From assembly GCA_036389275.1 (NCBI GenBank), contig DASVQE010000052.1, positions 33,680 through 97,679 of the forward strand: a stretch of 64,000 nucleotides of DNA, given 5' to 3'. The translations under genes were made by a program, and so were the position numbers. The notes below the pieces were generated by a model. The model did not search any database and was not told the origin of the DNA. It worked only from the letters and a program-made list of their open reading frames with translations. Positions 1 to 64,000 of the stretch are shown here, one piece after another. Each line of letters starts with the position of its first letter. Positions within the stretch are counted from its first letter, which is position 1. Origin of the DNA: Thermoanaerobaculia bacterium. GTDB taxonomy: Bacteria; Acidobacteriota; Thermoanaerobaculia; Gp7-AA8.

Positions 1-373
1 CATCGCTAAGATGATGGAGCAGGTTCAAGGCGAGGATGCCATCGAACGGCTTAAGCCCTAGCGACCTGAGCTCGCCCACACCTGCTGCATAGAACTCGCC
101 TCGGTCGCCGTACCGCTTTTTTGCCCAGGTGATGTATCGCTCACTGACATCGCAGCCGACATACTCGACGTTCGCCGGCCAATACCCGCAGTTCGTGCCG
201 GGGCCGCACCCGACTTCGAGCACCCGTTTTCCTGCGAACGGTGTGATCTTCGCCTGAATGAAATGACGCCGGGCTCTCTCCGCACCGACGGCCTTTTGGT
301 AAAAGTTGTAAACCCGCGGGATTTCGAGGATCTTGCGCGGATCCCAAAACGGCAGACTCGTCGATTCGGCCAT
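1..373 (-). CDS. class I SAM-dependent methyltransferase, N-terminal part (gene continues past the window start)
   Basis: Own translation of the minus strand from ATG (reverse complement of cat at 371-373), open with no stop down to position 2: MAESTSLPFWDPRKILEIPRVYNFYQKAVGAERARRHFIQAKITPFAGKRVLEVGCGPGTNCGYWPANVEYVGCDVSERYITWAKKRYGDRGEFYAAGVGELRSLGLKPFDGILALNLLHHLSD. VLEVGCGPGTN is the AdoMet-binding glycine-rich motif I. FDGIxxxNLLHH is the typical post-I/motif II region. Absent from the supplied ORF track because it has no stop codon inside the window. The listed 58..546 and 141..392 minus ORFs are other frames of the same region. Confidence 0.6.
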   Translation of the reverse strand, partial: MAESTSLPFWDPRKILEIPRVYNFYQKAVGAERARRHFIQAKITPFAGKRVLEVGCGPGTNCGYWPANVEYVGCDVSERYITWAKKRYGDRGEFYAAGVGELRSLGLKPFDGILALNLLHHLSD

Positions 374-552
374 TGTCGAATTCTAACGGCAAACAAGCTC
401 ATGCTCTCGCTATAGCGTGCTCGACTATGCCGGAAAAGTGACTTGCTCAAAGCGGGCGCCGAGTCATAGAGTGCCGATCGCGACACAGAATCCCCAGGTG
501 CTGAAAAGCAGTCGGACACTCTGCAGTCCTCCCGAAAACCCTGCACGCGGAG

Positions 553-3500
553 GTGCCAGTGAAACGCTTCTTGAGCCCAATCCGCCTTCTTTCGTTCGCC
601 TGTTCAGTCGTTACAATAGTCGGGTTTGCGCCTTCGGCACGCGCAATCTGTGAGGCCGGATCGAGCCTTCCGGGTGTCACGCTGAACTATTCGGGACCGG
701 ACACCTTCGGGCACGGCACGCTGATGATCGGATATTCGTTTCCGAATACCGATGGCCCCCAACAACGGACCGTTCACCTGGTGTCGGATGATTCCCTCGT
801 CGCTTCCATCAGTCCCACTGAGGCCAGCGGTATCTGGACGCTCCCCTTCAACTTTACCTGCCTGCGTGGGGGATCACACTACGTAAAGGCACGCGCCGTC
901 GCGTGCAACGGGTGGAGCAAGGCTGATTTCGAGCGGTGGAGCAACGCCGTGACCGCCGACATTGTCAGCAGGCCTACGGCAAACCCCACGTACTCGGGCC
1001 CCGATGAATTCGGTCACGGCACGCTGACGGTCGATTACAACTTCCCGAATACCGATAGCGCCAGCCAGCGTGCGATCAATGTCGTCTCCGATGACCAATT
1101 GATGGCGGAGTTTTCGCCGACGTCGCAGAGCGGGACGTGGACGATTCCGTTCGACGTCACGTGCTGGCGCAAAGGGCAGCACTACATCAAGACGCGAGCC
1201 GTATCGTGCAACCACTGGAGTGATCCGGACTATGAGTATTGGAGTGCTCCCATCAACATTGATATCGACAGCCGGCCGGAAGCCACACCAACCTACAGCG
1301 GACCCGACGAACTAGGCCACGGCACGTTAACGGTTGCGTACAAATTCCCGAATACGGCCGGTGCTAATCAACGGGTGATCCATGTCGTTTCCGACGACCA
1401 GCTGATCGCCGAGTTCTCGCCTCCAACGCGAACCGGCACGTGGACTCTGCCATTCAACGTTACCTGCATGACCGGAGACCATTACATCAAAACGAGAGCG
1501 GTTGCCTGCAACCATTGGAGCGATCCCGACTTCGAGCATTGGAGCGACGCGATCAATGTGGCGCCTGACCATAAGCCATCAGCACAGATCACCGATGTCC
1601 GGAAAAACGAATCGGGTGTCTGGCAGGCGATCGTTCACTATCATTTCCCGCAAACCGACAACGCTTCGCAGCGCTCATTGAGATTGGAGTGGCAGGATAA
1701 CGGCGCGCTGATCGGAACCGTGGCGCCGGGCCAGGTAGAGGGAGATTGGGTGGTGGATCTTCCGGCGTGCGTTCCGGGCGAGCTCACCACCCTCCGGGTC
1801 ATTGCAATCGCGTGCGGCGACCAGCGCAACTCGTCGTCGAGAGCCGCCGGACTTCCTGAATGCGACAACGCCTGCTCGGTCGAGTGCGCCGACTGTTTTT
1901 CGAAACCGATTCGCTCGACGAACGGCAACATGCGGTTCAGTGACGCCGACCCGCTTCCCGGTGAGATCGTCACGCCGCTCGCGCGAACGTACAACAGCCG
2001 CGATCCTCGCATCGGTCGTTTCGGTCGGGGTTGGTCATCCATCTTCGACGCTCACCTCACCGCTCGCGGTGGCGCAGACGGCGGCGAGACCGTCCGGCTC
2101 ATCACCGCGACCAGTGACGTTTACGCGTTCGAGCAGAGTGGCGGCGCCTACGTGCAGACGTACCCGGCCGGCGAACGCGTTCCGAGCGTCCTCACCTACG
2201 ACGCCGCGCGCGGCCTCTTCGTGCATCGTCATGGCGGGAGCGCTACCGAAGAGTTGTACCGCGCCGCGGATGGCCGTCTGGTGGGAGTGTCCTCACGGCG
2301 CGAGGCCCTGCAGGTAGAGATCGCCTATGCCACGGATGCGACGCCGCAGCGCGTCTCCAACTCGCGCGCGAACTGGGCCTGGACGTTCAGTGTCGACGCC
2401 GCCGGACGTATAGCGCAAATCGCCGTAGAAGGAAGATCCGACCTCACCTGGACGTATGGGTACGACGCCGATGGCAACCTCACCACGGTCACCGCGCCGG
2501 CGAACGCGCCCTGGCGAACATACACCTACGGTGCTGCCGGGATGCTCGCCGCCTACGACGCGCAGCAGCGCTTGATCGAGTCCCATGCGTACGATTCGGA
2601 CGGTCGCGCCGTCAGCACCGCAAGCGATCGCGACGATGTGAGCGCTGTCTCGTACGGCCTTGCCGGACGCGTCGCCGGCGAGCTCATGACACGCGTCACC
2701 TACACCTCCGGGCGGACGACCGACTATTACAGCCGTTTTGTCGGCGGCAAGATGCGCACCGTCCAGGTAGACGGTTCCTGCGACTGCGGGACGGACGATA
2801 CTGTCTATGGCTACGACACGAACGGCCGCATTATTCGCGAACAGGATGCGCGAGGCTACATCACCGTCCGCCAGTTCGACGAGTCGAGTGGCAGACTGAT
2901 CTCCGTCGGGACCTCGTACCGTCCCGTTTCCTGTGATCCGGCAACCGATTCGACACGCTGCCGTCTCGACCCGTCCACAATTCTCACGACCACTCTGCAG
3001 GCCACGGCGGCGACGGACGTCGTGCAGTACACGTACGGCGACGCCGCATGGCCGGACCGGCCGACGTCGATGACGCGCACCAGTGTTCTGGCGCCCGCGC
3101 AGGTCACCACGACGTCGAGCGTCTTCGATCCGTCTACAGGCGTCACGTTGCAGGAAACGATCAGCGGCTGGACGAACCGCGGCGCCGGCAATGTGGTGGA
3201 AACCCGTACGACGACCCGAGCGCTTTACGACGGAGCGGAGACGGCGCTCTTCGATCCCTGCGGAGGAGCGTCATGCGCGTTCTCGCCTAGCTGGCTGGCA
3301 TTGCCGCAACCGTCGAAGCAGATCAAGCTCGTCGACGGGCCGAGGGACGGTGTCAGTGATCAGACGACACTCGTTTACTATCCGGTACACGCCTCCGTTC
3401 CTGCGCTCCTCCGCGGCCGGCTCGCGGCCTCGCGTAATGGCGCCGGGCATATCGTCCGCTTTGAAGCCTATGACGTCTTCGGCAACGCCACCCGAGTGGT

Positions 3501-6500
3501 GGACCCGAACGGCGTGGCCACCGAGACGGCCGCCGATGCGCTGGGCCGCGTACTGACCACGACGATCAAGGCGACCTCCGGCTGCGACACGACGATCGAC
3601 CCGCTCTGTGCCGATGATCTCGTGGCAGCACGGACGTACGCGCTCAGCTCCGGCGCCCTGGCGAATACCCGCCTCCCGGGAGGAGGTGTGAGCGTGTACG
3701 CCTATGACGTACGCGGGCGCATCACCATGCTGTCCCGCGGTGCTGACCTGAACGATCTTCGCGAACGTCTCGAATACGAGTACGACGACACGACCGGCGA
3801 GAAAAGGCTCGAGCGGTGGCTTTCTTATGAGAATGGTGGTTGGGTTGAGAAAAAGCGTGAGACCTACCACTACGACGCGGTCGGAAATCTTTCGGAAGTC
3901 GTTCATGGCGACGGCACGGCCGTGCATTATGCGTACGACGCGCAACGTCACGTCGTAGGGGTGCGCGATGAGCGGCACTCCGCGAATAACACCACTTACG
4001 CATATGATCCCGCGGGGCGCATTTCAACCGTAACCCAGACATTGGGAAGCGGCCAGGTCGTAACGCGGTATGCGTATGACTTGCGCGGGAACCTCGCCAG
4101 CGTGACCGATCCGAACGGCAATGTCACGACGTACAAATACGACGATTTCGGGCAGCTGCTGCAGCAAACGAGTCCCGTCACCGGGACCACGACCTATGCT
4201 TACGATCCTGCCGGCAACCTCACCCGCACGGTAGACGCGAACGGGAGCGTGTCGGTGAGATCATTCGATGCGCTCGGGCGTGTCATCAGCGCCACGTCAT
4301 CACGCCTGAACGCAACGGATTCGGTTCAATGGACGTACGACGAGAATCCGAATGGCGTCGGGCGTCTTTCCGGATTTACTGACCCGTCCGGCCAGGCGAG
4401 TTTCCGATACGACCGCCGCGGGCTGTTGTTGCGCGAGACTAAGCAGTTCGGCGCCGAGACTTATGTCACTACATACGGATACGATGCGGACGGGAACCGC
4501 AACCGGATCGTCTACCCCAGCGGCCGTACAGCGACCTACAGCTTCGATTACGCCGGGCGCCCGCTCACCGCGGCGGTGAACGGTGCGCCATTGGTTCTCT
4601 CTGCGTCGTACCTTCCGTTCGGTCCTGTCACCGCTACCACCTATGGGAACGGAACGGCACGTACCGCCACCTACGATGCGCGCTATCAGCTCCTCACGAA
4701 CGCGCTGGCAACCGCCAGTGGAGCGATTGCTTCTTACACCTACACGCATGACGCAGTCGGCAATGTCACCGGCATCCACGACGTCCTGGCACCGGGTTAC
4801 GACCGTACCTTTGGCTACGACGATCTCAATCGCCTCACCTCGGCCAATACGGGCGACGCTCTCTGGGGCACGGCTACATACTCCTATGACCCGATGGGAA
4901 ACCTCTTGACGTCGTCCCTCGGTTCTCTCACGAAGACGTTCAACTATGCCAATGCGTCGCCCAAACTGACCGCAGTCGCAACCAACGGCGCGCCGCAGGC
5001 GGTGACGTATGACGCGGCCGGTAATGAAACCGTGGTCGGGCCGGAGCAGTTTGTCTACGGCCCGCGTAATCTGCTGGTGCGCAACGACAACATCGAATAC
5101 GCGTACGACGCGCGCGGCGTGCGCGTGACGCAGAAAAGTGATGTCGTACGCGTGGCTTCACTGTCGCTGAACGCTTCGAGGATTCGTGGCGGCGAGGCGG
5201 GTGCGTTCACGATTGCACTGAGCGGTCCGGCGCCTGCGGGCGGCGTCGTCGTCGCGGTGACGAGCTCGAGTGCCCTCGTCACCGTGCCGAGCACGGTAAC
5301 GATTGCAGCCGGCGAAACGAGTGCCTCCGTCCCGTTCACGTCCGTTGCGGTCTCACAAGCGACGACGGTTCACCTGACCGCCACTCACTTTGGCGATATT
5401 TCGCAGGATCTCGTCCTGACGCCATCGTGTTTAGTCGATCGCGTGGAGATCCATGAAGCGTCGGTCACGGGGGGCCAAGCCGCGCATGGTGTCGTGTACC
5501 TCTTCGAGCAGGCGCCCACGGGCGGCACCGAGGTGACGCTTGCGTCCAACGCTGGTGCCGCGGTGGTGCCGCCGAGCGTGGTCATCGCCGCGGGTCAGTC
5601 CTCCGCGGAGTTTCCGATCGCGACCACTCCGGTCACTGCCGACACGACCGCACGAATCACCGCCTCACTCTGCGGTTCGGTATGGAGCGAATTTTCTGTC
5701 GCGGCACCCTCACTCGCCACGCTGGTTCTGCAACCCGCGGCCGTGGAGAGCGGCGCGGTGACTACGGCCACCGTTACGTTGACCGGCGCAGCACCGGCCG
5801 GCGGGATCGTGGTCCTGACATCCACAAGCGACTCGACGCTCGCTACAGTACCCTCCAGCATTGTGATTGCGGCGGGCCAGTCGGCCGGATCGTTTGCGGT
5901 GACCACGCGGCCGATCGACGAACCGGCGTCCGTCATTGTGTCGGCGTCGCGAGGCAACGTCACGAAGAGCGCGACCCTGGACGTCGCACGCTGCACGTTC
6001 GACGACGTTCCGCCGACGCTCCCGAGTGACGAGATCGTCTGGTTTGACGATGCACCGCCTGCAGGCGCAGTGCTCCACGAGTCCTGGACGTGGGACACCA
6101 CGAAGAAGGCGAGCGGTGTTCAATCGATGGACATTCCGCTTGCGAACGGATACAGCGGAAGGTGGTTTGAAAACGCTACGAATCGGCTGGTGGTCGCGGC
6201 AGGCGATCGGCTCTTCGTCTATGTTCTGGTCGACCCTTGCCACCCGCCGCGGGAAATTATCCTTGGCTGGAGTGACGGCGCCGTCGATCAACGTGCCTAT
6301 TGGGGCGAGGACCTCCTTCCTTTCAGTGCGGCCGGAACAGGCCGCGTGCGCATGGGCGACGTCCCCGAAGGCGGTGAATGGGTCCGTCTCGAAGTGCCGG
6401 ACTCGACGCTTCATCTCGCGGGCCGTTCGCTCAGTGCGATGGCGCTCGATATTTACGGCGGCCGCGCATGGTTCGATCGCGCAGGACGGATTGCGTGCAA

Positions 6501-9498
6501 TCCAGCTCCGGCCCCTCCTCCGGTATTCTTTCCGGACAATGAGAGTGTCTGGTTCGACGACGCCGTGCCTGCCGGCGCGATCACTCACGAAGTCTGGACC
6601 TGGGATACGGTCCAGCGTGCGAGCGGCACTGCGTCTCATGTAGTGAACGCACCAGCCGGCGCCGGCGGTCACTGGTTTGAAAATGCCAGTACGACGTTGA
6701 CCGTCCTTCCGGGTGAGGCGTTGTTTGTCTACGCGTACCTCGATCCCTGTAATCCGCCTCGGGAGATCATGCTCGGATGGAATGACGGGTCATGGGAGCA
6801 CCGTACCTACTGGGGCGAGAACCTGATGCCCTACGCCTCGCCCTCGGGGATGTTTCGCATCGGCGATCTGCCGCGGCAGACCGGTTGGGTGAGGCTGGAA
6901 ATGCCTGCGGATTTCGTGAACCTCGCGGGCAAGACGATCAGCGGCATGGCCTTTGACGTCTATGGTGGCCGGGCGTGGTTCGATCGCGTCGGTAAGATGA
7001 GTTGTGAGCAACCACACGCGGCAACTCCTCCACCTGCATCCGACGAAGTTCTGTGGGTCGACGACAGTCTGCCCAGCGGCGCCGTCGTAACGGGTTCATT
7101 GGAGTGGGACTCGGCCGAGCAGGCGTCGGGCAACAGTTCGTTGGTGGTCCGCGGCAACCCCGGAGCGCAAGGAGTCTGGTTCTGGCAAGCGACTGCGATG
7201 ACGCCCTCGGCCACGGAAAACCTGATGGTTCATGTCCTGATCGACCCATGTGATCCACCTCGCGAGATCATGGTGGGTTGGTACGACGGGTCGTGGGAAC
7301 ATCGAGCCTACTGGGGCGAAAACCTGATGCCGTATGCGACGCCCGCAGGAATGACGAAGTTCGGCGAAGTTCCTGTTGCGGGCGAGTGGGTGACACTGGA
7401 AATCCCGGCGTCGGCGCTGAACCTGTCGCAGCATGCAATTTCCGGAATTGCGCTAGACGTCTATGGCGGACGCGTGTGGTTTGACAGAATCGGGAAGCGT
7501 GCCTGTGCGCCGACGATCGCTGCGCCTGCGCCGTTCGCACCTGGTGAGGAAGTGTGGTTCGATGACAGCGTGCCATCGGGTGCGGTCACTCACGGCGAGT
7601 GGACTTGGGACGCCACGCAGAAAACCTCCGGCTCGTCGTCGCACACATGGACGTCGTTTCCGGAATGGAGCTGGCACTGGTTCGAACAGGCCGGCAGCGG
7701 GATGACGTTGAACGCGGGCGACAACTTGTTCGTCTACGCGCTCATCGACCCATGTGATCCTCCGCGCGAGATCATGCTGGGGTGGTTCGACGGCACGTCG
7801 TGGGATCACCGCGCATATTTCGGTGAGAACCTGATGCACGTCGCACCGGCCGCTGCCGAATTCGGAATGGGCGCAGTACCTGAAGGCGGGCAATGGGTGC
7901 GTCTGGAGGTACCCGCAACGATCGCCAACCTCGCAGGCCGTACGGTGACTGGAATGGCGTTCGATGTCTTTGGCGGGAAGGTGTGGTTCGACCGTGCCGG
8001 TAAATATTCGTGCGCGGCGGGCGTCGCTCCGCGCCCGGCCGACGACACGGAAGAGCGGGTGTGGGTCGAGGACCGGGTGCCTAACGGCGCGCGTTACTAC
8101 GGTCCGTGGGAATGGGACACAAACCAGAAAGCTGGTGGCACCAGGTCGCACTTCACGCCGCCGCTCGTCGGCTGGACCTGGCATTACTTCGAAGAGGCAA
8201 CCGAAACGCCGACGGTCGGAGCCGACGACGAATTGTTCGCCTGGGTCCTGGTCGACCCGTGTGACCCGCCGCGGTCCATCATGCTCGGTTGGAATGACGG
8301 GACGTGGGACCACCGCGCCTACTGGGGAGAAGACCTCTTCCCCGTTGCCTATGGCGGTCTGAATCGCGTGCGTGTGGGTGACGTGCCGGTCGCCGGACAA
8401 TGGGTGAAATTGCGTGTTTCGGCAGAGAGGATGGGTTTAGCAGGCAAGACCCTCAACGGAATGGATTTCGACACCTGGGGCGGAAAGGTCTGGTTCGACC
8501 GCGCGGGCGCTGAGGAGCAGAATCTGGAGCCGATGAGTGCGGACGCATTGCCCCCTCCGATGACATCGTCTACCGCCGACCGGCGCGTGACGTCTGCGTC
8601 GACGACGGAGCGAACGCTCCACTACCTCTACTCCCCTGAGCTCTCACTCATCGCCGAAACCGATTCAACAGGAAATCCAAATGGCGCCGTGACGTGGGAG
8701 TACATCTGGTTCAACGGCCAACCCCTCGCCCAAATCGAAAACGCCACCGGTGCGATCGCCTGGTACTTCAACGACCACCTCGGCACCCCACTCCTCCAGA
8801 CGGACGCCGCATCAAATGTGATCTGGCGCGCCGAATACGAACCATACGGCACCGTCCACACCCTGCGCGAAGGCCCCAATCGCCACCAACCCCTCCGTTT
8901 CCCCGGCCAGGAAGCGGAGGACCTCTCGGACCGGTCGTACAACATCTTCAGGTGGTACCGGGCGGGTTGGGGGCGGTATACGCAAGCGGATCCGATTGGC
9001 GTCGTAGGCAGAGAGTTTCCGTACGCGTCCGATAATCCCATCTTTAACAGCGACATGCTCGGCCTACTGGATACGGGAGCTCTGTTGCGGCGTCCCGTCA
9101 CGCGAGCTGTTTGTGAAGTCGCTGGCGAAACTGCCGGGTGGCTTGCAGGACGCGCGGCAGGGCTGATCACGATGCTGCTCAGCGCGAGTGATGCTAACCC
9201 AGTCGAATTTGAGGATCAGATTCGCCAGTGCGACACGTGCGTTGAGCGCCGCCGACAATGTGACGAGTTAAACACTGCCGTAGAAGAGGCGAAACGGCAT
9301 GTCGGAGATCTCGGAGCTTGCCGGGCCGGCATGAGCCGTTGGGAACTGCAGCAACGATATTCCGCCTGGCTTGCGCTGGCGACAGCCCGCGCTCGGCGCG
9401 ATGTGAAATGTTGGCGCGGTGGAGATTCAGGTCATCAGCAAGCGCAGGCGGATGCATGGTCGAATGTCGGCAATTGCGCGAGATTGTTGGGACTGTGA
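553..9498 (+). CDS. giant secreted RHS/YD-repeat polymorphic toxin (2981 aa) with a C-terminal toxin domain of unknown family
   Basis: Signal peptide [31 protein letters not shown]. An RHS start motif [13 protein letters not shown] is followed by many YD repeats such as [95 protein letters not shown] and [30 protein letters not shown]. The C-terminal RHS-associated core reads [34 protein letters not shown]...[41 protein letters not shown]. Start may instead be the in-frame GTG at 559, because GGAGG at 549-553 lies 5 nt upstream of it. Confidence 0.9.
   Translation: [2981 protein letters not shown]
650..1840 (+). repeat. four tandem ~110-aa N-terminal repeats of unknown family inside the 553..9498 CDS
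   Basis: Repeating block (T/N)YSGPD(T/E/L)FGHGTL...(Y/N)FPNT(D/A)...QR.I.VVSDD(S/Q)L.A.FSPT..SGTWT(L/I)PF(N/D)(F/V)TC..G.HY(V/I)K(A/T)RAV(A/S)CN(G/H)WS(K/D)(A/P)D(F/Y)E.WS seen at about 650, 980, 1310 and, degenerate, 1565. Two conserved Cys per unit. Confidence 0.7.
2020..5150 (+). other. RHS/YD-repeat shell region of the 553..9498 toxin
   Basis: Dense YD-repeat signature (Y.YD..G(R/N)L) throughout, beginning at FGRGWSS. Confidence 0.85.
5150..5990 (+). repeat. three tandem ~90-aa Ig-like/beta-sandwich repeats inserted after the YD region
   Basis: Three copies: [67 protein letters not shown], then [64 protein letters not shown], then [65 protein letters not shown]. Confidence 0.7.
6037..8510 (+). 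repeat. five tandem ~168-aa repeats (about 505-bp period) of an unrecognised Cys-containing domain
   Basis: Units start at about 6037, 6546, 7050, 7553 and 8060. Consensus read by eye: VWFDD..P(A/S)GA....W.WD......SG..S.........HWFE.A......G(D/E).LFVY.L(V/I)DPC(D/N)[9 protein letters not shown].DGSW(E/D)[11 protein letters not shown].......G..P..G.WVRLE.PA..LNLAG.T.(S/T)GMAFDVYGG(R/K)VWFDR(A/I)GK..C. Confidence 0.8.
8600..9063 (+). other. RHS repeat-associated core domain of the 553..9498 toxin, with a degenerate terminal cleavage motif
   Basis: [86 protein letters not shown]...[61 protein letters not shown]. The first DPIG motif is present (D-P codons at 8989-8994). The usual terminal DPxGL is replaced by SDMLGL. 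Confidence 0.8.
9064..9495 (+). other. C-terminal polymorphic toxin domain (~144 aa), family not recognisable
   Basis: [143 protein letters not shown]. No nuclease, deaminase or ADP-ribosyltransferase catalytic motifs that I can identify by eye. Confidence 0.5.
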
Positions 9499-9971
9499 AT
9501 ACGCTCCAGTTGATCGAAGAAGCCTTCAGTCATCGACGCATGCCGGTGTTGTTCTTGGTTTCGGAACAGTTGGCGATGCACGAACGTGACGACGTCATGG
9601 ACTTCTGGGGAAAACCTTGGTCGTGTGTAACCGGCTCACAACTTGAGAAGCGCTTTGACGCGATATTTTGGTTTACTCCAGAAGCGTTCTGCTACTACTT
9701 GCCCGGAATCTTCAGCGCAGGCATCAAGGAAAATAAGCCATGGCTGATCGTCAATCACTCTCTGATCAACATGCTGGATCGAAGCCCCGATCCTGGCTTT
9801 TGGGATGACTTTTTTTTCGCACGGTGGTCGAAACTTACCGCGAGAGAGTGCGAGGCGACTCAGGCTTGGATCCTATGGCTTTCCTCGTGTGACGACGGCT
9901 CTTACTCGGAGAGCGCGCTCACGCGCGCCTTCGATACGCTCGACCTACTAAAAGAACGAAAAACAGCGTGA
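9495..9971 (+). CDS. candidate immunity protein for the upstream toxin (about 159 aa from GTG 9495; alternative ATG start at 9540)
   Basis: The supplied ORF 9318..9971 extends back into the toxin CDS. The GC drop starts at about 9495, and a GTG at 9495 overlaps the toxin TGA (GTGA, 9495-9498), which is classic translational coupling. Protein VNTLQLIEEAFSHRRMPVLFLVSEQLAMHERDDVMDFWGKPWSCVTGSQLEKRFDAIFWFTPEAFCYYLPGIFSAGIKENKPWLIVNHSLINMLDRSPDPGFWDDFFFARWSKLTARECEATQAWILWLSSCDDGSYSESALTRAFDTLDLLKERKTA. Markedly AT-richer than flanks: codons such as ttt, aaa, att, tta versus a 70% GC background. Confidence 0.55.
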   Translation: MNTLQLIEEAFSHRRMPVLFLVSEQLAMHERDDVMDFWGKPWSCVTGSQLEKRFDAIFWFTPEAFCYYLPGIFSAGIKENKPWLIVNHSLINMLDRSPDPGFWDDFFFARWSKLTARECEATQAWILWLSSCDDGSYSESALTRAFDTLDLLKERKTA

Positions 9972-10289
9972 CTGGCGACGCGGCATGTTCATCAGCGTTG
10001 ACTTAGTCCGTGCCGCCGCGCGACCGCCGAGCCGTGGCGCGTGAACGCGCGACGCGGCCGTTGCAGGCGCGTGCGAAAGGAATAGGATCTCGCACTACAT
10101 CGAGTACGACACGCAGCTCTCCACCGGCCGTTCGGTGGCCGGCGGCAAGGTGCTGCGCCTCCGCTGCTACAGCCAGGCGTTCGAGTTCGTGCTGCCGGAC
10201 GACGTCGTCGCGCGCTCGCACATGATGCTGCCGCCGCGCCGCGCCCACGCGGCCGCGGCGACGCCGGTGCTGGCGCCGGTGCTCACCGC

Positions 10290-10520
10290 ATGACCGCGGC
10301 CCTCGAAATGCAAGTGACGATCGTCGACCGCGGCGAGCTCCGCGACCGCCTACGCGACCGCCTAGACCGCGCCTCGCGCCTCCTCTGCGCCGAGCACCAT
10401 CGCCCGATCGACGCGGTAATCATTCACGCCTGCGAAAACGGCTGGTTCGACGCGCGCTGGACCACCTGCTGCGAAGCGCTGGAGCGGCAGGCTGCGGCGA
10501 TCGTGAAGGAACGCTGCTGA
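10290..10520 (+). CDS. small hypothetical protein (76 aa), doubtful
   Basis: ORF MTAALEMQVTIVDRGELRDRLRDRLDRASRLLCAEHHRPIDAVIIHACENGWFDARWTTCCEALERQAAAIVKERC. No recognisable domain. In high-GC DNA an ORF this size can arise by chance. Confidence 0.2.
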   Translation: MTAALEMQVTIVDRGELRDRLRDRLDRASRLLCAEHHRPIDAVIIHACENGWFDARWTTCCEALERQAAAIVKERC

Positions 10521-10609
10521 GCGAACGCGCGCGGCACCGCTCGTCGTAGAAAATCCGCCGTTCGTCGCGCGGCCGTGCGGTAGCGGCGTTCGACGGTATC
10601 CTCGAGGCG

Positions 10610-11647
10610 ATGGCTGTGTTGGCGAAGACGGCGCGGCGGGTTGGGGTTGCGCTTGCGATTTCGGGGGCGGCTGGCGTGCTGTTGATGGGTGGGTGGGTGA
10701 ATCGCTCCAGTCTTTTCCTTCGCACGGCTATCATCGGGCTCGCCGCGGCGGCTGCCTTCTCGCTGTTCGAGGTGTGGCCGCGCGGGCTGCCGCGGTGGTT
10801 TCAGCGGTGGGTGTTGCAGGTCGTGGCGGTCGGGGTTTGCATTCCGGTCACCACGCTGCTGATTTACATCCTCTCCACCGCGCCTGGCGCGCCGCAGTTC
10901 TGGGAAGACAAGGTCCGCATGGATGGGTGGATGATGCTGACGTTCCTCGGACTGTTGATCGCGCCGTGGACGGCGCTCGCGGCGATCGTGCGGCAGAAGG
11001 AAGCGTTCGCGCGCGAGCAGAAGCTCGCCTTCGCTCTCGAGCGGAGTGAGCTCGAGCGCGAGGCCCTCGACGCGCGTTTGCATCTCTTGCAGGCGCAGGT
11101 CGCGCCGCACTTTCTCTTCAACACGCTCGCGAACGTGCAGGAGCTCGTCGACGCGGGCTCGCCGCACGCGTCGACGGTCCTGCGCAGCCTCGTCGCGTAT
11201 CTGCGCGCGGCCGTGCCGCTGCTTCACGAGCCGGCCGCAACGATCGAGCGCGAGCTCCGCCTGGTGCGGCCGTATCTCGAGCTGATGCAGATGCGCATGC
11301 CCGACCGCCTGCAGTACGCCATGCACGTCGATCCGCGGGCGCTGACGATCCGCTGTCCGCCGACGACCGTGCTCACGCTGGTCGAGAACGCGGTGCGGCA
11401 CGGCATCGATCCGAGCGAAGAAGGTGGACGCATCGACGTCGACATCGAGCGCCGCGGCGAGCGGTGTCTGGTGCGCGTCACCGACACCGGCGCCGGCCTG
11501 CGCGAATCGCCGCAAGGCCTCGGCACCGGCCTGACCACGCTGCGCGAGCGGCTGCGGATGATCTTCGGCGACGCCGCGCGCCTCAGCCTGATGAGCGCCG
11601 CACCGCGCGGCGTGACCGTGGAAGTGGAGATGCCGGCCGAGACATGA
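10610..11647 (+). CDS. LytS/AlgZ-family sensor histidine kinase (membrane-bound, PF06580-type His_kinase plus HATPase_c)
   Basis: N-terminal hydrophobic helices. HFLFNTL motif in QAQVAPHFLFNTLANVQELV is diagnostic of the LytS/YehU/AlgZ 5TM-type kinase phosphoacceptor region. ATPase N and G boxes in LVENAVRHGID...RVTDTGAGL...GTGLTTLRERL. Confidence 0.85.
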   Translation: MAVLAKTARRVGVALAISGAAGVLLMGGWVNRSSLFLRTAIIGLAAAAAFSLFEVWPRGLPRWFQRWVLQVVAVGVCIPVTTLLIYILSTAPGAPQFWEDKVRMDGWMMLTFLGLLIAPWTALAAIVRQKEAFAREQKLAFALERSELEREALDARLHLLQAQVAPHFLFNTLANVQELVDAGSPHASTVLRSLVAYLRAAVPLLHEPAATIERELRLVRPYLELMQMRMPDRLQYAMHVDPRALTIRCPPTTVLTLVENAVRHGIDPSEEGGRIDVDIERRGERCLVRVTDTGAGLRESPQGLGTGLTTLRERLRMIFGDAARLSLMSAAPRGVTVEVEMPAET

Positions 11648-12432
11648 GCGCGCGGCCGACAGCGTTGATCGCCGACGACGAGCCGCTGCTGCGCGATGCG
11701 CTGCGGCGTCAGCTCGCGAGCGTCTGGCCGGAGCTCGAGATCGTGGCCGAGGCGCGGAACGGGCGGGAGGCGGTGCGGATGTTCGATGAGCGGAGGCCCG
11801 ACGTCTGCTTTCTCGATGTGCACATGCCGGGGCTCTCCGGAGTCGATGCGGCGAATCACATCGGACGGCGCGCGCACGTCGTCTTCGTCACCGCGTACGA
11901 CCACTACGCGGTGCAGGCATTCGCGCAGGGCGTGCTCGATTACCTGCTCAAGCCGGTCGAGCAGGAGCGCCTCGCCGAGACCGTGAGCCGGCTGAAGGAG
12001 CGTCTGCAATCGTCGCGGCCGGCGACCAACAGCGAGCAGTTGTTGCAGGAGCTCGCGGCGCAGCTCGCGAACCTGCAGGCGGCGCCGAAGCGGGAGCCGC
12101 TGCGCTGGATCCGCGCGCAGGCTGGCAAAACGCTGCGGCTGATCGCGGTCGACGACGTCGACTTTCTGCGCGCCGACGCCAAGTACACGATCGTCGGCTG
12201 GCGCGACGGAGGAAAGGCGGCGGAGGCGGTGGTACGGACGCCTGTGAAGGAGTTGCTCGAGCAGCTCGATCCCGATCATTTCGTGCAGGTGCATCGCTCT
12301 GTGGTCGTCAATCTCCGCTCGATCAGCCACGTGCGGCGTCACGACAACGAGACCGCGGAAATTCACCTCAAAGGGCGGGCCGAGGTGCTGCCGGTGAGCC
12401 GGAATTACATGCACATCTTCCGGCAGATGTGA
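11644..12432 (+). CDS. LytTR-family response regulator (REC plus LytTR DNA-binding domain)
   Basis: Supplied ORF starts at 11464, but the likely start is ATG 11644, overlapping the kinase stop (ATGA). REC domain: MSARPTALIADDEPLLRDALRRQL...DVCFLDVHMPGLSGVDAA...VVFVTAYDHYAVQAF. C-terminal LytTR: LIAVDDVDFLRADAKYTIV...ELLEQLDPDHFVQVHRSVVVNLRSISHV. Confidence 0.85.
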   Translation: MSARPTALIADDEPLLRDALRRQLASVWPELEIVAEARNGREAVRMFDERRPDVCFLDVHMPGLSGVDAANHIGRRAHVVFVTAYDHYAVQAFAQGVLDYLLKPVEQERLAETVSRLKERLQSSRPATNSEQLLQELAAQLANLQAAPKREPLRWIRAQAGKTLRLIAVDDVDFLRADAKYTIVGWRDGGKAAEAVVRTPVKELLEQLDPDHFVQVHRSVVVNLRSISHVRRHDNETAEIHLKGRAEVLPVSRNYMHIFRQM

Positions 12433-12513
12433 CGCGCCGCCGTTCGTCCGCGCGAATCCGCCGTCCGTCGCAAACGGCTGGAATGCGCGGGCAGAAGGCG
12501 CGACATTGGCGGC

Positions 12514-13215
12514 ATGAACACACTGCACGCCTCCGATTTGAATCCGCGACGCACCGCCCGCGTGACGGGCATTCTCTTTCTGCTGACGATCCTCGGCGGC
12601 ATCTACGCCCAGGCCTTCGTCAGCAACCGTCTCATTTCGTTTTCCGACGCGGCGCTCACCGCGAACAACATTCTCACGCACCGCTCGCAGTTCGAGCTCG
12701 GACTCACCGTCTACCTGATCGAGATGGCTTGTCAGGTCGCGTCGGTCGCGCTCGTGTATCGGCTGATGAGACGCGTGAACGGCAACGTCGCACTCGTGGC
12801 CGCATTCATCGAGCTCACCGGCTGCGTGATCAAGACGCTCAGCCGCGTCTTCTACATCACTCCGCTTTTCCTGCTGTCCGGAACGACGGCATTCGGCGCC
12901 TTCAACCCGGAGCAGCTCCGCGCGTTGGCGCTCGTGCTATTGAAGATCAACGACCGAGGAGCGGGACTGGCGCTGGCGTTCTTCGGCGTGAGCGGCGTGC
13001 TGAACGGCTATCTCATTTATCGCTCGACGTTCCTGCCGCGGTTCCTCGGCATCGCGGTGATGATCGGCAGCGCCGGCTGGCTGCGCTTCTTCTTTCCGTC
13101 GCTCCGCTTCCCGCCCTTCACCGTGGTGGCGCTCGTCGCGCTGGCCGTGGCCGCGCTGCACATCTTCTGGTTCATCGTCTACGGAGTGGACGAGAAGCGG
13201 TGGGCGGAGCGATGA
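12514..13215 (+). CDS. integral membrane protein, DUF4386-like
   Basis: 233 aa with about 6 predicted TM helices. N-terminal PRRTARVTGILFLLTILGGIYAQAFV resembles the DUF4386 family signature as I recall it. Assignment is from memory, not a search. Confidence 0.5.
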   Translation: MNTLHASDLNPRRTARVTGILFLLTILGGIYAQAFVSNRLISFSDAALTANNILTHRSQFELGLTVYLIEMACQVASVALVYRLMRRVNGNVALVAAFIELTGCVIKTLSRVFYITPLFLLSGTTAFGAFNPEQLRALALVLLKINDRGAGLALAFFGVSGVLNGYLIYRSTFLPRFLGIAVMIGSAGWLRFFFPSLRFPPFTVVALVALAVAALHIFWFIVYGVDEKRWAER

Positions 13216-13217
13216 CG

Positions 13218-14225
13218 TCAGAACACGTTGATGGTGTGCAGCCACTTCTCCACGAGCATGGGCCATTCGGTGGTGATGGGGTTGGCGGTGGGACGCATGC
13301 CGAACGCGTGGCCGCCCTTCGCGTAGAGATGCATCTCGACGGGGACGCGCACTTCATTGAGCGCGAGGCCGTATGCGAGCGAATGGCGGACGGTGTCGGT
13401 GGGATCGTTCATGGCGTGAATCAGCAGCGTCGGCGGCGCGTTCGCGCTGATCTCGACCCAGGGAGACAGCGTGAGGCTCGTCTTCGGACTGGTCTCGTTC
13501 CAGAGATGGCCGGGGTAGAGGAGGATGGCAAAGTCAGGACGGGAAGGCTCGCGATCCGCGTCATCGACCGCGGTGTAGGTGCGCTTCTCGGCGTTGCTCA
13601 CCGCGGCGGCGAGATGACCGCCGGCGGAAACTCCGATCACGCCGATCTTGTGAGGATCGATGCCGTACGACGACGCTTCGTGACGCAGCAAACCGATCGC
13701 ACGCTGCGCGTCCTGCAACGGAAGCTGGACCTTCGGCGCCTCTTCGATGCCGTCGTGATGCCATTGTTGCGGAACGCGGTATTTCAGGACGATGCAGGTC
13801 ATGCCCTGTTTCGTGACCCAGTCGCAGATCTCGGTCCCTTCGAGATCCATCGCCACCACTTCGTATCCGCCGCCGGGCAACACCACCATCGCCGCGCGCG
13901 TGTTGCGACCCTTGGGCGGATAGACGATCATCGTCGGCCGCGACACGGACCCGGCCCAATACCAGGGTCGTCCCGCCACCAGCCTCGACCCGTTCCCTAC
14001 CTCTTCCGCTTTCTCCGACTCCGGCCGTTGAATGGCCAGTCCCGCGGGCCAAAGCGGCAGTTGCCTGCCCTCGGGTCCCGGCTCCCAAACCATCGTCCGC
14101 CAGACCTTCTTGATCGTGATCGGAGTGTCGGTGCTCGGAGTCGTCTGCGCAGCCGCGCCGGCAGCGAGTGCCAACAGAGTCGATGCGGCGATGAAGCGGA
14201 TTGCGTGCGTGAAGCGCATGAGCAT
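13218..14225 (-). CDS. secreted alpha/beta-hydrolase (esterase/lipase, hydrolase fold-3 type)
   Basis: Signal peptide MLMRFTHAIRFIAASTLLALAAGAAAQ. Oxyanion-hole region MVVLPGGGYEV. Nucleophile elbow GVIGVSAGGHLAA (G-x-S-x-G). Later Asp/His-containing region HAMNDPTD...LYAKGGHAF. Confidence 0.8.
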   Translation of the reverse strand: MLMRFTHAIRFIAASTLLALAAGAAAQTTPSTDTPITIKKVWRTMVWEPGPEGRQLPLWPAGLAIQRPESEKAEEVGNGSRLVAGRPWYWAGSVSRPTMIVYPPKGRNTRAAMVVLPGGGYEVVAMDLEGTEICDWVTKQGMTCIVLKYRVPQQWHHDGIEEAPKVQLPLQDAQRAIGLLRHEASSYGIDPHKIGVIGVSAGGHLAAAVSNAEKRTYTAVDDADREPSRPDFAILLYPGHLWNETSPKTSLTLSPWVEISANAPPTLLIHAMNDPTDTVRHSLAYGLALNEVRVPVEMHLYAKGGHAFGMRPTANPITTEWPMLVEKWLHTINVF

Positions 14226-14263
14226 CTCCTACTGTTCGCGCAGCCGGCATCGCGAGAAACATG

Positions 14264-14299
14264 CCTGCCTTGGCGCGCGCCGAAGGCAGCCGCTTTTTT
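14264..14299 (+). terminator. intrinsic-terminator-like element: GC-rich imperfect hairpin followed by TTTTTT, plus-strand orientation
   Basis: The run gcctgccttggcgcgcgccgaaggcagcc forms a stem ctgccttggcgcg/cgcgccgaaggcag with a one-base bulge. It is followed by gcttttttg with the T tract at 14294-14299. It lies in the divergent intergenic region between the hydrolase start (14225, minus) and the 14422 plus-strand gene. No upstream plus-strand CDS for it to terminate. Confidence 0.35.
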
Positions 14300-14421
14300 G
14301 CCGCAGTAGTAGTCCTTCCGTCACTCTGCCCTTACGTCGACATTGACATCCGGAGAAGCGGCAGTTTAGTCTGACCGTCCTTTTCCCCAGATCCGAACTT
14401 TTAACGACAACCGGAGTCGCT

Positions 14422-15246
14422 TTGCACGATCTCTCTTCGCGCGTCTGCCATCTCTGTCTCTTCGTCGCCGTGGCGATGTTCGCCGCCGGCGCGCTCGCGG
14501 CGCCGCCGCTGTTTCCCGAGCCGCTGCATCTGACGCGCGTCGTGGAAACGCCGTTCGGCGGAGCGACCACGATCGAAGAGTTCTGCCAAGGAAACCGGAT
14601 CGCGACGGTGATCGGTATGCGCACGATCGTCGTCGACTACGACAAGCAGACGGTGACCGAGATCTCGCGCGCCGACGCAACGTACAGCGTCACCTCGTTC
14701 AGCGACGTCGCCGCGGCCACCGCGCCGTCGGCGAAGCGCAGCACGCTGGCGACGAAGAGCAGCGGCGCGAACGACGAGCTGCGCACGATCGCGACGCCGG
14801 CGGGCCGCGACCGCGGTCATTACTTTGCCGTCGAGCCGAAGGCGCACGCGCACATCCGCAAGATGGAGATCGGCGTGGACGAGCGCGTGGCCCTTTCCCG
14901 CGAAGCAGTCGAAGCGCTTCTCGGCGCATCGTTCCCGAACGCGCCGACCGACGAAGCGCAGCTCGCGCTGCGCGCTTCGGCTGAAGGCGGAAAACCGGCC
15001 GGCGACGCGCGCGCGAAAAGCGCCGGCGGAGAGTCGCGCTTCGCGCTGCCGCTCGAGCAGCGCGTGCAATACGACGCGGGCGGCGGCAAAGAGTTCGTCG
15101 TCACGAACCGGGTCACGCGCGTCGGGAACGAGCTCGCGCCGAATGCGCTCGCGGCCATTCCGCCGGGCGCGCACGCGGTCGAGTCGCATTTCCTCCGGAC
15201 CCGCCGCGAGCTCGACGAGCTCGACCATCTTCCGCCGAATCCGTAG
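14422..15246 (+). CDS. small secreted hypothetical protein (274 aa) immediately upstream of the 9232-aa gene
   Basis: Signal-peptide-like N-terminus LCLFVAVAMFAAGALAAPP. No recognisable domain. Ala- and Arg-rich C-terminal half. The stop at 15246 is 14 nt before ATG 15261, suggesting co-transcription. Confidence 0.5.
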   Translation: MHDLSSRVCHLCLFVAVAMFAAGALAAPPLFPEPLHLTRVVETPFGGATTIEEFCQGNRIATVIGMRTIVVDYDKQTVTEISRADATYSVTSFSDVAAATAPSAKRSTLATKSSGANDELRTIATPAGRDRGHYFAVEPKAHAHIRKMEIGVDERVALSREAVEALLGASFPNAPTDEAQLALRASAEGGKPAGDARAKSAGGESRFALPLEQRVQYDAGGGKEFVVTNRVTRVGNELAPNALAAIPPGAHAVESHFLRTRRELDELDHLPPNP

Positions 15247-15260
15247 TCGCAGGTGCTTCG

Positions 15261-18200
15261 ATGATCGTTACGTGGCCGGTCCGCTTCAGAAAGACACATT
15301 TGTTCCTGCTGCTCGTGCTGCTGGCGCTCTGGCCGGCGGCCGCGCGCGCGCAATCGTCGGACATCGCCACCGATGAGCTGCGCATCTCCGGCAGCGGCCT
15401 GACGCTCGACGACGTGGCGAAAGTCGCGTCGGTGAACATCCCCACGACGATCCAGACGCGCTTCGCCGGCTTGATCAACGACCAGGCGCCGGAAGTGCGC
15501 GACCTCAAGGCGGTCGGCGAGCTCACCGGCCCTTCGCTCACCACGCCGCTCCGGCTCGAAACCGAGCCGGGGCACGCCTTCCAGATCCCCGGCCTCGCGC
15601 TCGAGGGCGACTACCTCCTGCAGAACGTCCGGCTCATGCGCGGCGACACGTTCGTGCAGGCGTCGGCGAAACCGAGCGCGCTGATCAAGGTCACGACCAT
15701 CCTCGTCGCGGACGTCAAGATCACGCAGCTCACGCCCGAGCAGATCCGCGCGCGCGGCATCGTCATCGACGCCACGCACTTTGACGTCTACCAATACACG
15801 CTGACCTTCTACATCGAAGGGAAGCCGGTCGAGATCCCGTTCCCGGTGATCATCGACAAGACCAGCGGCGAGATCACGCTGCTGAGCGGCCCCGATGGAT
15901 ATGGCCTGACGAATCCGATCCCGCGCGAGCTGCCGCGGTGGGAGCCGCCGTCGATCTATGCGATCGGCTGGAGCGAAGACGGCGGCGAGGACGAACCGGA
16001 GGAGAACGAAAAGGAGCCGAATGAGGATGGCCCGACCATTCCCGCGGTGATCGTCATCCCGAACAGCGTCGGCGTGCTGCATCAGTTCTTCGTCGTATCG
16101 CTGAGCGTGCGCAACAACGCGCCGGCGGGATCGGCGATCCGCCTCTCCGACATCACGGCCACGATGCTGCCGCCGCCGGAGCTGCGCGTGGCGAAGACGC
16201 AGCCGGCGGTGCCGTTCGGAAGGCCGATCTCGCTCACCGATCCGAACACCGGCGCGACGTTCCTGATCGCGCAGGCGGAGGCGAAGGCGGAGTGGACGCT
16301 GGAAGGCCTTCGCGCCGGCACGCATGTGTTCGAGCTCGACCTCGCGGCCACGTATCAGGAGTCGCCCGCGGCTCCGGCCATTCCGATGCGCGCGCACACC
16401 CGGCACGCCATCACCGTCCACGACAACCGCTTCAACATCACCTTCGCGCATCCGGAGACGGTGCGCAAAGGGATCGACTACTCGACGTGGTCGTTCGTCA
16501 CGAACATGTCGGGAGCGCTGCAGACGCTGCATCTGCGCAGCGACCTGCACGCCTGCGGCGGCACCGGCACAGTGGGCAACGTCTGCCGCGTCGACGATGC
16601 CTTCGCGAACGTGCCGTCGTGCGAGGCCGAGCCGGGCGCGCGGCTCTGCCTCGTCGACGCGGTGAACGGCGTCATGCAGCTCGTGCTCGATCCCGGCGAG
16701 ACGCGCGGCGTCGAGTTCAAGCTGCGCTCCGGCGTGACCGGCTCGGTCTACGCGACCTCCGGCTCGTTCGACGAGCCGCTCACCGGATCGGTGCAGCTCA
16801 CCATGGGCGTGAGCGAGAGCGGAGTGCCGCTCTCGCCGGCGGTGCTGCTCATGCCGCACTACGCGCGCTATCTCGATCCGTCGTTCGTTTCCGACAACCT
16901 GCAACTGCTCGGCCTCGGCTACAGCGTGGCCACCGCTCCGATCAACGAGTACAGCGCGCGGCTGCCGCGCATCATCCGCTCGGACGTCTTCACCCGCGCG
17001 GTCGACATCTCGCGCGCGGGACAGCGCCTCTACATCGGCGAAGAGAAGCGTGAGGCGTTCACGCATCTCGCCCTCGACCTCCTCGGCAACGGCGAGCTGA
17101 ATCAGCTCTCCGAATACGACGCCCTGCGGCGGCGCGAGTTGAGCGGCTACGTGGCCGGGAAAGCGCTCGCGGCGCAGCTCTCCGCGGCGGCGCTGCCGGA
17201 CGCGGCGTCGTTCGATCGCTTCCTCTCCGACTTCGGCACCACCACCGCGCATCGCGAGTCGTATCTCGCGGCGCTGGTCCATGGCGCGGCCGCGGCGGGC
17301 GAGCGTCCGTACGCGATCCACGTGAAGAACATCGCCACCGGCGCGGCGCTCGATCTGCCAAACGAGCTGGCCACGTTCTCGCGGCGCGGCACGCGCGACA
17401 TCCCGTTCGGCGATCTCTCCAGCCTCACCAGCGCGGACAAGACGCGCACCGGCGAGCTCGCGCTGGTGGGCGCGTGGAAGGGTCCGTACGAGCTGACGGT
17501 GAAAGCGGCCGCCGGCGCGTCGTTCTCACTCGACGTGCTCCTGCCGGCGAGCGTGCCGGCGAAGAAGCGCCTGGTGCGCTTCCAGATCGACGCGATGCCG
17601 GCCGGCGACCTGACGCTCGTGGTCGATCCCGCCGCGCCGGCGCTCACGCTCGCCGGCGGCGGCCGCACGTTCACGCCGGTCAGTGATCGCGAGCTCGACC
17701 CGGCGCCGCTGCGCATCATCGGCGCGCGGCAGGACCTTCACCTCGACATCACCGGCCACAAAGTCGCGCTGCTGTTCAACCGCCCGCCGGACGAATCGCG
17801 CCTGCCGAGCGTGCGCGATCTCTTCCAGACGAAGGTGCATTTCAGCCAGGGCTCGATCGCGTACGACGGCCCGCGCCCGATCGACGCCGCCACGTTCCAG
17901 GGCGACGGCCGCACGGTCTACATCACCCATTCGCATGCGCTGCACGTCAACGCCAGCTACACCATCACCCCGAAACCGTTCCGGGATCCGCTGACCGGTC
18001 AGGACGTCTCGCTGCCTGCATTGCCGGCGGCGATGGTCAACGACATTCCGGCGGCGATCATCTACGGCCAGGTGCTGCGCGGCGACAACCATCCCGTGCC
18101 CGGCGCGCAGGTCGCGCTCTCGACGCATGGCGACCAGGACCCCGACACGCAGGGCGACGAGACCATTCAATACGACGTCGCGTCCGATCCCGACGGCGCA

Positions 18201-21200
18201 TACCTCTTCGAGTGCGTGCCGCGGAACTTCGGCACCGGCAACGGAACGTATCTGCTCTGGGCGACCGACTCGAACGGCAAGCAGACCTCCGCACAGGGTG
18301 CAGCGCGTCTCGCATACGTCGCCGATCGTGTGAACCTCGTCTACCTCGGCCGCGGACGCGCCGCCGGGCAGGTGCGCTACCACACCGGCGAACCGCTCGC
18401 GAACCGGCAGGTCGTGGTCGGCAGCACGATGTTCGGCGACGCGCGCAACGCCACCACCGACAGCACCGGCCACTTCGAAGTGGGAGACCTGCCGGTCGGG
18501 CCGCTGACGTTCAGCGTCTCCGACGCCGCGGGCAATTTCGCCTGGGCGGCGAACGAGATCGCCACCGCCGACTCGTCCATCGTGCAGGACCTCGTCATCT
18601 ACAAGCAGCCGTTCCCCGGAACCGGAACCGTGCGCGTCTTCGTCAAGCGTTCCGACACGCAGCAGCCGGTCCCCGGCGCGACGGTCGGCGTTCTTCGCGA
18701 AGGCGTGCAGGTCGGCCTCGTCACCACCGGCGCCGACGGGCGCGCCGAATTCACCAAAGTGCCGGCGGGATTCCTCTCGATCCTCGTGGCGGAGTGGGAC
18801 GTCTCGCGGCAGCTCGCCGCGGCGGACGTCGAGCTGACCAACGACGAAGTGGAGGACCTCACCTTCACGCTGAGCGTCAGCAACGATCCGCTCACCACGA
18901 TCACCGGCACGGTGCGCGAGGCCGATCCGGCGTTCCCGCAGGACGAGACGAAGGCGAAGCCGGTGGCGGGCGCGATCGTCGAGATCTACGGCCTCAATCC
19001 CGTCATCGCCGCACAGGACGGCTCGTTCGTCTTCACATCCGTCCCGGTGTCGAAGGCGGGCGCGGCGGTGCGCGCGCGGAGCCCGCTCTCCGGACGCGTG
19101 GCGACCCTCAACGTGCCGCGGCTCTCCGCATCGGAGACCGCGTCGATGCCGATCTACATCGCGGCGAACGCGGCGTACGGCAAAGGAACGCTGCGCGTCA
19201 AACTGCTCGATGCCGCCGGCAATCCGCTCGGCGGTGCAAGCGTCTTTTTCCCCGGATTCCCGCTGAAGTTCTTCAAGCCCGTCGCCGGCCAGACCGGCTC
19301 GTACGAGATGCGCGACCTGCAGACGAATCAAAAGTACGAGATCGTCGCGCTGCCGCCTTCGTCGATGGGCGACCAGTTCGCGACCGCGGAAGCGGAGGTT
19401 CTCTTCGACGGTCAGACCGCGCTCGTGCCGATGCGGCTGCAGGGTGCGGGCAAGGTGCGCGTCGACCTGAAAGCGGGCGACATCGCCGCGATCGGACGCG
19501 TGAAGATCCGCTACGCCGCGTTCGATTCGAAGGCGCAAGGTGTGGTCGACAAACTCCTTGAGCTCACCACCGATGACGGCAGCGGGAAAGCGGGCGTGGC
19601 GGTGTTCGCCGGCGTGCCCGTCGGCGCGTACGAGGTGTGGTCGGAGGACGCAGACCTCGGCTACGCGAATTACGAGAGCACCATCCACTACGACGGCGAG
19701 GTGACGGACGTTCATCTCGTCAGCAGGAAGCTCGCGGTCGTTCGCGGAACGGTGGTGGCGCTCGACGAGCTCACGCCGCAGCCGAACCTCCTCGTCACGC
19801 TCGACGACGGCGTCTTCAAGTACACCGCCGTCACCGCGGAAGACGGCACGTTCGAGCTCCGCAACATCCCCGGCGGAATCGGGTTCCGCATCTACGTCGC
19901 CACGACCGTCGGAGACACCTACCGCGTCGGCTTCATCGACGGCCGCACGCCGGAATCGGGCGGACTGTTGGAAGGCGTGAAGATCGTGCTCAAGAAGATC
20001 GGCACGATCCGCGGCAAAGTCGTCTACAAGGGCTACAAAGTCTTCGACCCGAAAGACGCGTCGAAGAACGTCGTCGATCCGACTCCGAACGATCTCTCCG
20101 ACAACGCGCCGGTGCCGCTGGCGTCGTTCACGCTGTCGGAGCTCGAGTTCCCGAACCGCAGCTTCGGAGAGCGCACCGAGCCGCGCTCGGCGGACCTCGG
20201 CGGCAACTTCCAGCTCAACGGCATCTTCGCCGGGCCGCTGCGCATCAGCGCCTGGTCGCGCGAGAACCTCGAGCTCACCGGCGAGTGGACCGGCGCGATC
20301 GCGGATGAAGGGCAGACCGTCGAAGCGTACGTCGGGATCGGCGCCGGCGGCGCGGGCCCGCTCACGGTCCGCGTCTACGATCCGAATCACGCCAACGAGC
20401 CGGTCTTCAACGCCGAGGTCAGCGTGTTCCGGCAGTTCAACGGAGAGTCGGTGCTGTTCGACTTCACCACCACCGACGCGAACGGCGTGGCCGTCTTTCC
20501 GCAGCTTCCCGCGGAGAAGTACCTGGTCCGGGCGTTCGCGAAGGTGACGGGCAACTCGGGATCGGCGGAAGTGACGGTCGATCCGATCGCCGGCGGCTCG
20601 ACGGACGTCCTGTTGAAAGTCAGCGGCAAAGTCACCGGCGTGCTGCGCGACGGCAACAGCGGGTTGGGCGTTGCCGCCGTTCCGGTGAGCCTCTACGCCG
20701 ACGGCTATTCGACGCGCGAGACGTCGGACGAACACGGCAACTACGAGTTCATCGGCGTGCGCCAGGGACGCTTCGTCCTCGACGCCATCGACCAGGCGTT
20801 CCGCCGCGCGCGCGCCGACGGCGAGATCACGCTCGCGCAGCCGGCGGCGAACATCGATCTCACCCTCGACCCGATCTACACGCTGCACCTGAAGGTCGTC
20901 TATCCCGCGGACGACGGCTCGCCGTCGTCCGTCGAAGTGCCGGCCTCGCAGGTGAGCGCGAAGCAGCGCTGCTTCGAGTACGGCTTCACCGAATTCACCC
21001 GCACCGTCCGGTGTGACTACGACCGCCGGCTGCAGGTGCCGGGAAATGACTTCCCGGGTCTGTTTCAAGACGCACCGGTCAGGCTGTCGATCGACGAGGT
21101 CGGAGGGAAAAAGCGGAACGTCCGCCTCGACTCGCGCTACCCGGCCGGCAGCACGGCCGAAGCGCCGCTCGTGGTGACGCTCCCGGCATCCGGCACGGTG

Positions 21201-24200
21201 CGCATCCTCGTGCGGCAGGCCGGCGGCAGCGAAGTCGCCAACGCGCACGTCCGTGTCTTTTCCACGGCCGGCGCGTTCGACGCGTACACCGACGCATCCG
21301 GCGTGGCGCTCGTGCCGGGCGTGCCGCTCGGCACCTTCACCGTCACCGCCGAAACGGTCGACGGCACGTTCAGCGTGCGCACCGGTGAGCAGGAGCTCAA
21401 GAGCCAGTCGGTGACGAAAGACCTCATCGTCACCCTCGGCGCGTTCGTCACGCTGACCGGACGGGTGATCAAGGAAGACGGCAGCGGTCCGGCCGTCGGC
21501 ACGCACGTGGTCGCGTCCTTCAACACCGATCGCGTCGATCTCATCACCGACGCGGAAGGCCGCTACCGCTTCGTCGGCGTGAAGGTCGACAGCGGACTGG
21601 TGACGCAGGTCCGGATCGAGTTCGTCGGCGAGGACGACGCCACTTCCGGCGGCGTGCTGACCGACACGCTCGCCACCGGCGACGCCGGCAAGGTGAAGGA
21701 CTACGGCGACTGGCGCCTCGACGCGACGGCGCCGCGCATCCTGTCCATCGATCCGGCCGACAACGCGCAGAACGTCTCGCCGGACGCGAAGATCAACATC
21801 GTCTTCAGCGAGAAGGTCCAGCAGGGCCTCTTCGAGATCTCCACGGCCGACAACGAGGCCGTGCAGTTCACGCAGACGAAGGTCGAGCAGAACGGCAAGG
21901 AGCTCTACGCGCTCACGCCGCTGCCGCCGAAAGACAATCCGCTGCCGCTGCGCAGCAACACGCTGTATCGCGTCGTCGTCAAACATTTCGCGGACTTTTC
22001 GGGACACGTGCTGGCGGACCGCGCCTTCAGCTTCGTCACGGCCGACTACATCGCGCCGAAGGTGGTGAAGGTCGCACCGGCGGTGACGCAGCCGGTGCAG
22101 CGATCCACGACCTTCGTGGTGACATTCAACAAAGCGATCTCGCGCGCCGCGCTCGAGTCGGGCGGCACGACCATCAAGCTCTATCGCACCGCTGGTCTCG
22201 CCGCCGACGCCGCCGTGCTCGGCGAAGTGACGGGCACGTGGTCGCTCGACACGCCGGGCACGGGGCTCTCCTTCGCGCCGGCCGACTTCCTGCTGGAGAA
22301 GTCGTTCTATCGCCTCGTGCTCAACGGCGTGCGCGACACGAACAACAACGTCTCCGAGCCGCTCCGCTTCGACTACCGCTCGTTCGACAAAGACGCGCCG
22401 TTCGTGGTCATCCCGTCGCCGGTTCCCGCCGGCTATCCGCTCGTGGCGGGCGTCGGCTACACGATCCATCCGGAGCTGCACGACGGCAGCGCGGCCGGCG
22501 CGCTGGCCGACGACGTGTCGCAGGTCGACTACTTCGTCACCGTCGACGGCGTGGCCAAGCCGCCCGTCTCCTTGCGCGTCGCGCCCTTCGACTACTACTT
22601 CGTGGCCGACCCGACGCTCACCAGCGGCACGCGCCGCATCACCATGCGCGCGCAGGCGACCGACGCCTCGCTGAACCTCGGCGAGATGAGCGCCGAGGTG
22701 AGCTGGGACGTGGTGCCGAACCAGGCGCCGAAGGCGCTCGGCCTCACGCTGGTCGAGCCCGATCGCGCGTTCGCGGGAAGCGACGTGAAGCTCCTGCCGT
22801 CGTTCACCGACGAAGGGACGTTCGTCTCGCTGCAGGCGCACGCCACGGCGCAGCGGAAAGACGGCACGACGTGGAGCGGCGATGCCGCGCCGGTCGAAGC
22901 GCGCCGCGACAAAGTCGATGCGGCGTGGACCTTCAAGCCGTCGTATCTGATCGTCTCGCTGCCGCGCGACGTGCAGGACGGCGCGGTGGTGAGCGTCACG
23001 CTCACCGCGACCGATGCCGCCGGAAAAACCGCGACGCTCAATCCGCCGTTCACGTTCACCGTCACCGCCGACACGGCACGTCCGACCATCCACGCGATGT
23101 CGCCGGCGTCCGACACCGAATTCCGGCGCGACGAGAAGTACACCATTCAGGCGCTGGTGAGCGACGGCGAGAGCGGCGTCGCCGAAGTGACGCTGAAGGC
23201 GGGCGACTTCTTCTCCGTGACCATGCATCCGGGTGAGGCGGGCGTGAGTGCCGGCTCGATTCCGGGGACGCTGAAGTTCGTCTCGCCGCAGATCACCGTC
23301 GTCGCGCCGAACGTCGACACGCGCGTGCCGATCGTGGCGACGGTGAAGGACGCGAACAACAACGTCACCACGCGCACCATCGAAGTGATCTACATCGGCG
23401 TGAATGATCCGTCCGCGCCGAAGGGCTCGTGGCAGTGTCCGGTGAACCGCGCCATCTGGCCGGCCGATCAGCCGTCGTTCGCGGCCACGCTCAGCGTGCA
23501 GGCCAGCGACGACATCGCCGTCACGAGCGTGCAGTTCGTCGTCCCCGGCCTGGCCGCGCCGGTGACCGCGACCGCGTCCGGGAACGGCTTGTATCAGGCC
23601 ACCGTCACGATGACGACGCCGAACGCGGCGTCGATGACGATCAAAGCGATCGTCAAGGACTCGGTCGAGTCGCACACGCTCGAGCTCCCGATCACCATCG
23701 ACCTCGTCCCGGTCGAGCGCGTCATCGACGGGCGCGTGCAGCCGGTCACCGCCGACAACCTCGCCGACTATCAGAACAGGAGCGTGATGGTGCGCGGCGC
23801 CGGCGCGGAGCTCGCGCTGCACGTGCCGGTCACGTTCGCAAACCTGCTCGTGCTCGAAGGCGCGCGCGTCTACAGCCTGCCGACGACGACTACGCTCGAG
23901 CGGAAGCTCACCATCGGCATCACCAACGCGATGTACGTCGACTGCGCCTCGAAGGTCGATCACGACAACGGCGGCTACCTCGGCGGCTGGCAGCACGAGA
24001 ACAACAGCAGCACGCGCAACGAGAGCGCGCGCGGCCGCACCGTCGGCAACGTCGCCGCCGGTGCGACGCCGCTGTCGTCGGCGAGCCACGGCGGCCGCGG
24101 CGGCGAGCGCTATCAGGGCGGCACGTCGAACGGAACCTACGGCTCGATCTTCACTCCGGCCGATCTCGGATCGGGCGGCGCCGGCGTTGCGGACCGCGAC

Positions 24201-27200
24201 TACGAAGTGGGCGGGCCGGGCGGCGGCGCGGTGCTCATCACCGCCCCGACCAGCGGCGCCGAGCTCTCACGCATCGTGATCGCCGGCGCGGTGCACGCCG
24301 ACGCGGGCACGCCGCAGGGCGACGGCCGCAGTTACTACGTAGGCTCCGGCGGCTCCGTGCGCATCGAGGCGAAGCAGGTCTATCTCTCGCCGAGCGCGAT
24401 CGTGACGGCGAACGGCGCGGACGGCGGCAGCATCGACCAGACCGCCGGCGGCGGCGGCGGACGCATCGCCATCGCGGCGACGGACGTGCTCGCGGTCTCC
24501 GATCCGCTCGCGCAGCTCCGCGCGCGCGGCGGCCGCTCGAACGTCGGCAATGCGTCGGCGTCGAACGTCGACGGCGGCGCCGGCACGGTCTATCTGCGGC
24601 GTCCCGGCCAGTCGTTCGGTGAGCTCTTCGTCTCCGGCTACGACGAAGCGAAACCGACCACCACCCACGCGACCCTGTCGACGCCGCTCGGCTCGATCGG
24701 CCGCGGCACGGCCACCGCGCTCACCGCGAGCACGCTCACGGATTCATCGCGCGTCTTCACGGCGTCGTCCGTCGGCGAGTTCCTCTCGCTCGGCAACGAC
24801 GCCGCGAAGTTCTATCGCGTCACCGCCGTCTCCGCCGACGGCCACACGCTCACCACCGACGGCGCCGACGGCAACATGCTCAGCGCCGCCGGCACGGCCA
24901 CGCCGGCGTACTCCGGCGTGCTGCGCTTCGACAAGATCACCTTCGGTCCGCGCGCGCTCGTCGACGTGCCGGGACATCTCGCCGTCGACACCACGGTCGA
25001 CGACAAGAATGCGATGACGGTCGACGGCACCGCATCGATCTACTTTGCGACCGCGGCGCCGCCGACGGCGCAGGTGGCGGCGAGCAACACGTCGGTCGGG
25101 CGCGGCGGCGGACTGCCGCTGACGTTCAACGTCGGCTCGACGGCGGGCATCCTGCGCGTCGTGGCGCGCTGGTCGAATGGCGCCGAGGCGTTCACGTACA
25201 ACGGGCAGAACAACACGCTCATCAGCACCGGCGCGGCGCCCACCGTTCCGGCGGACATGCCGGTCGGCGCCGGCTCGCTCATCCTCACCGCGACCGATCG
25301 TGTCGGCCGCACCGCCACCGCGACGCTCGCCGTGACCGTCACCGAGAACGCGCCGCCGGTCATCGATCAGCTCTCGGTGTGGCAGTCCGCGCTCTACGCC
25401 GGCGGCATGCTCAACGTGACGCTCTCGGCGCGCGACGACTCATCGGTCGCCTCCGGCACGATCGTCGTCCGCTTCGGCACGCAGAACCCGCTGTCGTACT
25501 TTGTGTCGAACGCAGGGCGGCAGACGCTGCTCCACACGATCAACGTTGCGGTGCCGACCACGCTGGCCGTGGGTGAGGCGGTCACCATCGACGCCTCCGT
25601 CACCGACGGCACGCTCACCACGAACGCGCCGACGAAAACGATGCTCATCGCGGCGGACACCAATCCGCCGAACGTCACCATCAACTCGCCGAAAGCGAAC
25701 GAGGGCTTCGTCAAGACCTCCAACGCGGTGCTGCCGATCGCCGTCGGCGCCAGCGATGCGGAAGTGGACGTGAACACCGCCACCGCGCGCGTCGACAACG
25801 GCACGGCGTTCCCGCTCGGCAAGGCTGCCGGCGGCTTCACCGGCTCGACCGCGCTTCCGGAGCTCGGAACGGGCGGCACGTCGTCGACACACACGCTCAG
25901 CGTCACCGTCTACGACTACGCCGGCAACTTCACGACGAAGTCGCAGACGTTCGTCGTCAATCCGCTCGGCGATCCGGCGTTGCCGTACGCCACCTTCAGT
26001 TGCCCGACCGCGAACGGCGCGATGTATCCGTCGGGCGTGCGGGCGAAGCTGCGCGTGCATGCGCTCGGGACGCCGAGCAAGACCTTCGGCAACGGCGTGC
26101 AGAAAGTCGACTTCTACGTCGACGGCGCGTCGGCGCCTGCGGCCACGGCGACGACCGCGATCACGGGCGCGTCGCAGCCGGTCGAAGGCGACTACGAAGT
26201 CGAAGTGACGCTGCCCACGAAGACGCAGGAAGTGGTGATGCCGATCCGGGCGGTGGTGACGAACGTCGCCGGCCGCTCGCAGGCCTTCGATTCGTCGCTG
26301 CTGATCGTGCAGCCGCACTTCACGATCTCCACCGATACGTCCATCACTCCTTCCGTCACGACGTACGAAGACGCGGTGGTGGCGGTGGTCTCGCCGGCGA
26401 CCGTCACGATCTCCGGCGCGCACCGCTTCAAGAAGCTGCTCGTCCTCGACGGCGCGGCGGTGGTGCAGGCGCCGACGGCGTCGCCCGATCCTCCGTATCC
26501 GGCCATCGACCTGACCATCACCGACCCGCAGGGTCTGTTCGTCTCGTGCGGCGGCCGCATCGATGCGACGGGCGCCGGCTTCGCGTCGGGCGCGACGTGG
26601 CCGGGACTGACGCCGAGCCAGCTCGGCGCGGGCGGCAGCCACGGCGGCGAGGGACGTTCGAACATCGGCGCGATCGCGTCGGCGACGTACGGCTCGCCGT
26701 TCAATCCGAACGAGCCGGGCGGCACCGCGCCGGGCGGCGGCGCGGGCGGCGGCATCGTGCGCATCCGCGCGCCGAAGGTCACGGTCGACGGCTCGCTGCT
26801 CTCGAAGGGCGGCTCGCTCGCGGCAGGCGGCAGCATCCGCCTCGACGTCGACACGCTCCAGGGCGGCGGCGCCATCGCCGCCGACGGCGCGACTTCCAGC
26901 TCCTCCTCCGGCGGCGGCGGGCGCGTCGCCATTTACTACACGAGCAACATGCTCCTGCCGCGCGAGAAGATCACCGCGATTGGCGGCGGCACCAGCAGCT
27001 CGAACGCCGGTGCCAGCGGCACGGTCTACTACCGGCGCGTCGACGCGAGCGGCGCGAAAGTGAGCGACGAGCTCGAGATCAGCAGCGCGCTGGTGTTCCA
27101 CAGCGCGAAGACGACGCTGCCCGCGCTCGGCAGCGGCACCATCAACGCGGTCGCCGGTTCGAACGTCACGCTCTCCGGCGTCGCGACACCCGGCGTCGTC

Positions 27201-30200
27201 GGCGAGATGCTCGACGTCCTCGAGAGCGACGGCACGCGCAGCGCGTCGTACGAGATCGCTGCGCAGAACGGCGCGACGCTCACGCTGCGCGCGCCGGATG
27301 GTCTGCCGGCCACTCTGGCGGGCAAGCGGTATCGCGGCGCGTACGTCGTCGATGCCGTCACCAGCGGCTACGTCGGCTGGCCCGTCGTCTTCTCCGACCT
27401 CGTGCGCACGCCGCGCATCGGCGCCAGCGTTTCCAGCGACACGCCGGTGATGTTCCACGGCGGCGTCGAGACGACCGATCTGCAGATCGCGGGCTACGTG
27501 CAGGTCGACGGCACGATCCGCGGCCGCAGCGTCGTCCTCGCCGCGAATGCGCGCCTCACGCATCCGGCGACCGATACGGACAACTCGCCGATCCATCGCC
27601 TCGACATCAATCTCGACGGCTCGCTGACGGTTGCCGCGACCGCGATGATCGACGCTCGCGGCAAGGGCTTCACCGGCGTACTCAACGGCGTCGGCCGCAC
27701 GTGGCCGAACACCTTCACCGGCGGCGCGAGCCGCACCGCGCGAGCGAGCCACGGCGGCACGGGCGGATACGACGAGCGTTACAGCGACCGTGCCGGCGCG
27801 ACGTATGGATCGGCATTCCGTCCCGACACGCCGGGCGCGGCGAACGGCCGCTCGGACGGGCAGAGCTGCCAGCCGTGCACGACGGGCGGCGGCGGCGTCG
27901 TGATCATCCGCGCCGCGGACGTGCAGGTCGACGGCGCGATCAACGCCGACGGCAACGATGGCGCGGGCGGCTCGATCCAGATCGACGCGCGCAACGTCAC
28001 CGGCACCGGCAGCATCACCGCGATGGGCTACGGCAGCGGCTATCCGAGCGCCGGCGGCGGGCACATCGCGTTGTACGTGACGTCGCTCAGCGTTCCGAAC
28101 GTGTCGGCCGAGGGCGGCTACTACCAGTTCACGACGAACCCGGACCCGTGGCGCGTCGGCGCACCTGGAACGCTGCTGATCAAGTATGCGTCGAAGAGCG
28201 CGCCGCTGCTGCGCGTGACCGGACGCCGCGCCACGACGAATGCGACGCGCCTCATCGGCGTCGGGAGCATCCTCAAGGCGGACCAGGCCACCGGCAGCAG
28301 CGTCACGACGAACAACGCATCGTTCCTCGCGCCCGATCAACTGCGCGGCATTCACGCCATCCGCGGCAACGACACGTCGCTGTCGTGGCCGATCACGGCG
28401 AACGACACCAAGACCCTGCAGCTCGACGCGTCGTCGCAGGCGCTCACGATCGCGCAGGGCGATCTCTATCGCGGCCTCTACAAACTCGATCGTCTGGAGA
28501 TCGAGAACGCGCGCGTGGAAGTTCCGGACCTCGTGACGTACGCGACCTCCGACTTCCGCGCGAACAGCACGCTGCGCACGGGCAACGCGGCGCCGCCGGC
28601 CGTCGATCGCACGCGCATCACGCTCGAGCAGACCGCGAACGGCCCCGAGGTGGTCGGCAGCGCCGGAGCGGTCACGGACGACGACCAGCCGGTGCGGGTG
28701 ACGCTCAGCAACGGCGCGCGCTCGCTCTCCACCGCGGCCATGGTCGCGGCGGACGGCTCGTTCCGCGCCGCGGTCCTCGGCCTGGCCGGCGATGCGATCA
28801 CGCTCACCGCGACCGACTCCCACCTCTTCCCGATGTCGAGCGAGCCGTACGTGGTCGGCACGATCGCCACCTCGACCGCGCTGCCGTCGCGCATCAGCGC
28901 GCAGAGCCTCGTGAGCGAGGCGAACTTCGCGGCCAGGAGCATCGCCGCTGAAGGCGCGTACATGCTCGTCTCCAACCAGCGCCTCTCGACTTCATTCAGC
29001 GACGGCGACAAGACCTCGGCGAAAGTCGCGCAGCTCAGCCTCGCCAATCCGCTGCAGCCGGCGTACGTGAAGACCATCGACCCGCAACTGCGCGGCGTCG
29101 ATCAGGTGCGCATCTTCGGCGGCGTCGGCTACATCAACGCGGGCAACACGGCGTACGGCATCAACTTCCTCGATCCGCTCGCCGCGCCCGGCGGCTATTT
29201 CTACCCGGCGGCAGGCCCCGAGTCGATGCTGCGCGTGATCGACAACTACGCGTACAGCATCGGTCCGTCGACGTACATGCCGCAGCACGAGATCGGCAAC
29301 CTCGCGTATCCGCGCTACATCTACGAGGATCACGAGCACATCCCCGGCTCGGACATTCTCCCGCTCGGGAACGACTACCTCGTGCTCGTCAGCCCGTGGG
29401 TCTACTCGTACGACGACGTGAACCAGGTCGACATCCGCATCGTCAAGCGCGACGCGCACGTCGCGAAGTTCACGAAGCTCGTCATCGACGGATTCGAGCC
29501 GTATCGCGCGGCCGTGTACGGCAACTACATCTATCTCACCAGCCGCACCACCGCCGACCTGATCGTCGTCGACGCGACCGACCGCGCCGCGCCGCAGGTC
29601 GTCTATCGCACCGTCACCCTCGGCCCGACGCGCGGCCTGGCCATCTCGGGCAACCGTCTCTTCCTCGCCTCCGATCCGGGGCTGCAGGTCGTCAGCCTCG
29701 ACGATCCGCGCGCGCCGCGGGTCATTCATTCGGTGTCGACGGGATACGCGTACGACGTGGCGGTGAGCCCGCAGGCAGCGTACGTCGCCTGCGGCAGCGA
29801 GATCGTGGTCGTGCCGTACGCCAGCGCGCCGACTCTCCTCGGCGGCCTGGTGACCGTGCGCCGCAGCGCCGACGGCACCGCCACCGTCTCCGCGCCCGAC
29901 GCCAGCGTCGTCGGCAGCGGGACCATCAGCATTCAGGCGCGCAAGTACGGAGCCGTGGCCGGTACCACGACCGCCAGCAGCAGCGGATCGTTCTCCATGA
30001 CCTTCAACGCCGCCGCGGGTGATCCCGTCACCATCGTGGCCGTCGACTCCGCCGGCCGCGAATCGAGCGCGGTCGATCTCGCGGTGCCGTTCTCGCTCAC
30101 GCGAGCCTTCTTCCGCGCCGACGACACGAAGGTGAGAAACAACTTCCAGGGGCAGCATCTCGCCCTCGGCGACAACATGCTCGTCCTCGGCGGCGGAGTG

Positions 30201-33200
30201 ACGCGCGACATGGTGGTCTACGACGTCGCCTCGCGCCGTTCGCCGCGTGTCGTGGCGACCGGGTCCGGCAACTTCAGCAACGTCGAGGACGCGGCCATCG
30301 CCAGCGGCCGGATCTACGTCGCCTCGTACTTTGAAGGCGTGATGTCGACGACCGTCAGCGGATCGACCCTCACCAACGCTCTCTATCTGCCGAGCACGCC
30401 CAGTTACGTCTACTCCGTGGCGACGTCGCCGGACGGCTACCTCTATGCGTCGTCGAGCACCGGCAGCGAATGCACGCTCACCACGTGGGACAACCGCGCA
30501 CCTGCCTCCCCGGTGTTCATCGGAACGAGCACCGTCGCCCGCTACAGCGAAGACTCCTACGTGCCGACCATCCGCCGGCTCATTCCGTACGGCAACTACC
30601 TGCTCGGCATCACGGGACGCGGCCGGTACGCGGACGACAAGTACGCCACGAGCACGCGCGACGTGTTCGTCTTCGACCGCAGCGATCCGGCGCATCCGCA
30701 GAAGGTGTTCACGCTCGACATCCCGAACTTCCGCGCCAGCGGCGGGCGGCTCAGCGGATCGCTGCTGTATGTCAGCGATGCCACCGGCAAGGTGGCGGTG
30801 GTCGACATGACCCGGCCGGACGCGCCGGTCGTGAAGTCGGTCGTCTCCGCGCCGGGCGTTCCGGTCGCGGTCTTCCCGCGCGGCGGCCAGCTCTTCGTTG
30901 CCAGCGGCGCCGCGGGTCTGTCGCTCTTCAACGTCAACTCCGCGGGCGCGCTGCAGTACGCCGGCTCGGAGAGCACGCGCAACTACGTCTACGACGTCAT
31001 CGCCGATCCGAGCGGTGTGGTCTACCTCGCCAACGACAGCGGCATGGCCATGCTCGACGGCGTGCCGTCGGCGCCGCTCTCGATCATCCGGGGCCGCATC
31101 TCGCTGACGACGGACAGCTCGACCGCGGTCACCGTCACCGGCGTCACCGAGGCCGTCTTCGGCGGCACCGCGCCGCTCACGGTCGAAGTGCGCAACGTTG
31201 CCACCAACGTCACGGCGCAGGTGACGGCCAACGCCGACGGCAGCTTCAGCGCGCCGATCGCCGCCACGCAGGGCAACGAGTTGACGGCGCGAGTGATCGA
31301 CTCGGCGGCCGCCAGCGCCGGCCCGGTCTCGCTCGGCACCGTGCCGCAGTACGTCGCCCGTCTGGCCGTGCATCTCGACCGGATCACGCTCACCGCCGGG
31401 ACGGCGATGCGCGCCATCGTCACCGGCAGCGCCGGCGCGATCACCGGTGAAGGAACGATGACCGTCGAGCTGCGCAACGTGACCGCGAACACCGTCACGT
31501 CGAACATTCCGATCGAGGCCGACGGCAGCTTCCTCGCCGTCATCAACGCGGCCATCGGCAGTTCCGTCACGATCAAGGCAACGAACTCGCGCGGCGAGAT
31601 CGACGGGCCGTATTCGCTCGGACAGGTGAGCGCGATCGAGCAGAGCATCGACCTCGCCGCCGTCAGCGGCGACGCCACGTTCCGCGCGCATCAGGTCGCG
31701 GCGGCCGGAACGCTCCTCGCGGTTGCGGGACGCAGCGACCAGACCTCCTACGACCGCGTGCTGCGCTTCGACTTGTCCAGCGGCTCGCCGGTCTTCCTGA
31801 GCGCGGTCAACGCCGGCACCGGCGGCATCTTCGACATCGGCGTGGCCGACGGCCGGATCTTCGTGGCCGGCAACACCGGCATGACCGTGATCAACGCGAA
31901 CGGCACCACCGGCATCGCCACCTCGACGGCGGCGATGGCCTCGCTGTTCATCCGCGCCTCGAACAACGTGCTCGCCTCGAGCACGAACGCGCCGCTGACC
32001 TCGTACTTTGTCGGGACGCAGACGCTCTCGGCGCAGTCGATCTGGAGCAGCTTCCCGGTCACGTCGCCGGTGCGCTTCAGCGACATGGCGCTCATTCCGG
32101 GCACGACCTCGATCGCCGCGGTGTCGCCGACGTTTGCGAACCGCGAGCACGACGTGGTCATCATCGACCTCGTCGCCGGCTCGACTCCGTCGCTGCGCGC
32201 CGACCTCGCCATCTCCGGCTTCACGCCGTGGCGCGTCTACGCAACGGCGAAGAAGCTGTACGTCGCTGCAGCGCCGCCCGAGACGCGCGTTGCGGTGATC
32301 GACGTCACGAACCTCAACGCGCCGTTCGTCGAGTCGTACATCACGCTCTCCGGCGCGATGCGCGCGATCTCCGGCAGCGGCACCACCGGCTTCGTCGCCA
32401 CGCAGTCGACGGCGCTGACGTTCCTCGACCTCGCCTCGAAGAGCGTGGCTTCGTCGCGCACGCTGCCGACGCAGGTCTACGAGGCGCTGCCGTTCGGCAA
32501 CAACCTCTACGTCGCCGCGTCGGAGCGCCTCATCGTGATGCGCGACATCGTCGTGAACGGCGCGTCGATCGACATCAAGAAGATCACCGTCGCTCCGGGA
32601 GCGGCCGGTCAGGCAGTCGTCACCGGCACCGCTTCGTCCGTTCGCGGCGAGCCGCTGCTGCAGCTCGAGCTCGTGAACAGCGCCACGAACGGGAAGCTCG
32701 TCTTCCGTCCCCGCACCGACGGCTCGTTCACCGCGACCATCGCCGCGGACGCGGGCCAGTTGCTCACGTTGAAAGTCACCGACGCCGCGGGCTCGGTGGC
32801 CGGACCGCTCGGCATCGGCGCGCTGCCGCTCGTGCCGGCGACCGTCGTGCCGCTGCCGGCGGATGCGGGCTTCACGCCGCGCACAGTTTCGGTCGATGGC
32901 AATCAGCTCGTCGTCGCCGACCGCGCCTCGCAGGGCGGCACCTCGAGCTCCATCGCCGTCTACGACGTCACCAGCGGCACGCCTTCCATCACCGGCGTCT
33001 ACAACGTCGCGCCGAGCGCGATCGAAGACGTCGTGGTGCGCAAGGGTTACGTCTATCTGACGTCGAAGTCTGGCCTGACCGTCGTCAACCTCGCCAGCCC
33101 GAACGGCACGCGCGGTCAGTACAACATGGGCGACAGCGGCCCGATCGTTTCGAACGGGACGTGGACGTGGGCGAACCGCGCGCAGGACGCGGCGATCTAC

Positions 33201-36200
33201 AACACCAGCAATCCGCTGGCGCCGACGAACTACACGACCGACTGGATCGAGTACAACCGCACCGCGACCGACCTGATGCTGCTGCAGGACCGCTACCTCG
33301 TGGCGACGTTCCTCAACGGCACGAGCAACGCCGACGTGTTCGTGTACGACATCGGCCGTTCGATCGGTCCGAACTTCGGCCGCGTCGGCGGCATCACCAT
33401 CAACGATCTGAAGCCGACGCGCGGCCGCATCGTCGGCAACCGTCTCTACCTCGGCGGCACGAACGGCGGCGCGGTCGTCGACCTCTCCGTGCCGATGATG
33501 CCGCGTCTCGTGCAGCGCTTCACCGCGCCGGCGAATCAGGCCATGGTCGGGAACGGCTCGTTCGCGGCGCTCGCCGCCGGCGACCGCGGCCTGCTCCTGT
33601 ACGACGGAGCGCCGTCCGCGCTGACCTTCACCGGCACGCAGCACAACGGCGTCGCCGTCCACGACGTGACCCTCGCCGGGACGCGCCTCTACGCGGCCGG
33701 CGATGGCGGCGTCGTCTTCGTCGACAACATCGCGCCGCTGCTGACCGCCGCAAAGATCGCCGCGAGCGTGAGCGGCAACAGCATCACCGTGACCGGCGCC
33801 GCCGGCGCTGCGGCGGGACAGGCTCCGCTGCAGGCGATCCTCACGCGCTCCGACGCGGCGAAAACCACCACCAGCATCACCGTCGCCGCGGACGGATCGT
33901 TCTCGCTCCAGGCGACCGGCAATCCGGGTGAGGTGTTCACGCTCGCGGTCACCGATGCGCGTGGACGGACGACCGACGAGATCGTCGTCGGCGGCATCAC
34001 CATCCTGAACAGCACCACCATCGACGTGAAGGCTGCCGGAGGCGCGCTCCCGCGCCGGCTCGCACTCGACGGCACGAGGCTCCTCGTCTCCAACAGCGTC
34101 CTTCCGGCGGGCGGCAAGCCGAACACGCCGCTCTCGCTCTACGACATCACCAACGCCAGCGCGCCGGCGCTCCTGCGCAACATCACCCTTTCCGCGCAGC
34201 AGGCCGACGTCATGGACATCGAGATCCGCGGCAACCGCGCCTACGTCGGCGGCGCCGACTCGTTGACCATCCTCGATCTCGACAGCGGCAACGTCCTCGG
34301 CTCGAACCTCAACATCCTGCCGGTCGTCTCGGTGCTGCCGGTCAACGATCAGGTCCTGATCACCGCGTTGTCCGGCTTCGGCGTCATCGGCTGGAACATC
34401 GTCAATCCGGCGTCGATGACGAACGTCAACAACAACGGCGGCATCGGCTTCCTCGCCACCGACCTGGTGAAGATCGACGACACGCACTTTGCGGCGGTCG
34501 CGCCGGAGCGCGTCAACGGCAACGTCGACGTGATGTTCTTCCAGGTCGGCAACAACTCCTTCAGTTGGGTCGGCAGTCTCCGCATCGACGACTTCGCCGC
34601 ATACCGCGCGAAGGTCGCCGGCAAGCAGCTCTACGTCACCGGCGTCGACGGCGGCGTCGCGGTGGTCGACTTCACGACGATGGCCACGCCGTCGCTGGTG
34701 AAGGTCTTCCCCGCGAATGCTTCCTTCGCGCTGGCCACGGCGGCGGGCAACGTCGTGGTCGCGAACGGCGACCGCGGCATCTCCATGCTCGACGGCCTGC
34801 CGGCGGAAGCGCGGCAGAGCGGCGCATCGCTCGTGACGATGTCGCCGGTGTGGGACGTGGTCACCAACGGCTCGACGTTCTACGCCGCGAGCGATCGCGG
34901 ACTCTCGATCATCGAGCAGTTCATCGTCACGATCGACGAGAAGAAGATCTCGCTCTCCTCCGATGGCACCACCGCGACGGTGCGCGGCGAGGCCGGCGCT
35001 GTCTCCGGAACGCCGCCGCTGACGGTCACCGTGCTGCGCTCGGCGGCGCCGTCACAGCCGGTTGTCGTCACCGCAAACGCCGACGGCTCCTTCGTGGCGA
35101 CGTTCCCGTCGGTGGCCGGCGATGCGATCTCGGCGAGTGTCGCCGATCAACGCGGCCACTCCGCCGGCCCGGTGACGGTTGGCCGCATCTCCGACGCCAC
35201 GCTGCTGCACATCACCGAGGCGATGGCGGATGCGAACTTCAAAGCGGGACTGGTGCGCGTCCGCGGCAACAAGCTGTATGTCTCGGGCGACGCGTCGCGC
35301 GACATCGGCACGTCCGACAAGATCGTCGTCTTCGACATCACCAATCCGAGGCAGCCGGTGTACGAGCGCACGCTCGCCAGCGGCGACGCCGACGGCGTGA
35401 GCGGCATGACCTTCGGCCGCGACGACACGCTGCTCGTCGGCGCGGGCGGCCTGCGCGTCTACGATCTCTCGTCCTCCGCCGCCGCGCCTGCGTACAGCGA
35501 CGGCAACGGAGGCACCGCGCCGCGCCTCTATGTGCGGCCGGGCAGGAGCGATCACTTCTACGGCGTCGGCGGCGACCCCGGACATCAGTACAGCTACATC
35601 ACCATCGGCGAGGCGAGCGAGCCGCTCAACCCGCGCGGTCTGAATACGCTCGCCTGGCGCTGGGGCATCGACCACAAGGCGCTGCTGACGTTCGGCAATT
35701 ACCTGATCGCGGTCGGCAACGGCTATCCCGCTACGCCCGCGCGCGCATTCGTCGAGATCCTGAAACGGAACGACGTCGACCAGTGGCCCGACACGCTCAT
35801 GCAGTCGATCGAGCTGCCGAACGTCCGCGCCGGCGGCGCGCGGATCGACGGCACCACGCTGCTCGTCGCCGACGCGTTGTCCGGACACTTGGTCGCCATC
35901 GACCTCTCCGATCCGAAGAACCCGTCGCCCGCGATCCGGACGATCGCCGTCGACACGCCCGCGGTCGGCTTCATCGCCGATGCCGGCAAGGAGTCGATCC
36001 TGCTGATGCCGGGCGACGGCATCACCATCGGCTCGCTCTCCGCCGATGGCAGCTCGTTCGTCCGGCGCGAGTCGCACTTCATCGAAGGTCCGCTCGCCGA
36101 CGTCGCCTGGACCGGCAACTACGCGTACATCGCCAACGGCGACAGCGTGGCCATCACTCCGCTCGCCGCGCCGCCGTCCGTCGACATGACCCGGTTCACG

Positions 36201-39200
36201 GTGTCCGAAGTCAGCGGCGGCAAGGCGAGCATCACCGCCGGCGCGAACGCCGTCGCCGGTGCGCAGCCGATCTCGGTGGAGGTGCGCGACCGCGTCACCG
36301 GCGACGCCGCGACCGTCACCGCGCGCGCGGACGGTTCGCTCCCGCCGGTCTCGCTCACCGCGAAGGCGTTCGACACGATTGTCGTGACGGCGACCGACGC
36401 GCACAACCTCGTCACGACGACCGACGTCGGCCAGGTGCCGATCGCGCCGGTTGCGTACACCGTGACGCCGCAGAGCGTTCACGACAACTGGTGGCTGGCC
36501 CAGACCGTCACCGGCGCCGGCGACCGCGTCGTCGTCACCGGCGACTGGTCGGACGAAGCGCTCTACTACGACACGTCGCATCCGGAGTCGCCGGAGCTGA
36601 TCGGCACGCGCGCCGACGGCACGTACCAGAGTCAGACGTTCATGAGCGGCGGCCGTGTCTGGGGCGTCGACTACAGCGTCATCCAGGCCGGATCGCTCGA
36701 CCCGAATGTCGAGCCGGTCATCCCCTGGACCGAGGGCGCATGGGGCTTCCGCAGCGCGACGATCGGCGGACGCTTCGCGTTCGTGGCCGGGTGGCAGCCC
36801 GACATCGCCGTCTGGGACTTCGCCGATCCCGCGGCGCCGCAGTATCTCGGCAAGCAGACGCCGGTGGCCAACGTGCGGTTCCGCCGTCTATTCGCGATCG
36901 GCAGCGATTACCTGATCGGCATCACCGAATCTGCGTATGACGTCGGCTACGAGCTGGTGGTGCTCGATCGCCGGAACGCCGAAGAGATCAAGTACGTCGG
37001 CCGGCTCGAACTGCCGCAGCTCGTGGCGGACGACGGCTTCCTGCAAGGCAACCTGCTGTACGTCGCCGGCGGCGAAGGTCTCGCCGTGATCGACGTGAGC
37101 GATCCGCGTGCGCTGCGGCTGCGCGGCTTCGTGGCCGGCAGCGGCGTCGGCAGAGTGCGCGGAATGGATCTCGCCGGCTCGCTGCTCGCCGTCGCGGCGA
37201 CGAGCGGCGGCGTCGCGTTCTACGACGTCTCGAATCCCGATACGCCAAAGTACGTCGGAGCGCAGAGCACCACCGGCTATGCCGACGGCGTGCACTTCAG
37301 CGGCGACTCGCTGTGGGTCGCGCAGGTGAACAACGTGGCCGTCTATCGCGGTCTCGACATCGCGCCCGGCATCGATCTCTCCAACATCCACGTCGCCGCG
37401 CAGTCCGACGGCACGGTGCGCATGACCGGCGATGCCGGCGCCGTCTCCGGCGTCGCGCCGCTGAGCGTCTCCATTCGCAACACCTCGAGCAGCCGCTCCG
37501 GCAGCGCCACCGCCGCGAGCGACGGGTCGTTCACGATCTCGCTTGCATCCTCCGGCAGCGGCACGCTGAGCATCACCGTCTCCGGAGCGAACGGCCGCAG
37601 CACCACCGCTTCGCTCGGCGCGGAGCCGGTGTACGGCGTCAGCATCGCCGGCGCTCTGGTGAAGGTGACGACGGACGGCGGCACGCTGGCCGTCGTCACT
37701 GGTGCTCCGGGCGCGATCGCCGGCCCGGCGCCGTTCACCGGCATCCTCGGCAACCTCGCCACCGGCGCGTCGAGCAGCCGCTTCTCCATCAATGACGACG
37801 GCAGCTTCGTCGCCACCATCACCGCGGCGCCTGGTGCGGCGATCACGCTCACCGCGCGCGGCGCCACCGGTCCCGACGCCGGCCCCCTGTTCGTCGGCAC
37901 GACGCCATGGACCAACGTCATGACGCGCGTCGAGCCGCCGGGGCTCGTGAACTTCTTCCTCACCGACATGCAGGTCTCCGGCAAGCTCGGCGTGGTGCGC
38001 GCCTCGCCGTACAGCCAATGGGACTACGGCACGGAGCTGTTGGCGTTCGACATGACCGATCCGCACGCGCCGCAGTTCCTCCGCGGCGCGACGCTGAACA
38101 GCACCATCTACGACTTCGCCATCAAGCCGCCGTACGTCTACGTGTCGACGAACGAAGGGAAGTTCTACGTCGTCGACATGTCCGCCGCGACCCCGACGCC
38201 GGTGGAGCTCGGCTCCGGAAGCAGCTACGCCTTCTCCGCGCTGACCGTGAGCGGCAATACGCTCTTCGCCTCCGAAGCGTGGACCGGCAACCGGATCCGC
38301 GTCTTCGACATCACCAACCCGATGGCCCCGGTGGCCGGCGCGCTCACCACGGTGACGCCGAACGCCACCGCCATCTCCGACCTCGTCACGTACGGGTCCG
38401 ACTATCTCGTGGCCGCGGTCAACAGCGGGACGCAGAACGTCTGCGTGATCGACCGCCGCAACCTCGCCGCACTGCAGGTGGTCGGGTCGGCGACCATTTC
38501 GAACACCTACTTGTATGACCTCGCACTGGCGGGATCGACCGCCTACGTGAAGACCGCCGATTCGGTCGCGCGGGTCGACTTGACGAACGTCGCCGCGCCG
38601 GTCGCCAGGTACGACGGAACGAGCATCCCCGGCAGCGCGCGCCTCGGTGTGAGCCCGTCCGGCTCCACCGTGACCGTGCCGTCGATGGGCAACTCGTTGG
38701 CGTTCGTCAATCCGGCCACGCTGCAGCCGACGACCGAGCGCACTGCCGTGCCGGTCTACGACACCTTCCTCTCCAGCGACTCATTGATCTACATCGCCAC
38801 GAAGGGTGGCCTCGCCGTGCTCGAGCGCGTCGTCGCCTCGCCGGTGCTCACCAGATCGATGATGTCGCTCACCGCGCCGACGGCATCGACGGCGCGCGTG
38901 ACCGGTCAGGCCGGCGCCGTGCGCGGCAACGCGCCGTTCACCGGTCAGCTCGTCAACACCACCACCGGTACGACCGCGACGCTCTCCATCGCCGCCGACG
39001 GCAGCTTCGACGCGACCATCGCCGCCGCGGCGGGCAACACGATCGAAGTGCGTGTCACCGACCGCGACGCGAAGAACGGCGTCGTCTCGCTCGGCGTCGT
39101 CCCGTCGTTCGTCCAGCCGCTGACGCTCGACAAGGTGCACATCACCCTCGCCGCGATCAGCGCATCGCAGGCGACCGTCACCGGCACCGCCGGCGCGGTG

Positions 39201-42200
39201 CGCGGCGGTACGCCTCCATACACGCTCGCCGCGACCATCAGCGGTCAGAGCGGCTCGCTCGATCTCACGCCGCAACTGCAGGCGGACGGCAGCTTCACCG
39301 CCACGTTCGCGGCGGCGGCGGGAGCGCAGTTCTCGCTCACCGCCACTGACGCCGCGAACGCGAAGGTCGGCCCGATGTTGATCGGCACGATCCCGTCGTA
39401 CGCCGCGCCGTTCTCCATCGACGCCTCGCGCATCACCGTCACGGCGGTCAATGCCACCACCGCGCGCGTGACCGGCACCGCCGGCGCGATCAACGGCGGC
39501 GCGCTCCCGTACACCGTCACCGCCACCGCCGCGGGACAGTCTGCAAACGACGTCTCGGGATACATCCAGACCGACGGTAGCTTCACCTTCACCATCGCCG
39601 CCGCGAGCGGCGTGCAGATCTCGATGTCGGCGACCGACGCCGGCAACCGCGCCGCCGGTCCGGTCGTGGTCGGAACCGTTCCGGCGCCGGCGCTGGCGAT
39701 CGATGCGACGCGCATCAGCGTCACCGCCGTCAGCGAGACGCAGGCGCGCGTGACCGGCACCGCCGGAGCGATCCGCGGCGGCAAGTCGCCGTACGTGCTC
39801 TCCGTCGCCGTCGGCGGCGTGAGCGGCACCACGAACGTCTCCTCGTCGCTGCAGGCGGACGGCAGCTTCACCTTCACCGTCACCGCATCCGTCGGCGCGG
39901 AGATCTCGCTCAGCGTCACCGACGCCGACAACGCGTCAGCCGGACCGGTCATGGTCGGCAAGGTGCCGCAGTACGCGGCGCCGCTCGCCATCAACGGCGG
40001 CCTCGTCACCGTCACCGCCGTCAGCGCAACCACCGCGCGCGTGACCGGCTCGGCCGGCACGATCGCGGGCGGCACCTCTCCGTATGTCGTGATGGCAGGA
40101 GTGACGGAAGTCAGCAGTAGCGTCAATACGTCTTCGTCGCTGCAGCCCGACGGCAGCATCACCTTCACCATCACCGCCGCGGCCGGCCAGCACATCACGC
40201 TCGCCGTCACCGACGGCGCGGGCAACAGCGCCGGTCCGGTCACGGTCGGCCAGGTGCCGGCGTACGTCGCGCCGCCGGCCATCGACGCGTCGCGCATCAC
40301 CGTCTCCGCCGAGAGTGCCGCACTCGCACGCGTCACCGGCACCGCCGGCGCCGTCTCCGGCGGGAAGCCGCCGCTCGCCGTCACGGCGTCGGCCGGCGGC
40401 ACCGCTTCCGACGTCTCCTGGGCGCTGCAGCCCGACGGCAGCTTCACCTTCACCATCGCCGCGAGCGCGGGCGCGCAGATCGCCATGACCGCGAGCGACG
40501 CGGCCGCCGCCACGACCGGCGCGGTCAACGTCGGCACCGTGCCGCTGTTCGTGAGCGAGCTGGCCATCGACGCGAGCGCGCTCACCGTCAGCGGCGACGG
40601 CGCGACGAAGGGCAGCGTCACCGGAAGCGCCGGCGCGGTCCGCGGCGGTCTCGCGCCGCTGCGCGTCGAAGTGCGCAACGGCTCGGCGAGCACCACTGCA
40701 CCGGTCGCCAACGACGGCTCGTTCACGATCACCTTCGACGCCGCGGCCGGCGACGCGCTCACGCTGCGCGCGACCGACGCTTCGTCGCCGGCGAAGACCG
40801 CCGGACCGGTGGCGCTCGATGCGGTGCCGTTCGGCTCCGCCATCGCGTTCACCGCCATCACCGCGGCGCAGACCGACGCAGCGTTCCGCGCGCGCACCCT
40901 TGCCGCGCAGGGAACGGACCTCGTCGTCGCCTCCGCCGCCGACGTCTCGACCGGCGACTCTTCGAAACTCGTGCACTTCGACATCAGCAATCCGTCCGCG
41001 CCGGTGCGCCTGCAGACGCACACCGCCGGCAGCGGCGCGATCTCCGATGTCGCCCTCGTCGGCGCCTACGCGCTGACGACGTCCAACACCTTCACCTCCA
41101 CGAACATCGAGACCGCCGCCTCGACCACCGTCGCCGGCGGCAGCGGCACGCCGCAAGCGGTCGCGGTGAGCGGCACGTACGCGTTCGTCGCCACCGACGG
41201 CGGCGACGGACGGATCCGCGTGTACGACATCACCGATCCCGCCGCGCCGCGCTTCCTGCGCGAACAGGCCACGCTCGCTGCCGGCACCGCCTCGTTCCGC
41301 TCGCTCGTCGCCATCGGCTCCGACCTGCTGGCCGGCATCTCGCCTGACGTGAGCGGCTCGACCGAGCACGACGTCGTGCTGATCGACCGCCGCGACGTGA
41401 ACGATCTCCACGTCCTCACCACCAAGGCCATTCCGCAGCTCTCCGCGATCCGCGCACGCGCCGCCGGCACGCGGCTCTACGTGGCCGGCGCCGAAGGCGG
41501 CATCGCCGTGGTCGACGTCGCGACGCCGTCCGCGCCGTCCGTGAAGCTGCTCGCCACCGGCGGCGTGGCGCGCGGCATCGACGCCGCCGGCAACGTCGTC
41601 GCGGCCGCCACCGGCACCGGCGGCGTCGCGTTCGGCGACACGTCCGCGACTCCCGCGCTCATCGGCACGCAGCGCGTGACCGGCACGGCGTGGGACGTCC
41701 TCTTCCACCGCGGACGTCTCTTCGTCGCGGCGGACAGCGGTCTGGTCGTCGTCGACGGCGTGGCCGCGGCGCCGGCCATCGAGAGCGCGCGCATCGCCGC
41801 TTCCGCTCCGTCGAGCGGCATCGTCACCGTCACCATTCCGTCGAACGCGGTCTCCGGTCACGGGCCGATCGCGCTCGAGCTGCGCAACGGCAGCGGCACC
41901 GCCGTCACCGCGTCGATCGCCTCCGGCGCCTCGAGCTCGCTCACCATCGACGCCGCATCGGGCGAGACGCTGACGCTGACCGCAACCGACATCGCCCATC
42001 GCGTCGCGACCACCACCATCGCCGTGCCGTTCGCCACCGCGGCCACCACCACCGCCACCAGCGCGAAGCAGGCCGGCGACGCGAACTTTGCCGCGCAGCG
42101 CTTCGACGCCGACGGCGCATACACGCTGATCAGCAGCGGCAGCGCGGAGGCGACTGCGTATCACTCGCCGAAGCTGCTGCACCTCGCGCCGGCGCAGACC

Positions 42201-42959
42201 CAGACGCTCACCGCGTCGTCGGACGTGAACGACGTCGTCTGCGACGGCGCCTGGGCGTACGTCGCCTCGAGCTCCTTCAGCACCCTCGATCTCTCGGCGC
42301 TGCCGCTCACGCTGCACGACGTCGCGTCGCCTGCCGGCAAGAACGTCAGCCTGGCCGTCATCGGCGACCATGCATTCGCCGGCGTCGACGGCGGCACCGG
42401 CACGATTCGGGTCTTCGACGTCGCCACGCGCACCGCGCCGCGCTTCCTGCGCGACGAGGCGCTGCTGCCCGGCGTCGTCTTCCGCAAGCTGCTCGTGCTC
42501 GATCCGACGCACCTCGTGGCCATCACCGCCGACAAGACCAGCGGCACCGGCCACGACGTCGTCGTCATCGACGTGAGCAACGTCGACGATCTCTCCGTGA
42601 CGAGCGACTTCGACGTCACCGGCATCGACGCGTTCGAGGGAGCAGTCGGCGGCACCACGCTCTATCTCGCCGGCGGCGAGAGCGGCATCGCCATCGTCGA
42701 TCTCGCCGCGCCTGCAACTCCGGTGAAGCAGGCCTTGCTCGGCACGCCCGGCGTCGCGCACGGCGTGGCGGTCGTCAGCGCGAACGAGATCGCCGTCGCC
42801 GATGGCAACGGCATCACCTTCATCGATGTCGCGGACAAAGCACATCCGCAACTCCTCGGCAGCCAGCGCGCGCCGGGCAACGCCGTCGCCATCCACACCA
42901 CCGCCGGACGCGTGTGGGTCACCACGGAGCATCACCTGTTCGAGATGAATCGTCCGTGA
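15261..42959 (+). CDS. giant secreted modular surface protein (9232 aa): CarboxypepD_reg-like, SbsA Ig-like, Gly-rich beta-helix-like modules, then LVIVD beta-propeller/Ig array. No RHS or toxin module.
   Basis: Signal peptide MIVTWPVRFRKTHLFLLLVLLALWPAAARAQSS. A single uninterrupted 27.7-kb frame with many diverged internal repeats, which excludes a chance ORF. Domain content detailed in the sub-features below. Confidence 0.85.
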   Translation: MIVTWPVRFRKTHLFLLLVLLALWPAAARAQSSDIATDELRISGSGLTLDDVAKVASVNIPTTIQTRFAGLINDQAPEVRDLKAVGELTGPSLTTPLRLETEPGHAFQIPGLALEGDYLLQNVRLMRGDTFVQASAKPSALIKVTTILVADVKITQLTPEQIRARGIVIDATHFDVYQYTLTFYIEGKPVEIPFPVIIDKTSGEITLLSGPDGYGLTNPIPRELPRWEPPSIYAIGWSEDGGEDEPEENEKEPNEDGPTIPAVIVIPNSVGVLHQFFVVSLSVRNNAPAGSAIRLSDITATMLPPPELRVAKTQPAVPFGRPISLTDPNTGATFLIAQAEAKAEWTLEGLRAGTHVFELDLAATYQESPAAPAIPMRAHTRHAITVHDNRFNITFAHPETVRKGIDYSTWSFVTNMSGALQTLHLRSDLHACGGTGTVGNVCRVDDAFANVPSCEAEPGARLCLVDAVNGVMQLVLDPGETRGVEFKLRSGVTGSVYATSGSFDEPLTGSVQLTMGVSESGVPLSPAVLLMPHYARYLDPSFVSDNLQLLGLGYSVATAPINEYSARLPRIIRSDVFTRAVDISRAGQRLYIGEEKREAFTHLALDLLGNGELNQLSEYDALRRRELSGYVAGKALAAQLSAAALPDAASFDRFLSDFGTTTAHRESYLAALVHGAAAAGERPYAIHVKNIATGAALDLPNELATFSRRGTRDIPFGDLSSLTSADKTRTGELALVGAWKGPYELTVKAAAGASFSLDVLLPASVPAKKRLVRFQIDAMPAGDLTLVVDPAAPALTLAGGGRTFTPVSDRELDPAPLRIIGARQDLHLDITGHKVALLFNRPPDESRLPSVRDLFQTKVHFSQGSIAYDGPRPIDAATFQGDGRTVYITHSHALHVNASYTITPKPFRDPLTGQDVSLPALPAAMVNDIPAAIIYGQVLRGDNHPVPGAQVALSTHGDQDPDTQGDETIQYDVASDPDGAYLFECVPRNFGTGNGTYLLWATDSNGKQTSAQGAARLAYVADRVNLVYLGRGRAAGQVRYHTGEPLANRQVVVGSTMFGDARNATTDSTGHFEVGDLPVGPLTFSVSDAAGNFAWAANEIATADSSIVQDLVIYKQPFPGTGTVRVFVKRSDTQQPVPGATVGVLREGVQVGLVTTGADGRAEFTKVPAGFLSILVAEWDVSRQLAAADVELTNDEVEDLTFTLSVSNDPLTTITGTVREADPAFPQDETKAKPVAGAIVEIYGLNPVIAAQDGSFVFTSVPVSKAGAAVRARSPLSGRVATLNVPRLSASETASMPIYIAANAAYGKGTLRVKLLDAAGNPLGGASVFFPGFPLKFFKPVAGQTGSYEMRDLQTNQKYEIVALPPSSMGDQFATAEAEVLFDGQTALVPMRLQGAGKVRVDLKAGDIAAIGRVKIRYAAFDSKAQGVVDKLLELTTDDGSGKAGVAVFAGVPVGAYEVWSEDADLGYANYESTIHYDGEVTDVHLVSRKLAVVRGTVVALDELTPQPNLLVTLDDGVFKYTAVTAEDGTFELRNIPGGIGFRIYVATTVGDTYRVGFIDGRTPESGGLLEGVKIVLKKIGTIRGKVVYKGYKVFDPKDASKNVVDPTPNDLSDNAPVPLASFTLSELEFPNRSFGERTEPRSADLGGNFQLNGIFAGPLRISAWSRENLELTGEWTGAIADEGQTVEAYVGIGAGGAGPLTVRVYDPNHANEPVFNAEVSVFRQFNGESVLFDFTTTDANGVAVFPQLPAEKYLVRAFAKVTGNSGSAEVTVDPIAGGSTDVLLKVSGKVTGVLRDGNSGLGVAAVPVSLYADGYSTRETSDEHGNYEFIGVRQGRFVLDAIDQAFRRARADGEITLAQPAANIDLTLDPIYTLHLKVVYPADDGSPSSVEVPASQVSAKQRCFEYGFTEFTRTVRCDYDRRLQVPGNDFPGLFQDAPVRLSIDEVGGKKRNVRLDSRYPAGSTAEAPLVVTLPASGTVRILVRQAGGSEVANAHVRVFSTAGAFDAYTDASGVALVPGVPLGTFTVTAETVDGTFSVRTGEQELKSQSVTKDLIVTLGAFVTLTGRVIKEDGSGPAVGTHVVASFNTDRVDLITDAEGRYRFVGVKVDSGLVTQVRIEFVGEDDATSGGVLTDTLATGDAGKVKDYGDWRLDATAPRILSIDPADNAQNVSPDAKINIVFSEKVQQGLFEISTADNEAVQFTQTKVEQNGKELYALTPLPPKDNPLPLRSNTLYRVVVKHFADFSGHVLADRAFSFVTADYIAPKVVKVAPAVTQPVQRSTTFVVTFNKAISRAALESGGTTIKLYRTAGLAADAAVLGEVTGTWSLDTPGTGLSFAPADFLLEKSFYRLVLNGVRDTNNNVSEPLRFDYRSFDKDAPFVVIPSPVPAGYPLVAGVGYTIHPELHDGSAAGALADDVSQVDYFVTVDGVAKPPVSLRVAPFDYYFVADPTLTSGTRRITMRAQATDASLNLGEMSAEVSWDVVPNQAPKALGLTLVEPDRAFAGSDVKLLPSFTDEGTFVSLQAHATAQRKDGTTWSGDAAPVEARRDKVDAAWTFKPSYLIVSLPRDVQDGAVVSVTLTATDAAGKTATLNPPFTFTVTADTARPTIHAMSPASDTEFRRDEKYTIQALVSDGESGVAEVTLKAGDFFSVTMHPGEAGVSAGSIPGTLKFVSPQITVVAPNVDTRVPIVATVKDANNNVTTRTIEVIYIGVNDPSAPKGSWQCPVNRAIWPADQPSFAATLSVQASDDIAVTSVQFVVPGLAAPVTATASGNGLYQATVTMTTPNAASMTIKAIVKDSVESHTLELPITIDLVPVERVIDGRVQPVTADNLADYQNRSVMVRGAGAELALHVPVTFANLLVLEGARVYSLPTTTTLERKLTIGITNAMYVDCASKVDHDNGGYLGGWQHENNSSTRNESARGRTVGNVAAGATPLSSASHGGRGGERYQGGTSNGTYGSIFTPADLGSGGAGVADRDYEVGGPGGGAVLITAPTSGAELSRIVIAGAVHADAGTPQGDGRSYYVGSGGSVRIEAKQVYLSPSAIVTANGADGGSIDQTAGGGGGRIAIAATDVLAVSDPLAQLRARGGRSNVGNASASNVDGGAGTVYLRRPGQSFGELFVSGYDEAKPTTTHATLSTPLGSIGRGTATALTASTLTDSSRVFTASSVGEFLSLGNDAAKFYRVTAVSADGHTLTTDGADGNMLSAAGTATPAYSGVLRFDKITFGPRALVDVPGHLAVDTTVDDKNAMTVDGTASIYFATAAPPTAQVAASNTSVGRGGGLPLTFNVGSTAGILRVVARWSNGAEAFTYNGQNNTLISTGAAPTVPADMPVGAGSLILTATDRVGRTATATLAVTVTENAPPVIDQLSVWQSALYAGGMLNVTLSARDDSSVASGTIVVRFGTQNPLSYFVSNAGRQTLLHTINVAVPTTLAVGEAVTIDASVTDGTLTTNAPTKTMLIAADTNPPNVTINSPKANEGFVKTSNAVLPIAVGASDAEVDVNTATARVDNGTAFPLGKAAGGFTGSTALPELGTGGTSSTHTLSVTVYDYAGNFTTKSQTFVVNPLGDPALPYATFSCPTANGAMYPSGVRAKLRVHALGTPSKTFGNGVQKVDFYVDGASAPAATATTAITGASQPVEGDYEVEVTLPTKTQEVVMPIRAVVTNVAGRSQAFDSSLLIVQPHFTISTDTSITPSVTTYEDAVVAVVSPATVTISGAHRFKKLLVLDGAAVVQAPTASPDPPYPAIDLTITDPQGLFVSCGGRIDATGAGFASGATWPGLTPSQLGAGGSHGGEGRSNIGAIASATYGSPFNPNEPGGTAPGGGAGGGIVRIRAPKVTVDGSLLSKGGSLAAGGSIRLDVDTLQGGGAIAADGATSSSSSGGGGRVAIYYTSNMLLPREKITAIGGGTSSSNAGASGTVYYRRVDASGAKVSDELEISSALVFHSAKTTLPALGSGTINAVAGSNVTLSGVATPGVVGEMLDVLESDGTRSASYEIAAQNGATLTLRAPDGLPATLAGKRYRGAYVVDAVTSGYVGWPVVFSDLVRTPRIGASVSSDTPVMFHGGVETTDLQIAGYVQVDGTIRGRSVVLAANARLTHPATDTDNSPIHRLDINLDGSLTVAATAMIDARGKGFTGVLNGVGRTWPNTFTGGASRTARASHGGTGGYDERYSDRAGATYGSAFRPDTPGAANGRSDGQSCQPCTTGGGGVVIIRAADVQVDGAINADGNDGAGGSIQIDARNVTGTGSITAMGYGSGYPSAGGGHIALYVTSLSVPNVSAEGGYYQFTTNPDPWRVGAPGTLLIKYASKSAPLLRVTGRRATTNATRLIGVGSILKADQATGSSVTTNNASFLAPDQLRGIHAIRGNDTSLSWPITANDTKTLQLDASSQALTIAQGDLYRGLYKLDRLEIENARVEVPDLVTYATSDFRANSTLRTGNAAPPAVDRTRITLEQTANGPEVVGSAGAVTDDDQPVRVTLSNGARSLSTAAMVAADGSFRAAVLGLAGDAITLTATDSHLFPMSSEPYVVGTIATSTALPSRISAQSLVSEANFAARSIAAEGAYMLVSNQRLSTSFSDGDKTSAKVAQLSLANPLQPAYVKTIDPQLRGVDQVRIFGGVGYINAGNTAYGINFLDPLAAPGGYFYPAAGPESMLRVIDNYAYSIGPSTYMPQHEIGNLAYPRYIYEDHEHIPGSDILPLGNDYLVLVSPWVYSYDDVNQVDIRIVKRDAHVAKFTKLVIDGFEPYRAAVYGNYIYLTSRTTADLIVVDATDRAAPQVVYRTVTLGPTRGLAISGNRLFLASDPGLQVVSLDDPRAPRVIHSVSTGYAYDVAVSPQAAYVACGSEIVVVPYASAPTLLGGLVTVRRSADGTATVSAPDASVVGSGTISIQARKYGAVAGTTTASSSGSFSMTFNAAAGDPVTIVAVDSAGRESSAVDLAVPFSLTRAFFRADDTKVRNNFQGQHLALGDNMLVLGGGVTRDMVVYDVASRRSPRVVATGSGNFSNVEDAAIASGRIYVASYFEGVMSTTVSGSTLTNALYLPSTPSYVYSVATSPDGYLYASSSTGSECTLTTWDNRAPASPVFIGTSTVARYSEDSYVPTIRRLIPYGNYLLGITGRGRYADDKYATSTRDVFVFDRSDPAHPQKVFTLDIPNFRASGGRLSGSLLYVSDATGKVAVVDMTRPDAPVVKSVVSAPGVPVAVFPRGGQLFVASGAAGLSLFNVNSAGALQYAGSESTRNYVYDVIADPSGVVYLANDSGMAMLDGVPSAPLSIIRGRISLTTDSSTAVTVTGVTEAVFGGTAPLTVEVRNVATNVTAQVTANADGSFSAPIAATQGNELTARVIDSAAASAGPVSLGTVPQYVARLAVHLDRITLTAGTAMRAIVTGSAGAITGEGTMTVELRNVTANTVTSNIPIEADGSFLAVINAAIGSSVTIKATNSRGEIDGPYSLGQVSAIEQSIDLAAVSGDATFRAHQVAAAGTLLAVAGRSDQTSYDRVLRFDLSSGSPVFLSAVNAGTGGIFDIGVADGRIFVAGNTGMTVINANGTTGIATSTAAMASLFIRASNNVLASSTNAPLTSYFVGTQTLSAQSIWSSFPVTSPVRFSDMALIPGTTSIAAVSPTFANREHDVVIIDLVAGSTPSLRADLAISGFTPWRVYATAKKLYVAAAPPETRVAVIDVTNLNAPFVESYITLSGAMRAISGSGTTGFVATQSTALTFLDLASKSVASSRTLPTQVYEALPFGNNLYVAASERLIVMRDIVVNGASIDIKKITVAPGAAGQAVVTGTASSVRGEPLLQLELVNSATNGKLVFRPRTDGSFTATIAADAGQLLTLKVTDAAGSVAGPLGIGALPLVPATVVPLPADAGFTPRTVSVDGNQLVVADRASQGGTSSSIAVYDVTSGTPSITGVYNVAPSAIEDVVVRKGYVYLTSKSGLTVVNLASPNGTRGQYNMGDSGPIVSNGTWTWANRAQDAAIYNTSNPLAPTNYTTDWIEYNRTATDLMLLQDRYLVATFLNGTSNADVFVYDIGRSIGPNFGRVGGITINDLKPTRGRIVGNRLYLGGTNGGAVVDLSVPMMPRLVQRFTAPANQAMVGNGSFAALAAGDRGLLLYDGAPSALTFTGTQHNGVAVHDVTLAGTRLYAAGDGGVVFVDNIAPLLTAAKIAASVSGNSITVTGAAGAAAGQAPLQAILTRSDAAKTTTSITVAADGSFSLQATGNPGEVFTLAVTDARGRTTDEIVVGGITILNSTTIDVKAAGGALPRRLALDGTRLLVSNSVLPAGGKPNTPLSLYDITNASAPALLRNITLSAQQADVMDIEIRGNRAYVGGADSLTILDLDSGNVLGSNLNILPVVSVLPVNDQVLITALSGFGVIGWNIVNPASMTNVNNNGGIGFLATDLVKIDDTHFAAVAPERVNGNVDVMFFQVGNNSFSWVGSLRIDDFAAYRAKVAGKQLYVTGVDGGVAVVDFTTMATPSLVKVFPANASFALATAAGNVVVANGDRGISMLDGLPAEARQSGASLVTMSPVWDVVTNGSTFYAASDRGLSIIEQFIVTIDEKKISLSSDGTTATVRGEAGAVSGTPPLTVTVLRSAAPSQPVVVTANADGSFVATFPSVAGDAISASVADQRGHSAGPVTVGRISDATLLHITEAMADANFKAGLVRVRGNKLYVSGDASRDIGTSDKIVVFDITNPRQPVYERTLASGDADGVSGMTFGRDDTLLVGAGGLRVYDLSSSAAAPAYSDGNGGTAPRLYVRPGRSDHFYGVGGDPGHQYSYITIGEASEPLNPRGLNTLAWRWGIDHKALLTFGNYLIAVGNGYPATPARAFVEILKRNDVDQWPDTLMQSIELPNVRAGGARIDGTTLLVADALSGHLVAIDLSDPKNPSPAIRTIAVDTPAVGFIADAGKESILLMPGDGITIGSLSADGSSFVRRESHFIEGPLADVAWTGNYAYIANGDSVAITPLAAPPSVDMTRFTVSEVSGGKASITAGANAVAGAQPISVEVRDRVTGDAATVTARADGSLPPVSLTAKAFDTIVVTATDAHNLVTTTDVGQVPIAPVAYTVTPQSVHDNWWLAQTVTGAGDRVVVTGDWSDEALYYDTSHPESPELIGTRADGTYQSQTFMSGGRVWGVDYSVIQAGSLDPNVEPVIPWTEGAWGFRSATIGGRFAFVAGWQPDIAVWDFADPAAPQYLGKQTPVANVRFRRLFAIGSDYLIGITESAYDVGYELVVLDRRNAEEIKYVGRLELPQLVADDGFLQGNLLYVAGGEGLAVIDVSDPRALRLRGFVAGSGVGRVRGMDLAGSLLAVAATSGGVAFYDVSNPDTPKYVGAQSTTGYADGVHFSGDSLWVAQVNNVAVYRGLDIAPGIDLSNIHVAAQSDGTVRMTGDAGAVSGVAPLSVSIRNTSSSRSGSATAASDGSFTISLASSGSGTLSITVSGANGRSTTASLGAEPVYGVSIAGALVKVTTDGGTLAVVTGAPGAIAGPAPFTGILGNLATGASSSRFSINDDGSFVATITAAPGAAITLTARGATGPDAGPLFVGTTPWTNVMTRVEPPGLVNFFLTDMQVSGKLGVVRASPYSQWDYGTELLAFDMTDPHAPQFLRGATLNSTIYDFAIKPPYVYVSTNEGKFYVVDMSAATPTPVELGSGSSYAFSALTVSGNTLFASEAWTGNRIRVFDITNPMAPVAGALTTVTPNATAISDLVTYGSDYLVAAVNSGTQNVCVIDRRNLAALQVVGSATISNTYLYDLALAGSTAYVKTADSVARVDLTNVAAPVARYDGTSIPGSARLGVSPSGSTVTVPSMGNSLAFVNPATLQPTTERTAVPVYDTFLSSDSLIYIATKGGLAVLERVVASPVLTRSMMSLTAPTASTARVTGQAGAVRGNAPFTGQLVNTTTGTTATLSIAADGSFDATIAAAAGNTIEVRVTDRDAKNGVVSLGVVPSFVQPLTLDKVHITLAAISASQATVTGTAGAVRGGTPPYTLAATISGQSGSLDLTPQLQADGSFTATFAAAAGAQFSLTATDAANAKVGPMLIGTIPSYAAPFSIDASRITVTAVNATTARVTGTAGAINGGALPYTVTATAAGQSANDVSGYIQTDGSFTFTIAAASGVQISMSATDAGNRAAGPVVVGTVPAPALAIDATRISVTAVSETQARVTGTAGAIRGGKSPYVLSVAVGGVSGTTNVSSSLQADGSFTFTVTASVGAEISLSVTDADNASAGPVMVGKVPQYAAPLAINGGLVTVTAVSATTARVTGSAGTIAGGTSPYVVMAGVTEVSSSVNTSSSLQPDGSITFTITAAAGQHITLAVTDGAGNSAGPVTVGQVPAYVAPPAIDASRITVSAESAALARVTGTAGAVSGGKPPLAVTASAGGTASDVSWALQPDGSFTFTIAASAGAQIAMTASDAAAATTGAVNVGTVPLFVSELAIDASALTVSGDGATKGSVTGSAGAVRGGLAPLRVEVRNGSASTTAPVANDGSFTITFDAAAGDALTLRATDASSPAKTAGPVALDAVPFGSAIAFTAITAAQTDAAFRARTLAAQGTDLVVASAADVSTGDSSKLVHFDISNPSAPVRLQTHTAGSGAISDVALVGAYALTTSNTFTSTNIETAASTTVAGGSGTPQAVAVSGTYAFVATDGGDGRIRVYDITDPAAPRFLREQATLAAGTASFRSLVAIGSDLLAGISPDVSGSTEHDVVLIDRRDVNDLHVLTTKAIPQLSAIRARAAGTRLYVAGAEGGIAVVDVATPSAPSVKLLATGGVARGIDAAGNVVAAATGTGGVAFGDTSATPALIGTQRVTGTAWDVLFHRGRLFVAADSGLVVVDGVAAAPAIESARIAASAPSSGIVTVTIPSNAVSGHGPIALELRNGSGTAVTASIASGASSSLTIDAASGETLTLTATDIAHRVATTTIAVPFATAATTTATSAKQAGDANFAAQRFDADGAYTLISSGSAEATAYHSPKLLHLAPAQTQTLTASSDVNDVVCDGAWAYVASSSFSTLDLSALPLTLHDVASPAGKNVSLAVIGDHAFAGVDGGTGTIRVFDVATRTAPRFLRDEALLPGVVFRKLLVLDPTHLVAITADKTSGTGHDVVVIDVSNVDDLSVTSDFDVTGIDAFEGAVGGTTLYLAGGESGIAIVDLAAPATPVKQALLGTPGVAHGVAVVSANEIAVADGNGITFIDVADKAHPQLLGSQRAPGNAVAIHTTAGRVWVTTEHHLFEMNRP
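18050..21650 (+). repeat. cluster of carboxypeptidase-regulatory-like (transthyretin-like beta-sandwich) domains in the 9232-aa protein
   Basis: Repeated units such as IIYGQVLRGDNHPVPGAQVALSTHGD...DGAYLFECVPRNFGTGNGTYLLWATD, then GQVRYHTGEPLANRQVVVGSTMFGDARNATTDSTGHFEVGDLPVGPLTFSVSD, then GTVRVFVKRSDTQQPVPGATVGVLREGVQVGLVTTGADGRAEFTKVPAGFLSI, then ITGTVREADPAF...VAGAIVEIYGLNPVIAAQDGSFVFTSVPVS, then GVLRDGNSGLGVAAVPVSLYADGYSTRETSDEHGNYEFIGVRQGRFVLDA. Confidence 0.65.
21720..22390 (+). other. two SbsA-type Ig-like (Big_5-like) domains
   Basis: APRILSIDPADNAQNVSPDAKINIVFSEKVQQGLFEISTADNEAVQFTQTKVEQNGKELYALTPLPPKDNPLPLRSNTLYRVVVKHFADFSGHVLADRAFSFVTAD and APKVVKVAPAVTQPVQRSTTFVVTFNKAISRAALESGGTTIKLYRTAG...YRLVLNGVRDTNNNVSEPLRFDYRSFD. 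The pattern P.dga.nV..d..i.i.FsepV...s...i.l, then t...Y.v.v...v.D..GN, is typical of SbsA Ig-like domains. Confidence 0.65.
23960..28200 (+). repeat. three copies of a ~180-aa Gly-rich module (predicted parallel beta-helix/beta-solenoid), at about 23960-24650, 26545-27050 and 27645-28200
   Basis: Shared motifs across the three copies: SHGG.GG, then 6-12 residues, then (A)TYGS.F.P, then GGGG(A/V)V(L/I)I.A, then GGSI(R/Q)(I/L)(D/E), then GGGG(R/H)(I/V)A(I/L)(A/Y), then GA.GTVY(L/Y)RR or GAPGTLLIKY. For example copy 1 has ASHGGRGGERYQGGTSNGTYGSIFTP, then GGGGRIAIAATD, then GGAGTVYLRRPG. Confidence 0.7.
28900..42959 (+). repeat. array of LVIVD-repeat beta-propeller units interleaved with ~95-aa Ig-like domains (at least 12 propeller/Ig beads)
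   Basis: Numerous LVIVD signatures, for example ADLIVVDATDRAAPQVV, GLQVVSLDDPRAPRV, KVAVVDMTRPDAPVV, GLAVIDVSDPRALRL, GGVAFYDVSNPDTPKYV, NVCVIDRRNLAALQVV, GIAVVDVATPSAPSV and GIAIVDLAAPATPV. They alternate with Ig-like domains of the form R(I/L)T(V/L)TA.....A.VTG.AGA(V/I).G......V..R.......(I/L).....DGSF.(A/F)(T/V)(I/F)AA..G...(T/S)(L/A)..TD......GP..(L/V)G.VP. Confidence 0.8.
38850..40830 (+). repeat. seven directly tandem Ig-like domain repeats (about 288-bp period) in the 9232-aa gene
   Basis: Unit boundaries near 39100, 39390, 39680, 39965, 40255, 40540 and 40825. The DNA motif cag.c.gacgg(c/t)agc(t/a)tcaccttcacc(a/g)tc.ccgc recurs about every 290 bp (39570, 39860, 40150, 40440). Copies are diverged, roughly three-quarters identical at DNA level by eye. 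Confidence 0.75.
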
Positions 42960-43012
42960 GCGCGCGCGCTCACTGAGTCCGTTTTCGGTCCCGTAGTCGA
43001 AAGGAATATCGC

Positions 43013-46000
43013 TTGCGCCCAGGATCCTCGTTTGCCTTTTCCGCCGTAGCGGCCGTCGCCGCCGCGCTCGTGTTGTCGTTCGCGGCGCCGCTTGCCGCGC
43101 AGACGCCCATCACCGCGTACAGCGACGACTTCCAGTCATACGGCACGCAGAGCAATCCTCCCGGATGGGTCGACACGTCCATCGGCGCATCCGCTCCGGA
43201 AGCGGCCGGTCTGTACAAGACCTGGCCCGATCCGACGCAGGGCAACAGCGGACCGAATGTCGTCTACGGCACCAAACAATCGTCGGGTCAACCCGAGGGA
43301 AACAACCCGCGTGTTGGAACCTTCTCTACGTACACGGCGAAGAGCTTTGCCGGCGCGGGACGCTTCGAATACTCCGGCCGTTTCCTGCGCACCAGCGCCG
43401 ACACGCGCGTCGGCATCACCTTCTTCTCGTCGTATCCGCAGGCCGACCGCTACTACCTGATCGGCCTCTGGTCGCACCCGCAGCAGACCACGAAGCTGAC
43501 CATGCAGCTCTTCGGCTTCGGCGGTCCTGCGCCGCAGCAGACCACCGTCAGCGACTTCACCCCGGAAGTAGGGAAGTGGTATCGCTTCCGCGTCCGCGTC
43601 GACGACGTCGAAGGAAAGACCGTCATCCGCGGACGCTTCTGGCTCGACACGAACGCCGAGCCGCAGACGTGGCACATCGATGCGGTCGACGCGAGTGCCG
43701 GCCGGCTCACCTCCGGACGCATCGGCATCTGGTCGGCGGTGCGCGGCGACGCGTACGTCGACGACATCTCCGCGCAGTCGCCGGTCGATCACGCGCCGCC
43801 GACGATCTCCTTCTTCGTCGGCGACACGCCGCTCACCGACGGCATGAAGTTCCACACCGCCGTCACGCCGCGCATCGTCGTGACCGACGATCTCTCCGAA
43901 GTGCGCTGGACCGCGCAACTCGACGGCGGCAACTTCGTCACGCCGGTCACCGGCCAGGGCGATCACATCCTCCGCGTCGACGCGAAGGATGCAGTCGGCA
44001 ACACCGCCTCGAAGTCGGTCACGTTCTACATCGACACCATTCCTCCGCGGCTCACCATCGTGAAGCCGGCCGACGGCAGCATCACCAGCAGCGACGTCAA
44101 CATCTCTCTGCACGTCGATGACGCGTCGCTCCCGGCTACGTTCGCGGCGACGCTCGACGGCGCCACGTGGGACGTGACGCGTCCGGTCTCCGCCGAAGGG
44201 CAGCACCAGCTCACCGTCACCGCCTTCGACGCGGTCGGCCTCGCCTCGGCGCCGCAGACGGCGACGTTCATCATCGACAAGACCGCGCCGGCGTACGAGC
44301 TGTTCGCGAACGCCAAAGCCTTTCCGGCGGACGGCTACGTCTTCGGCGAAGACGTGACCATCACCATCGTCCCGAAGGATCTCACGCTCGACAAAGTCTC
44401 GCTGCTGCTCGACGGCGCACCGTACACCGCCGGCACGCCGGTGACCGACGAGCGGAAGCACACGCTCGGCGGCACCGTCACCGACAAAGTCGGCCACGTC
44501 ACCACCATCGCCGAGCGTACGTTCTGGATCGATAAGACCGCGCCGACCGTCGAGCTCCTCGGCAACGGCACCGCGATCAAGCAGTACTACGACATCGCCT
44601 CGCTCGTCGCCGAGCTGAAGATCAGCGACGTCACCGCCACGCGCGTGACCGCCACGCTGAACGGCGCGCCGGCGAACCTGCCGGTCACGCTGACCGGCGA
44701 AGCGACCTACGTCGTCGCCGGCAGCGTCACCGACGCCGCGAACCACGTCACGCCGTTCGGTCCCACCACCTTCGCCATCGATCGCAGCGCGCCGCAGATC
44801 ACGCTCTCTGCGAACGGCGCGGCGTTCCCGGCCAGCGGCCACATTTTCCTCGGCGACGTCGCGCTCGCGGTCGACGTCAAAGACCTCACGCTGGCCGACT
44901 ACAGCGTCACCCACGACGGCGCCGCGGTCGAGCTGCCGCTCACGCTCACCGACGAGTTCCGCGACCACGTCATCAAAGTCGTGGCCACCGACAAGCTCAA
45001 TCACAGCGCGTCGGTCGGACCGCTGACGTTCACGATCGACAAATTCGCACCGGTCGTGGCCGTGACGAACAACGGCGCGGAGCTTACGGACGGCCGCTAC
45101 TTCAATCGTCCCGTCCGTCCGGTCATCAACGTCACCGACATCACCGCTACCACCGTCACCGCGACGCTGAACGGCCAGCGCTTCGAGTCGGGGAGCGAGA
45201 TCACCGCGGACGGTGCGTACACGCTCGCCGGCAATGTCGCCGACGGCGCGGGCCGCAGCACGCCGATCGGCCCGATCGCGTTCACCATCGACACCACCGC
45301 GCCGACCGGCGTCTTCGTGGAAGGCGACAACAAGCCGTTCCCCGACGGCAAGACGCTCAACGTCGAGGCGATCCGCGCGTCGGTGAAGATCACCGACGCC
45401 AATCCGCTCCCGGCCAAGATCCTGCTCGACGGCGCCGAGTACGCGGAAGGCACGCCGATCACGCTCGAAGACGCGCACACGCTCACCGCGACGCTCGTCG
45501 ACAAGGCCGGCAACAGCGGCAGCGTGCCGCCGGTGAGCTTCCGCATCGACCGCACCCGGCCGGTGCTGACGCTCTTCGCGAACGGCGACGTCTTCCCGGC
45601 GAAAGCGTTCGACACGCGCTTCGACGTCGCGGTGACGTACAAGGTCGAGGACAAGTCCGCCGTCACCATCGCCGCGACGCTCGACGGCGCCAACGTGACG
45701 CTGCCGGTGACCATCAGCGACGAGCGCGTGCACACGCTCGTCGCGACGGCGACCGACGCCGCCGGCAACGTGGGCACGGCCGGCCCGTTCACGTTCACCA
45801 TCGAGAAGACGCCGCCGAACGTCGAGGTGCTGCTCAATGACGCGCCGGCCGGCCTCAACGCGGTCTTCAAGGTCGACGTGCGCGTGAAGCTGCAGATCAG
45901 CGCCGGCCTCACCTCGCGCAGCGCGAGCATCCTCCTCAACGGGCAGTCGTACGTCGAAGGAACGGCCATCACCGCGCCCGGCGTCTACGTCGTCACCGGC

Positions 46001-49000
46001 ACCGTCACCACCGCCTCCGGCGTGACCGTGCCGATTCCGGAGACGACGTTCACCATCGACAAGACCGCGCCCGACGTGACGCTGAAGAACCGCGACCGCG
46101 ACTTCGAGGCGAACGGCTTCCACTACAACGCCGACGTCGTGCCGAACGTCACCTGTCATGACGACCTCACGCGCTGCACGACGGAGTTGAAGGTCGACGG
46201 CAACGACTGGAAGAACGGCGATCCGATCACCGCCGAAGGCGAGCATGCCGTGGTCGCCGCCGCCACCGACACGGCCGGGAATCGCAAGGAGCTGCCGGCG
46301 GTCACGTTCGTGCTCGACAAGACGTCGCCCGCGATCACCATCACCGCTCCCGCCGAAGGGCAGACCGTCAGCGCGCCGCGCGTGGTCGTCAGCGGCACGT
46401 CGGACGACGCGGTCTCGATCGACGTGAACGGCACGCTGGCCACGATCGACGCGGCGGCGAAGACGTTCACCACCACGCCGGTCGCGCTGCTGGAAGGCGA
46501 GAACGAGATCGTCGTCGTGGCCCTCGACCAGGCCGGCAATGCCAGCACGCGCACGGTGCATGTCGTCGCCGACACGCGCGCGCCGCTGCTGGCCGTGCAA
46601 AGCCCCGCGCCGAATGCCTGCCTCAACGCGCAGCAACTCGTCGTCCGCGGAAGCGTCAGCGATCCGTGGATTCAGACGGTGAAGGTGACGGTCGACGCCG
46701 ACGTCGTCGCGAATGCGCTCGACGCGCAGAAGCAGACGTTCACCGCGACGTTCGCCAACATCGCCGAAGGGCCGCACCGCATCTCCGTCGAAGCGACCGA
46801 CACCCTCGGCCACCGCACCGTGGCCGCGCTGCAGGTCATGATCGACCGGACCGCGCCGCTCATCGACATCTTCGAAGGCGCCGCGCCGTTCACCGCGCGT
46901 CTGGTCAATCATCCGGTCGCGCTCTCGATCCGCGCGCGCGATGGCGATCCGAATGTCGCCGTCGCTGCGAGGCTCGGCGCGACGCCGTACGTCTCCGGCA
47001 CGCCGATCGCCGCGCCCGGCGCCTATCACCTCGACGTCCTGGCCGAAGACTGCGCCGGGAACCAGTCCACGCAGCCGCTCGACTTCGAGATCGATCTCCT
47101 CGCGCCGGCATTTGACACGCTGGTGCCGCCGAACGGCGCGACGGTCGGCGCGCTGCCGCAGTCGATCACCGGCCATGTGAGCCGCGATGCGGTGCGCGTC
47201 GAGATCGAAGGCACCGCGATCGCCGCCGCGCCGTCCGCTGACGGCAACTTCGTCCTCGCGCTCGGCAGCATCGCCCGCGAAGGCGCGAACCAGTTCGTGC
47301 TGCGCGCGACCGACGCCGCCGGCAACGTGGCGCAGGTTCCGTACGCGTTCACCGTGCACTCGGCGGCGCCGACGATCCAGATCTACGAGAGCGGCAAGCC
47401 GCTCAGCGACGGCGCGCTCTTCAACCGTCCGGTCACGCCCGAGGTGCGGGTGAGCGACCCGACGGCGCAGGTGACCGTGTTGATCGGCGGACAGACGTGG
47501 GACCAGAAGCCGCTCACGGCGGACGGCACCTACACGATCTCCGTCACCGTTCGCGATGAATTGCAGCGCACCGCGGAGGCGAGCCGCACCTTCACCATCG
47601 ACCGCACTCCGCCGGTCGTGAAGATCACCAAACCGCTCGCCGGCACCGTCAGCAGCGACGTCGTCACGATCGAGGGAACGGCCGGCGACGCGGTGAGCGT
47701 CGACGTGCACGGCGCGATCGTGGCGCCCGGCGCCGGCGGCGCGTTCCGCCGCGAAGGCGTGCGCCTGGAGGTCGGTCAGAACGACCTGGTCGTCTCCGCC
47801 ACCGACCGCGCCGGCAACACCGCCGCGGACAGCGTCCTCGTGACGTGGCTCGGCAGCGGTCCGGCCATCGTGATCACCTCGCCGCGCGATGCCTCACTCA
47901 CGAACCGTCCGCGCATCGACGTCACCGGGCACGTCCTCGGCGCTCTCGGCGGCGGCGAGGTCGTGGTCGGCTCGAAGACCGCCACGCTCGATGCCACCGG
48001 CGTCTTCCGCGTCACCGACTATCAGCTCGCCGGCGGCGAGAACGTGATCACCGCGCGCGTGCCGAACGGCGCGTCCGCGTCCGTCACCATCACCGCCGAC
48101 TTCAAGGCGCCCGCGTTGAGCGTGCTCGCGTCGGGACAGCCGCTCGCCAACGACGCGCATTTCCCGGGCGAAGTGTCGATCTCCGTCAACGCTTCCGACG
48201 ATCGCAACCTCGCGCTGACGCGCGTCACCATCGACGGCGCCGAGCCGCCGTCGCTTCCGGCGAAAGTCTCGTCGACGGGCGGCCACGTGCTCAACGCCCG
48301 CGCACGCGACGAGGCAGGCAACGAGACCGTCGTCGAGCGCACCTTCTTCATCGGCTCCGGCGGCGGAGGCAGCGGCTGTTCGATCGAAGAAGTCGATCCT
48401 GCCGACGGCGCGACCGTCGCGCCGTCCGCGAACGCGACCACGGCGAGCGTGCGCATCACCGGCCGCGCGTCGGGTGCCACCGCGGTCACGATCAACGGTG
48501 CTGCCGCGGACGTCGCCGACGGCACGTTCGCGAAAACCGTCGAGCTGCCGAGCGAAGGCGCGAACGCCATCGGCATCCGCTGCACCGACGCATCGGGCGC
48601 GCTCTCCGAGCCGAAGAACCTCGTCTACTACCGCGTCTCCGGAAATCCGAGCGTGCGCATCACCGCGCCGGCGGAAGGCGGGACCACCGGCGACAAGAGC
48701 GTCGTGGTGACGGGTGAAGTCGGCGCCGACGTGGTCAGCATCGACGTGAACGGCATCGCCGGAACGATTCGCGACGGCTCGCCGCGCACGTTCCGCGTCG
48801 AGAACGTGACGCTCACCGACGGGACGAACATCCTCGTGGCGCACGGCCGCAACAACGCCTACCGCGTCGGCACGCACTCGGTGCGCGTGCTGTCGCTGCA
48901 GACCGCGCCGCAGATCCGCATCACCTCGCCGGAGGCCAACAGCGTCGCCGGCGGCGGCAAGACGACCGTCGGCGGCACGTACTCGAATCTGCTGCCGCAG

Positions 49001-52000
49001 ACGCTCGCCATCGCCGGCGGCACGAACGCGCCCGCGGCCGATGTCGTCGCGCTCAGCGACACCACCGGCACCTTCGTCTTCCGCGGCGTCGGCCTCGCTG
49101 CCGGCGCGCGGACGCTGACCATCACCGGCCGCAACGCCGCCGGCGTCGCCGCGACCGCATCGCTCGTCGTCAACAGCGATCCTGCCGCCGCGTCGATCGA
49201 GATCGCCGCGCCGTCGGACAACGCATACGTGCCGGCGAGCGAGCCGGTGACCGTGACCGGCGCGTATGCCGGCGCAAGCGGCACCGCGCGTGTCGAGATC
49301 AACGGCGTCGCCGCGACCGTCGATCCCACGGCGTCGACCTACGCCGGAAGCGCGCAGCACACCGGCGCGCCGCTCACTCCGGTCGTGGCGCGTCTCATCG
49401 ACGCGAACGGCAGCGGTCCGGCCGCATCGATCATGGTGCGCAAGCTCGCCGGGCCGCTCCGCGTGCGCTCGACATTCCCGGCTGACGGTGCCGAAGGCGT
49501 CGATCCCGGCGTGCTGCTCCTCATCGACTTTTCCGCGCCGCTCGACCGCGCCACGCTTTCCGCGATTCAACTGCGGAGCGGCTCGACGCCGGTCGACGGC
49601 ACGCTGCGCGTCGACGACTCCGTGGTGATCTTCACGCCGTCGACGCTGCTCGCGCCGGGCACGAGCTACACCGTCACGATTCCGGCCACGCTCAAGGACG
49701 TCGCCGGCAACGCGATCGACAAGGCCTCGTCGTTCTCGTTCACCACCACCGTCTCCGCACCGTCGACGCCGCCGCAGCTCGATCCGATCGCCATCACCGG
49801 CTGCCCGGCCACCGTCTCGATCACAGGCAGCGCTCCGCCGTTCGCGCGCCTGCGGCTCGAGGTCGGCACGATCGCGCTGAGCGGACAGGCCGATGCCAGC
49901 GGCCGCTTCACGATGGCGTTCCCGCTCTCCGGCCGTTCCGGTTACCAGAGCGGACACCTCACCATCGTCGGCTCCGACGGCAGCCGCTCGCCGGAAGCGC
50001 CGGTCAGCTTCCGGATGGATTGCGCGGCGCCGAGCGTCGTCGGCGCGTCGTACGACCGCAACGCCAACGTCCTCACCATCGCCTTCTCGAAACCGGTCGC
50101 GGCGCCGACGCTCGTCGTCGGCAGCTCGATCGTGCTCACCACGTCCGACAACAACAGCATCGGCGGAACGGTTGCGCTCTCCGGCGCGATCGCCACGGTG
50201 ACGCCCGCGTCCGACCTGCGCGACAAGAGCTTCACGCTCGAAGTGCAGACGTCCGTCACCGACACCGCCGGCAATCATCTCGGCAGTCCGTTCCCGCAGA
50301 CCTTCTCGCTCGACGGCGGAGATGCGCCGCTGCCCGGCGACGGCTCCGGCTTCATCACCGGTGAGGTCTACGACGCGACCAGCGGCCGTCCGCTGCGCGG
50401 CGCGACTGTCTCGGTCGAGGTGCCGCGCAGCGCGTTCGCGCGCGTGCCGTCCGTCACCTCGCACGCGCACCTCACCACCAGCGGCGACGTCGAGATGTCG
50501 AAGGAGACCGACCCGCGCGGCCGCTACACGCTTCCGCTTCCGGAAGGCGCGCACACCATCAAGGCCGGCTCGCCGCAGCACACGACCGTGTGGCGGCAGA
50601 TCGTCGTGCCCGCGGGTGCCGGCGTCGTGCCGATCGACATCCGTCTGACGCGGCGCGGCGAGCGGAAGAGCGCGGCCACGCTGCCGCTCACGCTGCAGGA
50701 CGGCGGCGGTGCGCTCACCGTCACCGCGCCGGTGAAGCTGACCGTCACCGGCGGCGTGGCCTCGCAGGCGCAGGTCGCGCTCACCTCCGTCGGCGCGCAG
50801 TCGCTGGCCGGCCTCCTGCCGCTCGGCTTCTCGCCGATCGCTTCCGCCGAAGTCGCTGTCTTCGGCGCCGACGGCGCCGCGAGCTTCGACGCGCAGGTGA
50901 ACGGCGAGCTCGAATTCACGCTGCCGTCCGCCGCCATCAGCGCCGCGCACCAGACGCTCTCGCTCGTGCGCTACGACTCCGAGCGCGACGAATGGCGCAC
51001 GCTGATCGCGGTGATGGCGCCGGCCGCCGGCGACGCCTGGCGCGCGCCGATCACCAGCGCCGGCGCGTACGGCGTCGTCTATCGCGACCAGGCCTCGACG
51101 CTGCGTCAGCCGCCCGCTCCCGCCGCCGGCGCGACGCTGCAGCCGGCCACCGAAACGTGCGCGACTTCCGCGACGCCGTGCGTCCTCGTGCGCAAGGAGT
51201 TCGACATCGAGCCGCCGGTCGTGCCGCCGTCGGGACGCGCCGTCGCCAAGCTGCAGATCGCCGGAGAAGACGCGGCCACGTTCCCCAGCGGCACGGCCGT
51301 GCAGGCATACGTCAACGAGGTGCTGACGCTCAGCAGCGGCGACACCGTCGTCGATCCACCCTTCACGACAGACGTCCTTCTATATCGCACGCTGGATGGA
51401 AAGGTGGGGATCGGCGAGTTCCTCATCGAGCCGAGCGAACAGGCCCGCCGCGAGGTCCTCGAGACCGGCGTCGATCAGGTCAAGATCCTCCAGTACCCCG
51501 GCCGTCTCGACCGCGGCTCGCTCATCGGCTCCGAAGGCGGACGCGTTCCGGGCGACAGCGTGACGAACGTGGAGATCCCGGCCGGCGCGACGAGCGAGCA
51601 GCTCCGCGCGACCGTGGCCACGCTCAAGCCCGAGAACCTCGGCGTCGCCATCGCCGGCTTCGACGTCGTCGGCGGATTCGACCTCACGCTCACGCGCGTC
51701 GCCACGCCGCCGCAGACCGACGCCGACGGCGACGGTGTACCCGATCCTGCGCCGGCGCTGCAGCTCAGCCGCGCCGCGCGCGCCACGATCAACGTCGACA
51801 CGGCAAAGCTCGCATCGCCCGACGCGCAGTTGATTCTCGTTGAAGTCGTGAATCAGTCCGCATGGGGCGCGTTCTATCGTCTGGCCGTTCCGATGACGCG
51901 TCTCGACACGCCCGCGAACGGCGTGACGCTCGTCCGCTACACCTCGCAGTCCGTCAATCCGGCGTCGCTCGCCGTCGACGGCATCGTTCGCGAGGGACGG

Positions 52001-55000
52001 TTCCTCCTGCTCGCCGCGAAAGCGCCGATCGCCTTCGCGAGCGGCGCGTTGCGCAGCACCGCCACCGGTCCGTACCTGCCCGACATGCGCGTCAACTCGG
52101 TGATGGCAGGCGGCGCCGCGTACGGCGTCAGCGACGTCACGCGCGCCAGCGGCGTCTTCGCGCTGCCGATCGCCGCCGCGCCTGCGCCGTCGTTCAGCAT
52201 CACACCGCGCCACGCGCGTTTCGGCGTCGGCACCGCCTTCACCGCCGCCGCGCCTGCCGCGGGCGAGACCGTGGCGATCGGCGACTGGCTCTTCGTCGTG
52301 CAGCCGCTGCGGCTGACGAACGTCACGCCGGCTGACGGCGAGATCGTTCCGGTCGCGCCGATCACGATCAAGGCCGACTTCGATCTGCCGATCGACACGT
52401 TGTCGCTGCAGAACGCCATCACCGTCGCCACCACCGACGGCGCCATTCCGCTCGGCGGCCGCATCGAGCGCGATGCCGCAGACGATCATCGCGTCGTCTT
52501 CACCTCCACCGGCACCGTCAGCGCCAGCACCACCTATCGCGTCACGATCCAGCCGACCGTCCGCGCCACCAACGGCGCGGTGCTCGGCCAGGTGCACACG
52601 TTCCTCGTTCGCACGGAGGGCTTGCCGCGCACCGGCGAGATCCACCCGGAGCGCATCCGCATCACCCTGCCGGACGCGCAGGGCCACTCGCGGATCTTCG
52701 GCGACGCCAAGGCCATTCCGGCCGGTTTCCAGGTCGTCGCGCAGCGTCCGGACAAAGGCTTCCGCAGCGTCTACGACGCGACCGCCGGAGCGAACGGCGA
52801 CTTCTCGTTCGTGGTCGGCGATCGCAACGACTCCGATCGCCTCGACCTCGGCGACGTCGTCGAAGTGCAGATCCTCAATCTCGCCTTCAACGTCGTGGCG
52901 ACCGTGCAGCTCACGCCGTTCGTCACCGAGGACGGCAAAGGCTTCGTCGCGGCGGCGAACCGCGACACCACCTTCGTCAGCACGCAAGGTGTTGCCGTCA
53001 CCGTCGCCGCCGGAACGTTCGACAAGGCGACGCTCGTCACCACGGATCTGAACGACTCGAAAGCGGCGTTCGCCGCGGTGCCGAACTTCGATCAGGAGCT
53101 GCACTGGGTCAAGACCCTCGACCTCCACTTCGACGGCACGGCGAAGCAGCGCATCGAGGTGTCGATTCCGCGGCCGGCCAACCTGCCGCTGGACGGTCAC
53201 GACTACCTCATCGGCTTGCTCGGCCAGTCCTCGCGCGGACCGCGCATCGCCATCGAAGCGCTCCTGCATCCCGAAGGCGACAAGCTCACCACCGCGCTGC
53301 CGCCCGAGAGCAGCGGCGCGAACCTGCAGACGAAAGCGGCGGCCATGTCCGGCAGCGGCGCCGCGGCGGCGCAGTTCTGCATGCCGGGCGTGTTCGGAGC
53401 GGGCTCGAACGCCATCTTCGAGATGGGCAACATCGGCGCCGAAGCGGTCGGCTGGGGCTTCATCGCTCCGATCCAGCAGTACATGGAAGTCTTCAACGAC
53501 ATGTTCCAGGCGACGTATCTGCCGTCGCTCGCATACCAGACCGCCAAGTGCCGCGCCATTCCGGTGGTGAAGGGCAAACCGTTCCACCTGATCGGCGTCG
53601 ATCCCGACACCGGCTCGCAGATCTTCAACACTCCGTACAGCGCCATCGACGACATCAACTCCATCGTCGCCATCGACAACCCGTTCCCCGATACCACCGG
53701 ACCGTTCCCGATCTTCGGCGCGCCGTTCCGCGTCGAGCGTCTCGAGGCTCCGGCGCCCGCCGACAACGACGGCAACGGCTCGATCGATCCGGGTGAGTTC
53801 AAAGGACGCGGCTTCGTCGTCACGCGCACCGAGAGCGGCACGCTCACGGTCACGAACGACTCCAACGCCGCGGCGCAGGACGTGCTGCCGGAGAACACGA
53901 CCGTCCGTCTCTACAACGCCACGCGCTCGATCCTGTCGACGGCTGCCACGGTCGGAGGCGGCGGCTCGTTCACGATCACCAGCACCGCGTCGGAAGGCGA
54001 TCTGCTCTTCCTCTACATCGGCGGCCGCGACGTCGCGCCCGACGCGACGATGAACATCGTCTTCAGCGAGCCGATCGCCGTCGGCACGATTCCGACCGGC
54101 GCCGACGATCCGACGCGCAACCAGATCATCAACACCTACCTGCACGGTGTGATCAAGCTCGAGCAGGTCTTCGACACCGGCGCCGTCGACATCAGCAGCA
54201 ACGCCGTCTTCCGCGCCGACTCCGGCAACCGCCGCGTGCTGATCGATCTGCCGGCCACGTTCGTGCGCGACGGGCGGTATCGCATCACCGCGCTCGCATC
54301 GCTCACCGATCCGAAAAACAATCGCCTCGCCGAACGCCGCGACAAGAACGGCACGGTCATCGGCACGCCCGCCGCCGACATCACCTTCGACTTCAAGGTG
54401 CGTCCCGGTCCGACCTCCGACCACGCCTTCACGCTGCAGCCGACGGCGACGCAGACCGGCGGCAGCCTCAAGGACCTGGCGCGCTTCGGCAATCTCGTCT
54501 TCGTGGCCGCCCTCGACGGCGGCCTGCTCGCGTACGACATCTCGGAGCCGAGCATGTCGAACGGCACGCTGCCGATCGCGGTCGTCCCGACCAACTGGGC
54601 CAACAGCGGCGTGCAGGTGTCGGACTTCTGGTCCGTCGCCGCCGATCACCACGGCCGCATCTACGGCGGCGGGTTCCAGGCGTCGTTCTCGGTCGTGCGC
54701 GGCTATCGCGTCGAAGATTTCCTCGCCGCGCGCGACGGGCAGCTCAACTGCCCCGGCGGACCGCACACGAACTGCATCAGCCACGGCTCGGCCATCGTCG
54801 GCTGGCGTCCCGGCGTCGGCGTCGGCATGCCGCTCAACGCCGGCTGGATGGTGACGAACCAGCCGTCCGCCTATCCGCGCAAGATCAAGCTGCTCGAGCA
54901 GGACGACGAGCAGAGCGCCACGCTCGATGAACTGAAGAGCAACACCGGCGACGGAGTCGAGATCCTCGACGAAGTGAGCGCCGGCAACGGCTATCACCGC

Positions 55001-58000
55001 TTCACCGTGCGCCTCACGTACGCGCCGAGCGGCGAGTCGCACCTCGTGCAGCGCGTCACCGTCGTCAATCCCGCACTCGACTTCCGCTGGCACGGCGATG
55101 CGTTCAAAGGGGAGACGCTCGACATCCCGAACGTGCTCGCGCGCCCCGAGGATCGGCTGACCATCCTGCGCAACCTCACGACGTACGGTGTGGTCACGCT
55201 GTTCGGTTACGGCGCCGCCGTGTACGACCTGAACGCGATGGAGACGAACGACTTCAAGCTCCGTTGCACCGGCACATTCCTCGGCCAGCACGGAACCGCC
55301 TGCGCGGCCGCGCTGACCCAGCGCGCGCTTCCCGAAAAGATCGTGAACACGACCGGGAGCAACGAGGGCTGCAACCTCGAGCACGACATGAGCGACGACC
55401 TCACGTACTCGCCGGAGATCTTCGGCATCGTGCGGTCGGTGCCGACCGCCAGCGGCGGCGTGAACGTCTCGCCCGACATTCACATTATCGGCGTGCGCAC
55501 CAAGAACGGTCTCATCGACGTCGTCTCCGCGCTTCCGTCGGAGGACGACGGCGGCCTCACCGACGGCTGCGAGAGCGGCGCGAACACCGTCCCGGTCGAA
55601 GATCATCCCGCGCTCTCCGCGATCATCCAGCGCGTGAGCACGACCCAACGCCAGACCGGCGGCGCGCTCTATCGCTGGGGCATCTCGTCCACCCAGAACG
55701 TGGCGGGCGTGCGCGGCTCAGCGCCGAACACCGACGTCCATCGCGACTATCTGCTCGTTGCCGCGAACAAGTGGGGCATCCTCGTCTTCGAGATCGGCGG
55801 CACTCCGCCGCCCGCCGGCCCCGGCTACGGCACCCTCGGTCTGGAGAGCCTGGTCGACGTGATCTGGATCGCCGCCGGCGCCGCCGCCGTCGCTCCGATC
55901 GAAGGCACGAACCTCGCCGCCGTCATCGATCTCAAAGGACGGCTGCTCATCCTCGATCTCGCCAACATCGACGAGCGCTGGGGCCCGGCCACCGCGGCGA
56001 ATCCGTCGCCGCTGCTGCCGCCCGGTCCGTTCAAGATCCCGACCGCGGCGATGAACGCCGCCGGCGGCGCCAGCGGAGAGATCGGCGTCGACGATCCGCG
56101 CGTCGTCTACAAGAGCGCGAACAAGTTCACCTCCGGCACGCTGCCGCCCATCGTCGATCCCGACACCGGCATCGCCTTCGGCGGCGACGTGCTCACGCAG
56201 AACATGCGCGTGCGCGCCGTGCTCGATCCGAAGATCGAGTTCCTGATCGATGCCGGCAACGGCCTCCAGCCGACCAACGGCATCACGCCGCTCGGCGTGG
56301 CCAAGCCGTCGAGCGCATCGACCACTCCTGCCGGCGCGCTCGGCGCGTTCCGCGTGCGCGTGACGCTGCCCGGCTCACTCGCCGAAGTGCTCGCCGATCA
56401 GAAGGTGCATCTCGCCGTCGAGAGCGAGCTCGTTCCGGGAGCGGTCACGCCGCAGTCGGCGCGTTCGCTGCCGCGCGCACATCTGCGCGTCAACGACCGC
56501 GAGGGAACCGTCGATCCGCGCAAGGTCACCGACTTCACGCTGCGTCGCGCCATCGCCTTCACGCCGTCGATGGAGAACACGTATCGTCACCAGCGCGGCT
56601 TCAACCGCCTGCTCTCGCCGTGGATCGTCGCTCTGGCCGATCCGCGCGCGAGCGAGCGCGTGACCGGCGACGCCGCCGCGAAGACCGCCGACGGCTGCCT
56701 CGAATGCGAGCGCCCGAGCGGCCTCAAAGGAAAGACCGAGGCCGACGGCGTGTACGAGCTGTACACCGCCGGCCGCTACATCAGCGCGCGCCTCGACAGC
56801 CATCAGCCCGGCGTGCTCGCCGTCGACGATCTCCCCGATTTCTACAAGTACCTCGCGGAGAAGTCGCGGCTCGACGTCCGCATCCCGACCACCATCGCCG
56901 ACACCGTGCGGCCGAAGGCGGCGCTCATTCCGCCGCAGCACGCGCCGCTCGCGCAGGGCACCATCGACGGCACCGTGTTCGTCCACTCGGGCGAGCTCGG
57001 CGTCGACGCGGCCGATCTCTACATCACCGGCCGCGGCCCGGCCGACCTGATGCTCACGCGCTCCTATCGCTCGCGGACCATCGGCGGCACGCCCATCGGC
57101 CTCGGATGGGACGCCTCGTTCCTCCGCCGCATCCGGCCGCTGCCCGACGGCAACGTCGAATACCGCGACGCATCGGGCGACATCTGGCTGTTCAAGAAAC
57201 CTGCGCAGGGACCGGGCGCCGCGCCGCCGGCAGCGCTGCAGGCTCTCGAGGCATCGGTCGGCGTGCGCTTCCGCTACACCGCTCCTCCCGGTCTCTACGT
57301 GAGCCTCATGCGCTCCGACGACGGCTGGACGATGCTCGACGACAAGTGGCGCATCACGCGCTTCGACAACTTCGGACGCATCACCGCCGAGACGGACGAG
57401 TTCTGGAAGGCTGCCGACGTCGGTGCCGGCGCGGCCAGCGGCAATCAGTTCCGCTATCTCTACGACATTGAAGGACGCCTCGCCCAGATCGTCGATCCGA
57501 TCGGCCGCATCACCACCATCCGCTATTGGGAGAAGAACCCCACCGGCGCGAACGTGAACTGCACGAACGTCGGCGCCAAGACCAATCCGTGCGCGTATCC
57601 CGGCCTGATGAAGGAGATCGTCGACTGGCGCCGCCGGTCGGTGCTCTTCGAGTACGACCACGTCGGCCGCCTCATCGCCGTGCAGCTCCCGAACGTGAAA
57701 GCGATCGACGGCGCGCCGTCGAGCTACGACTTCAGCACACCCGACAAGCGGCCGCGCATCCGCTATCAGTACGACAGCGCCACCGCGGCGTACCCCGGCG
57801 ACACCGCCTCGCCGCAGGAGTTCACCGACTTCATGCACTACGCGGCGAATCTCGCCGAGATCGTCGAGCCGGCGGACGAGTCGTCCGGCGACGCGCGCGT
57901 GAGGTTCGAGTTCTTCCGCACCACCGACGAGAAGCGCGACCGCCTGCACTTCGAGCGCTGGCCGTGCGGATCGCGCGCGCCCGGCTGCACGGAGACCGAA

Positions 58001-61000
58001 GCCGACTTCGCCTATCAGGGAAACATCCTCAGCATCAAAGACATGCTCGGACAGGTGTGGGAGTACGCGCTCACGCAGGACTCCGAGCAGCGGAAGCACA
58101 TCCAGAGCGTGACGGCGAAGGACGTCCCGACCTTCCACGTCTCCGCGAGCTCGACCAACATTCCGCTCGTCCTCACCGCCACCGGCGCGGATCTCGTCAC
58201 GAAGTACGAAAACTTCAGCGCCGACGGCATTCCGACGCGCACGACCTACCCGAGCGGCCGCGTCGTCGACCTGACCATCGCCGCGCCGCAGTCGAATCCC
58301 AACGCGCACTGCAAGCAGTTACAGAGCGTCAACGACAACGGCGGCGGCGCCTCACGCAACACCACCATCACCTACGAAACGCAGCAGACCGCGCTCTGCA
58401 CCGCCACGGCGTTGCAACGCGGCAACGACAAGCGCGAGACCGAGTCGCCGAGCCGCGATCGCGACAAGACCACCACCGTCGATGAGACCGCCGGCGTCTC
58501 CGTCGAAACGACGTACGACTCGTTCGGCCGCCCGACCATCGTCACCCGCAAGGGCAGCGGCACGGACTCGATGAAGACCGTCTACACGTACAAGCCGAAC
58601 AACAGCGGCGACCCGATCGCGTGGTCGCGTCTCGCCGACATCACCGGCGGCAACAACGACACCTACCAGAACTTCACGTACACCAGCGACAGCGTCGGCG
58701 GCGAGACCGTCACCGTCCACGACACGAAGCGCAAAACCACCACCACCACGCGCTACGACGCCTCGGGCCAGCCGATCTACCGCAAGCTCGACGACGACGA
58801 CTTCGGCATCCTCAGCGAAGAGAAGATGGCGTACGACGCCAGCGGCCGTCTGACGTGGACCAGCACCACCGCTCCCACCGGCACGTTCGATACGACCGTC
58901 AAATACGATCCGCTCGGTCGCGTCGACACGACCACCACCACGCGCAACAACGTGATGGGCGTCGACAAGGACCTCGAGGTGCGGCACACCTACGATCTCG
59001 CCGCGAAGATCGTCACGACCACCGATCCGGCCGGGCCGGGCGGCGCGCCGGCAGCGCAGCAGATCACCACGCTCGACGCCCTCGGCCGTCCGATTCGCAT
59101 CGAGCACCGCGCCTCGAGCCCGCCGCCGGGCGGCGGCGACACGCCGACCATCCTGCAACTGCTCGCGTACGACAAGCACGGCGCGGTGTCGTATCAATCC
59201 GACACGGTCCGCGACGCCTCGATCACTTCGCGCGATGGCCTCGGGCGTCCTGCGTTCACGCTGCGCCGCGACGGCCTCAGGACCACGTTCAGTTGGAGCG
59301 ATTGGGATCAGCCGCAGCAGACGACCGTCACGGCCGGCTCGGCCACGGTGTCGAGCACGCGGCAGTTCTTCACCGACGAGGGACAGCTCTACGCGACGAA
59401 CGAGAGCGTCGACACGCGCGTGCGGCGCACGCGCCGGACGTGGCTCGCCGGCGGCCAGCAGGTGCTCGACCGCACCGGCATCGGCTTCGGCCTCAACGAC
59501 GACACCGCACCCGGCGCGGCGCGCGGCACGCGCACCACCACCGATCTCGCCGGCCGCGTCACCGACGTGGTGACCGGCGGCCTCGGCGCCGGCGACACCG
59601 ACATCACCAAGATCTATCACCACACGAACTTCGCCGACTTCCGCGGCGACGTCGCCACGCTGGTGCACGAGATCGAGCCGATGCGCAACGTCACGATCGA
59701 TCACCGCCAGACGCTCGACGGACTCGATCGCGTCCGCAACGCGAAGATCAGCGACCACTACGAGACCACCACCACCTACGACGTCGCCGGCAATCTCGAG
59801 CTGGTGACGCCTTCCGGCGAAGGCGCGACGCGGATGTTCTCCGACAGCCGCGGACTGACCTATCGCACCGAGCGCCCCGACGCGCCGGACAACGTCGTGC
59901 TGCGCTTCTTCGACGAGCGCGGCGCGCTGCGCCGCATCACCGACGAGACCGGCGACATCACCAACTACATCACCGACGATCTCGGCCGCGTCGTGCGCGT
60001 CGACTATCCCGACACCACGCACGAAGAGACCCGCTACGAAAACAAGACCGGCCTGGTCACAGCTACGCGCGATCGCGCCGGGCAGTGGCTGTCGTACAAC
60101 TTCGACGACGGCGGCCGCGTCACCCACATCCGCCTCGGCGAAGATCCGAACAACGGCCCGGTCGTCACCGAGATCGAATACAACGACGCCAAACGGATCG
60201 CGCGCGTCGCGAACAAAAACGGCGCCGTCGAGTACGAAGCGTACGACGACCTCGGACGTCCGACGCTCACGCGCACGATCCGCTACGCGAACGAGTCGGG
60301 CCTCAAGCCGGCGCCCGACCGCATCGTCTCCGACTCGCACACGCAGACGCACGCCTGGTCGGTGTTCGGCTCGGAGCGCTCCTCCTGGAGTCTGCCCGTC
60401 GCCGGCACCAGCCCTGCCGCGCAGAACGGTACGAGCTGGCGCACCGCCGTGATCGAAACGCGCGACGCCGGCGGCAACCTGGTGCTGCAGCAGGCCAACG
60501 GCGCCGACATCGCCACCGCAATCCCCGGCGGCATCGGTCGTGTGCTCGAGCACGATCGCGCGCTCTCGACCAGCGGCATGCTGGCGACGTCTTACGGATT
60601 CACCGACGCGTCCGGAAGCGGCCCCGATCCGGGCGATCCGGCGATCGCGCCGAGCGGCATGCTCTCGAGGTCGGAGACGAAAGTCGGCAGCCGCGTCCTC
60701 GCCGGTACGCAGACGTTCCCCGACCGGTCGCTCCGCGTGCGCACCGCGCACGATCTCGCCCTCGGCCGCTCGTCGAAATGGGTGTACGACGGGCGCGGGC
60801 GGCTCACCAGCAGCAAGCTCCTCGTGCCGCAGGAAGATCTGCTCACGACTCCCGCGATCGCCGATGTGCTGAGCGGATCGGAGTTCCGCGAGGAGCGTCA
60901 AACCGAAACGATCTTCGGACCGCTCGAGCACGGACGCCTCGGCCTCGCGCGCTCGCTCGAAGTCGAGCCGGCGTCGTGGCGCGCCGACGAAGATCCGGGA

Positions 61001-63190
61001 CACCAGATCGACAACCGCACCATGAAACTCGACGGTGCGGACGTGCTGCAGCGCGACTACGCGTTCGCCGACGGACGCCGCTCCACCGACGGCGTCTGGC
61101 AGAGCACCTACGACGAGTTCGGCCGCCTCACGCGCATCGAAAGCAGCTCGCGCCGCATCGAGTACGTCTACGGTCCGACCGACCGCATCATCGGCCGCAA
61201 CGCCTACATGGTGGGCGGCAGCGGCTGGACGCTCGAGACGCGCAGCACCGTTCTCGCTGCGGACGCTCTGCCGGCGCAGACGACGTTCGTGTGGGACCCG
61301 ATCGTCGACCGCCTCGTCGCGATTTACGACGCCGGTGCTTCGACCGGCGCGACCGCCGCGCCCGATGCCGGACTGCTGCGCCAATACGTGCACGGCGACG
61401 CCGGCTACGACGATCCGGGCGAAGTGTTCGTCGCCTCCACACCCGGCGGCACCGCCACGCGTTACCTCCCGGTCTTCGACGAAGCTGGTACGGGCTCGCT
61501 GCAGGCCGTGGTGGACGGAGACGGCCACGTCGTCGAGCGCGTGCTCTTCGGCGACTCGTACGGCGCCGCGCCGCGCTTCCTGCACGGCCCGGTGGTCGAG
61601 AAGGTGACGTTCACCGCCAAGCGCGATCCGGCCGGCACGATCACGGAGGCCGAGGTTCGCGTCCGCTTCAGCGAGAACGTCGCCTCGAGCGGCCTCGCCA
61701 ACGCCATGCGCCTCCGCGCGCTCGATGCAGACGGCGAGCAGGTCGCGCTGCACGGCGGCGCGCCGGAGTTCCCCGACCCGACGAGCGACGATCACCACGA
61801 GCTCCGCTGGCGCCTCACGCCGGGCGACTGGTCCGCCCTCGTCAACGCCGCCGGCGCCGAGTCGATCGAAGTCGCCGTCTCCTCATCCCTCCGCACCGAC
61901 GCCTGGGGCAACACCCCCGTCCAGGAAGTCCCCGACTGGGCCCACACCCTCTTCGGCGCCACCAGCACCACCGCCTACCCGGTCATCGTCACCGCCCTGA
62001 TCACCACCCTCACCACCCCCCCAGCCGCCGGAATGCCGCAGCCGCCCCTGTACGAGATCAAGTCCCTCTACATGGCGGCCTCCCCAACCTCCCGCACCCA
62101 CACCCTAACCGGCTTCAAAGCCGCCCCCTTCACCGACCCCGCCACCGGCCTCGCCTTCTTCCGAGCCCGCTGGTACGACCCCGAAACCGGCACCTGGCTC
62201 ACGCCGGATCCGGTCGGTTACGACGATTCCTCGAACCTCTACGCGTTCGCAGGTGGCGATCCGGTGAATAGCTCGGACCCGACGGGATTGTGCCTCGGTT
62301 TCGGACAAGGCACTTGCGCCGATTGGGCGAACGCAGGGAAGAAGAAGCTCGATGCAGTTCGACTCTTCGTCGACAAGCACACCGGCTCGACAATTTTCGA
62401 CGTCGGAGTCAACGCGCAGCTTGGCTTCGCACTCGATGTCGTCGATACCTTCGTGTTGGATCCGTTACGTTTTGGCGAAGCAACGGGTACGGCGATCGGC
62501 AGCGGCGCCGGCGCGGTGTCAACCACGCTTGCTGTCGTTCAGGACGTCGGGCGCGGCGCTGCACTCGCGGCAGGTGCCGGGACAGTGATCAGGGCCGCAG
62601 CTCGATTCACTGTCGCGGTGCGTTCGGCCGTAGCGTTCGACTCGCTTGGAGAAGCTGCAGCTCGCGGCTTGGACGAGGGAGCAGCGATCGCGGCGCGCGA
62701 GCTTGCGCCGGACATTTCCGCCGCGGCAGTTCAAGAACAGCGCGTTCTGGCCAATATCGCGGAGAGTGCCGAGGCGCGAGCCGCGTCAAACTTCCCGACC
62801 ACCGCAGCGGCCGCAGATGAGCTGACCGGCATTACCAACCGCGCGGCAAAGATCACCGACCGTCTGATCAAAAACAACAGTACATATTGGGCGAGGGTGT
62901 ACAACAATCCTGCGCTGCGCGGCCAGCGATTTGCGAGAGCCTTTGCGCGAAATCCGAATTTTGCACGTAGTCTTATCCGTGGAAACATCATGGATGACGT
63001 CGTCAAGCAGCTCGCTCAGAAATCGGGCAAGCTGCCGTTCATGCGGATCACGCCTCGTGGCGCCCGCGGAGCAGATTTCATCAACCTTTTCCTCAACAGC
63101 GCGTGGGACGTGACGACAGCCGGATCGTGGGCGCGACATGTGAGTCGTTACGCGAAGGAAATGTATCGACTTTATCCGTTAATCTATTAG
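43013..63190 (+). CDS. giant secreted RHS/YD-repeat polymorphic toxin (6725 aa) with a ~4600-aa N-terminal LamG/Ig/SbsA stalk and a C-terminal toxin domain of unknown family
   Basis: TTG start at 43013 preceded by AAGGAA at 43001-43006. Signal peptide MRPGSSFAFSAVAAVAAALVLSFAAPLAAQTP. Contains a LamG-like domain, 18 tandem Ig-like domains, SbsA Ig-like and CarboxypepD_reg-like domains and a few LVIVD-like repeats. The RHS region begins at IGLGWDASFLRR with many YD repeats (YLYDIEGRLAQIVDPIGRITTIRY, FEYDHVGRLIAVQLPN, YTYDLAAKIVTTTDPAG, YEAYDDLGRPTLTRTIRY). The RHS core ends SDPTGL. Confidence 0.9.
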   Translation: MRPGSSFAFSAVAAVAAALVLSFAAPLAAQTPITAYSDDFQSYGTQSNPPGWVDTSIGASAPEAAGLYKTWPDPTQGNSGPNVVYGTKQSSGQPEGNNPRVGTFSTYTAKSFAGAGRFEYSGRFLRTSADTRVGITFFSSYPQADRYYLIGLWSHPQQTTKLTMQLFGFGGPAPQQTTVSDFTPEVGKWYRFRVRVDDVEGKTVIRGRFWLDTNAEPQTWHIDAVDASAGRLTSGRIGIWSAVRGDAYVDDISAQSPVDHAPPTISFFVGDTPLTDGMKFHTAVTPRIVVTDDLSEVRWTAQLDGGNFVTPVTGQGDHILRVDAKDAVGNTASKSVTFYIDTIPPRLTIVKPADGSITSSDVNISLHVDDASLPATFAATLDGATWDVTRPVSAEGQHQLTVTAFDAVGLASAPQTATFIIDKTAPAYELFANAKAFPADGYVFGEDVTITIVPKDLTLDKVSLLLDGAPYTAGTPVTDERKHTLGGTVTDKVGHVTTIAERTFWIDKTAPTVELLGNGTAIKQYYDIASLVAELKISDVTATRVTATLNGAPANLPVTLTGEATYVVAGSVTDAANHVTPFGPTTFAIDRSAPQITLSANGAAFPASGHIFLGDVALAVDVKDLTLADYSVTHDGAAVELPLTLTDEFRDHVIKVVATDKLNHSASVGPLTFTIDKFAPVVAVTNNGAELTDGRYFNRPVRPVINVTDITATTVTATLNGQRFESGSEITADGAYTLAGNVADGAGRSTPIGPIAFTIDTTAPTGVFVEGDNKPFPDGKTLNVEAIRASVKITDANPLPAKILLDGAEYAEGTPITLEDAHTLTATLVDKAGNSGSVPPVSFRIDRTRPVLTLFANGDVFPAKAFDTRFDVAVTYKVEDKSAVTIAATLDGANVTLPVTISDERVHTLVATATDAAGNVGTAGPFTFTIEKTPPNVEVLLNDAPAGLNAVFKVDVRVKLQISAGLTSRSASILLNGQSYVEGTAITAPGVYVVTGTVTTASGVTVPIPETTFTIDKTAPDVTLKNRDRDFEANGFHYNADVVPNVTCHDDLTRCTTELKVDGNDWKNGDPITAEGEHAVVAAATDTAGNRKELPAVTFVLDKTSPAITITAPAEGQTVSAPRVVVSGTSDDAVSIDVNGTLATIDAAAKTFTTTPVALLEGENEIVVVALDQAGNASTRTVHVVADTRAPLLAVQSPAPNACLNAQQLVVRGSVSDPWIQTVKVTVDADVVANALDAQKQTFTATFANIAEGPHRISVEATDTLGHRTVAALQVMIDRTAPLIDIFEGAAPFTARLVNHPVALSIRARDGDPNVAVAARLGATPYVSGTPIAAPGAYHLDVLAEDCAGNQSTQPLDFEIDLLAPAFDTLVPPNGATVGALPQSITGHVSRDAVRVEIEGTAIAAAPSADGNFVLALGSIAREGANQFVLRATDAAGNVAQVPYAFTVHSAAPTIQIYESGKPLSDGALFNRPVTPEVRVSDPTAQVTVLIGGQTWDQKPLTADGTYTISVTVRDELQRTAEASRTFTIDRTPPVVKITKPLAGTVSSDVVTIEGTAGDAVSVDVHGAIVAPGAGGAFRREGVRLEVGQNDLVVSATDRAGNTAADSVLVTWLGSGPAIVITSPRDASLTNRPRIDVTGHVLGALGGGEVVVGSKTATLDATGVFRVTDYQLAGGENVITARVPNGASASVTITADFKAPALSVLASGQPLANDAHFPGEVSISVNASDDRNLALTRVTIDGAEPPSLPAKVSSTGGHVLNARARDEAGNETVVERTFFIGSGGGGSGCSIEEVDPADGATVAPSANATTASVRITGRASGATAVTINGAAADVADGTFAKTVELPSEGANAIGIRCTDASGALSEPKNLVYYRVSGNPSVRITAPAEGGTTGDKSVVVTGEVGADVVSIDVNGIAGTIRDGSPRTFRVENVTLTDGTNILVAHGRNNAYRVGTHSVRVLSLQTAPQIRITSPEANSVAGGGKTTVGGTYSNLLPQTLAIAGGTNAPAADVVALSDTTGTFVFRGVGLAAGARTLTITGRNAAGVAATASLVVNSDPAAASIEIAAPSDNAYVPASEPVTVTGAYAGASGTARVEINGVAATVDPTASTYAGSAQHTGAPLTPVVARLIDANGSGPAASIMVRKLAGPLRVRSTFPADGAEGVDPGVLLLIDFSAPLDRATLSAIQLRSGSTPVDGTLRVDDSVVIFTPSTLLAPGTSYTVTIPATLKDVAGNAIDKASSFSFTTTVSAPSTPPQLDPIAITGCPATVSITGSAPPFARLRLEVGTIALSGQADASGRFTMAFPLSGRSGYQSGHLTIVGSDGSRSPEAPVSFRMDCAAPSVVGASYDRNANVLTIAFSKPVAAPTLVVGSSIVLTTSDNNSIGGTVALSGAIATVTPASDLRDKSFTLEVQTSVTDTAGNHLGSPFPQTFSLDGGDAPLPGDGSGFITGEVYDATSGRPLRGATVSVEVPRSAFARVPSVTSHAHLTTSGDVEMSKETDPRGRYTLPLPEGAHTIKAGSPQHTTVWRQIVVPAGAGVVPIDIRLTRRGERKSAATLPLTLQDGGGALTVTAPVKLTVTGGVASQAQVALTSVGAQSLAGLLPLGFSPIASAEVAVFGADGAASFDAQVNGELEFTLPSAAISAAHQTLSLVRYDSERDEWRTLIAVMAPAAGDAWRAPITSAGAYGVVYRDQASTLRQPPAPAAGATLQPATETCATSATPCVLVRKEFDIEPPVVPPSGRAVAKLQIAGEDAATFPSGTAVQAYVNEVLTLSSGDTVVDPPFTTDVLLYRTLDGKVGIGEFLIEPSEQARREVLETGVDQVKILQYPGRLDRGSLIGSEGGRVPGDSVTNVEIPAGATSEQLRATVATLKPENLGVAIAGFDVVGGFDLTLTRVATPPQTDADGDGVPDPAPALQLSRAARATINVDTAKLASPDAQLILVEVVNQSAWGAFYRLAVPMTRLDTPANGVTLVRYTSQSVNPASLAVDGIVREGRFLLLAAKAPIAFASGALRSTATGPYLPDMRVNSVMAGGAAYGVSDVTRASGVFALPIAAAPAPSFSITPRHARFGVGTAFTAAAPAAGETVAIGDWLFVVQPLRLTNVTPADGEIVPVAPITIKADFDLPIDTLSLQNAITVATTDGAIPLGGRIERDAADDHRVVFTSTGTVSASTTYRVTIQPTVRATNGAVLGQVHTFLVRTEGLPRTGEIHPERIRITLPDAQGHSRIFGDAKAIPAGFQVVAQRPDKGFRSVYDATAGANGDFSFVVGDRNDSDRLDLGDVVEVQILNLAFNVVATVQLTPFVTEDGKGFVAAANRDTTFVSTQGVAVTVAAGTFDKATLVTTDLNDSKAAFAAVPNFDQELHWVKTLDLHFDGTAKQRIEVSIPRPANLPLDGHDYLIGLLGQSSRGPRIAIEALLHPEGDKLTTALPPESSGANLQTKAAAMSGSGAAAAQFCMPGVFGAGSNAIFEMGNIGAEAVGWGFIAPIQQYMEVFNDMFQATYLPSLAYQTAKCRAIPVVKGKPFHLIGVDPDTGSQIFNTPYSAIDDINSIVAIDNPFPDTTGPFPIFGAPFRVERLEAPAPADNDGNGSIDPGEFKGRGFVVTRTESGTLTVTNDSNAAAQDVLPENTTVRLYNATRSILSTAATVGGGGSFTITSTASEGDLLFLYIGGRDVAPDATMNIVFSEPIAVGTIPTGADDPTRNQIINTYLHGVIKLEQVFDTGAVDISSNAVFRADSGNRRVLIDLPATFVRDGRYRITALASLTDPKNNRLAERRDKNGTVIGTPAADITFDFKVRPGPTSDHAFTLQPTATQTGGSLKDLARFGNLVFVAALDGGLLAYDISEPSMSNGTLPIAVVPTNWANSGVQVSDFWSVAADHHGRIYGGGFQASFSVVRGYRVEDFLAARDGQLNCPGGPHTNCISHGSAIVGWRPGVGVGMPLNAGWMVTNQPSAYPRKIKLLEQDDEQSATLDELKSNTGDGVEILDEVSAGNGYHRFTVRLTYAPSGESHLVQRVTVVNPALDFRWHGDAFKGETLDIPNVLARPEDRLTILRNLTTYGVVTLFGYGAAVYDLNAMETNDFKLRCTGTFLGQHGTACAAALTQRALPEKIVNTTGSNEGCNLEHDMSDDLTYSPEIFGIVRSVPTASGGVNVSPDIHIIGVRTKNGLIDVVSALPSEDDGGLTDGCESGANTVPVEDHPALSAIIQRVSTTQRQTGGALYRWGISSTQNVAGVRGSAPNTDVHRDYLLVAANKWGILVFEIGGTPPPAGPGYGTLGLESLVDVIWIAAGAAAVAPIEGTNLAAVIDLKGRLLILDLANIDERWGPATAANPSPLLPPGPFKIPTAAMNAAGGASGEIGVDDPRVVYKSANKFTSGTLPPIVDPDTGIAFGGDVLTQNMRVRAVLDPKIEFLIDAGNGLQPTNGITPLGVAKPSSASTTPAGALGAFRVRVTLPGSLAEVLADQKVHLAVESELVPGAVTPQSARSLPRAHLRVNDREGTVDPRKVTDFTLRRAIAFTPSMENTYRHQRGFNRLLSPWIVALADPRASERVTGDAAAKTADGCLECERPSGLKGKTEADGVYELYTAGRYISARLDSHQPGVLAVDDLPDFYKYLAEKSRLDVRIPTTIADTVRPKAALIPPQHAPLAQGTIDGTVFVHSGELGVDAADLYITGRGPADLMLTRSYRSRTIGGTPIGLGWDASFLRRIRPLPDGNVEYRDASGDIWLFKKPAQGPGAAPPAALQALEASVGVRFRYTAPPGLYVSLMRSDDGWTMLDDKWRITRFDNFGRITAETDEFWKAADVGAGAASGNQFRYLYDIEGRLAQIVDPIGRITTIRYWEKNPTGANVNCTNVGAKTNPCAYPGLMKEIVDWRRRSVLFEYDHVGRLIAVQLPNVKAIDGAPSSYDFSTPDKRPRIRYQYDSATAAYPGDTASPQEFTDFMHYAANLAEIVEPADESSGDARVRFEFFRTTDEKRDRLHFERWPCGSRAPGCTETEADFAYQGNILSIKDMLGQVWEYALTQDSEQRKHIQSVTAKDVPTFHVSASSTNIPLVLTATGADLVTKYENFSADGIPTRTTYPSGRVVDLTIAAPQSNPNAHCKQLQSVNDNGGGASRNTTITYETQQTALCTATALQRGNDKRETESPSRDRDKTTTVDETAGVSVETTYDSFGRPTIVTRKGSGTDSMKTVYTYKPNNSGDPIAWSRLADITGGNNDTYQNFTYTSDSVGGETVTVHDTKRKTTTTTRYDASGQPIYRKLDDDDFGILSEEKMAYDASGRLTWTSTTAPTGTFDTTVKYDPLGRVDTTTTTRNNVMGVDKDLEVRHTYDLAAKIVTTTDPAGPGGAPAAQQITTLDALGRPIRIEHRASSPPPGGGDTPTILQLLAYDKHGAVSYQSDTVRDASITSRDGLGRPAFTLRRDGLRTTFSWSDWDQPQQTTVTAGSATVSSTRQFFTDEGQLYATNESVDTRVRRTRRTWLAGGQQVLDRTGIGFGLNDDTAPGAARGTRTTTDLAGRVTDVVTGGLGAGDTDITKIYHHTNFADFRGDVATLVHEIEPMRNVTIDHRQTLDGLDRVRNAKISDHYETTTTYDVAGNLELVTPSGEGATRMFSDSRGLTYRTERPDAPDNVVLRFFDERGALRRITDETGDITNYITDDLGRVVRVDYPDTTHEETRYENKTGLVTATRDRAGQWLSYNFDDGGRVTHIRLGEDPNNGPVVTEIEYNDAKRIARVANKNGAVEYEAYDDLGRPTLTRTIRYANESGLKPAPDRIVSDSHTQTHAWSVFGSERSSWSLPVAGTSPAAQNGTSWRTAVIETRDAGGNLVLQQANGADIATAIPGGIGRVLEHDRALSTSGMLATSYGFTDASGSGPDPGDPAIAPSGMLSRSETKVGSRVLAGTQTFPDRSLRVRTAHDLALGRSSKWVYDGRGRLTSSKLLVPQEDLLTTPAIADVLSGSEFREERQTETIFGPLEHGRLGLARSLEVEPASWRADEDPGHQIDNRTMKLDGADVLQRDYAFADGRRSTDGVWQSTYDEFGRLTRIESSSRRIEYVYGPTDRIIGRNAYMVGGSGWTLETRSTVLAADALPAQTTFVWDPIVDRLVAIYDAGASTGATAAPDAGLLRQYVHGDAGYDDPGEVFVASTPGGTATRYLPVFDEAGTGSLQAVVDGDGHVVERVLFGDSYGAAPRFLHGPVVEKVTFTAKRDPAGTITEAEVRVRFSENVASSGLANAMRLRALDADGEQVALHGGAPEFPDPTSDDHHELRWRLTPGDWSALVNAAGAESIEVAVSSSLRTDAWGNTPVQEVPDWAHTLFGATSTTAYPVIVTALITTLTTPPAAGMPQPPLYEIKSLYMAASPTSRTHTLTGFKAAPFTDPATGLAFFRARWYDPETGTWLTPDPVGYDDSSNLYAFAGGDPVNSSDPTGLCLGFGQGTCADWANAGKKKLDAVRLFVDKHTGSTIFDVGVNAQLGFALDVVDTFVLDPLRFGEATGTAIGSGAGAVSTTLAVVQDVGRGAALAAGAGTVIRAAARFTVAVRSAVAFDSLGEAAARGLDEGAAIAARELAPDISAAAVQEQRVLANIAESAEARAASNFPTTAAAADELTGITNRAAKITDRLIKNNSTYWARVYNNPALRGQRFARAFARNPNFARSLIRGNIMDDVVKQLAQKSGKLPFMRITPRGARGADFINLFLNSAWDVTTAGSWARHVSRYAKEMYRLYPLIY
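43100..43800 (+). other. N-terminal LamG/concanavalin-like jelly-roll domain (DUF1080-like)
   Basis: FQSYGTQSNPPGWVD...GKWYRFRVRVDDVEGKTVIRGRFWLDTNAEPQTWHIDAVDASAGRLTSGRIGIWSAVRGDAYVDDIS. The terminal G.IG(I/L)....G...(F/V)D.(I/V) pattern is characteristic of this lectin-like fold. Confidence 0.5.
43790..48350 (+). repeat. 18 tandem ~85-aa Ig-like domains (about 255-bp period)
   Basis: Linker motif (T/A)F.ID(K/R)T(A/P)P recurs at about 44030, 44270, 44520, 44770, 45030, 45280, 45540, 45795, 46050, 46305, 46560, 46835, 47085, 47345, 47595, 47850, 48095 and 48340. Each unit also carries a T.TD.AGN.S/T motif. Confidence 0.8.
49450..54400 (+). other. region with at least four SbsA-type Ig-like domains (about 49450-49750, 50025-50310, 52300-52620, 54040-54400), a CarboxypepD_reg-like domain (about 50340-50600) and unassigned sequence
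   Basis: First SbsA-type example: LRVRSTFPADGAEGVDPGVLLLIDFSAPLDRATLSAIQLRSGSTPVDGTLRVDDSVVIFTPSTLLAPGTSYTVTIPATLKDVAGNAIDKASSFSFTT. CarboxypepD_reg-like example: GFITGEVYDATSGRPLRGATVSVEVPRS. LVIVD-like examples at about 54460-54540 (GNLVFVAALDGGLLAYDISEPS) and 55750 (GILVFEIGG). Confidence 0.55.
57100..61800 (+). other. RHS/YD-repeat shell region of the 6725-aa toxin
   Basis: Begins with the RHS start motif G.GW (IGLGWDASFLRRIRPLPDGNVEYRDASGDIWLF) and has dense YD repeats to about 61700. Confidence 0.85.
61990..62290 (+). other. RHS repeat-associated core with canonical DPxGL autoproteolysis motif
   Basis: FRARWYDPETGTWLTPDPVGYDDSSNLYAFAGGDPVNSSDPTGL. The DPTGL codons lie at about 62276-62290. 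Confidence 0.8.
62291..63187 (+). other. C-terminal polymorphic toxin domain (~299 aa), family not recognisable
   Basis: CLGFGQGTCADWANAGKKKLDAVRLFVDKHTGSTIFDVGVNAQLGF...NRAAKITDRLIKNNSTYWARVYNNPALRGQRFARAFARNPNFARSLIRGNIMDDVVKQLAQKSGKLPFMRITPRGARGADFINLFLNSAWDVTTAGSWARHVSRYAKEMYRLYPLIY. Lower GC than the host background. Confidence 0.5.
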
Positions 63191-63192
63191 CC

Positions 63193-64000
63193 ATGCCGGA
63201 GAAGCAGAAGGCGGTTGCGAGGATTTTGGCCGCGCAAACAGCGCAGGAAATGCGAGAGATTGCAGAGCGGTACGACATGATCGCGGGCGGGAAGATCGAC
63301 CTTCGCGATACCAGGTGCCGATTCAATCACGCTGAGATTGATCTTAAGGAATTCCTGCTCACCGGCTGTGATCTGTCGGGGTCGACTCTGACGAACTGCA
63401 TGGGAGAGGGCGTCAGCTTCGACGGGTGCAGGCTGAAGCAGGTTCGCATCACGGCCGAGAAAGGCAGGAAGGTGTCGTTTCAGGAAGCTTCGTTCAATGA
63501 AGCTTTTTTGGAGGACGTCACAATCGGTCCTCGCACACTCGATCTCTCTCGGACTATGTACCGGAAGGCGCGTCTGCGAAACGTCACCTTCACAATGGGA
63601 AAGCTTTTCAATGCGGATTTCACCGGCGCGCTCTTCGAGGATGTGTTTTTTCGAAGCGCTGAATTGAAGAGCGCAAGCTTCCGAGGGGCGAGTCTTACGA
63701 GAGTCTCGTTTGAAAAGGCAACGCTCGAGGACGCTGATTTCTCCCAGGCGGAGTTTCATCAAATGGAGCACTGGGGAGAGCCCGATTTTTCCGGCGCTAA
63801 AATCAGCGATGATCTGCGGTATAGGTACGGGATTGTCCGCGATCCGTCCTCAAAGATTGTTGCGCTCATCAATAGCGGCAGGTTCAATCAAGACGAAGCC
63901 GCTGTACTGAGCGCCTTTCTCGAGCGCAACAGAGACTTTCTCTCGAATCCCGAAGTGATGCTGATCGGGTCCGAGTACGATATCGACGCTGGCCTGTTCG
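63193..64000 (+). CDS. pentapeptide-repeat protein, candidate immunity protein (at least 269 aa; runs off the 3' end of the window)
   Basis: Own translation from ATG 63193, 2 nt after the toxin TAG, open to the window end: MPEKQKAVARILAAQTAQEMREIAERYDMIAGGKIDLRDTRCRFNHAEIDLKEFLLTGCDLSGSTLTNCMGEGVSFDGCRLKQVRITAEKGRKVSFQEASFNEAFLEDVTIGPRTLDLSRTMYRKARLRNVTFTMGKLFNADFTGALFEDVFFRSAELKSASFRGASLTRVSFEKATLEDADFSQAEFHQME... Tandem A(D/N)(L/F)xx pentapeptides. GC about 50-55%, well below background. Not in the supplied ORF track because there is no stop in the window. Confidence 0.75.
   Translation, partial: MPEKQKAVARILAAQTAQEMREIAERYDMIAGGKIDLRDTRCRFNHAEIDLKEFLLTGCDLSGSTLTNCMGEGVSFDGCRLKQVRITAEKGRKVSFQEASFNEAFLEDVTIGPRTLDLSRTMYRKARLRNVTFTMGKLFNADFTGALFEDVFFRSAELKSASFRGASLTRVSFEKATLEDADFSQAEFHQMEHWGEPDFSGAKISDDLRYRYGIVRDPSSKIVALINSGRFNQDEAAVLSAFLERNRDFLSNPEVMLIGSEYDIDAGLF

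What the first reader, a model, noticed from the sequence alone, without database searches (positions are those of the whole stretch)
553..9498. Sec-signal-peptide giant RHS toxin with no T6SS/T7SS/CDI/Tc partner genes nearby
The 2981-aa RHS protein starts with a classical cleavable signal peptide. The window contains no VgrG/PAAR/Hcp, LXG/WXG, CdiB/TpsB or Tc A/B-component genes. That places it with the Sec-exported, wall/surface-associated RHS toxins (WapA-like, teneurin-like), not the T6SS-delivered RHS effectors. It is much larger and more elaborately decorated than described WapA-type proteins.
Basis: partly seen in the sequence, partly recalled or inferred. Interest (0 to 1): 0.6.

Follow-up and report, generated by a model that had tools for sequence, protein, structure and literature searches.

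The report
Sec-exported RHS toxin with lectin-like insert
This is a real, intact 2,979-residue bacterial "cocoon" toxin gene from an uncultured Acidobacteriota bacterium; it carries an ordinary export signal, has no dedicated injection machinery nearby, has an unusual 1,160-residue arm of sugar-binding-like domains spliced into the cocoon, and belongs to an already catalogued class of toxins.

Summary
ORF 553..9498 is real, with a better start at GTG 559, and it is found identically in three public assemblies of a Thermoanaerobaculia MAG (NCBI HEX8170960.1). It begins with a canonical Sec/SPase-I signal peptide. No PAAR, VgrG, Hcp, LXG/WXG, TpsB or Tc genes occur from 10 kb upstream to 54 kb downstream.

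It is a complete RHS polymorphic toxin:
- four disulfide-bearing Ig-like repeats
- a DUF6531 domain
- the YD shell
- an RHS core with both catalytic aspartates
- a 143-aa Ntox16 toxin
- an overlapping DUF6714 gene that I identify as the immunity gene. An Ntox16 remnant sits directly upstream of DUF6714 homologues in two other loci.

The distinctive feature is a clean ~1,163-aa insertion at the shell/core junction. It holds three Ig-like-looking repeats and five jelly-roll domains with a CBM-like fold. These domains belong to an uncurated family of about 2,900 representative proteins. The closest homologue lacks the insertion.

The host is a diderm without wall-binding domains, so this is not WapA. 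It lacks NHL and FN-plug domains, so it is not teneurin-like in the strict sense. It is not larger than described WapA proteins. Sec-dependent RHS toxins have been catalogued since 2012. Verdict: a new variant of a known kind, of moderate interest. How it crosses the outer membrane is unknown.

The parts
549..561 (+). Ribosome-binding site GGAGG (549-553) and the favoured start codon GTG559
   Evidence: Sequence read directly. The 2979-aa product from 559 is the one on record in public assemblies.
559..645 (+). Sec / signal peptidase I signal peptide, MKRFLSPIRLLSFACSVVTIVGFAPSARA, with predicted cleavage ARA|IC
   Evidence: Hydropathy shows it is the only TM-like segment. Homologues have equivalent signal peptides followed by Cys at +2. 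There is no canonical lipobox. SignalP was not available.
646..1860 (+). Four ~101-aa Ig-like beta-sandwich repeats (motif F-P-N-T-D), each with one invariant Cys pair
1861..1902 (+). Cys-rich linker CDNACSVECADC
   Evidence: Sequence. A similar Cys-rich stretch occurs in P0121 and P0123.
1903..2118 (+). DUF6531 domain, probably the N-terminal plug of the cocoon (inferred)
   Evidence: Pfam PF20148, E 2.7e-9, aa 451-522.
2119..5133 (+). YD/RHS-repeat shell
   Evidence: PF05593 E 6.5e-53, TIGR01643, NF041261. phmmer matches solved Rhs cocoons 7q97, 8cp6 and 8qj*. Collinear with the insertion-less homologue in L003 up to aa 1527.
5134..6015 (+). First part of the insertion: three ~93-aa Ala/Val/Thr-rich repeats, presumed Ig-like (not modelled)
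   Evidence: Repeats read from the sequence. Absent from the L003 and L008 homologues. Present in P0298, P0311, P0362, P0009 and others directly before the jelly-roll repeats. No family hit.
6016..8526 (+). Second part of the insertion: five tandem ~163-aa CBM-like beta-jelly-roll domains (6016-6504, 6526-7011, 7030-7512, 7531-8019, 8038-8526)
8527..8622 (+). Pro/Ser/Thr-rich linker that ends the insertion
   Evidence: Alignment with L003 resumes at aa 2691.
8623..9066 (+). RHS-associated core (aspartyl autoprotease/plug). Catalytic D2813 lies in DPIGV and D2834 in DMLGL; predicted cleavage is after L2838.
   Evidence: PF03527 and TIGR03696. Alignment to RhsA 7q97 and Tse5. RhsA D1324, D1346 and W1350 from PMC8765631. 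Positions.
9067..9495 (+). C-terminal toxin. The Ntox16 domain is at 9253-9480 and the [DNE]xxH motif is DSGH at 9424-9435.
   Evidence: PF15523 at 32.8 bits, E 8.6e-8, on the isolated C-terminus, above the cutoff of 25. Family signature from PMC3482391.
9456..9971 (+). Immunity gene candidate, 171 aa, DUF6714 family, overlapping the toxin gene's 3' end by 43 nt
   Evidence: Gene call. 252 homologues, many carrying PF20461. Ntox16-like remnants lie immediately upstream of DUF6714 homologues in L007 and L008.

Best explanation
This is a Sec-dependent RHS (YD-shell) polymorphic toxin-immunity module of an uncultured Thermoanaerobaculia (Acidobacteriota) bacterium. It works without a T6SS, T7SS, TPS or Tc partner.

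Shown by sequence and homology. The precursor has an SPase-I-type signal peptide. Behind it come four Ig-like repeats with invariant Cys pairs, a DUF6531 domain, a full YD shell, and an RHS core that retains both catalytic aspartates. A 143-aa Ntox16 C-terminal domain follows, and an overlapping DUF6714 gene lies downstream. A clean ~1,163-aa block (three Ig-like-looking repeats and five jelly-roll domains with a carbohydrate-binding-module-like fold) is inserted exactly where the shell wall turns into the core. Several full-length relatives share this block, while the closest homologue lacks it.

Inferred. The protein crosses the inner membrane unfolded through Sec and folds and forms disulfides outside the cytoplasm. 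The cocoon encloses the toxin, which is cut free after L2838 but stays encapsulated. The eight inserted domains cannot fit inside the cocoon, so they project from it as a lectin-like arm. That arm would bind polysaccharide on the target cell, or on the producer's own surface or matrix, and so concentrate or retain the toxin. The Ntox16 domain is a predicted metal-independent RNase that has never been tested. It would poison non-immune neighbours, while DUF6714 protects the producer.

Unknown. How a ~315-kDa protein passes the outer membrane of a diderm, and how the toxin enters a target cell.
For: - ORF, start and public identity.
- Signal peptide features, and the absence of any other TM segment. 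Signal peptides in homologues.
- Invariant Cys pairs in the N-terminal repeats. Subfamily-specific Cys pairs in the jelly-roll repeats.
- Domain calls.
- Core aligned to RhsA and Tse5 with both aspartates retained.
- Insertion defined by collinear tblastn against L003 (q25-1527, then q2691-2866, with about 15 aa between) and against L008.
- The same architecture in P0298, P0311, P0362, P0299, P0360 and P0379.
- Jelly-roll, CBM-like fold. The domain co-occurs with GH9, subtilisin, discoidin and M23 secreted enzymes.
- Ntox16-DUF6714 adjacency in three independent loci.
- No partner genes in L001 or the window, and no conserved neighbour in L003 or L005.
- Sec/'T2SS' plus RHS as a catalogued class: PMC3482391.
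- Machinery-less Sec-targeted YD-shell toxins in Gram-negatives, including Acidobacteriota: PMC13018210.
Against: - No experiment supports any step.
- The signal peptide was judged by features only, because SignalP and LipoP were not available.
- No anchor was found (no lipobox, TM helix, PEP-CTERM or beta-barrel) and no outer-membrane route was identified, so surface display in a diderm is unexplained.
- A CBM-like fold does not prove sugar binding. The same fold occurs in MAM domains, Cry domain III and gingipain adhesin domains.
- The three Ala/Val-rich repeats were not modelled.
- Only about 74 kb of a MAG was inspected, so secretion systems encoded elsewhere cannot be excluded.
- The DUF6714 score of this protein against Pfam is below the curated cutoff (23.3 versus 27 bits), although its homologues carry the family.
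Confidence: 0.7

Rival explanations
1. It is a cargo of a specialised secretion machine (T6SS, Tc-type/T10SS lysis release, or similar) whose genes lie elsewhere in the genome, and the N-terminal hydrophobic stretch is not a functional Sec signal.
For: Most structurally characterised Rhs cocoons that match by sequence are T6SS effectors. Only about 74 kb of one contig was inspected. One public gene call (P0126) starts at Met58 and has no signal peptide.
Against: No PAAR, prePAAR, VgrG-binding, MIX, LXG or TcB-like region is present. The Met58 start would truncate Ig-like repeat 1, and the RBS sits before GTG559. Signal peptides are conserved in homologues. Invariant Cys pairs point to oxidative folding outside the cytoplasm. 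Related loci also lack such partners.
Confidence: 0.07
2. It is primarily a surface or matrix adhesin or cell-cell recognition protein (teneurin-like social function). The lectin-like arm and Ig-like stalk do the work, and the toxin is accessory or vestigial.
For: Eight or more adhesion-type domains are present. Two further giant Ig-array surface proteins sit in the same window. PMC13018210 raises this possibility for bacterial teneurin-like proteins.
Against: The autoprotease aspartates, the Ntox16 [DNE]xxH motif and an intact overlapping immunity gene are all retained. The C-terminal domains differ among relatives that share the same scaffold, which is the hallmark of an active polymorphic toxin.
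Confidence: 0.13
3. It is a toxin against eukaryotes (Tc-BC-like or insecticidal/protist-directed), and the CBM-like arm recognises eukaryotic glycans.
For: Jelly-roll domains of this fold occur in Cry toxin domain III and Vip4. RHS cocoons are used by Tc toxins (PMC8765631).
Against: There is no TcA or TcB partner, no SpvB/TcB N-terminal region and no beta-propeller. A tightly coupled immunity gene argues for bacterial targets and self-protection.
Confidence: 0.05
4. It is an assembly chimera or pseudogene, and the insertion is an artefact of metagenome assembly of repetitive DNA.
For: The insertion is repetitive (five repeats, 47-55% identical) and the source is a metagenome assembly.
Against: An identical 2979-aa product occurs in three independent assemblies, and a >=90%-identical one occurs in a JGI contig of 163 kb. 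The frame is intact. The repeats are too divergent to mis-assemble. Full-length relatives share the same architecture.
Confidence: 0.02

Closest known systems
Sec ('T2SS')-dependent RHS polymorphic toxins as catalogued by Zhang, Iyer, Aravind et al. 2012 (PMC3482391)
   Same: Signal peptide as the only trafficking signature, RHS repeats, a variable C-terminal toxin (Ntox16 is listed there with T2SS, T6SS and PVC export and RHS repeats), and an adjacent immunity gene.
   Different: That catalogue lists no immunity protein for Ntox16 and does not list Acidobacteria among its hosts. It does not describe an Ig-like/CBM-like array inserted between the shell and the core.
WapA of Bacillus subtilis and Streptococcus suis (PMC12704120; B. 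subtilis details from my own knowledge)
   Same: Sec signal peptide, RHS cocoon, C-terminal toxin with cognate immunity, no injection apparatus, and similar size (S. suis WapA-CT1 >3100 aa).
   Different: WapA proteins come from monoderms and carry N-terminal cell-wall-binding modules (CWB2 or LysM). In S. suis they depend on a cognate SrtB and a SecF-like protein. Here the host is a diderm, no wall-binding domain or sortase partner is present, and the decoration sits inside the RHS region.
Bacterial teneurin-like proteins (TLPs), Raoelijaona et al. 2026 (PMC13018210; PDB 9pt5, 9ifo)
   Same: Sec-targeted YD-shell toxins with polymorphic C-termini and immunity genes and no identifiable delivery machinery. 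They are found in Acidobacteriota among other phyla. There is a weak sequence match of the shell (E 2.8e-8).
   Different: TLPs are defined by the FN-plug + NHL + YD-shell superfold, and Gram-negative ones are predicted SPII lipoproteins. This protein has DUF6531 instead of an FN-plug, no NHL propeller and an SPI-type signal without a lipobox. By sequence its shell and core are much closer to T6SS-type Rhs proteins (E 1e-37 to 1e-24).
T6SS Rhs effectors (RhsA 7q97, Tse5 8cp6, Salmonella Rhs 8qj*)
   Same: Best sequence matches for the shell and core. The DPxG...DxxGL aspartyl autoprotease motif is conserved, and so is the encapsulated-toxin logic.
   Different: No PAAR, prePAAR or VgrG-linking N-terminus and no chaperone or VgrG genes nearby. 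A cleavable signal peptide and disulfide-type Cys pairs are incompatible with cytoplasmic loading onto a T6SS spike.
TcB-TcC cocoon of Tc toxins
   Same: Precedent for a large folded domain (the TcB beta-propeller) interpolated into the RHS shell sequence and exposed at one end of the cocoon.
   Different: A different domain type at a different position, no TcA partner, and a coupled immunity gene present.

Membership tests
RHS / YD-repeat polymorphic toxin | Array of YD/RHS repeats long enough to form a cocoon | tested here: met
   PF05593 E 6.5e-53, TIGR01643, NF041261. About 1,080 aa of shell align to solved cocoons.
RHS / YD-repeat polymorphic toxin | RHS-associated core with the PxxxxDPxGL-type aspartyl autoprotease motif | tested here: met
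   PF03527 and TIGR03696. D2813 and D2834 align with RhsA D1324 and D1346; the second motif reads DMLGL rather than DPxGL. Cleavage itself was not tested.
RHS / YD-repeat polymorphic toxin | Variable C-terminal toxin domain after the core | tested here: met
   Ntox16 at 32.8 bits. Relatives with the same scaffold carry unrelated C-termini.
RHS / YD-repeat polymorphic toxin | Cognate immunity gene immediately downstream | tested here: met
   The overlapping 171-aa DUF6714 gene. Ntox16 remnants lie directly upstream of DUF6714 homologues in L007 and L008. Neutralisation was not tested.
Sec-dependent ('T2SS') class of polymorphic toxins (Zhang 2012) | N-terminal signal peptide and no other trafficking domain | tested here: met
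   Signal-peptide features and homologue conservation. No trafficking domain in Pfam or NCBIfam. A formal SignalP score was not obtainable.
WapA (wall-associated protein A) | Monoderm (Gram-positive) host | tested here: not met
   Thermoanaerobaculia, phylum Acidobacteriota. Diderm status is from taxonomy and my own knowledge.
WapA (wall-associated protein A) | N-terminal cell-wall-binding domain (CWB2, LysM or similar) | tested here: not met
   No such Pfam hit even at E<=5. The N-terminal repeats are generic Ig-like folds.
Bacterial teneurin-like protein (TLP) | FN-plug + NHL beta-propeller + YD-shell superfold | tested here: not met
   No NHL or TEN_NHL hit and no FN-plug hit; DUF6531 is present instead. 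Definition from PMC13018210.
T6SS Rhs effector | PAAR, prePAAR or VgrG-interacting N-terminus | tested here: not met
   No hit. The N-terminus is a signal peptide followed by Ig-like repeats.
T6SS Rhs effector | Linked vgrG, hcp, Eag chaperone or T6SS core genes | tested here: not met
   None from -10 kb to +54 kb. The rest of the genome was not visible.
Tc toxin BC component | TcB N-terminal/SpvB region, beta-propeller and TcA partner | tested here: not met
   No such domains or neighbouring genes.
CDI/TPS (CdiA) and T7SS LXG/WXG toxins | TPS secretion domain with a CdiB/TpsB partner, or an LXG/WXG100 N-terminus | tested here: not met
   No hits in the protein or in neighbouring genes.
CAZy carbohydrate-binding module | Beta-sandwich/jelly-roll fold of CBM type | tested here: met
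CAZy carbohydrate-binding module | Demonstrated carbohydrate binding, or sequence membership of a defined CBM family | not testable with these tools
   No sequence-level match to any Pfam CBM model. Identity to structural matches is 5-15%. Binding requires experiment.

The most novel reading that the evidence does not exclude
The Ig-like/CBM-like array spliced into the shell-core junction is a built-in receptor-binding arm. It would let a Sec-exported RHS cocoon find and intoxicate target cells with no injection machine at all, a lectin-guided, stand-alone delivery mode for RHS toxins in diderm bacteria. The ~163-aa jelly-roll would then be a new carbohydrate-binding module family, shared with about 2,900 secreted enzymes and toxins of Acidobacteriota, Verrucomicrobiota and Gemmatimonadota.
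Probability: 0.25. Interest if true: 0.65.

Novelty: new variant of a known kind. Interest (0 to 1): 0.4.

Why it matters
How Sec-exported, machinery-less YD-shell toxins (WapA, bacterial teneurin-like proteins) reach and enter target cells is an open question. The 2025-2026 papers on those systems acknowledge this. This subfamily places a large, modular, lectin-like arm of variable copy number (2-5) at a defined site on the cocoon, and its closest relative lacks the arm. That makes a natural with/without pair for testing whether glycan binding provides targeting or retention. The analysis also exposes two unannotated families:
- a widespread CBM-like domain with about 2,900 cluster representatives, and
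- DUF6714 as the likely immunity partner of the uncharacterised Ntox16 toxin.
It shows as well that Thermoanaerobaculia encode several giant Sec-targeted RHS proteins side by side. None of this changes the basic classification, so the value is moderate.

Tried and rejected
- An exact look-up of the 2981-aa version from GTG553 found nothing. The 2979-aa version from GTG559 is on record.
- A genome-contig scan with aa 2330-2840 found no confirmed relative, so organism identity came from cluster names instead.
- A look-up of the minus-strand ORF 63187..63771 found nothing, so the region past 64,000 could not be inspected.
- The afdb50 fold library was not available.
- Pfam and NCBIfam at permissive thresholds gave nothing for the N-terminal repeats, the three Ala/Val-rich repeats, the jelly-roll repeats or the 6725-aa protein's C-terminus.
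- The promoter/terminator scan was no better than shuffles.
- Lipoprotein (SPII) reading considered and rejected. The only Cys in the signal region (C15 of the called protein) has S-F-A at -3 to -1, only about five hydrophobic residues before it and a strongly hydrophobic stretch after it.
- PEP-CTERM, T9SS CTD and T1SS C-terminal signals considered and rejected, because the C-terminus is the toxin.
- Literature searches for DUF6714 and for RHS plus carbohydrate-binding modules in Acidobacteria returned nothing relevant.
Full report
**1. Observation**

The window contains an uninterrupted plus-strand ORF from 553 to 9498 (2981 codons). The sequence just upstream reads GGAGG (549-553), then 5 nt, then GTG559. 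An exact look-up of the product starting at 559 (2979 aa) finds it on an ENA metagenome contig (ERZ27253125 k141_577635, 151.6 kb), on a Logan assembly (SRR10948745) and in NCBI as HEX8170960.1, 'MAG TPA: RHS repeat-associated core domain-containing protein [Thermoanaerobaculia bacterium]'. The version from GTG553 is not on record.

A JGI gene call for a >=90% identical protein (P0126, 2924 aa) starts at internal Met58 and has no signal peptide. I reject that start for two reasons. It would cut into the first Ig-like repeat, and homologues have signal peptides at the equivalent place.

The N-terminus MKRFLSPIRLLSFACSVVTIVGFAPSARA|ICEAG has basic residues, a hydrophobic core and an A-x-A site. 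It is the only transmembrane-like segment in the whole protein. There is no canonical lipobox. SignalP could not be run, so the signal peptide rests on these features plus conservation.

**2. Surroundings**

The 10 kb upstream (L001) encodes the following:
- methyltransferases
- a peptidase S41
- AraC and TetR regulators
- an HlyIII protein
- a 1070-aa BNR/CarboxypepD_reg protein
- small hypothetical proteins

Downstream lie, in order:
- a 171-aa gene that overlaps the RHS stop by 43 nt
- two tiny ORFs
- a LytS-type kinase and a LytTR regulator
- a DUF4386 protein
- an esterase
- a 274-aa secreted hypothetical protein
- two giant genes, 15261..42959 (9232 aa) and 43013..63190 (6725 aa)

Nothing resembling PAAR, VgrG, Hcp, LXG/WXG, TpsB/CdiB or TcA/TcB is present. 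It could not be extended to the rest of the contig or the genome.

The host class belongs to Acidobacteriota, which are diderms. That last point is from my own knowledge and was not tested here.

**3. Anatomy**

Residue numbers use the 2981-aa numbering.

| Residues | Feature |
|---|---|
| 3-31 | Signal peptide |
| 32-436 | Four ~101-aa repeats |
| 437-448 | Cys-rich linker |
| 451-522 | DUF6531 |
| 523-1527 | YD shell |
| 1528-2690 | Insertion |
| 2691-2838 | RHS core |
| 2839-2981 | C-terminal toxin domain |

- **Shell.** It is closest by sequence to T6SS-type Rhs cocoons (7q97, E 6.7e-37). It is only weakly similar to the solved bacterial teneurin-like proteins (9pt5, E 2.8e-8).
- **Core.** It aligns to RhsA and Tse5. 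D2813 (in DPIGV) and D2834 (in DMLGL) occupy the positions of RhsA's catalytic D1324 and D1346. Cleavage is therefore predicted after L2838, matching RhsA W1350 (PMC8765631; positions).
- **Toxin.** The C-terminal domain contains an Ntox16 domain that scores 32.8 bits, E 8.6e-8, against a cutoff of 25. It carries the family's [DNE]xxH signature as DSGH. Zhang et al. 2012 list Ntox16 among predicted metal-independent RNase toxins. They give T2SS, T6SS and PVC export, RHS repeats and no known immunity protein (PMC3482391).

**4. The insertion**

tblastn of the protein against the closest homologous locus gives a collinear alignment. That locus is L003, with the same signal peptide, Ig-like repeats and DUF6531, at 36-47% identity. 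Query aa 25-1527 align first and aa 2691-2866 follow, with only about 15 codons between them in L003. L008 behaves the same way. The window's protein therefore carries a clean ~1,163-aa insertion at the point where the shell wall passes into the core.

The first ~290 aa of the insertion are three Ala/Val/Thr-rich ~93-aa repeats. They look like bacterial Ig-like domains but were not modelled and match no family.

No Pfam or NCBIfam model covers the domain. A profile search of 1.84 billion cluster representatives finds 2,900 proteins at E<=1e-3 and 1,445 at E<=1e-30. In the word-indexed search the domain occurs in tandem arrays, often at the extreme C-terminus. The carriers are secreted GH9 cellulases, subtilisins, discoidin-domain proteins, M23 peptidases, PQQ dehydrogenases and others from Acidobacteriota, Verrucomicrobiota and Gemmatimonadota. 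It also occurs immediately before the RHS core in many RHS fragments.

Among longer representatives, P0298 (2881 aa), P0311 (2836), P0362 (2503), P0299, P0360 and P0379 repeat the whole architecture. They have a shell, three Ig-like-looking repeats, two to five jelly-rolls and a core. Several start with a clear signal peptide, and two have the same N-terminal Ig-like repeats. The insertion is thus a stable feature of a subfamily with variable copy number, not an assembly artefact.

P0009 (L005) is a 1191-aa protein. It begins near the start of the insertion and runs through three jelly-rolls and the core to a different C-terminus, with no shell upstream. It may be an orphan or recombination cassette.

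**5. Immunity**

The overlapping 171-aa gene has 252 homologues, many carrying PF20461 (DUF6714). Its own Pfam score is just below the cutoff, at 23.3 versus 27 bits.

In L007 a DUF6714 homologue lies in a cassette array downstream of an RHS gene. Directly upstream of it is an uncalled RHS-core remnant plus an Ntox16-like segment, 59% identical over 79 aa. In L008 an Ntox16 C-terminal remnant runs into the start of the DUF6714 gene. A third homologue, in Paraherbaspirillum (L006), is an orphan.

Three independent Ntox16-DUF6714 adjacencies make a toxin-immunity pair the most economical reading. I found no paper mentioning DUF6714.

**6. Mechanism**

Section 3 establishes the parts list and their order, and sections 4 and 5 establish conservation of the catalytic and signature residues, the insertion boundaries, the fold assignments and the gene neighbourhoods.

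The rest is inferred:
- **Export and folding.** Sec export is followed by folding outside the cytoplasm. Cys pairs are invariant in the N-terminal repeats. Subfamily-specific Cys pairs occur in four of the five jelly-rolls, and close pairs occur in the shell.
- **Encapsulation.** The toxin is enclosed and cut free, as in RhsA and TcC.
- **Projection.** The eight inserted domains project from the cocoon. [quoted passage not shown]
- **Arm function.** The arm binds polysaccharide for targeting or retention.
- **Toxicity.** The toxin acts as an RNase.

Two steps remain unknown: how the protein crosses the outer membrane and how the toxin enters the target. The same gap is acknowledged for WapA (PMC12704120) and for bacterial teneurin-like proteins (PMC13018210).

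**7. Comparison with known systems**

The protein works like a Sec-dependent polymorphic RHS toxin. [quoted passage not shown]
- **WapA.** Not a member. The host is a diderm, and there is no wall-binding module, no cognate sortase and no SecF-like partner.
- **Teneurin-like proteins.** Not a member as defined in 2026, because there is no NHL propeller, no FN-plug and no lipoprotein signal.
- **T6SS, Tc, CDI and T7SS cargo.** Not a member on every defining feature that could be tested.
- **Size.** The neighbouring RHS protein in this same window is 6725 aa.

**8. Other context**

The RHS gene and its immunity gene have much lower third-position GC than the neighbouring giants. Values are 0.72 and 0.63, against 0.92 and 0.89. 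This suggests relatively recent horizontal acquisition of the whole module.

**9. Verdict**

The feature is real and the negative context is real. The class is known, and the architecture is a new variant. It has a lectin-like multi-domain arm inserted at the shell/core junction, an N-terminal Ig-like repeat found in only four other proteins, and an Ntox16-DUF6714 pair. Interest is moderate at 0.4. It would be higher only if the arm proves to be a self-sufficient targeting device.

Noticed in passing
window 43013-63190 (+): A second, much larger Sec-signal RHS toxin of 6725 aa (NCBI HEX8170970.1, annotated only as 'Ig-like domain-containing protein'). It has the signal peptide MRPGSSFAFSAVAAVAAALVLSFAAPLAAQ|TP. 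About 4,600 aa of Ig-like arrays follow (Glucodextran_B, Big_13, Big_5, Big_3_x), then DUF6531, YD repeats and a canonical core (...DPVGY...DPTGL|C). The ~300-aa C-terminal domain matches no family. An Ig-like-looking ~140-aa segment also sits inside its core region (aa ~6190-6330). GC falls to 0.55-0.60 from 62.3 kb to the window end.
   Followed up: partly
window 15261-42959 (+): A 9232-aa secreted protein with a signal peptide, CarboxypepD_reg, Big_5, Big_6 and many LVIVD/beta-propeller repeats but no RHS. It ends 53 nt before the 6725-aa RHS gene, so the two may form an operon. A 274-aa secreted hypothetical protein (14422-15246) lies just upstream.
   Followed up: partly
window 6016-8526; alignment A1; proteins P0001-P0120, P0262-P0380: The ~163-aa jelly-roll repeat defines a large uncurated domain family: 2,900 cluster representatives and no Pfam or NCBIfam model. 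It occurs in tandem arrays at the C-termini of secreted GH9, subtilisin, discoidin, M23 and PQQ-dehydrogenase proteins of Acidobacteriota, Verrucomicrobiota and Gemmatimonadota. It is a candidate new CBM family.
   Followed up: partly
window 9253-9971; L007 7446-8504; L008 2206-3749: Ntox16 toxin domains or remnants sit directly upstream of DUF6714 genes in three independent loci. Ntox16 has no assigned immunity protein in the 2012 catalogue, and no paper in the searched library mentions DUF6714.
   Followed up: yes
L005 10001-13576 (P0009, 1191 aa): A protein that starts near the beginning of the insertion (Ig-like-looking repeats), continues through three jelly-rolls and the RHS core to a different C-terminus, and has no YD shell upstream; the upstream genes are on the opposite strand. 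It may be an orphan or recombination cassette that includes the insertion.
   Followed up: no
window 553-9971 versus 15261-63190: Third-codon-position GC is 0.72 for the RHS gene and 0.63 for the immunity gene, against 0.92 and 0.89 for the two neighbouring giant genes. The toxin-immunity module looks compositionally foreign.
   Followed up: partly
window 10610-12432 (+): A LytS-type histidine kinase (His_kinase + HATPase_c) and a LytTR response regulator lie 640 nt downstream of the immunity gene on the same strand. Any regulatory link to the toxin locus is unknown.
   Followed up: no
window 553-730; P0126: Public gene calls disagree on the start. NCBI, ENA and Logan use GTG559 (2979 aa, with signal peptide). 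JGI uses internal ATG at Met58 (2924 aa, no signal peptide), which would hide the export signal from automated surveys.
   Followed up: yes
L003 10001-15684: The closest homologue is called as two genes (608 aa + 1286 aa) that overlap by 4 nt. This suggests either a frameshift or sequencing error, or a genuinely split RHS gene.
   Followed up: no

Follow-up and report, generated by a model that had tools for sequence, protein, structure and literature searches.

How a Rhs toxin can carry more than a thousand extra residues between most of its shell and its core, and whether its YD repeats still form the cage around its C-terminal toxin, is the question raised by one gene of the window, the 64,000-nucleotide stretch of a Thermoanaerobaculia contig analysed here. 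The gene is an open reading frame without interruption that encodes a 2,981-aa Rhs toxin (Table 1), and its insert, aa 1532-2685, comprises three Ig-like domains followed by five repeats of ~166 aa. The answer that we consider reasonably probable is that the protein possesses a canonical Rhs cage, one hairpin of which has grown into a multivalent binding arm, external to the cage and stapled by disulfides, and that it is probably exported by the Sec pathway.

Outside the insert, the protein has the layout of a polymorphic Rhs toxin. It opens with a putative signal peptide, which the later start of the source annotation leaves out, and its route of export is probably Sec; Pfam and NCBIfam searches found no PAAR, prePAAR or VgrG-interacting module in it, and it is accordingly not classed as a T6SS effector. 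Four N-terminal repeats that match no Pfam or NCBIfam family are followed by DUF6531, a domain often found towards the N-terminus of Rhs proteins, which we take to be the N-terminal plug of the cage here, and then by RHS/YD repeats that Pfam and NCBIfam models trace to about aa 1495 (PF05593, E 6.5e-53 across 12 stretches; TIGR01643, E 1.1e-27). Downstream of the insert lie PF03527 (aa 2735-2769, 34.7 bits, cutoff 27.9) and TIGR03696 (aa 2762-2838, 49.1 bits, cutoff 32.5), and the RHS-associated core includes autoproteolysis-type motifs, ADPIGV...SDMLGLL at aa ~2810-2840, with predicted cleavage. The toxin domain at the tip is Ntox16, for which no immunity family is known (PMC3482391); the 171-aa open reading frame downstream matches DUF6714 weakly (E 1.4e-4, 22.4 bits, below the Pfam cutoff of 27). 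Neighbouring genes encode a two-component system, an esterase and giant surface proteins, and a profile search found neither the repeat unit of the insert nor its type of Ig domain in the neighbouring giant open reading frames of the window.

Table 1. Features of the Rhs toxin gene and of the gene that overlaps its end (nucleotide positions are those of the window; aa positions are those of the 2,981-aa product).
Feature	Position (nt)	Strand	Details
Rhs/YD-repeat polymorphic toxin gene	553..9498	+	GTG start, 2,981 aa; source metagenome annotation gives a 2,924-aa product with a later start
Putative Sec signal peptide, aa 1-31 (MPVKRF...APSARA/I)	553..645	+	judged by eye
Four N-terminal repeats, ~101 aa each	646..1902	+	YSGPD motif at aa 46, 147 and 248
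DUF6531 (PF20148), aa 451-522	1903..2118	+	E 2.7e-9, 37.7 bits vs cutoff 24.1
YD-repeat shell, first part, aa 523-1531	2119..5145	+	last hairpin ...IEYAYDARGVRVTQKSD
Three tandem Ig-like beta-sandwich domains, aa 1534-1626, 1627-1720 and 1721-1814	5152..5994	+	last ends at Cys1814
CBM-like unit 1	5992..6486	+	linker Cys1814, W1830, DPC Cys1896, WFDRAG end at 1978
CBM-like unit 2, Cys1982 to G2147	6496..6993	+	
CBM-like unit 3, Cys2151 to G2314	7003..7494	+	
CBM-like unit 4, Cys2318 to G2483	7504..8001	+	
CBM-like unit 5, Cys2487 to G2652	8011..8508	+	no Cys after unit 5
Low-complexity return linker, aa 2653-2685 (AEEQNLEPMSADALPPPMTSSTADRRVTSASTT)	8509..8607	+	~33 residues
Shell, second part, and RHS-associated core, aa 2686-2840	8608..9072	+	two YD-type hairpins, PF03527, TIGR03696
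C-terminal toxin domain Ntox16, aa 2901-2976	9253..9480	+	26.9 bits vs cutoff 25; PMC3482391
171-aa gene, candidate immunity protein	9456..9971	+	overlaps the Rhs stop codon by 43 nt

The insert lies where the initial annotation had placed it, in an open frame, and aa 1533-2653 (nt 5150-8510) match no Pfam or NCBIfam domain; its length, first put at ~1,100 aa, comes to ~1,150 aa with the trailing linker. The first three domains of ~94 aa each (aa 1534-1814) are genuine repeats of one another. No Ig domain of the window scores above a curated Pfam Big cutoff: the best Pfam match of the third is Big_6, at E 0.075, and among related Ig repeats the best is Big_1, at E 1.2e-4, in 3 of 32. Because the sole match of the Ig profile to PDB sequences was a weak one, to the luminal domain of cystinosin (E 1.4e-3), the assignment needed a structure model. 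That model consists of three tandem beta-sandwiches (pLDDT 93.9, ~8 strands per domain) and resembles the tandem Ig arrays of titin (I67-I69), NCAM (Ig1-3) and SbsB, with E about 1e-9 to 1e-10, consistent with the earlier description of these domains as Ig-like.

The five-fold repetition that follows is far beyond chance. The units start at W1830, W2000, W2168, W2335 and W2504, 167-170 aa apart, each ends in WFDR.G, and they are 49-54% identical to unit 1, with 44 invariant columns. Each matches the profile made from those same five units at E = 1e-83 to 1e-91, and no other open reading frame in the window matches that profile. Several of the motifs first listed as invariant proved to be near-invariant only, WFDD being replaced by WVDD or WVED in two units and HWFE by RWFE, VWFW or HYFE in three. 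The cysteine described as terminal is missing after the last unit and is part of the N-terminal linker of the next; unit 1 takes its linker Cys from the third Ig-like domain, and in each protein no Cys trails the last unit. Where a unit possesses the DPC cysteine, a second Cys stands at most 26 residues upstream (94 of 94 units), as compared to 32 of 298 units that lack it (Fisher p = 3e-63, kinship ignored). From this covariation, each unit probably contains a disulfide between its N-terminal-linker Cys and its DPC Cys, and the same pattern suggests an oxidising compartment.

The 168-aa unit had been said to match no recognised domain and to be perhaps a new lectin-like or adhesion fold. The first part of that claim is borne out, in that single units have no Pfam match at E <= 10 and no NCBIfam match at E <= 1, and the unit profile has only chance matches among PDB sequences, for example to peptidyl-tRNA hydrolase at E ~0.2. 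The AlphaFold2 model of unit 2 (aa 1995-2163, the upstream Cys lying outside the model) is all-beta, with a pLDDT of 94.8 and a pTM of 0.87. Used as a Foldseek query, it retrieved GH85 sandwich domains, the modules CBM22, CBM28 and CBM30, MAM domains and gingipain adhesin domains, the top matches being non-catalytic CBMs of families 8, 30, 11, 6, 29 and 22 or accessory sandwich domains of enzymes. As modelled, the unit is thus an autonomous jelly-roll, CBM-like sandwich, lectin-like as had been suggested, with a common fold instead of a new one. It shares the beta-sandwich/jelly-roll fold of the described CBM families but falls outside them by sequence, being 6-14% identical to CBM8, 30, 11, 6 and 22 and matching no CBM profile or PDB sequence. 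Unlike known CBMs, it possesses a signature of its own, which across the family reads L..VY..DP..PP.E.M..W.DG.W.HRAYWG, and it includes a subfamily with the predicted linker-to-domain disulfide.

Judged by its distribution, the unit is a mobile extracellular module. Its profile matches 2,487 clusters (50% identity) at E <= 1e-3 and, in reference genomes, 343 stretches from Acidobacteriota, Nitrospirota, Verrucomicrobiota, Planctomycetota, Caulobacter and others, and the domains that accompany it include Big_7, F5/8 type C, PKD, PA14, Kelch, NHL, fn3, Calx-beta and subtilase. The Ig-like triplet was found in 89 of 120 non-Rhs matches. In 58 non-Rhs hosts of the unit, the partner families are Ig, PKD, F5/8C, Kelch, NHL, subtilase and similar, and there are no glycoside hydrolases among the 25 commonest of the 50 partner families; one host possesses Glucodextran_B and one a lipase domain. 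Because no glycoside hydrolases are attached in the sample scanned, a carbohydrate ligand is simply the default guess for this fold.

In the arm that we propose, three Ig-like spacers would lead to five CBM-like jelly-roll modules, in each of which a disulfide would tie the linker Cys to the DPC Cys, and the flexible linker of ~33 residues would bring the chain back to the cage wall. Such an arm would let the toxin bind a surface ligand multivalently; the ligand would probably be a glycan, carried either by target cells or by the envelope of the producer itself. The role of the arm would be that of the receptor domains on the shell of mosquito SGS1; by this analogy, ligand binding to such a target is most likely what the arm does. 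The same fold and the same domain company would equally suit an arm that anchors the toxin on its producer, with the units binding the cell's own exopolysaccharide or outer-membrane glycans and holding the loaded cage for contact-dependent delivery. Zhang et al. proposed that some of the carbohydrate-binding domains in toxins exported by Sec serve as such anchors (PMC3482391), and Pfam and NCBIfam searches recognise no outer-membrane or T6SS attachment module in the window protein. In their scheme, however, the anchors are N-terminal, whereas lectins that are embedded in repeats or near the toxin contact the target, and the four N-terminal repeats already present here could serve as an anchor; we regard anchoring by the arm as unlikely, though deserving of some weight.

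Rather little credence can be given to a catalytic role, one in which each unit would act, say, as a small jelly-roll lyase or hydrolase of polysaccharides and open a way through capsule or EPS. It is true that the polar and aromatic motif W.HRAYWG is nearly invariant across the whole unit family, and that His, Arg and Tyr are catalytic residues in some jelly-roll enzymes. Yet the unit has only ~155 aa, which is the size of a CBM and, to our knowledge, not that of known jelly-roll lyases or GH16 enzymes, its best fold matches are non-catalytic modules or accessory sandwich domains, and five tandem copies suit avidity better.

The binding arm would leave the cage as it is. The initial annotation had offered two alternatives, that the YD region before the insert does not form the cage of the toxin, or that the cage has a radically different topology; the second would put the 168-aa units in its wall, and ~1,150 residues do part most of the shell from the core. 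Against this, a construct from which the insert was deleted aligns without a break across the junction to two solved cages, 8h8a (residues 878-1144) and 7q97 (residues 1000-1289), and in six relatives without the insertion (P0261, P0262, P0275, P0279, P0304 and P0305, which are 45-51% identical to the query in the best local alignment, essentially the last YD region) 13-19 residues join the same flanks, Y.YDGRGVR and (R).(S)LYTPEL.LLAE. Because the flanks align unbroken and are so closely joined in relatives, the cage is, by alignment, canonical, and the insert a loop-out of the hairpin that lies two hairpins before the RHS-associated core. Without the insert, the shell (aa 451-1531 and 2686-2840) measures ~1,240 aa, near the 1,261 positions of the NCBIfam RHS core model, which is only partly matched. 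The possibility that the units are divergent YD hairpins was rejected, on the grounds that the unit is confidently modelled, at the pLDDT given above, as a jelly-roll that folds alone, and that it is found in hundreds of non-Rhs proteins; a radically different cage retains very little probability. Alignment and analogy make it most likely that the arm lies outside a cage that would close around the toxin as usual. The position of the insert does need adjustment, from exactly between shell and core to a point within the shell: ~50 residues, two YD-type hairpins at aa 2686-2734, separate it from PF03527, and ~75 from TIGR03696, so that it lies inside the last shell turns.

An assembly or annotation artefact, a Rhs gene joined chimerically to an unrelated adhesin gene, is very unlikely, close to negligible. 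One metagenome contig is the sole source of the window, but the reading frame runs on across both junctions, the GC content (0.61-0.66 throughout) stays even across them, junctions of both types are seen again in many genomes and metagenomes that were assembled independently, the junction motifs and domain order recur in the independently assembled MAGs L001-L003 and ~13 representative proteins, and orphan toxin cassettes in relatives hold the unit-to-core or Ig-to-core junction alone.

The same site is filled in many ways among relatives. It holds 40-90 aa in P0265, P0273, P0276, P0306, P0335 and P0340, ~190 aa in P0280 and one Ig domain in P0263; inserts of Ig domains alone number three in P0241, five in L086, six in P0242 and seven in P0236, P0323 and L083, and L088 possesses two units without Ig. 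Whether homologous Rhs proteins carry the same insertion had been posed as a check, and they do: three Ig domains with 2-5 units occupy the site in L001-L003 and in ~13 full-length representative proteins. Such varied contents at one site identify this cage hairpin as a hot spot of insertion, one that, from comparison of sequences, ranges from 0 to at least 8 domains, with the number of units apparently shifting by tandem duplication. Lineage-specific unit duplications are evident in P0113, P0132 and P0232. A recent tandem duplication in the window was rejected, its units being 47-53% identical mutually and no closer to one another than to the units of other proteins; a metagenome scan for close relatives that could reveal unit-number polymorphism found none above 60% identity. 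Other positions are also used, since the unit is inserted elsewhere among the YD repeats in P0191 and P0234. The relative L076 possesses discoidin (F5/8 type C), Calx-beta and LamG domains together with the unit directly upstream of its core.

Comparison with solved Rhs cages (RhsA of Pseudomonas protegens, 7q97; the Rhs-family protein 8h8a; Tse5, 8cp6; Tse15, 8uy4; and TcB-TcC) places the window protein among them in most respects. It shares with the solved Rhs toxins DUF6531, YD repeats, the PF03527 and TIGR03696 core with a DPxG...LGL autoprotease-type motif, and a polymorphic C-terminal toxin with a small gene downstream, and its relatives are accompanied by orphan toxin cassettes. It differs in possessing a probable Sec signal peptide where the solved toxins have a PAAR, VgrG or prePAAR N-terminus, and in the ~1,150-aa, eight-domain insert of a hairpin that spans ~4-19 residues in solved and insertion-free proteins. 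Unlike in the solved systems, the homology arm of the orphan cassettes in its relatives extends back into the inserted domains.

Insertions of this kind have precedents. [quoted passage not shown] SGS1 and the window protein both encode non-YD, binding-type domains as insertions within YD-repeat sequence, which here are autonomous folds, but SGS1 has single domains at several sites, whereas the window protein has a tandem string of eight at one site beside the core. The domain families also differ, and the window protein is bacterial and ends in a classical toxin tip. A study of 2012 proposed that lectin domains lying within RHS repeats boost contact with target cells (PMC3482391), the same architectural principle and proposed role as for the arm, although the module of the window lies outside the domain families of those embedded lectins. 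The arm is therefore a variant of a known principle, that of inserted domains on Rhs shells; for the position of the hot spot and the series of 0 to 8 domains, no description was found in the literature that we located.

How Sec-exported, T6SS-independent Rhs toxins find and enter their targets is poorly understood, and the insert, which does not overturn the Rhs cage model, bears on this question. A mechanical trigger is conceivable because the arm is spliced into a hairpin two strands upstream of the plugging, autoprotease-bearing core: binding of the target by five units would pull the strands that hold the plug and so couple receptor engagement to cage opening and toxin release, and the hot spot would be an exchangeable receptor socket on T6SS-independent Rhs cages. 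This is a long shot; were it true, the ~2,500 clusters of the jelly-roll family would make up a class of surface-recognition modules that is new. Short of that, the clade, mostly Acidobacteriota, offers a natural series at one cage loop (nothing, Ig spacers only, or Ig domains with 2-5 modules) that points to a graft site for receptor-binding function on the Rhs cage, and with it deletions and swaps of the arm become testable. Two common extracellular modules, the jelly-roll, which is found in many phyla, and the Ig-like triplet, are missing from Pfam and NCBIfam, and annotating both would help the reading of many giant surface proteins of soil bacteria.

The Rhs gene of the window (553..9498) encodes, by Pfam and NCBIfam, an Rhs/YD-repeat polymorphic toxin, of which aa 1533-2653 (nt 5150-8510) match no family in either library. 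Within this interval, three ~94-aa repeats (aa 1534-1814) are followed by five ~166-aa repeats, here called units, which start at W1830, W2000, W2168, W2335 and W2504, end in WFDR.G, share 49-54% identity with unit 1 and have 44 invariant columns. Each unit scores E = 1e-83 to 1e-91 against a profile built from the five, whereas no other ORF of the window matches that profile. An insert of Ig-like domains and five large repeats, as proposed in the initial annotation, is thus borne out, although several of the motifs it called invariant are only nearly so. The insert and its linker (aa 1532-2685) are referred to below as the arm.

Features of the Rhs gene and the giant ORFs of the window
Feature	Position	Strand	Source or content
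Rhs ORF, 2,981 aa, GTG start	553..9498	+	ORF calling
Four N-terminal repeats, ~101 aa each, Cys-rich	646-1902 (aa 32-450)	+	between signal peptide and DUF6531
DUF6531	aa 451-522	+	Pfam/NCBIfam
RHS/YD repeats, E 6.5e-53	up to about aa 1495	+	Pfam/NCBIfam
PF03527	aa 2735-2769	+	Pfam/NCBIfam
RHS-associated core TIGR03696	aa 2762-2838	+	Pfam/NCBIfam
Ntox16 toxin domain	aa 2901-2976	+	Pfam/NCBIfam
Giant ORF, 9,232 aa	15261-42959	+	CarboxypepD_reg, Big_5, SpaA-like, LVIVD repeats
Giant ORF, 6,725 aa	43013-63190	+	

The protein begins with an apparent Sec signal peptide (MPVKRF...APSARA/I). In the annotation of JGI metagenome 3300034173 (contig Ga0334925_000017, 151,613 bp) the gene has a later start and a 2,924-aa product, the source annotation beginning near 724 rather than at 553, 57 codons shorter. 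Because the signal-peptide-like N-terminus is present in the longer version only, the public gene call probably truncates the protein. The N-terminal ~101-aa repeats (...YSGPDxFGHGTL...FPNTD...QR...VSDD...W..PF..TC...HY.K.RAV.CN.WS...) match no family in Pfam or NCBIfam and may be a surface-anchoring or secretion-related module of the toxin.

Unit 2, modelled by AlphaFold2 from a 90-sequence alignment, gave an all-beta structure (pLDDT 94.8, pTM 0.87) whose Foldseek matches include CBM22, CBM28, MAM and gingipain adhesin domains at a TM of about 0.5. The confident model and these matches predict that the unit is an autonomous jelly-roll sandwich of CBM/lectin type, and on this ground both divergent YD hairpins and a new fold were rejected. 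The suggestion of an unrecognised lectin-like module therefore holds in that the unit is unannotated and of lectin/CBM type, but its fold is already known. The Ig-like region was modelled as three tandem sandwiches (pLDDT 93.9) resembling tandem Ig arrays such as titin I67-I69, NCAM Ig1-3, SbsB and HYDIN-like proteins, in agreement with its first description as Ig-like. At the sequence level the unit has no match in Pfam, NCBIfam or PDB sequences, and the Ig repeats match only Big_1 and Big_6 in the sequence libraries, both below threshold.

A Cys follows each unit save the last of each protein, and Cys1814 lies at the end of Ig3, just upstream of unit 1. Among 392 copies of the unit in which a DP...P motif could be recognised, drawn from the retrieved proteins and loci (window 5992-8508 included), an upstream Cys within 26 residues accompanies all 94 units with DPC and 32 of the 298 without that Cys (Fisher p = 3e-63, without phylogenetic correction). 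Because this Cys is missing after the last unit, is present before unit 1 and covaries with DPC, the residue taken for a terminal Cys of the repeat more plausibly opens the unit that follows. The paired linker Cys, 12-18 residues upstream of the unit, characterizes one subfamily; the family at large mostly has DPA or DPxNPP and no Cys pair. The two Cys residues probably form a disulfide that staples the proline-rich linker to the domain; such a bond would place folding of the arm in an oxidising compartment, consistent with the apparent signal peptide and with an exterior location of the arm.

Both modules of the arm are widespread. Homologue searches with short queries returned only proteins under ~1.75x the query length (<300 aa for a 170-aa query, <=1,225 aa for a 701-aa query) and so cannot reveal the domain in long proteins, making an exhaustive search of representatives necessary. 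The five-unit profile matched 2,487 clusters (50% identity) at E <= 1e-3, 874 of them at E <= 1e-30, and species-representative genomes yielded 343 stretches with the unit, from Acidobacteriota, Nitrospirota, Verrucomicrobiota, Planctomycetota, Caulobacter, Pseudobacteroides and others. Outside Rhs proteins the unit is joined to Big_7, F5/8 type C, PKD, Kelch, NHL, fn3, PA14, Calx-beta, subtilase and PSCyt/PSD1 domains, partners that point to a surface-binding module. Glycoside hydrolases are not characteristic partners in the sample scanned, so that the case for a carbohydrate ligand comes from the fold. The Ig triplet is mobile as well, with non-Rhs secreted proteins making up 89 of its 120 best matches. 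Its hosts include subtilases, PQQ/WD40-type propeller proteins, multicopper oxidases and deacetylases, and its consensus (...L.P.SV.GG...TGTVTL..PAP.GG..V.L.SS....A.VPASVTVPAG.TSATF.V.T..V...T.VTI.A...; proteins P0237-P0355) describes a very common module with no above-threshold Pfam match.

The arm is most likely a multivalent binding device. A canonical cage would enclose the Ntox16 tip, and from one of its hairpins the arm's eight domains would emerge as a loop, the three Ig domains serving as spacers and the five stapled jelly-roll modules binding the ligand. Binding of a target is tentatively favoured over binding of the producer's own surface, and catalysis by the units is unlikely. There is only a slim chance that the arm, spliced beside the plug, links opening of the cage to receptor engagement.

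A new cage topology, one of the two explanations first offered for so large an interruption, is also unlikely. A last-turn hairpin of typical type (...IEYAYDARGVRVTQKSD) directly precedes the insert, and after a 33-residue low-complexity linker the shell resumes (ERTLHYLYSPELSLIAETD...VTWEYIWFNGQPLAQIE...IAWYFNDHLGTP). When aa 1532-2684 were taken out, the remaining construct aligned to solved Rhs cages across the junction in one unbroken alignment (8h8a residues 878-1144, 7q97 residues 1000-1289), which shows a clean loop insertion between two successive shell hairpins and leaves the idea of a different cage, or of no cage at all, unsupported. The initial annotation rightly placed a real insert upstream of the core but set it between shell and core; two YD-type hairpins (aa 2686-2734) separate it from the start of PF03527/TIGR03696, and it therefore sits inside the last turns of the shell.

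The same site is occupied in different ways among relatives, which were retrieved with a query running from the last YD segment into the beginning of the insert and sorted by local profiles. In all of them Y.YDGRGVR(t/v) lies before the site and (R).(S)LYTPEL.LLAE after it, and the spacer varies: 13-19 residues in six proteins (P0261, P0262, P0275, P0279, P0304, P0305), 40-90 in six others, about 190 in P0280 and about 260, including one Ig domain, in P0263. P0241 has three Ig domains at the site, P0242 has six, and P0236 and P0323 have seven each. Loci from reference genomes and metagenomes carry five Ig domains (L086), seven (L083), or two units and no Ig domain (L088), and three MAGs combine three Ig domains with three (L001), four (L002) or three (L003) units; L001 and L002 are labelled Thermoanaerobaculia, as are the MAGs closest to the window, and L003 uncultured Acidobacteriota. 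About 13 full-length Rhs proteins among the 150 best representatives run from YD repeats through three Ig domains and 2-5 units to the core. Homologues thus do carry the insertion, and the sequences mark this cage hairpin as an insertion hot spot. Units are also inserted elsewhere among YD repeats (P0191, P0234), and a Pyrinomonadaceae Rhs protein (L076) has F5/8C, three Calx-beta, LamG and one unit directly upstream of its core. In one MAG (L006 with protein P0251, contig DASQJY010000057.1) the homologous gene is apparently split over two ORFs, one comprising the YD region and the beginning of Ig1, the next the remaining Ig region and four units; a frameshift, decay to a pseudogene or an error in sequencing could account for this. 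A chimeric assembly, the misassembly raised earlier, is very unlikely, since both junctions recur in independent assemblies and GC content is even over both (0.61-0.66).

The units of the window are as far apart (47-53% identity) as they are from units of other proteins (up to 56%) and are thus old copies, whereas those of P0113, P0132 and P0232 group within each protein, indicating lineage-specific tandem duplication. In the Thermoanaerobaculia MAG L002, an orphan cassette (14321-15123) downstream of the main gene shares 88.8% DNA identity over 806 nt with its counterpart stretch (10662-11464), comprising the last half-unit, linker and core, and then diverges to another toxin; an orphan in L083 comprises three Ig domains and core. 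Relatives thus have the classical Rhs toxin-swapping arrangement, with homology arms reaching into the inserted domains. The window has no orphan cassette.

Family searches of the Rhs protein and its neighbours revealed no T6SS component and no module of PAAR/VgrG type. Genes on the downstream side encode a two-component pair (His_kinase PF06580/LytTR), a DUF4386 protein and an esterase. The two giant ORFs, which have neither the unit nor the arm's Ig type, occupy most of the remaining window, a region resembling an island of giant surface proteins. A 171-aa gene (9456..9971, +), which overlaps the end of the Rhs gene, stop codon included, by 43 nt and matches DUF6714 below threshold, is a tentative candidate immunity gene. 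Ntox16 was described as alpha-helical, with neither activity nor immunity family assigned (PMC3482391, 2012); if the 171-aa product confers immunity, its family would be the first tied to Ntox16.

Decorated cages as such are already known: mosquito SGS1 has inserted beta-propeller, CBM, lectin and wedge domains on the outer side of its Rhs shell, and the TcB beta-propeller is listed as a Tc-toxin receptor domain (PMC9935623). As in SGS1, non-YD domains interrupt the shell here; what is new is a decorated Rhs cage whose arm is unusually large, sits at one defined hot spot and is made of two common extracellular modules, both unannotated.

Follow-up and report, generated by a model that had tools for sequence, protein, structure and literature searches.

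Gene organization and coding capacity of the cassette

Within the window, which is the whole stretch of 64,000 nucleotides that was analyzed, two giant genes termed A and B lie on the same strand with 53 nt between them, exactly as an earlier note on this DNA had claimed. That note described a tight two-gene unit. The shared orientation and the adjacency hold, but the unit comprises at least four genes because a gene termed p274 is located on the 5′ side and an immunity candidate on the 3′ side. The features of this cassette are as follows.

14422..15246, + strand: p274, a small secreted protein and the first cassette gene, ending 14 nt before A
15261..42959, + strand: gene A, ATG start, 9232 aa, giant modular Sec-type protein, ORF unbroken
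15351..18050, + strand: A aa 31-930, conserved, family-defining N-terminal region with beta-sandwich domains and a helical bundle of ~130 aa
18063..23810, + strand: A aa ~935-2850, array of CarboxypepD_reg/transthyretin-like, Big_5 (SbsA-type), and Big_7 Ig domains (Pfam and our own HMM)
23832..28547, + strand: three glycine-rich modules of A, ~350 aa each (aa 2858-3244, 3722-4045, and 4088-4429), with Ig domains between them
28614..42956, + strand: A aa 4452-9232, ten LVIVD beta-propellers of ~300 aa each in alternation with 85-aa Ig units (our own HMMs and Pfam)
42960..43012, + strand: A-B spacer, 53 nt, bearing a ribosome-binding site (AAAGGA) and, at the A stop codon, a small GC hairpin
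43013..63190, + strand: gene B, TTG start, 6725 aa, giant Sec-type RHS/YD polymorphic toxin (predicted), ORF unbroken
43106..43822, + strand: B aa 32-270, ConA-like lectin/glucanase jelly-roll domain (AF2 and Foldseek), the most conserved part of the cassette
43859..50650, + strand: B aa 283-2546, ~18 Ig units (Big_13, Big_3, Glucodextran_B), three Big_5 domains, and one CarboxypepD_reg (transthyretin-like) domain
50690..56980, + strand: B aa 2560-4656, unannotated conserved middle, Big_5 domains, and a pre-RHS region opening with ~2 LVIVD-like blades
56981..62290, + strand: B aa 4657-6426, DUF6531 plug, RHS/YD shell, and core end ...RARWYDPETGTWLTPDP...PVNSSDPTGL (Pfam and PDB alignment)
62291..63187, + strand: B aa 6427-6725, predicted two-module toxin tip
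63193..64000, cut by the window end, + strand: immunity candidate, a pentapeptide-repeat protein (Pfam) whose gene starts 2 nt past the B stop

The contig belongs to the genome of an uncultured soil bacterium of the Thermoanaerobaculia (Acidobacteriota). The source of this DNA is a short-read metagenome with a GC content of 69%, and other frames of the window do hold long spurious ORFs. Both facts would suit a reading in which one or both giant ORFs are chimeras, products of repeat expansion, or shadow ORFs that arise in GC-rich DNA. However, the codon-position GC signature of the two genes is strong and uniform. GC3 is 0.92 in A and 0.89 in B and stays at 0.89-0.93 in each 3-kb slice of the two genes, whereas first-position GC is 0.64 and second-position GC is 0.52. 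This pattern means that the full length of both genes codes in the frame given above. No stops occur inside either gene, Pfam domains are spread over the entire length of both proteins, and an internal repeat comparison revealed no near-identical DNA repeats in A or in B, the highest-scoring ones being merely 68-72% identical. Because the ORFs are intact, the coding signal is uniform, and near-identical repeats are absent, an assembly artefact is unlikely. In addition, homologues collinear with both A and B are present on independent contigs and in long-read assemblies, and the 9232-aa product of gene A was also predicted by the JGI gene caller (source contig Ga0334925_000017, 151.6 kb, JGI 3300034173). 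We therefore consider an artefactual origin effectively refuted, and the earlier claim that these are real genes rather than collapsed or expanded repeats is sound.

Scans of the + strand of the A-B spacer revealed no promoter-like or terminator-like site, although such sigma-70 and terminator scans say little about Acidobacteria, and the fold of the spacer is no more stable than that of shuffled sequences. Homologues of p274 (265-279 aa, 32-42% identity) are encoded directly 5′ of the A N-terminus in all six loci counted, namely the window, L002, L003, L034, L035, and L036. Searches of p274 against Pfam, NCBIfam, and PDB profiles gave no match, and eight of nine cassette segments were without a match in NCBIfam. 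Farther 5′ of p274, the genes vary from locus to locus, and an upstream LytS/LytTR pair was rejected as a cassette member for this reason. The window also contains a second Sec-type RHS toxin gene (553..9498), which stands without a giant partner.

Domain architecture of the two giant proteins

Inspection by eye agrees with the earlier proposal that both proteins carry Sec signal peptides: The N-terminus of A (...LWPAAARA/QSS) and that of B (...SFAAPLAA/QTP) are Sec signal-like, and the same kind of leader is present in the B homologues of 17 loci. In A, Pfam recognizes CarboxypepD_reg, Big_5, Big_6, Big_7, and LVIVD domains, with scores of 99.8 bits for LVIVD and 62 bits for Big_6. The conserved N-terminal region of this protein appears to resemble S-layer/SbsC-type surface proteins, in which a glycan-anchoring domain at the N-terminus precedes Ig-like assembly domains. 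As modelled, the A N-terminus is mainly beta-sandwich with one small helical bundle and is without a pore-forming helical shell. A Foldseek search with the model returned nothing beyond generic macroglobulin/Ig strings at a TM of ~0.1, and an identity as alpha-2-macroglobulin was rejected because the CxEQ thioester motif is absent.

The three glycine-rich modules of A share an invariant SHGG motif in their alignment and score 430-540 bits each with their own HMM, and neither Pfam and NCBIfam nor a PDB profile search yielded a match to the module. Upstream of B homologues, these modules are the parts of A recognized most often. Along with the N-terminal region and the CarboxypepD_reg and Big_5 arrays, they make up the conserved portion of A, whereas the region spanning aa 4452-9232 differs between homologous cassettes. 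Here, this region contains 17 of the 19 85-aa Ig units of the protein, one run of which numbers seven. About half of the A-type partners end in F5/8-type-C discoidin domains, and one has neither these nor LVIVD. Because A C-termini consist of LVIVD or discoidin domains depending on the locus, LVIVD is not a hallmark of the family. Thus, the giant LVIVD-propeller scaffold that the earlier note regarded as the partner of the toxin is an apt description of A in this window, with its ten propellers, but not of A-type partners as a group.

Pfam domains identified in B include Big_13, Glucodextran_B, Big_5, Big_3_3, CarboxypepD_reg, DUF6531, and RHS_repeat. Its lectin-fold head has a median identity of 62% over 30 loci, compared with 32-46% in all other B regions. 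The AF2 model of this head has a core pLDDT above 80 but a mean pLDDT of only 66, and its best Foldseek matches are legume lectins, ERGIC-53, and a DUF1080-type protein (probability 1.0, TM 0.45-0.5). There was no match to the head in Pfam or NCBIfam, and a PDB profile search gave results at chance level only. The CarboxypepD_reg domain of B, located at aa 2448-2546, scores 36.1 bits (cut-off 32.3). Downstream from this domain, aa 2560-4656 are collinear across 13-27 loci at 32-44% identity. The Pfam LVIVD score in B is sub-threshold (16.2 bits vs. a cut-off of 20.2), and an hhalign comparison of the pre-RHS region with the A propeller profile gave a probability of 88% that spans only 81 columns. 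A PDB profile search with aa 3780-4660 was empty, and a search with a joined query of p274 and B aa 3700-4700 produced just two matches.

In B, DUF6531 (PF20148) scores 26.4 bits at aa ~4657-4724 (cut-off 24.1), and three RHS_repeat matches at aa ~5270-5670 score 48.6, 54.7, and 46.1 bits (Pfam, cut-off 22). The core-end motif PxxxxDPxGL is represented by PVNSSDPTGL (aa 6417-6426), a putative aspartyl autoprotease site. Pfam PF03527 has no match in B. Among PDB chains, the core ends of TccC3, YenC2, and T6SS Rhs proteins can be aligned with this region at E values of 4e-8 to 1e-3. From these domains, B is predicted to be a Sec-type RHS polymorphic toxin.

At the tip of B, GC3 falls from 0.91 to 0.65. 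Neither Pfam nor NCBIfam holds a family for this segment, whose residues 1-140 and 150-299 recur separately at the C-termini of other proteins (91 relatives among 1.8 billion representatives). RHS repeats are present in six of the seven carriers tested. Among eight related loci with a shared core, the tips past the core motif differ between L037, L038/L039, L040/L041/L049, L047, and the window. Judged by its sequence, the B tip is variable and horizontally exchanged. The pentapeptide-repeat gene that follows has a GC3 of 0.67, scores 67 bits with Pentapeptide_4 (cut-off 38) and 61 bits with Pentapeptide in Pfam, and has Qnr/MfpA/HetL-like NCBIfam matches that all fall under their cut-offs. Proteins with pentapeptide repeats mimic DNA. 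An RHS cage with a toxin tip and a cognate immunity gene, as first noted for this locus, is therefore consistent with the RHS_repeat and DUF6531 domains, the core-end motif, the variable tip, and the adjacent pentapeptide-repeat candidate.

A and B had also been said to share a domain vocabulary. This is true for CarboxypepD_reg and Big_5, which exceed Pfam cut-offs in both proteins, but the Ig units and LVIVD are not really shared: The 85-aa Ig unit that occurs 19 times in A has only two marginal matches in B. A comparison of the A and B sequences found no real similarity. For this reason, and because a conserved signal peptide and a ribosome-binding site belong to B itself, the possibility that the two genes are diverged duplicates or one split gene was rejected.

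Conservation of the gene pair

Among related loci whose upstream flank is visible, an A-type giant gene is located directly 5′ of the B-type RHS gene and on the same strand in 24 of 26. The pairing proposed in the earlier note could have been refuted by homologues that never occur together, and these loci show the opposite. In two of them, L004 and L005, collinearity extends to the final residue of A and then continues through B. A genome scan gave 23 loci whose upstream flank measures 4 kb or more, and in 19 of these a single uninterrupted ORF fills the flank and stops just short of the B homologue. The upstream gene of L026 is A-like but broken by an IS element and a toxin-antitoxin pair, and that of L033 is A-like but frameshifted.

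These loci derive from 21 species-level metagenome-assembled genomes (MAGs), all from Thermoanaerobaculia or Acidobacteriota, with up to four copies per MAG. Although the A and B proteins have diverged to 30-45% identity, their order, adjacency, and tight gaps (-4 to ~100 nt) are retained. The order p274-A-B and its tight spacing are conserved. Exceptions are the B-type genes of L024 and L029, which are without an A-type gene within 4 kb upstream, and the A-type gene of L036 (1,511 aa), which has a p27x gene and no B. Thus, parts of the cassette can exist apart from each other.

Known systems and candidate functions

We found no paper on a giant surface protein paired with a giant RHS toxin. 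In this sense, the earlier statement that no such system had been described stands, but close conceptual relatives do exist among teneurin-like and other Sec-dependent RHS toxins (PMC13018210). Bacterial teneurin-like proteins (TLPs) (Jackson et al. 2018, PMC5851990; Raoelijaona et al. 2026, PMC13018210) carry a Sec signal, N-terminal Ig-type adhesion domains, a transthyretin-like domain, and a propeller plus plug before the YD/RHS shell. A PxxxxDPxG autoproteolytic core end and a hypervariable C-terminal toxin follow, with an immunity gene adjoining, and no obvious delivery machinery was reported for them (PMC13018210). The references of that study include Koskiniemi et al. (2013) on WapA-type toxins, and its acidobacterial TLPs come from Holophagae rather than Thermoanaerobaculia.

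B resembles this architecture in having a Sec-type leader (by eye), Big_13, Big_3, and Big_5 Ig domains, a CarboxypepD_reg transthyretin-like domain, a putative propeller-type region, a DUF6531 domain as a candidate plug, the PxxxxDPxGL core end, and a variable tip, next to which an immunity candidate is encoded. Unlike TLPs, B has no NHL match at E≤1 (aa 3780-4700, Pfam), and the blades before DUF6531 are LVIVD-like. It also opens with a lectin-fold domain and is ~2-3 times longer, and a giant partner or a p274-like gene has not been described for TLPs. When all PDB chains were searched by phmmer with B aa 3700-6725, only Rhs and Tc core ends were returned and no teneurin or BiTLP chain.

Other systems share some of these traits. 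T6SS Rhs effectors such as RhsA and Tse5 (PDB 7q97, 8cp6) have an RHS cocoon, a core end, an encapsulated polymorphic toxin, and an immunity gene, but B is Sec-led, is without a PAAR domain or VgrG-binding N-terminus, and has a predicted extracellular stalk of ~4,600 aa. In Tc (ABC) complexes (TcA + TcB-TcC; PDB 4o9x, 6h6e, 4igl), an RHS cocoon is likewise encoded beside a much larger partner gene, and the core end of B is similar to those of TccC3 and YenC2. However, no VRP1, TcA, or SpvB domain is present in p274, A, or B, both giants are Sec-led, and the beads that make up A are Ig, transthyretin-like, and propeller domains. The proposed logic of the cassette is similar to that of CdiB/CdiA (T5SS), in which a long filament on the cell surface includes a receptor-binding part and ends in a C-terminal polymorphic toxin accompanied by immunity. 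The differences are that neither a TPS domain nor FHA repeats nor an Omp85-type CdiB transporter was found in A, B, or the neighboring window genes, and that binding and toxin roles would be divided between two proteins.

WapA of Bacillus subtilis is an RHS protein that is exported by Sec and stays associated with the surface. It ends in a toxin, is accompanied by an immunity gene, and mediates contact-dependent inhibition without a dedicated injection machine. It has ~2,300 aa, belongs to a monoderm host, and is anchored through cell-wall-binding repeats. WapA is not known to have a giant partner gene.

Both giants of the cassette are polarized, in that their N-terminal parts are conserved and their C-terminal parts are variable (LVIVD or discoidin in A, different toxins in B). 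We modestly favor the interpretation that p274, the A surface protein, the B toxin, and the immunity protein form a lineage-specific, multi-copy cassette of Thermoanaerobaculia that serves in contact-dependent antagonism. According to this proposal, A and B would be exported by Sec and held at the producer envelope by their conserved N-terminal modules, which might bind envelope glycan, each other, or both, possibly with help from p274. Strings of Ig, transthyretin-like, and propeller domains would push the variable C-termini outward, where the tip of A would bind the surface of a target cell and the RHS cocoon of B would bring the cleaved toxin to that cell, while the pentapeptide-repeat protein would shield siblings. 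Anchoring and N-terminal target binding would both be compatible with the conserved N-termini. Such antagonism would operate without T6SS, T5SS, or Tc parts, with adhesin and toxin split over two giant polypeptides. Indeed, Pfam searches of A, B, and neighboring genes revealed no PAAR, VgrG, TPS, or TcA/SpvB domains. What counts against the proposal is that no transporter gene was seen for moving the 9,232-aa A across the outer membrane of a diderm.

One competing explanation is that A is a general giant adhesin, an S-layer-like protein, or a biofilm-matrix protein and that B is a stand-alone secreted RHS toxin, the two being independent neighbors whose adjacency reflects only the co-regulation of surface proteins or block duplication of the pair. 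The dissimilarity of the A and B sequences is in keeping with this idea, as are the B-type genes that lack A at L024 and L029, the short A with p27x and no B at L036, and the window's other Sec-type RHS toxin. We nevertheless judge it unlikely because adjacency, order, and gaps of at most ~100 nt have been kept in 24 of 26 loci despite 30-45% identity and the multiplication of copies, and because a pairing across 21 species-level genomes would not survive through block duplication alone.

An arrangement in which a large partner comes first and an RHS cocoon second also mirrors tcA-tcB-tcC, and might mean that B is a fused TcB-TcC-type cocoon and that A, although not homologous to TcA, acts as its analogue by docking the cocoon and passing the toxin through the target membrane. 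The alignment of the B core end with TccC3 and YenC2 points in this direction, as do the propeller-like blades in the pre-RHS region ahead of the shell. Yet Pfam finds no TcA, VRP1, or SpvB domain in A or B, the A N-terminal model offers a beta-sandwich and one small helical bundle where a pore-forming helical shell would be expected, and B has a signal peptide of its own and ~4,600 aa of stalk before the cocoon. This makes Tc-like docking highly improbable.

Returning to the contact-dependent cassette, a bolder version that we offer only tentatively is that A giants and p274 could be the missing targeting or anchoring partner of Sec-dependent RHS/teneurin-like toxins. A, with its LVIVD or discoidin tips, and the B fibre would then co-assemble at the surface via their N-terminal modules and constitute a new two-polypeptide acidobacterial killing system.

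This conserved cassette of a giant adhesin-type protein and an RHS toxin has apparently gone undescribed so far. It includes several large modules without a family assignment, namely p274, the A N-terminal region, the SHGG module, the lectin-fold head of B, and the two-module tip, and it demonstrates that giant genes can be routine, multi-copy equipment of a Thermoanaerobaculia lineage. For Sec-exported RHS/YD toxins that are neither T6SS-fired nor TcA-docked, the delivery route is not known (PMC13018210). An abundant class of uncultured soil Acidobacteria keeps a Sec-type RHS toxin in close linkage with another giant protein and with a small secreted one, and the conserved base and variable tip of both giants make the cassette a testable candidate for partner-assisted delivery or display. 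The cassette may show how Sec-exported RHS toxins gain a targeting or anchoring partner.

The two giant genes and their conserved pairing

The two giant genes of the window and the gene just upstream of them are:

14422..15246: p274, a small secreted protein gene
15261..42959, + strand: A, a giant modular Sec-type protein gene (ATG start, 9232 aa)
43013..63190, + strand: B, a giant RHS toxin gene (TTG start, 6725 aa)

The two co-oriented giant ORFs claimed in the earlier note are thus present, separated by 53 nt. Because the DNA is 69% GC and carries long shadow ORFs on other frames, the coding signal of both genes was checked. Codon positions 1/2/3 have a GC content of 0.64/0.52/0.92 in A and 0.65/0.52/0.89 in B, a pattern that holds in every 3-kb slice, and Pfam domains are spread over the entire length of each gene. 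Their internal DNA repeats reach at most 68-72% identity, which makes repeat collapse or expansion unlikely. A public gene call on contig Ga0334925_000017 (151.6 kb) of JGI metagenome 3300034173 likewise gives the 9232-aa product (exact-sequence match). Sec-type signal peptides are apparent by eye at both N-termini. The 53-nt gap contains no promoter-like or terminator-like site, although a sigma-70 scan is weak evidence for this phylum. A perfect 14-nt palindrome, GAGCGCGCGCGCTC (42957..42976), overlaps the stop codon of A. Its small hairpin has no T-run, is not a canonical terminator and is no more stable than shuffled sequences.

Homologues of the A N-terminal region (36, at 26-52% identity) and of the first 1000 aa of B (about 22 clear cases) belong, with few exceptions, to MAGs of Thermoanaerobaculia or Acidobacteriota, and contig ends cut nearly all of them short. 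Three contigs carrying a B-head homologue show the upstream gene. On two of these, L004 and L005, that gene aligns collinearly with A through the last residue of A, and the B homologue begins 22 and 2 nt later; on the third (L006) it is A-like and combines glycine-rich modules with a discoidin domain. When 185,579 species-representative genomes were scanned with an alignment of the B head, 27 loci came up; the 21 MAGs that carry them are all Thermoanaerobaculia or Acidobacteriota, and none has more than four loci. Upstream flank of 4 kb or more is available at 23 loci. At 19 of them a single unbroken + strand ORF spans the whole flank and ends just before the B homologue; with 10 kb of flank, its length exceeds 3,200 aa. 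Matches to A, usually to its glycine-rich and Ig modules, were found by tblastn in 18 of these 19 ORFs. Homologues of the two genes therefore clearly do co-occur, contrary to the outcome that the earlier note named as refuting its claim. No A-like gene lies within 4 kb upstream of the B homologue at L024 and L029.

The gap between the A stop and the B start ranges from -4 to about 100 nt across loci. At L033, in a long-read assembly, the A-type ORF upstream of the B homologue is frameshifted. At L026, in one MAG, ORFs whose translations read by eye as an IS-type transposase and a small toxin-antitoxin-like pair (L026:7281-9996) are inserted between A and B, and thus the pair of giant genes tolerates insertion. 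On contig DATAJY010000015.1, two B heads (L008 and L019, at ~373.4 and 414.4 kb) share a strand and are separated by 41 kb. An A-type gene precedes both B-type genes, implying tandem A-B, A-B cassettes, and the same MAG has two more copies on other contigs.

The pairing proposed in the earlier note is therefore real and conserved, but a third gene had been missed. A p274-type secreted protein of 265-279 aa is encoded directly upstream of every visible A N-terminus (the window, L002, L003, L034, L035 and L036). These homologues share 32-42% identity, and p274 matches no family. Genes farther upstream differ at each locus, which indicates that the cassette begins with p274. One complete short A (L036:596-5962; 1,511 aa, comprising the N-terminal region and CarboxypepD_reg domains) has its p274 homologue and no B-type gene downstream, so this pair can exist alone. 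A LytS-type histidine kinase and a LytTR response regulator (10610..12432) lie upstream of the cassette in the window. They are not kept beside homologous cassettes, where other regulators occur (a sigma-54 activator, chemotaxis genes).

Modular architecture of A and B

Modules of A and B, in residues of each protein

A 31-930: nothing in Pfam or NCBIfam
A after 930: CarboxypepD_reg/transthyretin-like array, then Big_5 and Big_7 Ig domains (Pfam)
A 2858-3244, 3722-4045, 4088-4429 (window 23832..24992, 26424..27395, 27522..28547): three glycine-rich modules of ~350 aa
A 4452 to C-terminus: ten ~300-aa LVIVD propellers alternating with 85-aa Ig units
B 32-270: head, 240 aa, no family match
B after head: ~18 Ig units, three Big_5, one CarboxypepD_reg
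B from there to DUF6531: ~2,100 aa, mainly unannotated
B to 6426: DUF6531, RHS repeats and core end ...RARWYDPETGTWLTPDP...PVNSSDPTGL (Pfam and motif)
B final 299 aa: no family in Pfam or NCBIfam

The glycine-rich modules occur in nearly all A-type partners and carry the invariant signature SHGG...TYGS...GGGxVxI...GGS...GGG. They have no relative in Pfam, NCBIfam or the PDB; by eye they look like a beta-helix. Of the 19 85-aa Ig units in A, 17 fall within the LVIVD array, including one run of seven.

The most conserved piece of the whole cassette is the head of B, with a median identity of 62% over 30 loci, compared with 32-46% for other B regions and 30-41% for regions of A. The AlphaFold model of this head, in which the core has pLDDT >80, resembles ConA-like lectins, ERGIC-53 and DUF1080-type proteins (probability 1.0, TM 0.45-0.5). 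At the other end, the core end of B aligns with those of TccC3, YenC2 and T6SS Rhs chains in the PDB. An apparently Ig-like insertion of ~170 aa, unusual for RHS cores, interrupts the core of B and of a related JGI protein, P0064. In B it lies at window 61500..62100 (aa ~6190-6350); in both proteins a conserved LFGDSYGAAPRFLHG segment precedes it and the final RARWYDP motif of the core end comes after it. P0064 (1241 aa) joins the B signal peptide and first ~95 aa of the lectin head to a C-terminal part of the RHS shell, and looks like the outcome of a large internal deletion or of recombination in a B-type gene. Its tip differs from that of B, and its precomputed Pfam list includes PF14449.

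The earlier note had also assigned A and B a shared repeat vocabulary. CarboxypepD_reg and Big_5 are indeed common to both, but the claim was overstated for the Ig unit and LVIVD repeats: profiles of A's Ig unit and propeller found essentially nothing in B, Pfam LVIVD in B falls below threshold, a profile-profile comparison with the A propellers covers only about two blades, and BLASTP of A against B gave compositional alignments only.

Variable tips and the candidate toxin-immunity end

The emphasis placed on LVIVD is likewise overstated. A-type proteins just before B end in LVIVD propellers or in F5/8-type-C discoidin domains (L025 in neither), and these two flavors make LVIVD a variable tip rather than a family hallmark.

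The C-terminus of B varies as well. A metagenome scan with the B core end gave 15 loci, and the core-end motif was located in eight. Downstream of the DPxG motif these eight show five unrelated kinds of tip, all of them unrelated to the one in the window. Behind one of them lies an ORF whose translation, read by eye, is SMI1/KNR4-like. The window tip consists of two modules (residues 1-140 and 150-299) that turn up independently of each other at the C-termini of other proteins; of seven carriers tested, six contain RHS repeats. A pentapeptide-repeat gene, the immunity candidate, starts 2 nt after the B stop and runs off the window. GC3 is 0.91 in the B core and drops to 0.65 for the tip and 0.67 for the immunity candidate, against 0.81-0.88 in host genes, which fits horizontally exchanged toxin-immunity modules. 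Pentapeptide-repeat proteins adopt a DNA-mimic fold in Qnr and MfpA; speculatively, this neighbor hints that the B toxin may be DNA-directed.

The window holds a second Sec-type RHS toxin:

553..9498, + strand: 2981 aa; DUF6531, RHS repeats, RHS core, Ntox16 tip
9483..9971, + strand: DUF6714-like immunity candidate, after this toxin

The toxin has three ~100-aa N-terminal repeats and, within the RHS region, five or six unannotated ~168-aa repeats (WFDR at aa 1973, 2142, 2309, 2478 and 2647). Its GC3 of 0.72, well below that of host genes, suggests recent acquisition.

Relation to known systems and a possible mechanism

B is firmly an RHS/YD polymorphic toxin. Among described proteins it comes closest to the bacterial teneurin-like proteins (TLPs), whose delivery is said to be unknown and whose acidobacterial examples in that work come from Holophagae (PMC13018210). 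B is architecturally analogous to TLPs rather than an established member: it lacks an NHL match, no teneurin or BiTLP chain in the PDB is related to it in sequence, its head differs and it is ~2-3 times longer. Full-text searches for Thermoanaerobaculia in connection with Rhs, polymorphic toxins or giant proteins, and for LVIVD in connection with Rhs, brought up no account of the p274-A-B cassette, and two giant-protein surveys are silent on it. A Pfam search of the window found no PAAR, VgrG, TPS/CdiB or TcA/SpvB components.

The analysis shows a conserved cassette of p274, A, B and an immunity candidate, and it identifies B as a Sec-type RHS polymorphic toxin. A and B may be held at the producer envelope by their conserved N-terminal modules; the lectin head of B would bind a glycan, and the S-layer-like region of A and p274 would perhaps bind the envelope or each other. 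The variable C-termini would project outward, with A supplying target binding and B the encapsulated toxin. We class the cassette as an RHS/YD polymorphic toxin system whose giant partner is conserved. The mechanism is inferential. The cassette offers a candidate, open to testing, for the display or delivery partner that Sec-dependent RHS toxins are missing.

Follow-up and report, generated by a model that had tools for sequence, protein, structure and literature searches.

A single open reading frame on the forward strand of a Thermoanaerobaculia (Acidobacteriota) contig probably encodes a Sec-exported, polymorphic RHS (YD-shell) toxin with an exceptionally long stalk. The protein, hereafter the RHS giant, belongs to an uncharacterised family in Acidobacteriota. 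Its Sec-signal RHS toxin character, put forward in the original prediction, is borne out by the signal peptide on inspection and by HMM matches to RHS/YD repeats and the Rhs core. Two broader points of that prediction stand as well: the cage lies at the C-terminal end only (the C-terminal ~2,070 aa), and the region in front of it, at ~4,650 aa, by far exceeds that of characterised RHS toxins in length. The features of the locus are as follows, with positions in the window, the whole stretch of 64,000 nucleotides that was analysed.

15261..42959, + strand: upstream signal-peptide protein of 9,232 aa with CarboxypepD_reg, Ig and LVIVD propellers (Pfam)
43001..43005, + strand: Shine-Dalgarno-like AAGGA, 7 nt 5' of the TTG start (read from the sequence)
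43013..43099, + strand: Sec-type (SPI) signal peptide, aa 1-29, ending in FAAPLAA before QTP (sequence inspection)
43100..43798, + strand: conserved N-terminal head domain, aa 30-262 (35-69% identity in long-form relatives)
43796..48631, + strand: 18 tandem Ig-like repeats of ~85 aa, aa 262-1873 (iterated HMM, each E<=1.8e-9)
48632..50332, + strand: further beta-sandwich domains (Glucodextran_B, Big_5/SbsA-like), aa 1874-2440 (Pfam)
50354..50650, + strand: CarboxypepD_reg (transthyretin-like, TTR), aa 2448-2546 (Pfam PF13620, 36 bits; cut-off 32.3)
50651..54379, + strand: ~10 family-specific beta-sandwich (MG/Ig/FN3-like) domains, aa 2547-3789 (AF2 model, pLDDT 81.7)
54380..55972, + strand: predicted 7-bladed beta-propeller with insertions (LVIVD/YVTN-like), aa ~3790-4320
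55973..56980, + strand: beta-rich connector domain(s) and low-confidence linker, aa 4321-4656 (AF2 secondary structure)
56981..57184, + strand: DUF6531, Rhs N-terminal plug-type domain, aa 4657-4724 (Pfam PF20148, 26.3-26.4 bits; cut-off 24.1)
57185..61576, + strand: YD/RHS-repeat shell, aa 4725-6188 (Pfam RHS_repeat, 47.7 bits; TIGR01643, 28 bits)
61577..61942, + strand: conserved non-YD insertion of 122 aa, aa 6189-6310, placed after the last YD repeat and before the Rhs core
61943..62290, + strand: Rhs-associated core with autoproteolysis motif (TIGR03696, 57.7 bits; cut-off 32.5)
62291..63190, + strand: polymorphic C-terminal tip of 299 aa, aa 6427-6725, and stop codon (tips differ in collinear relatives)
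62690..63187, + strand: toxin domain proper, aa 6560-6725 (C-terminal relatives)
63193..64000, + strand: pentapeptide-repeat gene, running off the window; its ATG lies 3 bp past the toxin stop

Integrity of the gene

The frame at 43013-63190 (+) is a single one, coding for 6,725 aa with 0 internal stops. The JGI and ENA gene callers arrive at the same 6,725-aa product, and the representative-library protein P0042 is identical to it. The N-terminus, as read from the sequence, is MRPGSSFAFSAVAAVAAALVLSFAAPLAA followed by QTP; the signal peptide has no lipobox Cys, and relatives of the RHS giant carry similar signal peptides. All evidence on the RHS giant comes from metagenome assemblies of uncultured Acidobacteriota, and repetitive Ig arrays are easily mis-assembled, so that the frame might be an artefact of assembly or annotation in which an adhesin gene and an RHS gene were joined as a chimera. 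Against this, the contig of ~151.6 kb is found in both the JGI and the ENA assembly, which may share reads, composition is even over stalk, middle module and shell (GC 0.68-0.70), and the 18 Ig repeats are diverged rather than identical. Moreover, proteins of 7,468 and 6,092 aa from independent MAGs are collinear with the RHS giant over the junctions (35-36% identity), and a family member of 7,365 aa from another metagenome contig matches it too. An artefact is thereby largely refuted and barely credible as an explanation. In addition to these long proteins, the family has short forms of ~3,900 aa with signal peptides of their own.

Head domain and Ig-like stalk

A lectin-like LamG domain had been predicted to follow the signal peptide. 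This label was dropped for aa 30-262, for which neither Pfam (the target piece and 9 family members) nor the PDB, searched with the family profile, returned a match; judged by its sequence conservation, this region is a conserved, family-specific head domain. In P0014 and P0017, NHL/TIG domains stand in its place.

The stalk conforms more closely to what had been predicted. An iterated HMM gives exactly 18 significant repeats, the number of tandem Ig-like domains originally proposed, with a gap of ~87 aa without repeat match at aa 1612-1698. Within the array, matches are to Pfam Big_13, Big_3_3 and Glucodextran_B and to NCBIfam OmpL47-type barrels. The several SbsA Ig-like domains that had been named are recovered as Pfam Big_5 matches (best stretch aa 2148-2245), alongside Big_13, Big_3_3 and Glucodextran_B, the last in 6 stretches. 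With the TTR domain counted, ~37 beta-sandwich domains lie between the head domain and the propeller.

The module preceding the shell

The predicted CarboxypepD_reg-like domain scores above its Pfam cut-off. The family-specific string of beta-sandwich domains behind it (aa 2547-3789) includes a Big_5 domain at aa 3097-3191 and is kept at 33-41% identity in Acidobacteriota relatives; a Foldseek search with its model returned TEP1, A2ML1, Bap, SiiE, pilins and S-layer proteins. The LVIVD-like repeats noted before the shell in the original prediction correspond to a predicted 7-bladed propeller of YncE/LVIVD-like type. The connector that follows holds a conserved CxxC (C783/C786 in alignment A4), has low pLDDT at AF2 model residues 990-1062 and found no match in a PDB profile search. 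The PDB sequences likewise yielded nothing when searched with the middle module and the pre-shell region, as single sequences or as profiles. Taken as a unit, aa 2440-4650 is a conserved family module that is newly recognised here.

Plug, YD shell, insertion and Rhs core

Behind the plug-type domain, the shell is recognised by repeat models and by structure-linked searches, in which the family shell profile matches solved Rhs cages in the PDB over several stretches (E 3.9e-32). With a size of about 1,600-1,770 aa, it is ~50% longer than the matched solved Rhs cage chains (1,065-1,152 aa).

A non-YD insertion before the core had been described as echoing the architecture of the first toxin of the window. 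The insertion is real and is kept in relatives, being present in L008, L005, P0005, P0007 and P0011, while P0012 has lost part of it; the echo is positional only. The insertion profile is empty on that toxin, an RHS protein of 2,981 aa whose tandem-repeat insert differs, and no homologue was found among the other giants of the window. Comparison by hhalign with four Big_5 or Big_5-like segments of the RHS giant itself gave probabilities of <=24%, and the insertion profile had no significant match in the PDB. Faint hints from Pfam searches of individual members (FlgD_ig at E 0.008 and Big_5 at E 0.06, one member each) suggest that the insertion is possibly Ig-like.

The motif of the Rhs core comprises R6384, DPVG at 6399-6402 and, after 19 residues, DPTG at 6422-6425 followed by L6426. 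Rhs_assc_core matches aa 6373-6426, and Rhs cores in the PDB match too. This aspartyl-autoprotease motif (PxxxxDPxGL class) is intact and conserved in 7 family members.

The putative toxin tip and its likely immunity gene

Between the collinear relatives the tips (226-309 aa) are unrelated, and divergence starts right after DPxG. In the RHS giant, GC3 drops from 0.90 in the shell to 0.65 in the tip, with the break at the cleavage motif; the codon composition of the tip is foreign. The tip domain has 88 C-terminal relatives, some of them on other RHS proteins. A Gly/Ala-rich 'pre-toxin' segment was considered as a family trait and rejected as inconsistent (G+A fraction 0.16-0.40).

Invariant residues of the toxin domain are D6661, G6686, D6688, D6699, T6701, T6702, H6709 and Y6713. 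No Pfam family matched the tip, 43 of its relatives or 9 carrier proteins, and the PDB profile search was likewise empty. A PD...DxT motif gives the impression of a PD-(D/E)xK nuclease at motif level only, the canonical Lys of those nucleases being missing. Since there is neither a Pfam or PDB relative nor this Lys, the kind of activity is only a guess; the invariant D/D/D/H residues suggest a metal-dependent hydrolase. Its target would most likely be DNA or a DNA-processing enzyme, because the putative immunity protein belongs to the pentapeptide-repeat (DNA-mimic) class.

The gene for this pentapeptide-repeat protein, which is 100% identical to the full-length P0129 (283 aa, with Pfam Pentapeptide matches), is likely the cognate immunity gene. 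In locus L010, an orphan homologue of the tip (P0038, 77% identity) is directly followed by a pentapeptide-repeat gene (63% identity), and a literature precedent exists for a pentapeptide-repeat antitoxin. The pairing of an unnamed toxin domain with an immunity protein of this type is rarely reported. A 194-aa ORF at 63187-63771 (-) was treated as spurious, since it overlaps the pentapeptide-repeat gene in antisense and Pfam returned nothing for it.

These data bear on a different view of the protein, in which it is mainly an adhesin or surface-layer component, with an RHS module of structural or social function (kin recognition, motility) and a tip that is not a deployed toxin. Some ~70% of the RHS giant is adhesin-type beta-sandwich with folds like those of Bap, SiiE, pilins and S-layer proteins, the head can be swapped for another, and a second giant surface-type protein is syntenic. 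Giant adhesins (SiiE, Bap, LapA-type) indeed share the long tandem arrays of Ig/MG-like beta-sandwiches and match the stalk in fold, but they are exported by T1SS or otherwise and have neither an RHS cage nor a toxin-immunity cassette. The polymorphic, compositionally foreign tip, the intact and conserved motif, the co-varying downstream gene that recurs with the tip and the invariant acidic and His residues are hallmarks of toxin-immunity selection, and a purely adhesive or structural role is very unlikely. A stalked toxin is the reading followed below.

Comparison with teneurins and bacterial teneurin-like proteins

According to the original prediction, the RHS giant resembles eukaryotic teneurins much more than bacterial RHS effectors. 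The resemblance stands for the order of the parts, in which TTR, beta-sandwiches, beta-propeller, YD shell and toxin follow one another, and fails for the sequence of the shell, which is nearer to T6SS-type Rhs. The family shell profile scores best on T6SS-type Rhs cages (E 4e-32 to 2e-29), whereas it reaches E 5e-17 on the bacterial teneurin-like protein (TLP) 9pt5 and 3e-7 or weaker on metazoan teneurins. The teneurin analogy therefore holds for layout only.

TLPs have been reported in Acidobacteriota; they carry an FN-plug before the propeller that seals the N-terminal pole, TTR and TIP domains lie N-terminal to the superfold in 96% of them, and their tip averages ~15 kDa (PMC13018210). BiTLP from Bacillus inaquosorum (PDB 9pt5/9ifo) has 2,237 aa, with adhesion domains of 397 residues and the FN-plug by about residue 720 (PMC13018210). 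The RHS giant and TLPs are alike in having a Sec signal and no dedicated injection machinery, N-terminal Ig-like adhesion domains, TTR and a beta-propeller before the YD shell, as well as a DPxG...DPxG autoprotease motif, a polymorphic C-terminal toxin that is encapsulated (as predicted for the RHS giant) and an adjacent immunity gene. They differ in that the plug of the RHS giant is DUF6531-type and comes after the propeller, its pre-shell region spans ~4,650 aa, its cargo is ~30 kDa as opposed to ~15 kDa, and its core is separated from the last YD repeat by an extra conserved domain.

The RHS giant might still be a bona fide TLP in the sense of the published family (PMC13018210), with a divergent superfold of FN-plug, NHL and YD shell behind BIG/TTR/TIP domains, and would then be directly related to the ancestors of the metazoan teneurins. 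The TLP-like order from TTR to immunity gene, the occurrence of TLPs in the same phylum, the shell match to the solved 9pt5 and faint precomputed TEN_YD-shell matches speak for this, the Pfam TEN_YD-shell model itself giving no match at E<=0.01. However, FN-plug, NHL and TEN_NHL have no Pfam match in the RHS giant, and with the pre-shell family profile neither TLP nor teneurin chains are retrieved, even at E<=10. The propeller is predicted to be 7-bladed and YncE/WD40-like, not NHL (6-bladed), and ~1,240 aa of beta-sandwich domains separate it from the TTR domain. NHL/TEN_NHL matches in relatives were considered as signs of a teneurin-type propeller and discarded, as they lie in the head of P0014/P0017 and not in the pre-shell propeller. 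Together with the closer match of the shell to T6SS-type cages, the position and type of the plug and family tips about twice the TLP average, these results make membership among the TLPs unlikely. The family is one that works much like the TLPs and lies outside the TLP definition.

How YD-shell toxins that are independent of injection machinery (TLPs, WapA-like proteins) get to their target cells and set their cargo free is a stated open question in the 2026 TLP paper (PMC13018210). The present family represents a second solution, which follows the same general logic with distinct sequences. It occurs naturally in a short (~3,900 aa) and a long (6,000-7,500 aa) form and has a swappable head, a different propeller/plug arrangement and an extra conserved domain beside the autoprotease core; comparison with TLPs could reveal which parts of the architecture display and release depend on. 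In practical terms the weight is moderate, the material being metagenomic sequence from uncultured Acidobacteriota throughout.

Comparison with other RHS systems

The nearest shells are those of T6SS Rhs effectors (Pseudomonas protegens RhsA 7q97; 8h8a, 8qja, Tse5), at E 4e-32 to 4e-20. These share with the RHS giant a DUF6531-type plug at the N-terminus, an autoprotease in the Rhs core and a polymorphic tip that has an immunity gene. In contrast to them, the RHS giant has no PAAR, VgrG-binding or prePAAR/TMD element and carries instead a Sec signal and an extracellular-type stalk of ~4,650 aa; PAAR and VgrG gave no Pfam or NCBIfam match in it, and none of the window ORFs examined is a T6SS gene.

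WapA of Bacillus subtilis, about 2,300 aa in length, is anchored to the wall of a Gram-positive cell. It resembles the RHS giant in signal peptide, repeats (RHS, beta-propeller), C-terminal toxin and immunity gene, while the latter belongs to a diderm phylum, has three times the length and shows no recognised anchor. The combination of a Sec signal with RHS or beta-propeller repeats has been catalogued as a 'T2SS/Sec-dependent' layout of polymorphic toxins (Zhang et al., 2012, PMC3482391).

The TcB-TcC components of Tc toxins (TcdB2-TccC3, 6suq; YenC2, 4igl) likewise combine an RHS cocoon with a beta-propeller and hold an autoproteolytically cleaved cargo of ~30 kDa, cleavage being predicted for the RHS giant. 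In TcB, however, the propeller is inserted inside the shell, whereas in the RHS giant it precedes the plug, and only the Rhs core of TccC, YenC2 and TcdB2-TccC3 aligns with the RHS giant. SpvB and TcA have no Pfam match in either the RHS giant or the upstream giant.

Proposed mode of action and the neighbouring giant

After Sec export, the protein would be displayed on the cell surface or released from it. Surface display is assumed, because no element for outer-membrane transport or anchoring was found in the RHS giant (no lipobox, TPS domain, PAAR/VgrG or C-terminal sorting domain). If fully extended, the stalk may measure up to roughly 100-150 nm, as estimated from the usual dimensions of Ig domains, and together with the swappable head it would give reach and binding. 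The Rhs core is predicted to cleave after DPTGL, leaving the tip free inside the closed shell until delivery to a neighbouring cell, and the pentapeptide-repeat protein would protect the producer and its kin.

A more far-reaching proposal makes the Thermoanaerobaculia family a separate, undescribed class of surface-displayed YD-shell toxins. Its teneurin-like layout (TTR, beta-sandwich module, propeller, shell) would have been reached independently of TLPs, and a stalk of at least 100 nm with a swappable head would reach and bind neighbours. The extra conserved domain, placed at the shell's C-terminal pole, would act from outside as the sensor or gate that controls release of the toxin, and the toxin might cooperate with the 9,232-aa giant. 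This proposal as a whole is tentative and rather doubtful; if true, the family would constitute a contact-dependent killing device that needs no injection machinery.

Cooperation could go further, with the RHS giant as one half of a two-component apparatus in loose analogy to TcA/TcB-TcC, in which the pre-shell propeller docks on the LVIVD-propeller giant and the latter gives attachment or translocation. In Tc toxins, the propeller at the cocoon pole is a docking and gating element. The two genes share a strand, with 53 bp between them, and both products have signal peptides. Yet there is no likeness to TcA, nor to TcB beyond the Rhs core, synteny was found in only one other locus, and short-form and other loci (L011) have no such partner within 10 kb, which renders a two-component apparatus highly improbable. 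The two giants have no homology to each other by BLASTP. For the stalked toxin as such, the 9,232-aa protein is a possible partner as syntenic neighbour: its C-terminal 900 aa show 35% identity to the ORF directly upstream of the RHS giant in locus L005.

Gene integrity and domain layout

The gene at 43013..63190 (+) is one open frame of 6,725 codons, free of internal stops, and starts at a TTG that has an AAGGA motif 7 nt upstream. The ~151.6-kb metagenome contig containing the window was found in one JGI and one ENA assembly, whose gene callers agree on the 6,725-aa product, and a protein identical to it is present in the representative library (P0042). All data on this protein and its relatives are metagenomic; the product of the neighbouring gene (P0129) is annotated as belonging to a Thermoanaerobaculia (Acidobacteriota) MAG. 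The N-terminus, MRPGSSFAFSAVAAVAAALVLSFAAPLAA|QTP, has the look of a Sec/SPI signal peptide and contains no lipobox cysteine.

Layout of the stalked RHS protein (aa) and its neighbouring genes (window coordinates)
aa 1-29: signal peptide (by sequence)
aa 30-262: conserved family-specific head domain (family conservation)
aa 262-1873: 18 tandem Ig-like repeats of ~85 aa (iterated HMM)
aa 1874-2440: more Big_5 and Glucodextran_B domains (Pfam)
aa 2448-2546: CarboxypepD_reg (transthyretin-like, TTR) domain (36 bits, cut-off 32.3 bits)
aa 2547-3789: about 10 family-specific beta-sandwich domains (AF2 and Foldseek)
aa ~3790-4320: predicted 7-bladed beta-propeller
aa 4321-4656: beta-rich connector and low-confidence linker (AF2)
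aa 4657-4724: DUF6531 plug-type domain (Pfam)
aa 4725-6188: YD/RHS shell (Pfam, NCBIfam, family profile against PDB)
aa 6189-6310: conserved non-YD insertion (family alignment)
aa 6311-6426: Rhs core (Rhs_assc_core match at 6373-6426)
aa 6427-6725: polymorphic tip (divergence from relatives)
15261-42959 (+): upstream giant, 9,232 aa, with signal peptide, five or more CarboxypepD_reg domains, Big_5/Big_6 and many LVIVD propeller repeats
63193-64000 (+), running on past the window (10001-10852 of L012, the contig continued downstream): pentapeptide-repeat gene, likely immunity gene, 283 aa (P0129)

Stalk and middle module

Pfam places Big_13, Glucodextran_B, Big_5, Big_3_3 and related Ig-like families between aa ~260 and 2440, and the iterated HMM arrived at the same number of tandem Ig-like domains as the original prediction, whose LamG domain at aa 30-262 found no support either in Pfam or in a comparison of a 9-member family profile with PDB. 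Two relatives carry an NHL/TEN_NHL propeller (with TIG) in place of a head of this type (P0014, aa ~150-320; P0017, aa ~30-280). Since the head differs in them, the stalk is modular at its distal end, which suggests that this is the ligand-binding end. Assuming roughly 3-4 nm for each of about 37 beta-sandwich domains, a value taken from general Ig-domain dimensions, the stalk could by rough estimate span up to ~100-150 nm.

Single-sequence searches of Pfam and PDB gave no match for aa ~2470-4650. The region is conserved even so: giant proteins in MAGs of Thermoanaerobaculia, Vicinamibacterales and other Acidobacteriota match 86-100% of it with 33-41% identity. Family alignments yielded a confident AF2 model of aa 2440-3639 (pLDDT 81.7), which Foldseek matched to strings of MG/Ig/FN3-like beta-sandwiches, including TEP1, A2ML1, the adhesins Bap and SiiE, pilins and S-layer proteins. 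The LVIVD-like repeats that had been proposed are borne out to the extent that a 7-bladed propeller is predicted there, but the Pfam LVIVD score stays below threshold (16 bits versus 20.2).

RHS shell and core

In PDB, the best matches to a family profile built on aa 4630-6440 are solved Rhs cages (E 3.9e-32 for 8h8a, 2e-30 for 8qja and 2e-29 for 7q97), followed by the bacterial teneurin-like protein 9pt5 (E 5e-17) and metazoan teneurins (E 3e-7 or weaker), while with Tc toxins the core alone matches. The core carries R6384, DPVG (6399-6402) and, 19 residues further on, DPTG|L (6422-6426), a motif kept in all seven family members examined; since it is intact and conserved, the aspartyl autoprotease would be expected to be functional.

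The insertion, which follows the last YD repeat (...FGDSYG) and precedes the core, is kept in the giants of the related loci L008 and L005 and in the short forms P0005, P0007 and P0011, is partly deleted in the relative P0012, and returned faint Ig-like hints and nothing more in fold searches. It had been thought to echo the first toxin, the window's other RHS protein, in which, however, it has no homologue. That protein (553-9498, +, 2,981 aa) combines DUF6531, RHS repeats and an Ntox16 tip, and just before its Rhs core (about 7750-8500) has two tandem non-YD repeats of ~195 aa (CDPPR.IMLGW.DG...GKVWFDRAG), whose sequence shows no relation to the insertion. After the first toxin come small ORFs, among them one of 171 aa (about 9399-9914) that overlaps the toxin 3' end; another of 217 aa (9318-9971), in a different frame, has a sub-threshold DUF6714 match (22 bits versus 27). 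Either may be the immunity gene of the first toxin.

A polymorphic tip with a probable pentapeptide-repeat partner

Judged by its sequence, the stalked protein behaves as a polymorphic toxin. The L008 giant (7,468 aa, on a 428-kb contig) is collinear with its aa 258-6439 and the L005 giant (6,092 aa) with aa 934-6457, both at 35-36% identity, and past DPxG both are unrelated to its tip; tips in the family range from 226 to 309 aa. Between the shell (56990-61550) and the tip with the downstream gene (62291-64000), GC3 declines from 0.90 to ~0.65, and the break lies sharply at the DPxGL cleavage motif; overall GC goes from 0.68 in the shell to 0.58-0.63 in the tip and on to 0.55 in the immunity gene. 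Such a GC3 drop is the classic Rhs core/tip discontinuity, and it indicates recent acquisition of a putative tip and immunity cassette. The toxin domain proper (aa 6560-6725), for which Pfam and PDB searches gave no family match, has 88 relatives among 1.84 billion representatives, every one of them C-terminal and several on other RHS proteins. Invariant in 43 relatives are D6661, G6686, D6688, D6699, T6701, T6702, H6709 and Y6713. By eye, these two tips look different: that of L008 (about 21836-22762) shows a deaminase-like motif, HAE...CPNC, and that of L005 (about 21872-22753) a PD-(D/E)xK-like motif, IPDF...FDIKP.

The pentapeptide-repeat ORF starts 3 bp past the stop codon. A 194-aa ORF called on the opposite strand (63187-63771, -) was discarded as its antisense shadow. 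At locus L010 an orphan tip homologue (P0038, 77% identical) is followed 2 bp on by a pentapeptide-repeat gene whose product is 63% identical to P0129, and a 3,457-bp Logan contig is reported to carry both a tip homologue (P0040) and an immunity homologue (P0142), which suggests a third co-occurrence. To our knowledge, pentapeptide-repeat immunity is seldom reported for polymorphic toxin systems. Pentapeptide-repeat proteins are DNA mimics (Qnr, MfpA, AlbG). A 2026 preprint describes a T7SS toxin paired with a pentapeptide-repeat antitoxin that is structurally like an Rhs immunity protein. Given this mimicry and this precedent, we hypothesize that the toxin target is DNA or a DNA-processing enzyme.

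Family and relation to known systems

The short forms (~3,700-3,970 aa) begin at the equivalent of aa ~2,570 with signal peptides of their own, so that the conserved unit is the middle module plus RHS, with the Ig array plus head as its variable extension. The upstream giant, which has no RHS, stops 53 bp before the gene. Over its C-terminal 900 aa it shares 35% identity with the ORF that immediately precedes the L005 giant; this synteny makes it a possible partner, and the two genes may form a conserved pair.

The combination of a Sec signal with RHS or beta-propeller repeats has been catalogued as a polymorphic-toxin layout (PMC3482391). By definition, bacterial teneurin-like proteins (TLPs) have a superfold of FN-plug, NHL and YD shell, preceded by BIG/TTR/TIP domains; they are known from six phyla, one of them Acidobacteriota, and carry a ~15-kDa cargo, their delivery mechanism being still open (PMC13018210). 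The present layout is similar, and the lifestyle is probably TLP-like; in contrast to TLPs, however, there is no detectable FN-plug or NHL, the propeller is predicted to have 7 blades, the plug is of DUF6531 type and placed after the propeller, and the shell is nearer to T6SS-type Rhs by sequence. The teneurin resemblance put forward earlier holds for the layout but not in the TLP-defining tests that were run. Searches of the protein, the upstream giant and the window ORFs examined turned up no gene or domain of T6SS, TPS, PAAR or TcA type. Since a signal peptide is present and PAAR absent, the protein is not a T6SS Rhs effector; nor is it a Tc toxin. On sequence grounds it is classed with the Sec-dependent RHS polymorphic toxins, as a new form of them, and belongs to a distinct family centred on Thermoanaerobaculia, whose database members are named solely 'Ig-like domain-containing protein'.

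Related loci and possible mobile context

At L009 (1763-21258; MAG MFD09212.bin.1.4) the homologous locus is split into overlapping ORFs of 2,651, 1,494, 1,912, 741 and 1,163 aa, reflecting either a pseudogene or assembly frameshift errors. Past the immunity gene, L012 11299-18911 holds an alpha/beta hydrolase gene and a block of small opposite-strand genes, including a DUF87 (HerA-like) ATPase, an N6/N4 DNA methyltransferase and a phage-type integrase. This stretch is possibly a mobile or defence islet; over 10 kb, no orphan RHS tips came to light. L011 1-22638 encodes, in order, a 7,365-aa long-form RHS protein, three small genes, an rve transposase, the short form P0007 (3,958 aa) and a 254-aa gene. 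Mobile blocks of the same kind, with HTH, SymE_toxin, a ~1,000-aa DnaG/Toprim primase and tyrosine recombinases, flank both L011 and L010 (1-9425; orphan tip and immunity gene), a hint that toxin cassettes move together with an integrative element.
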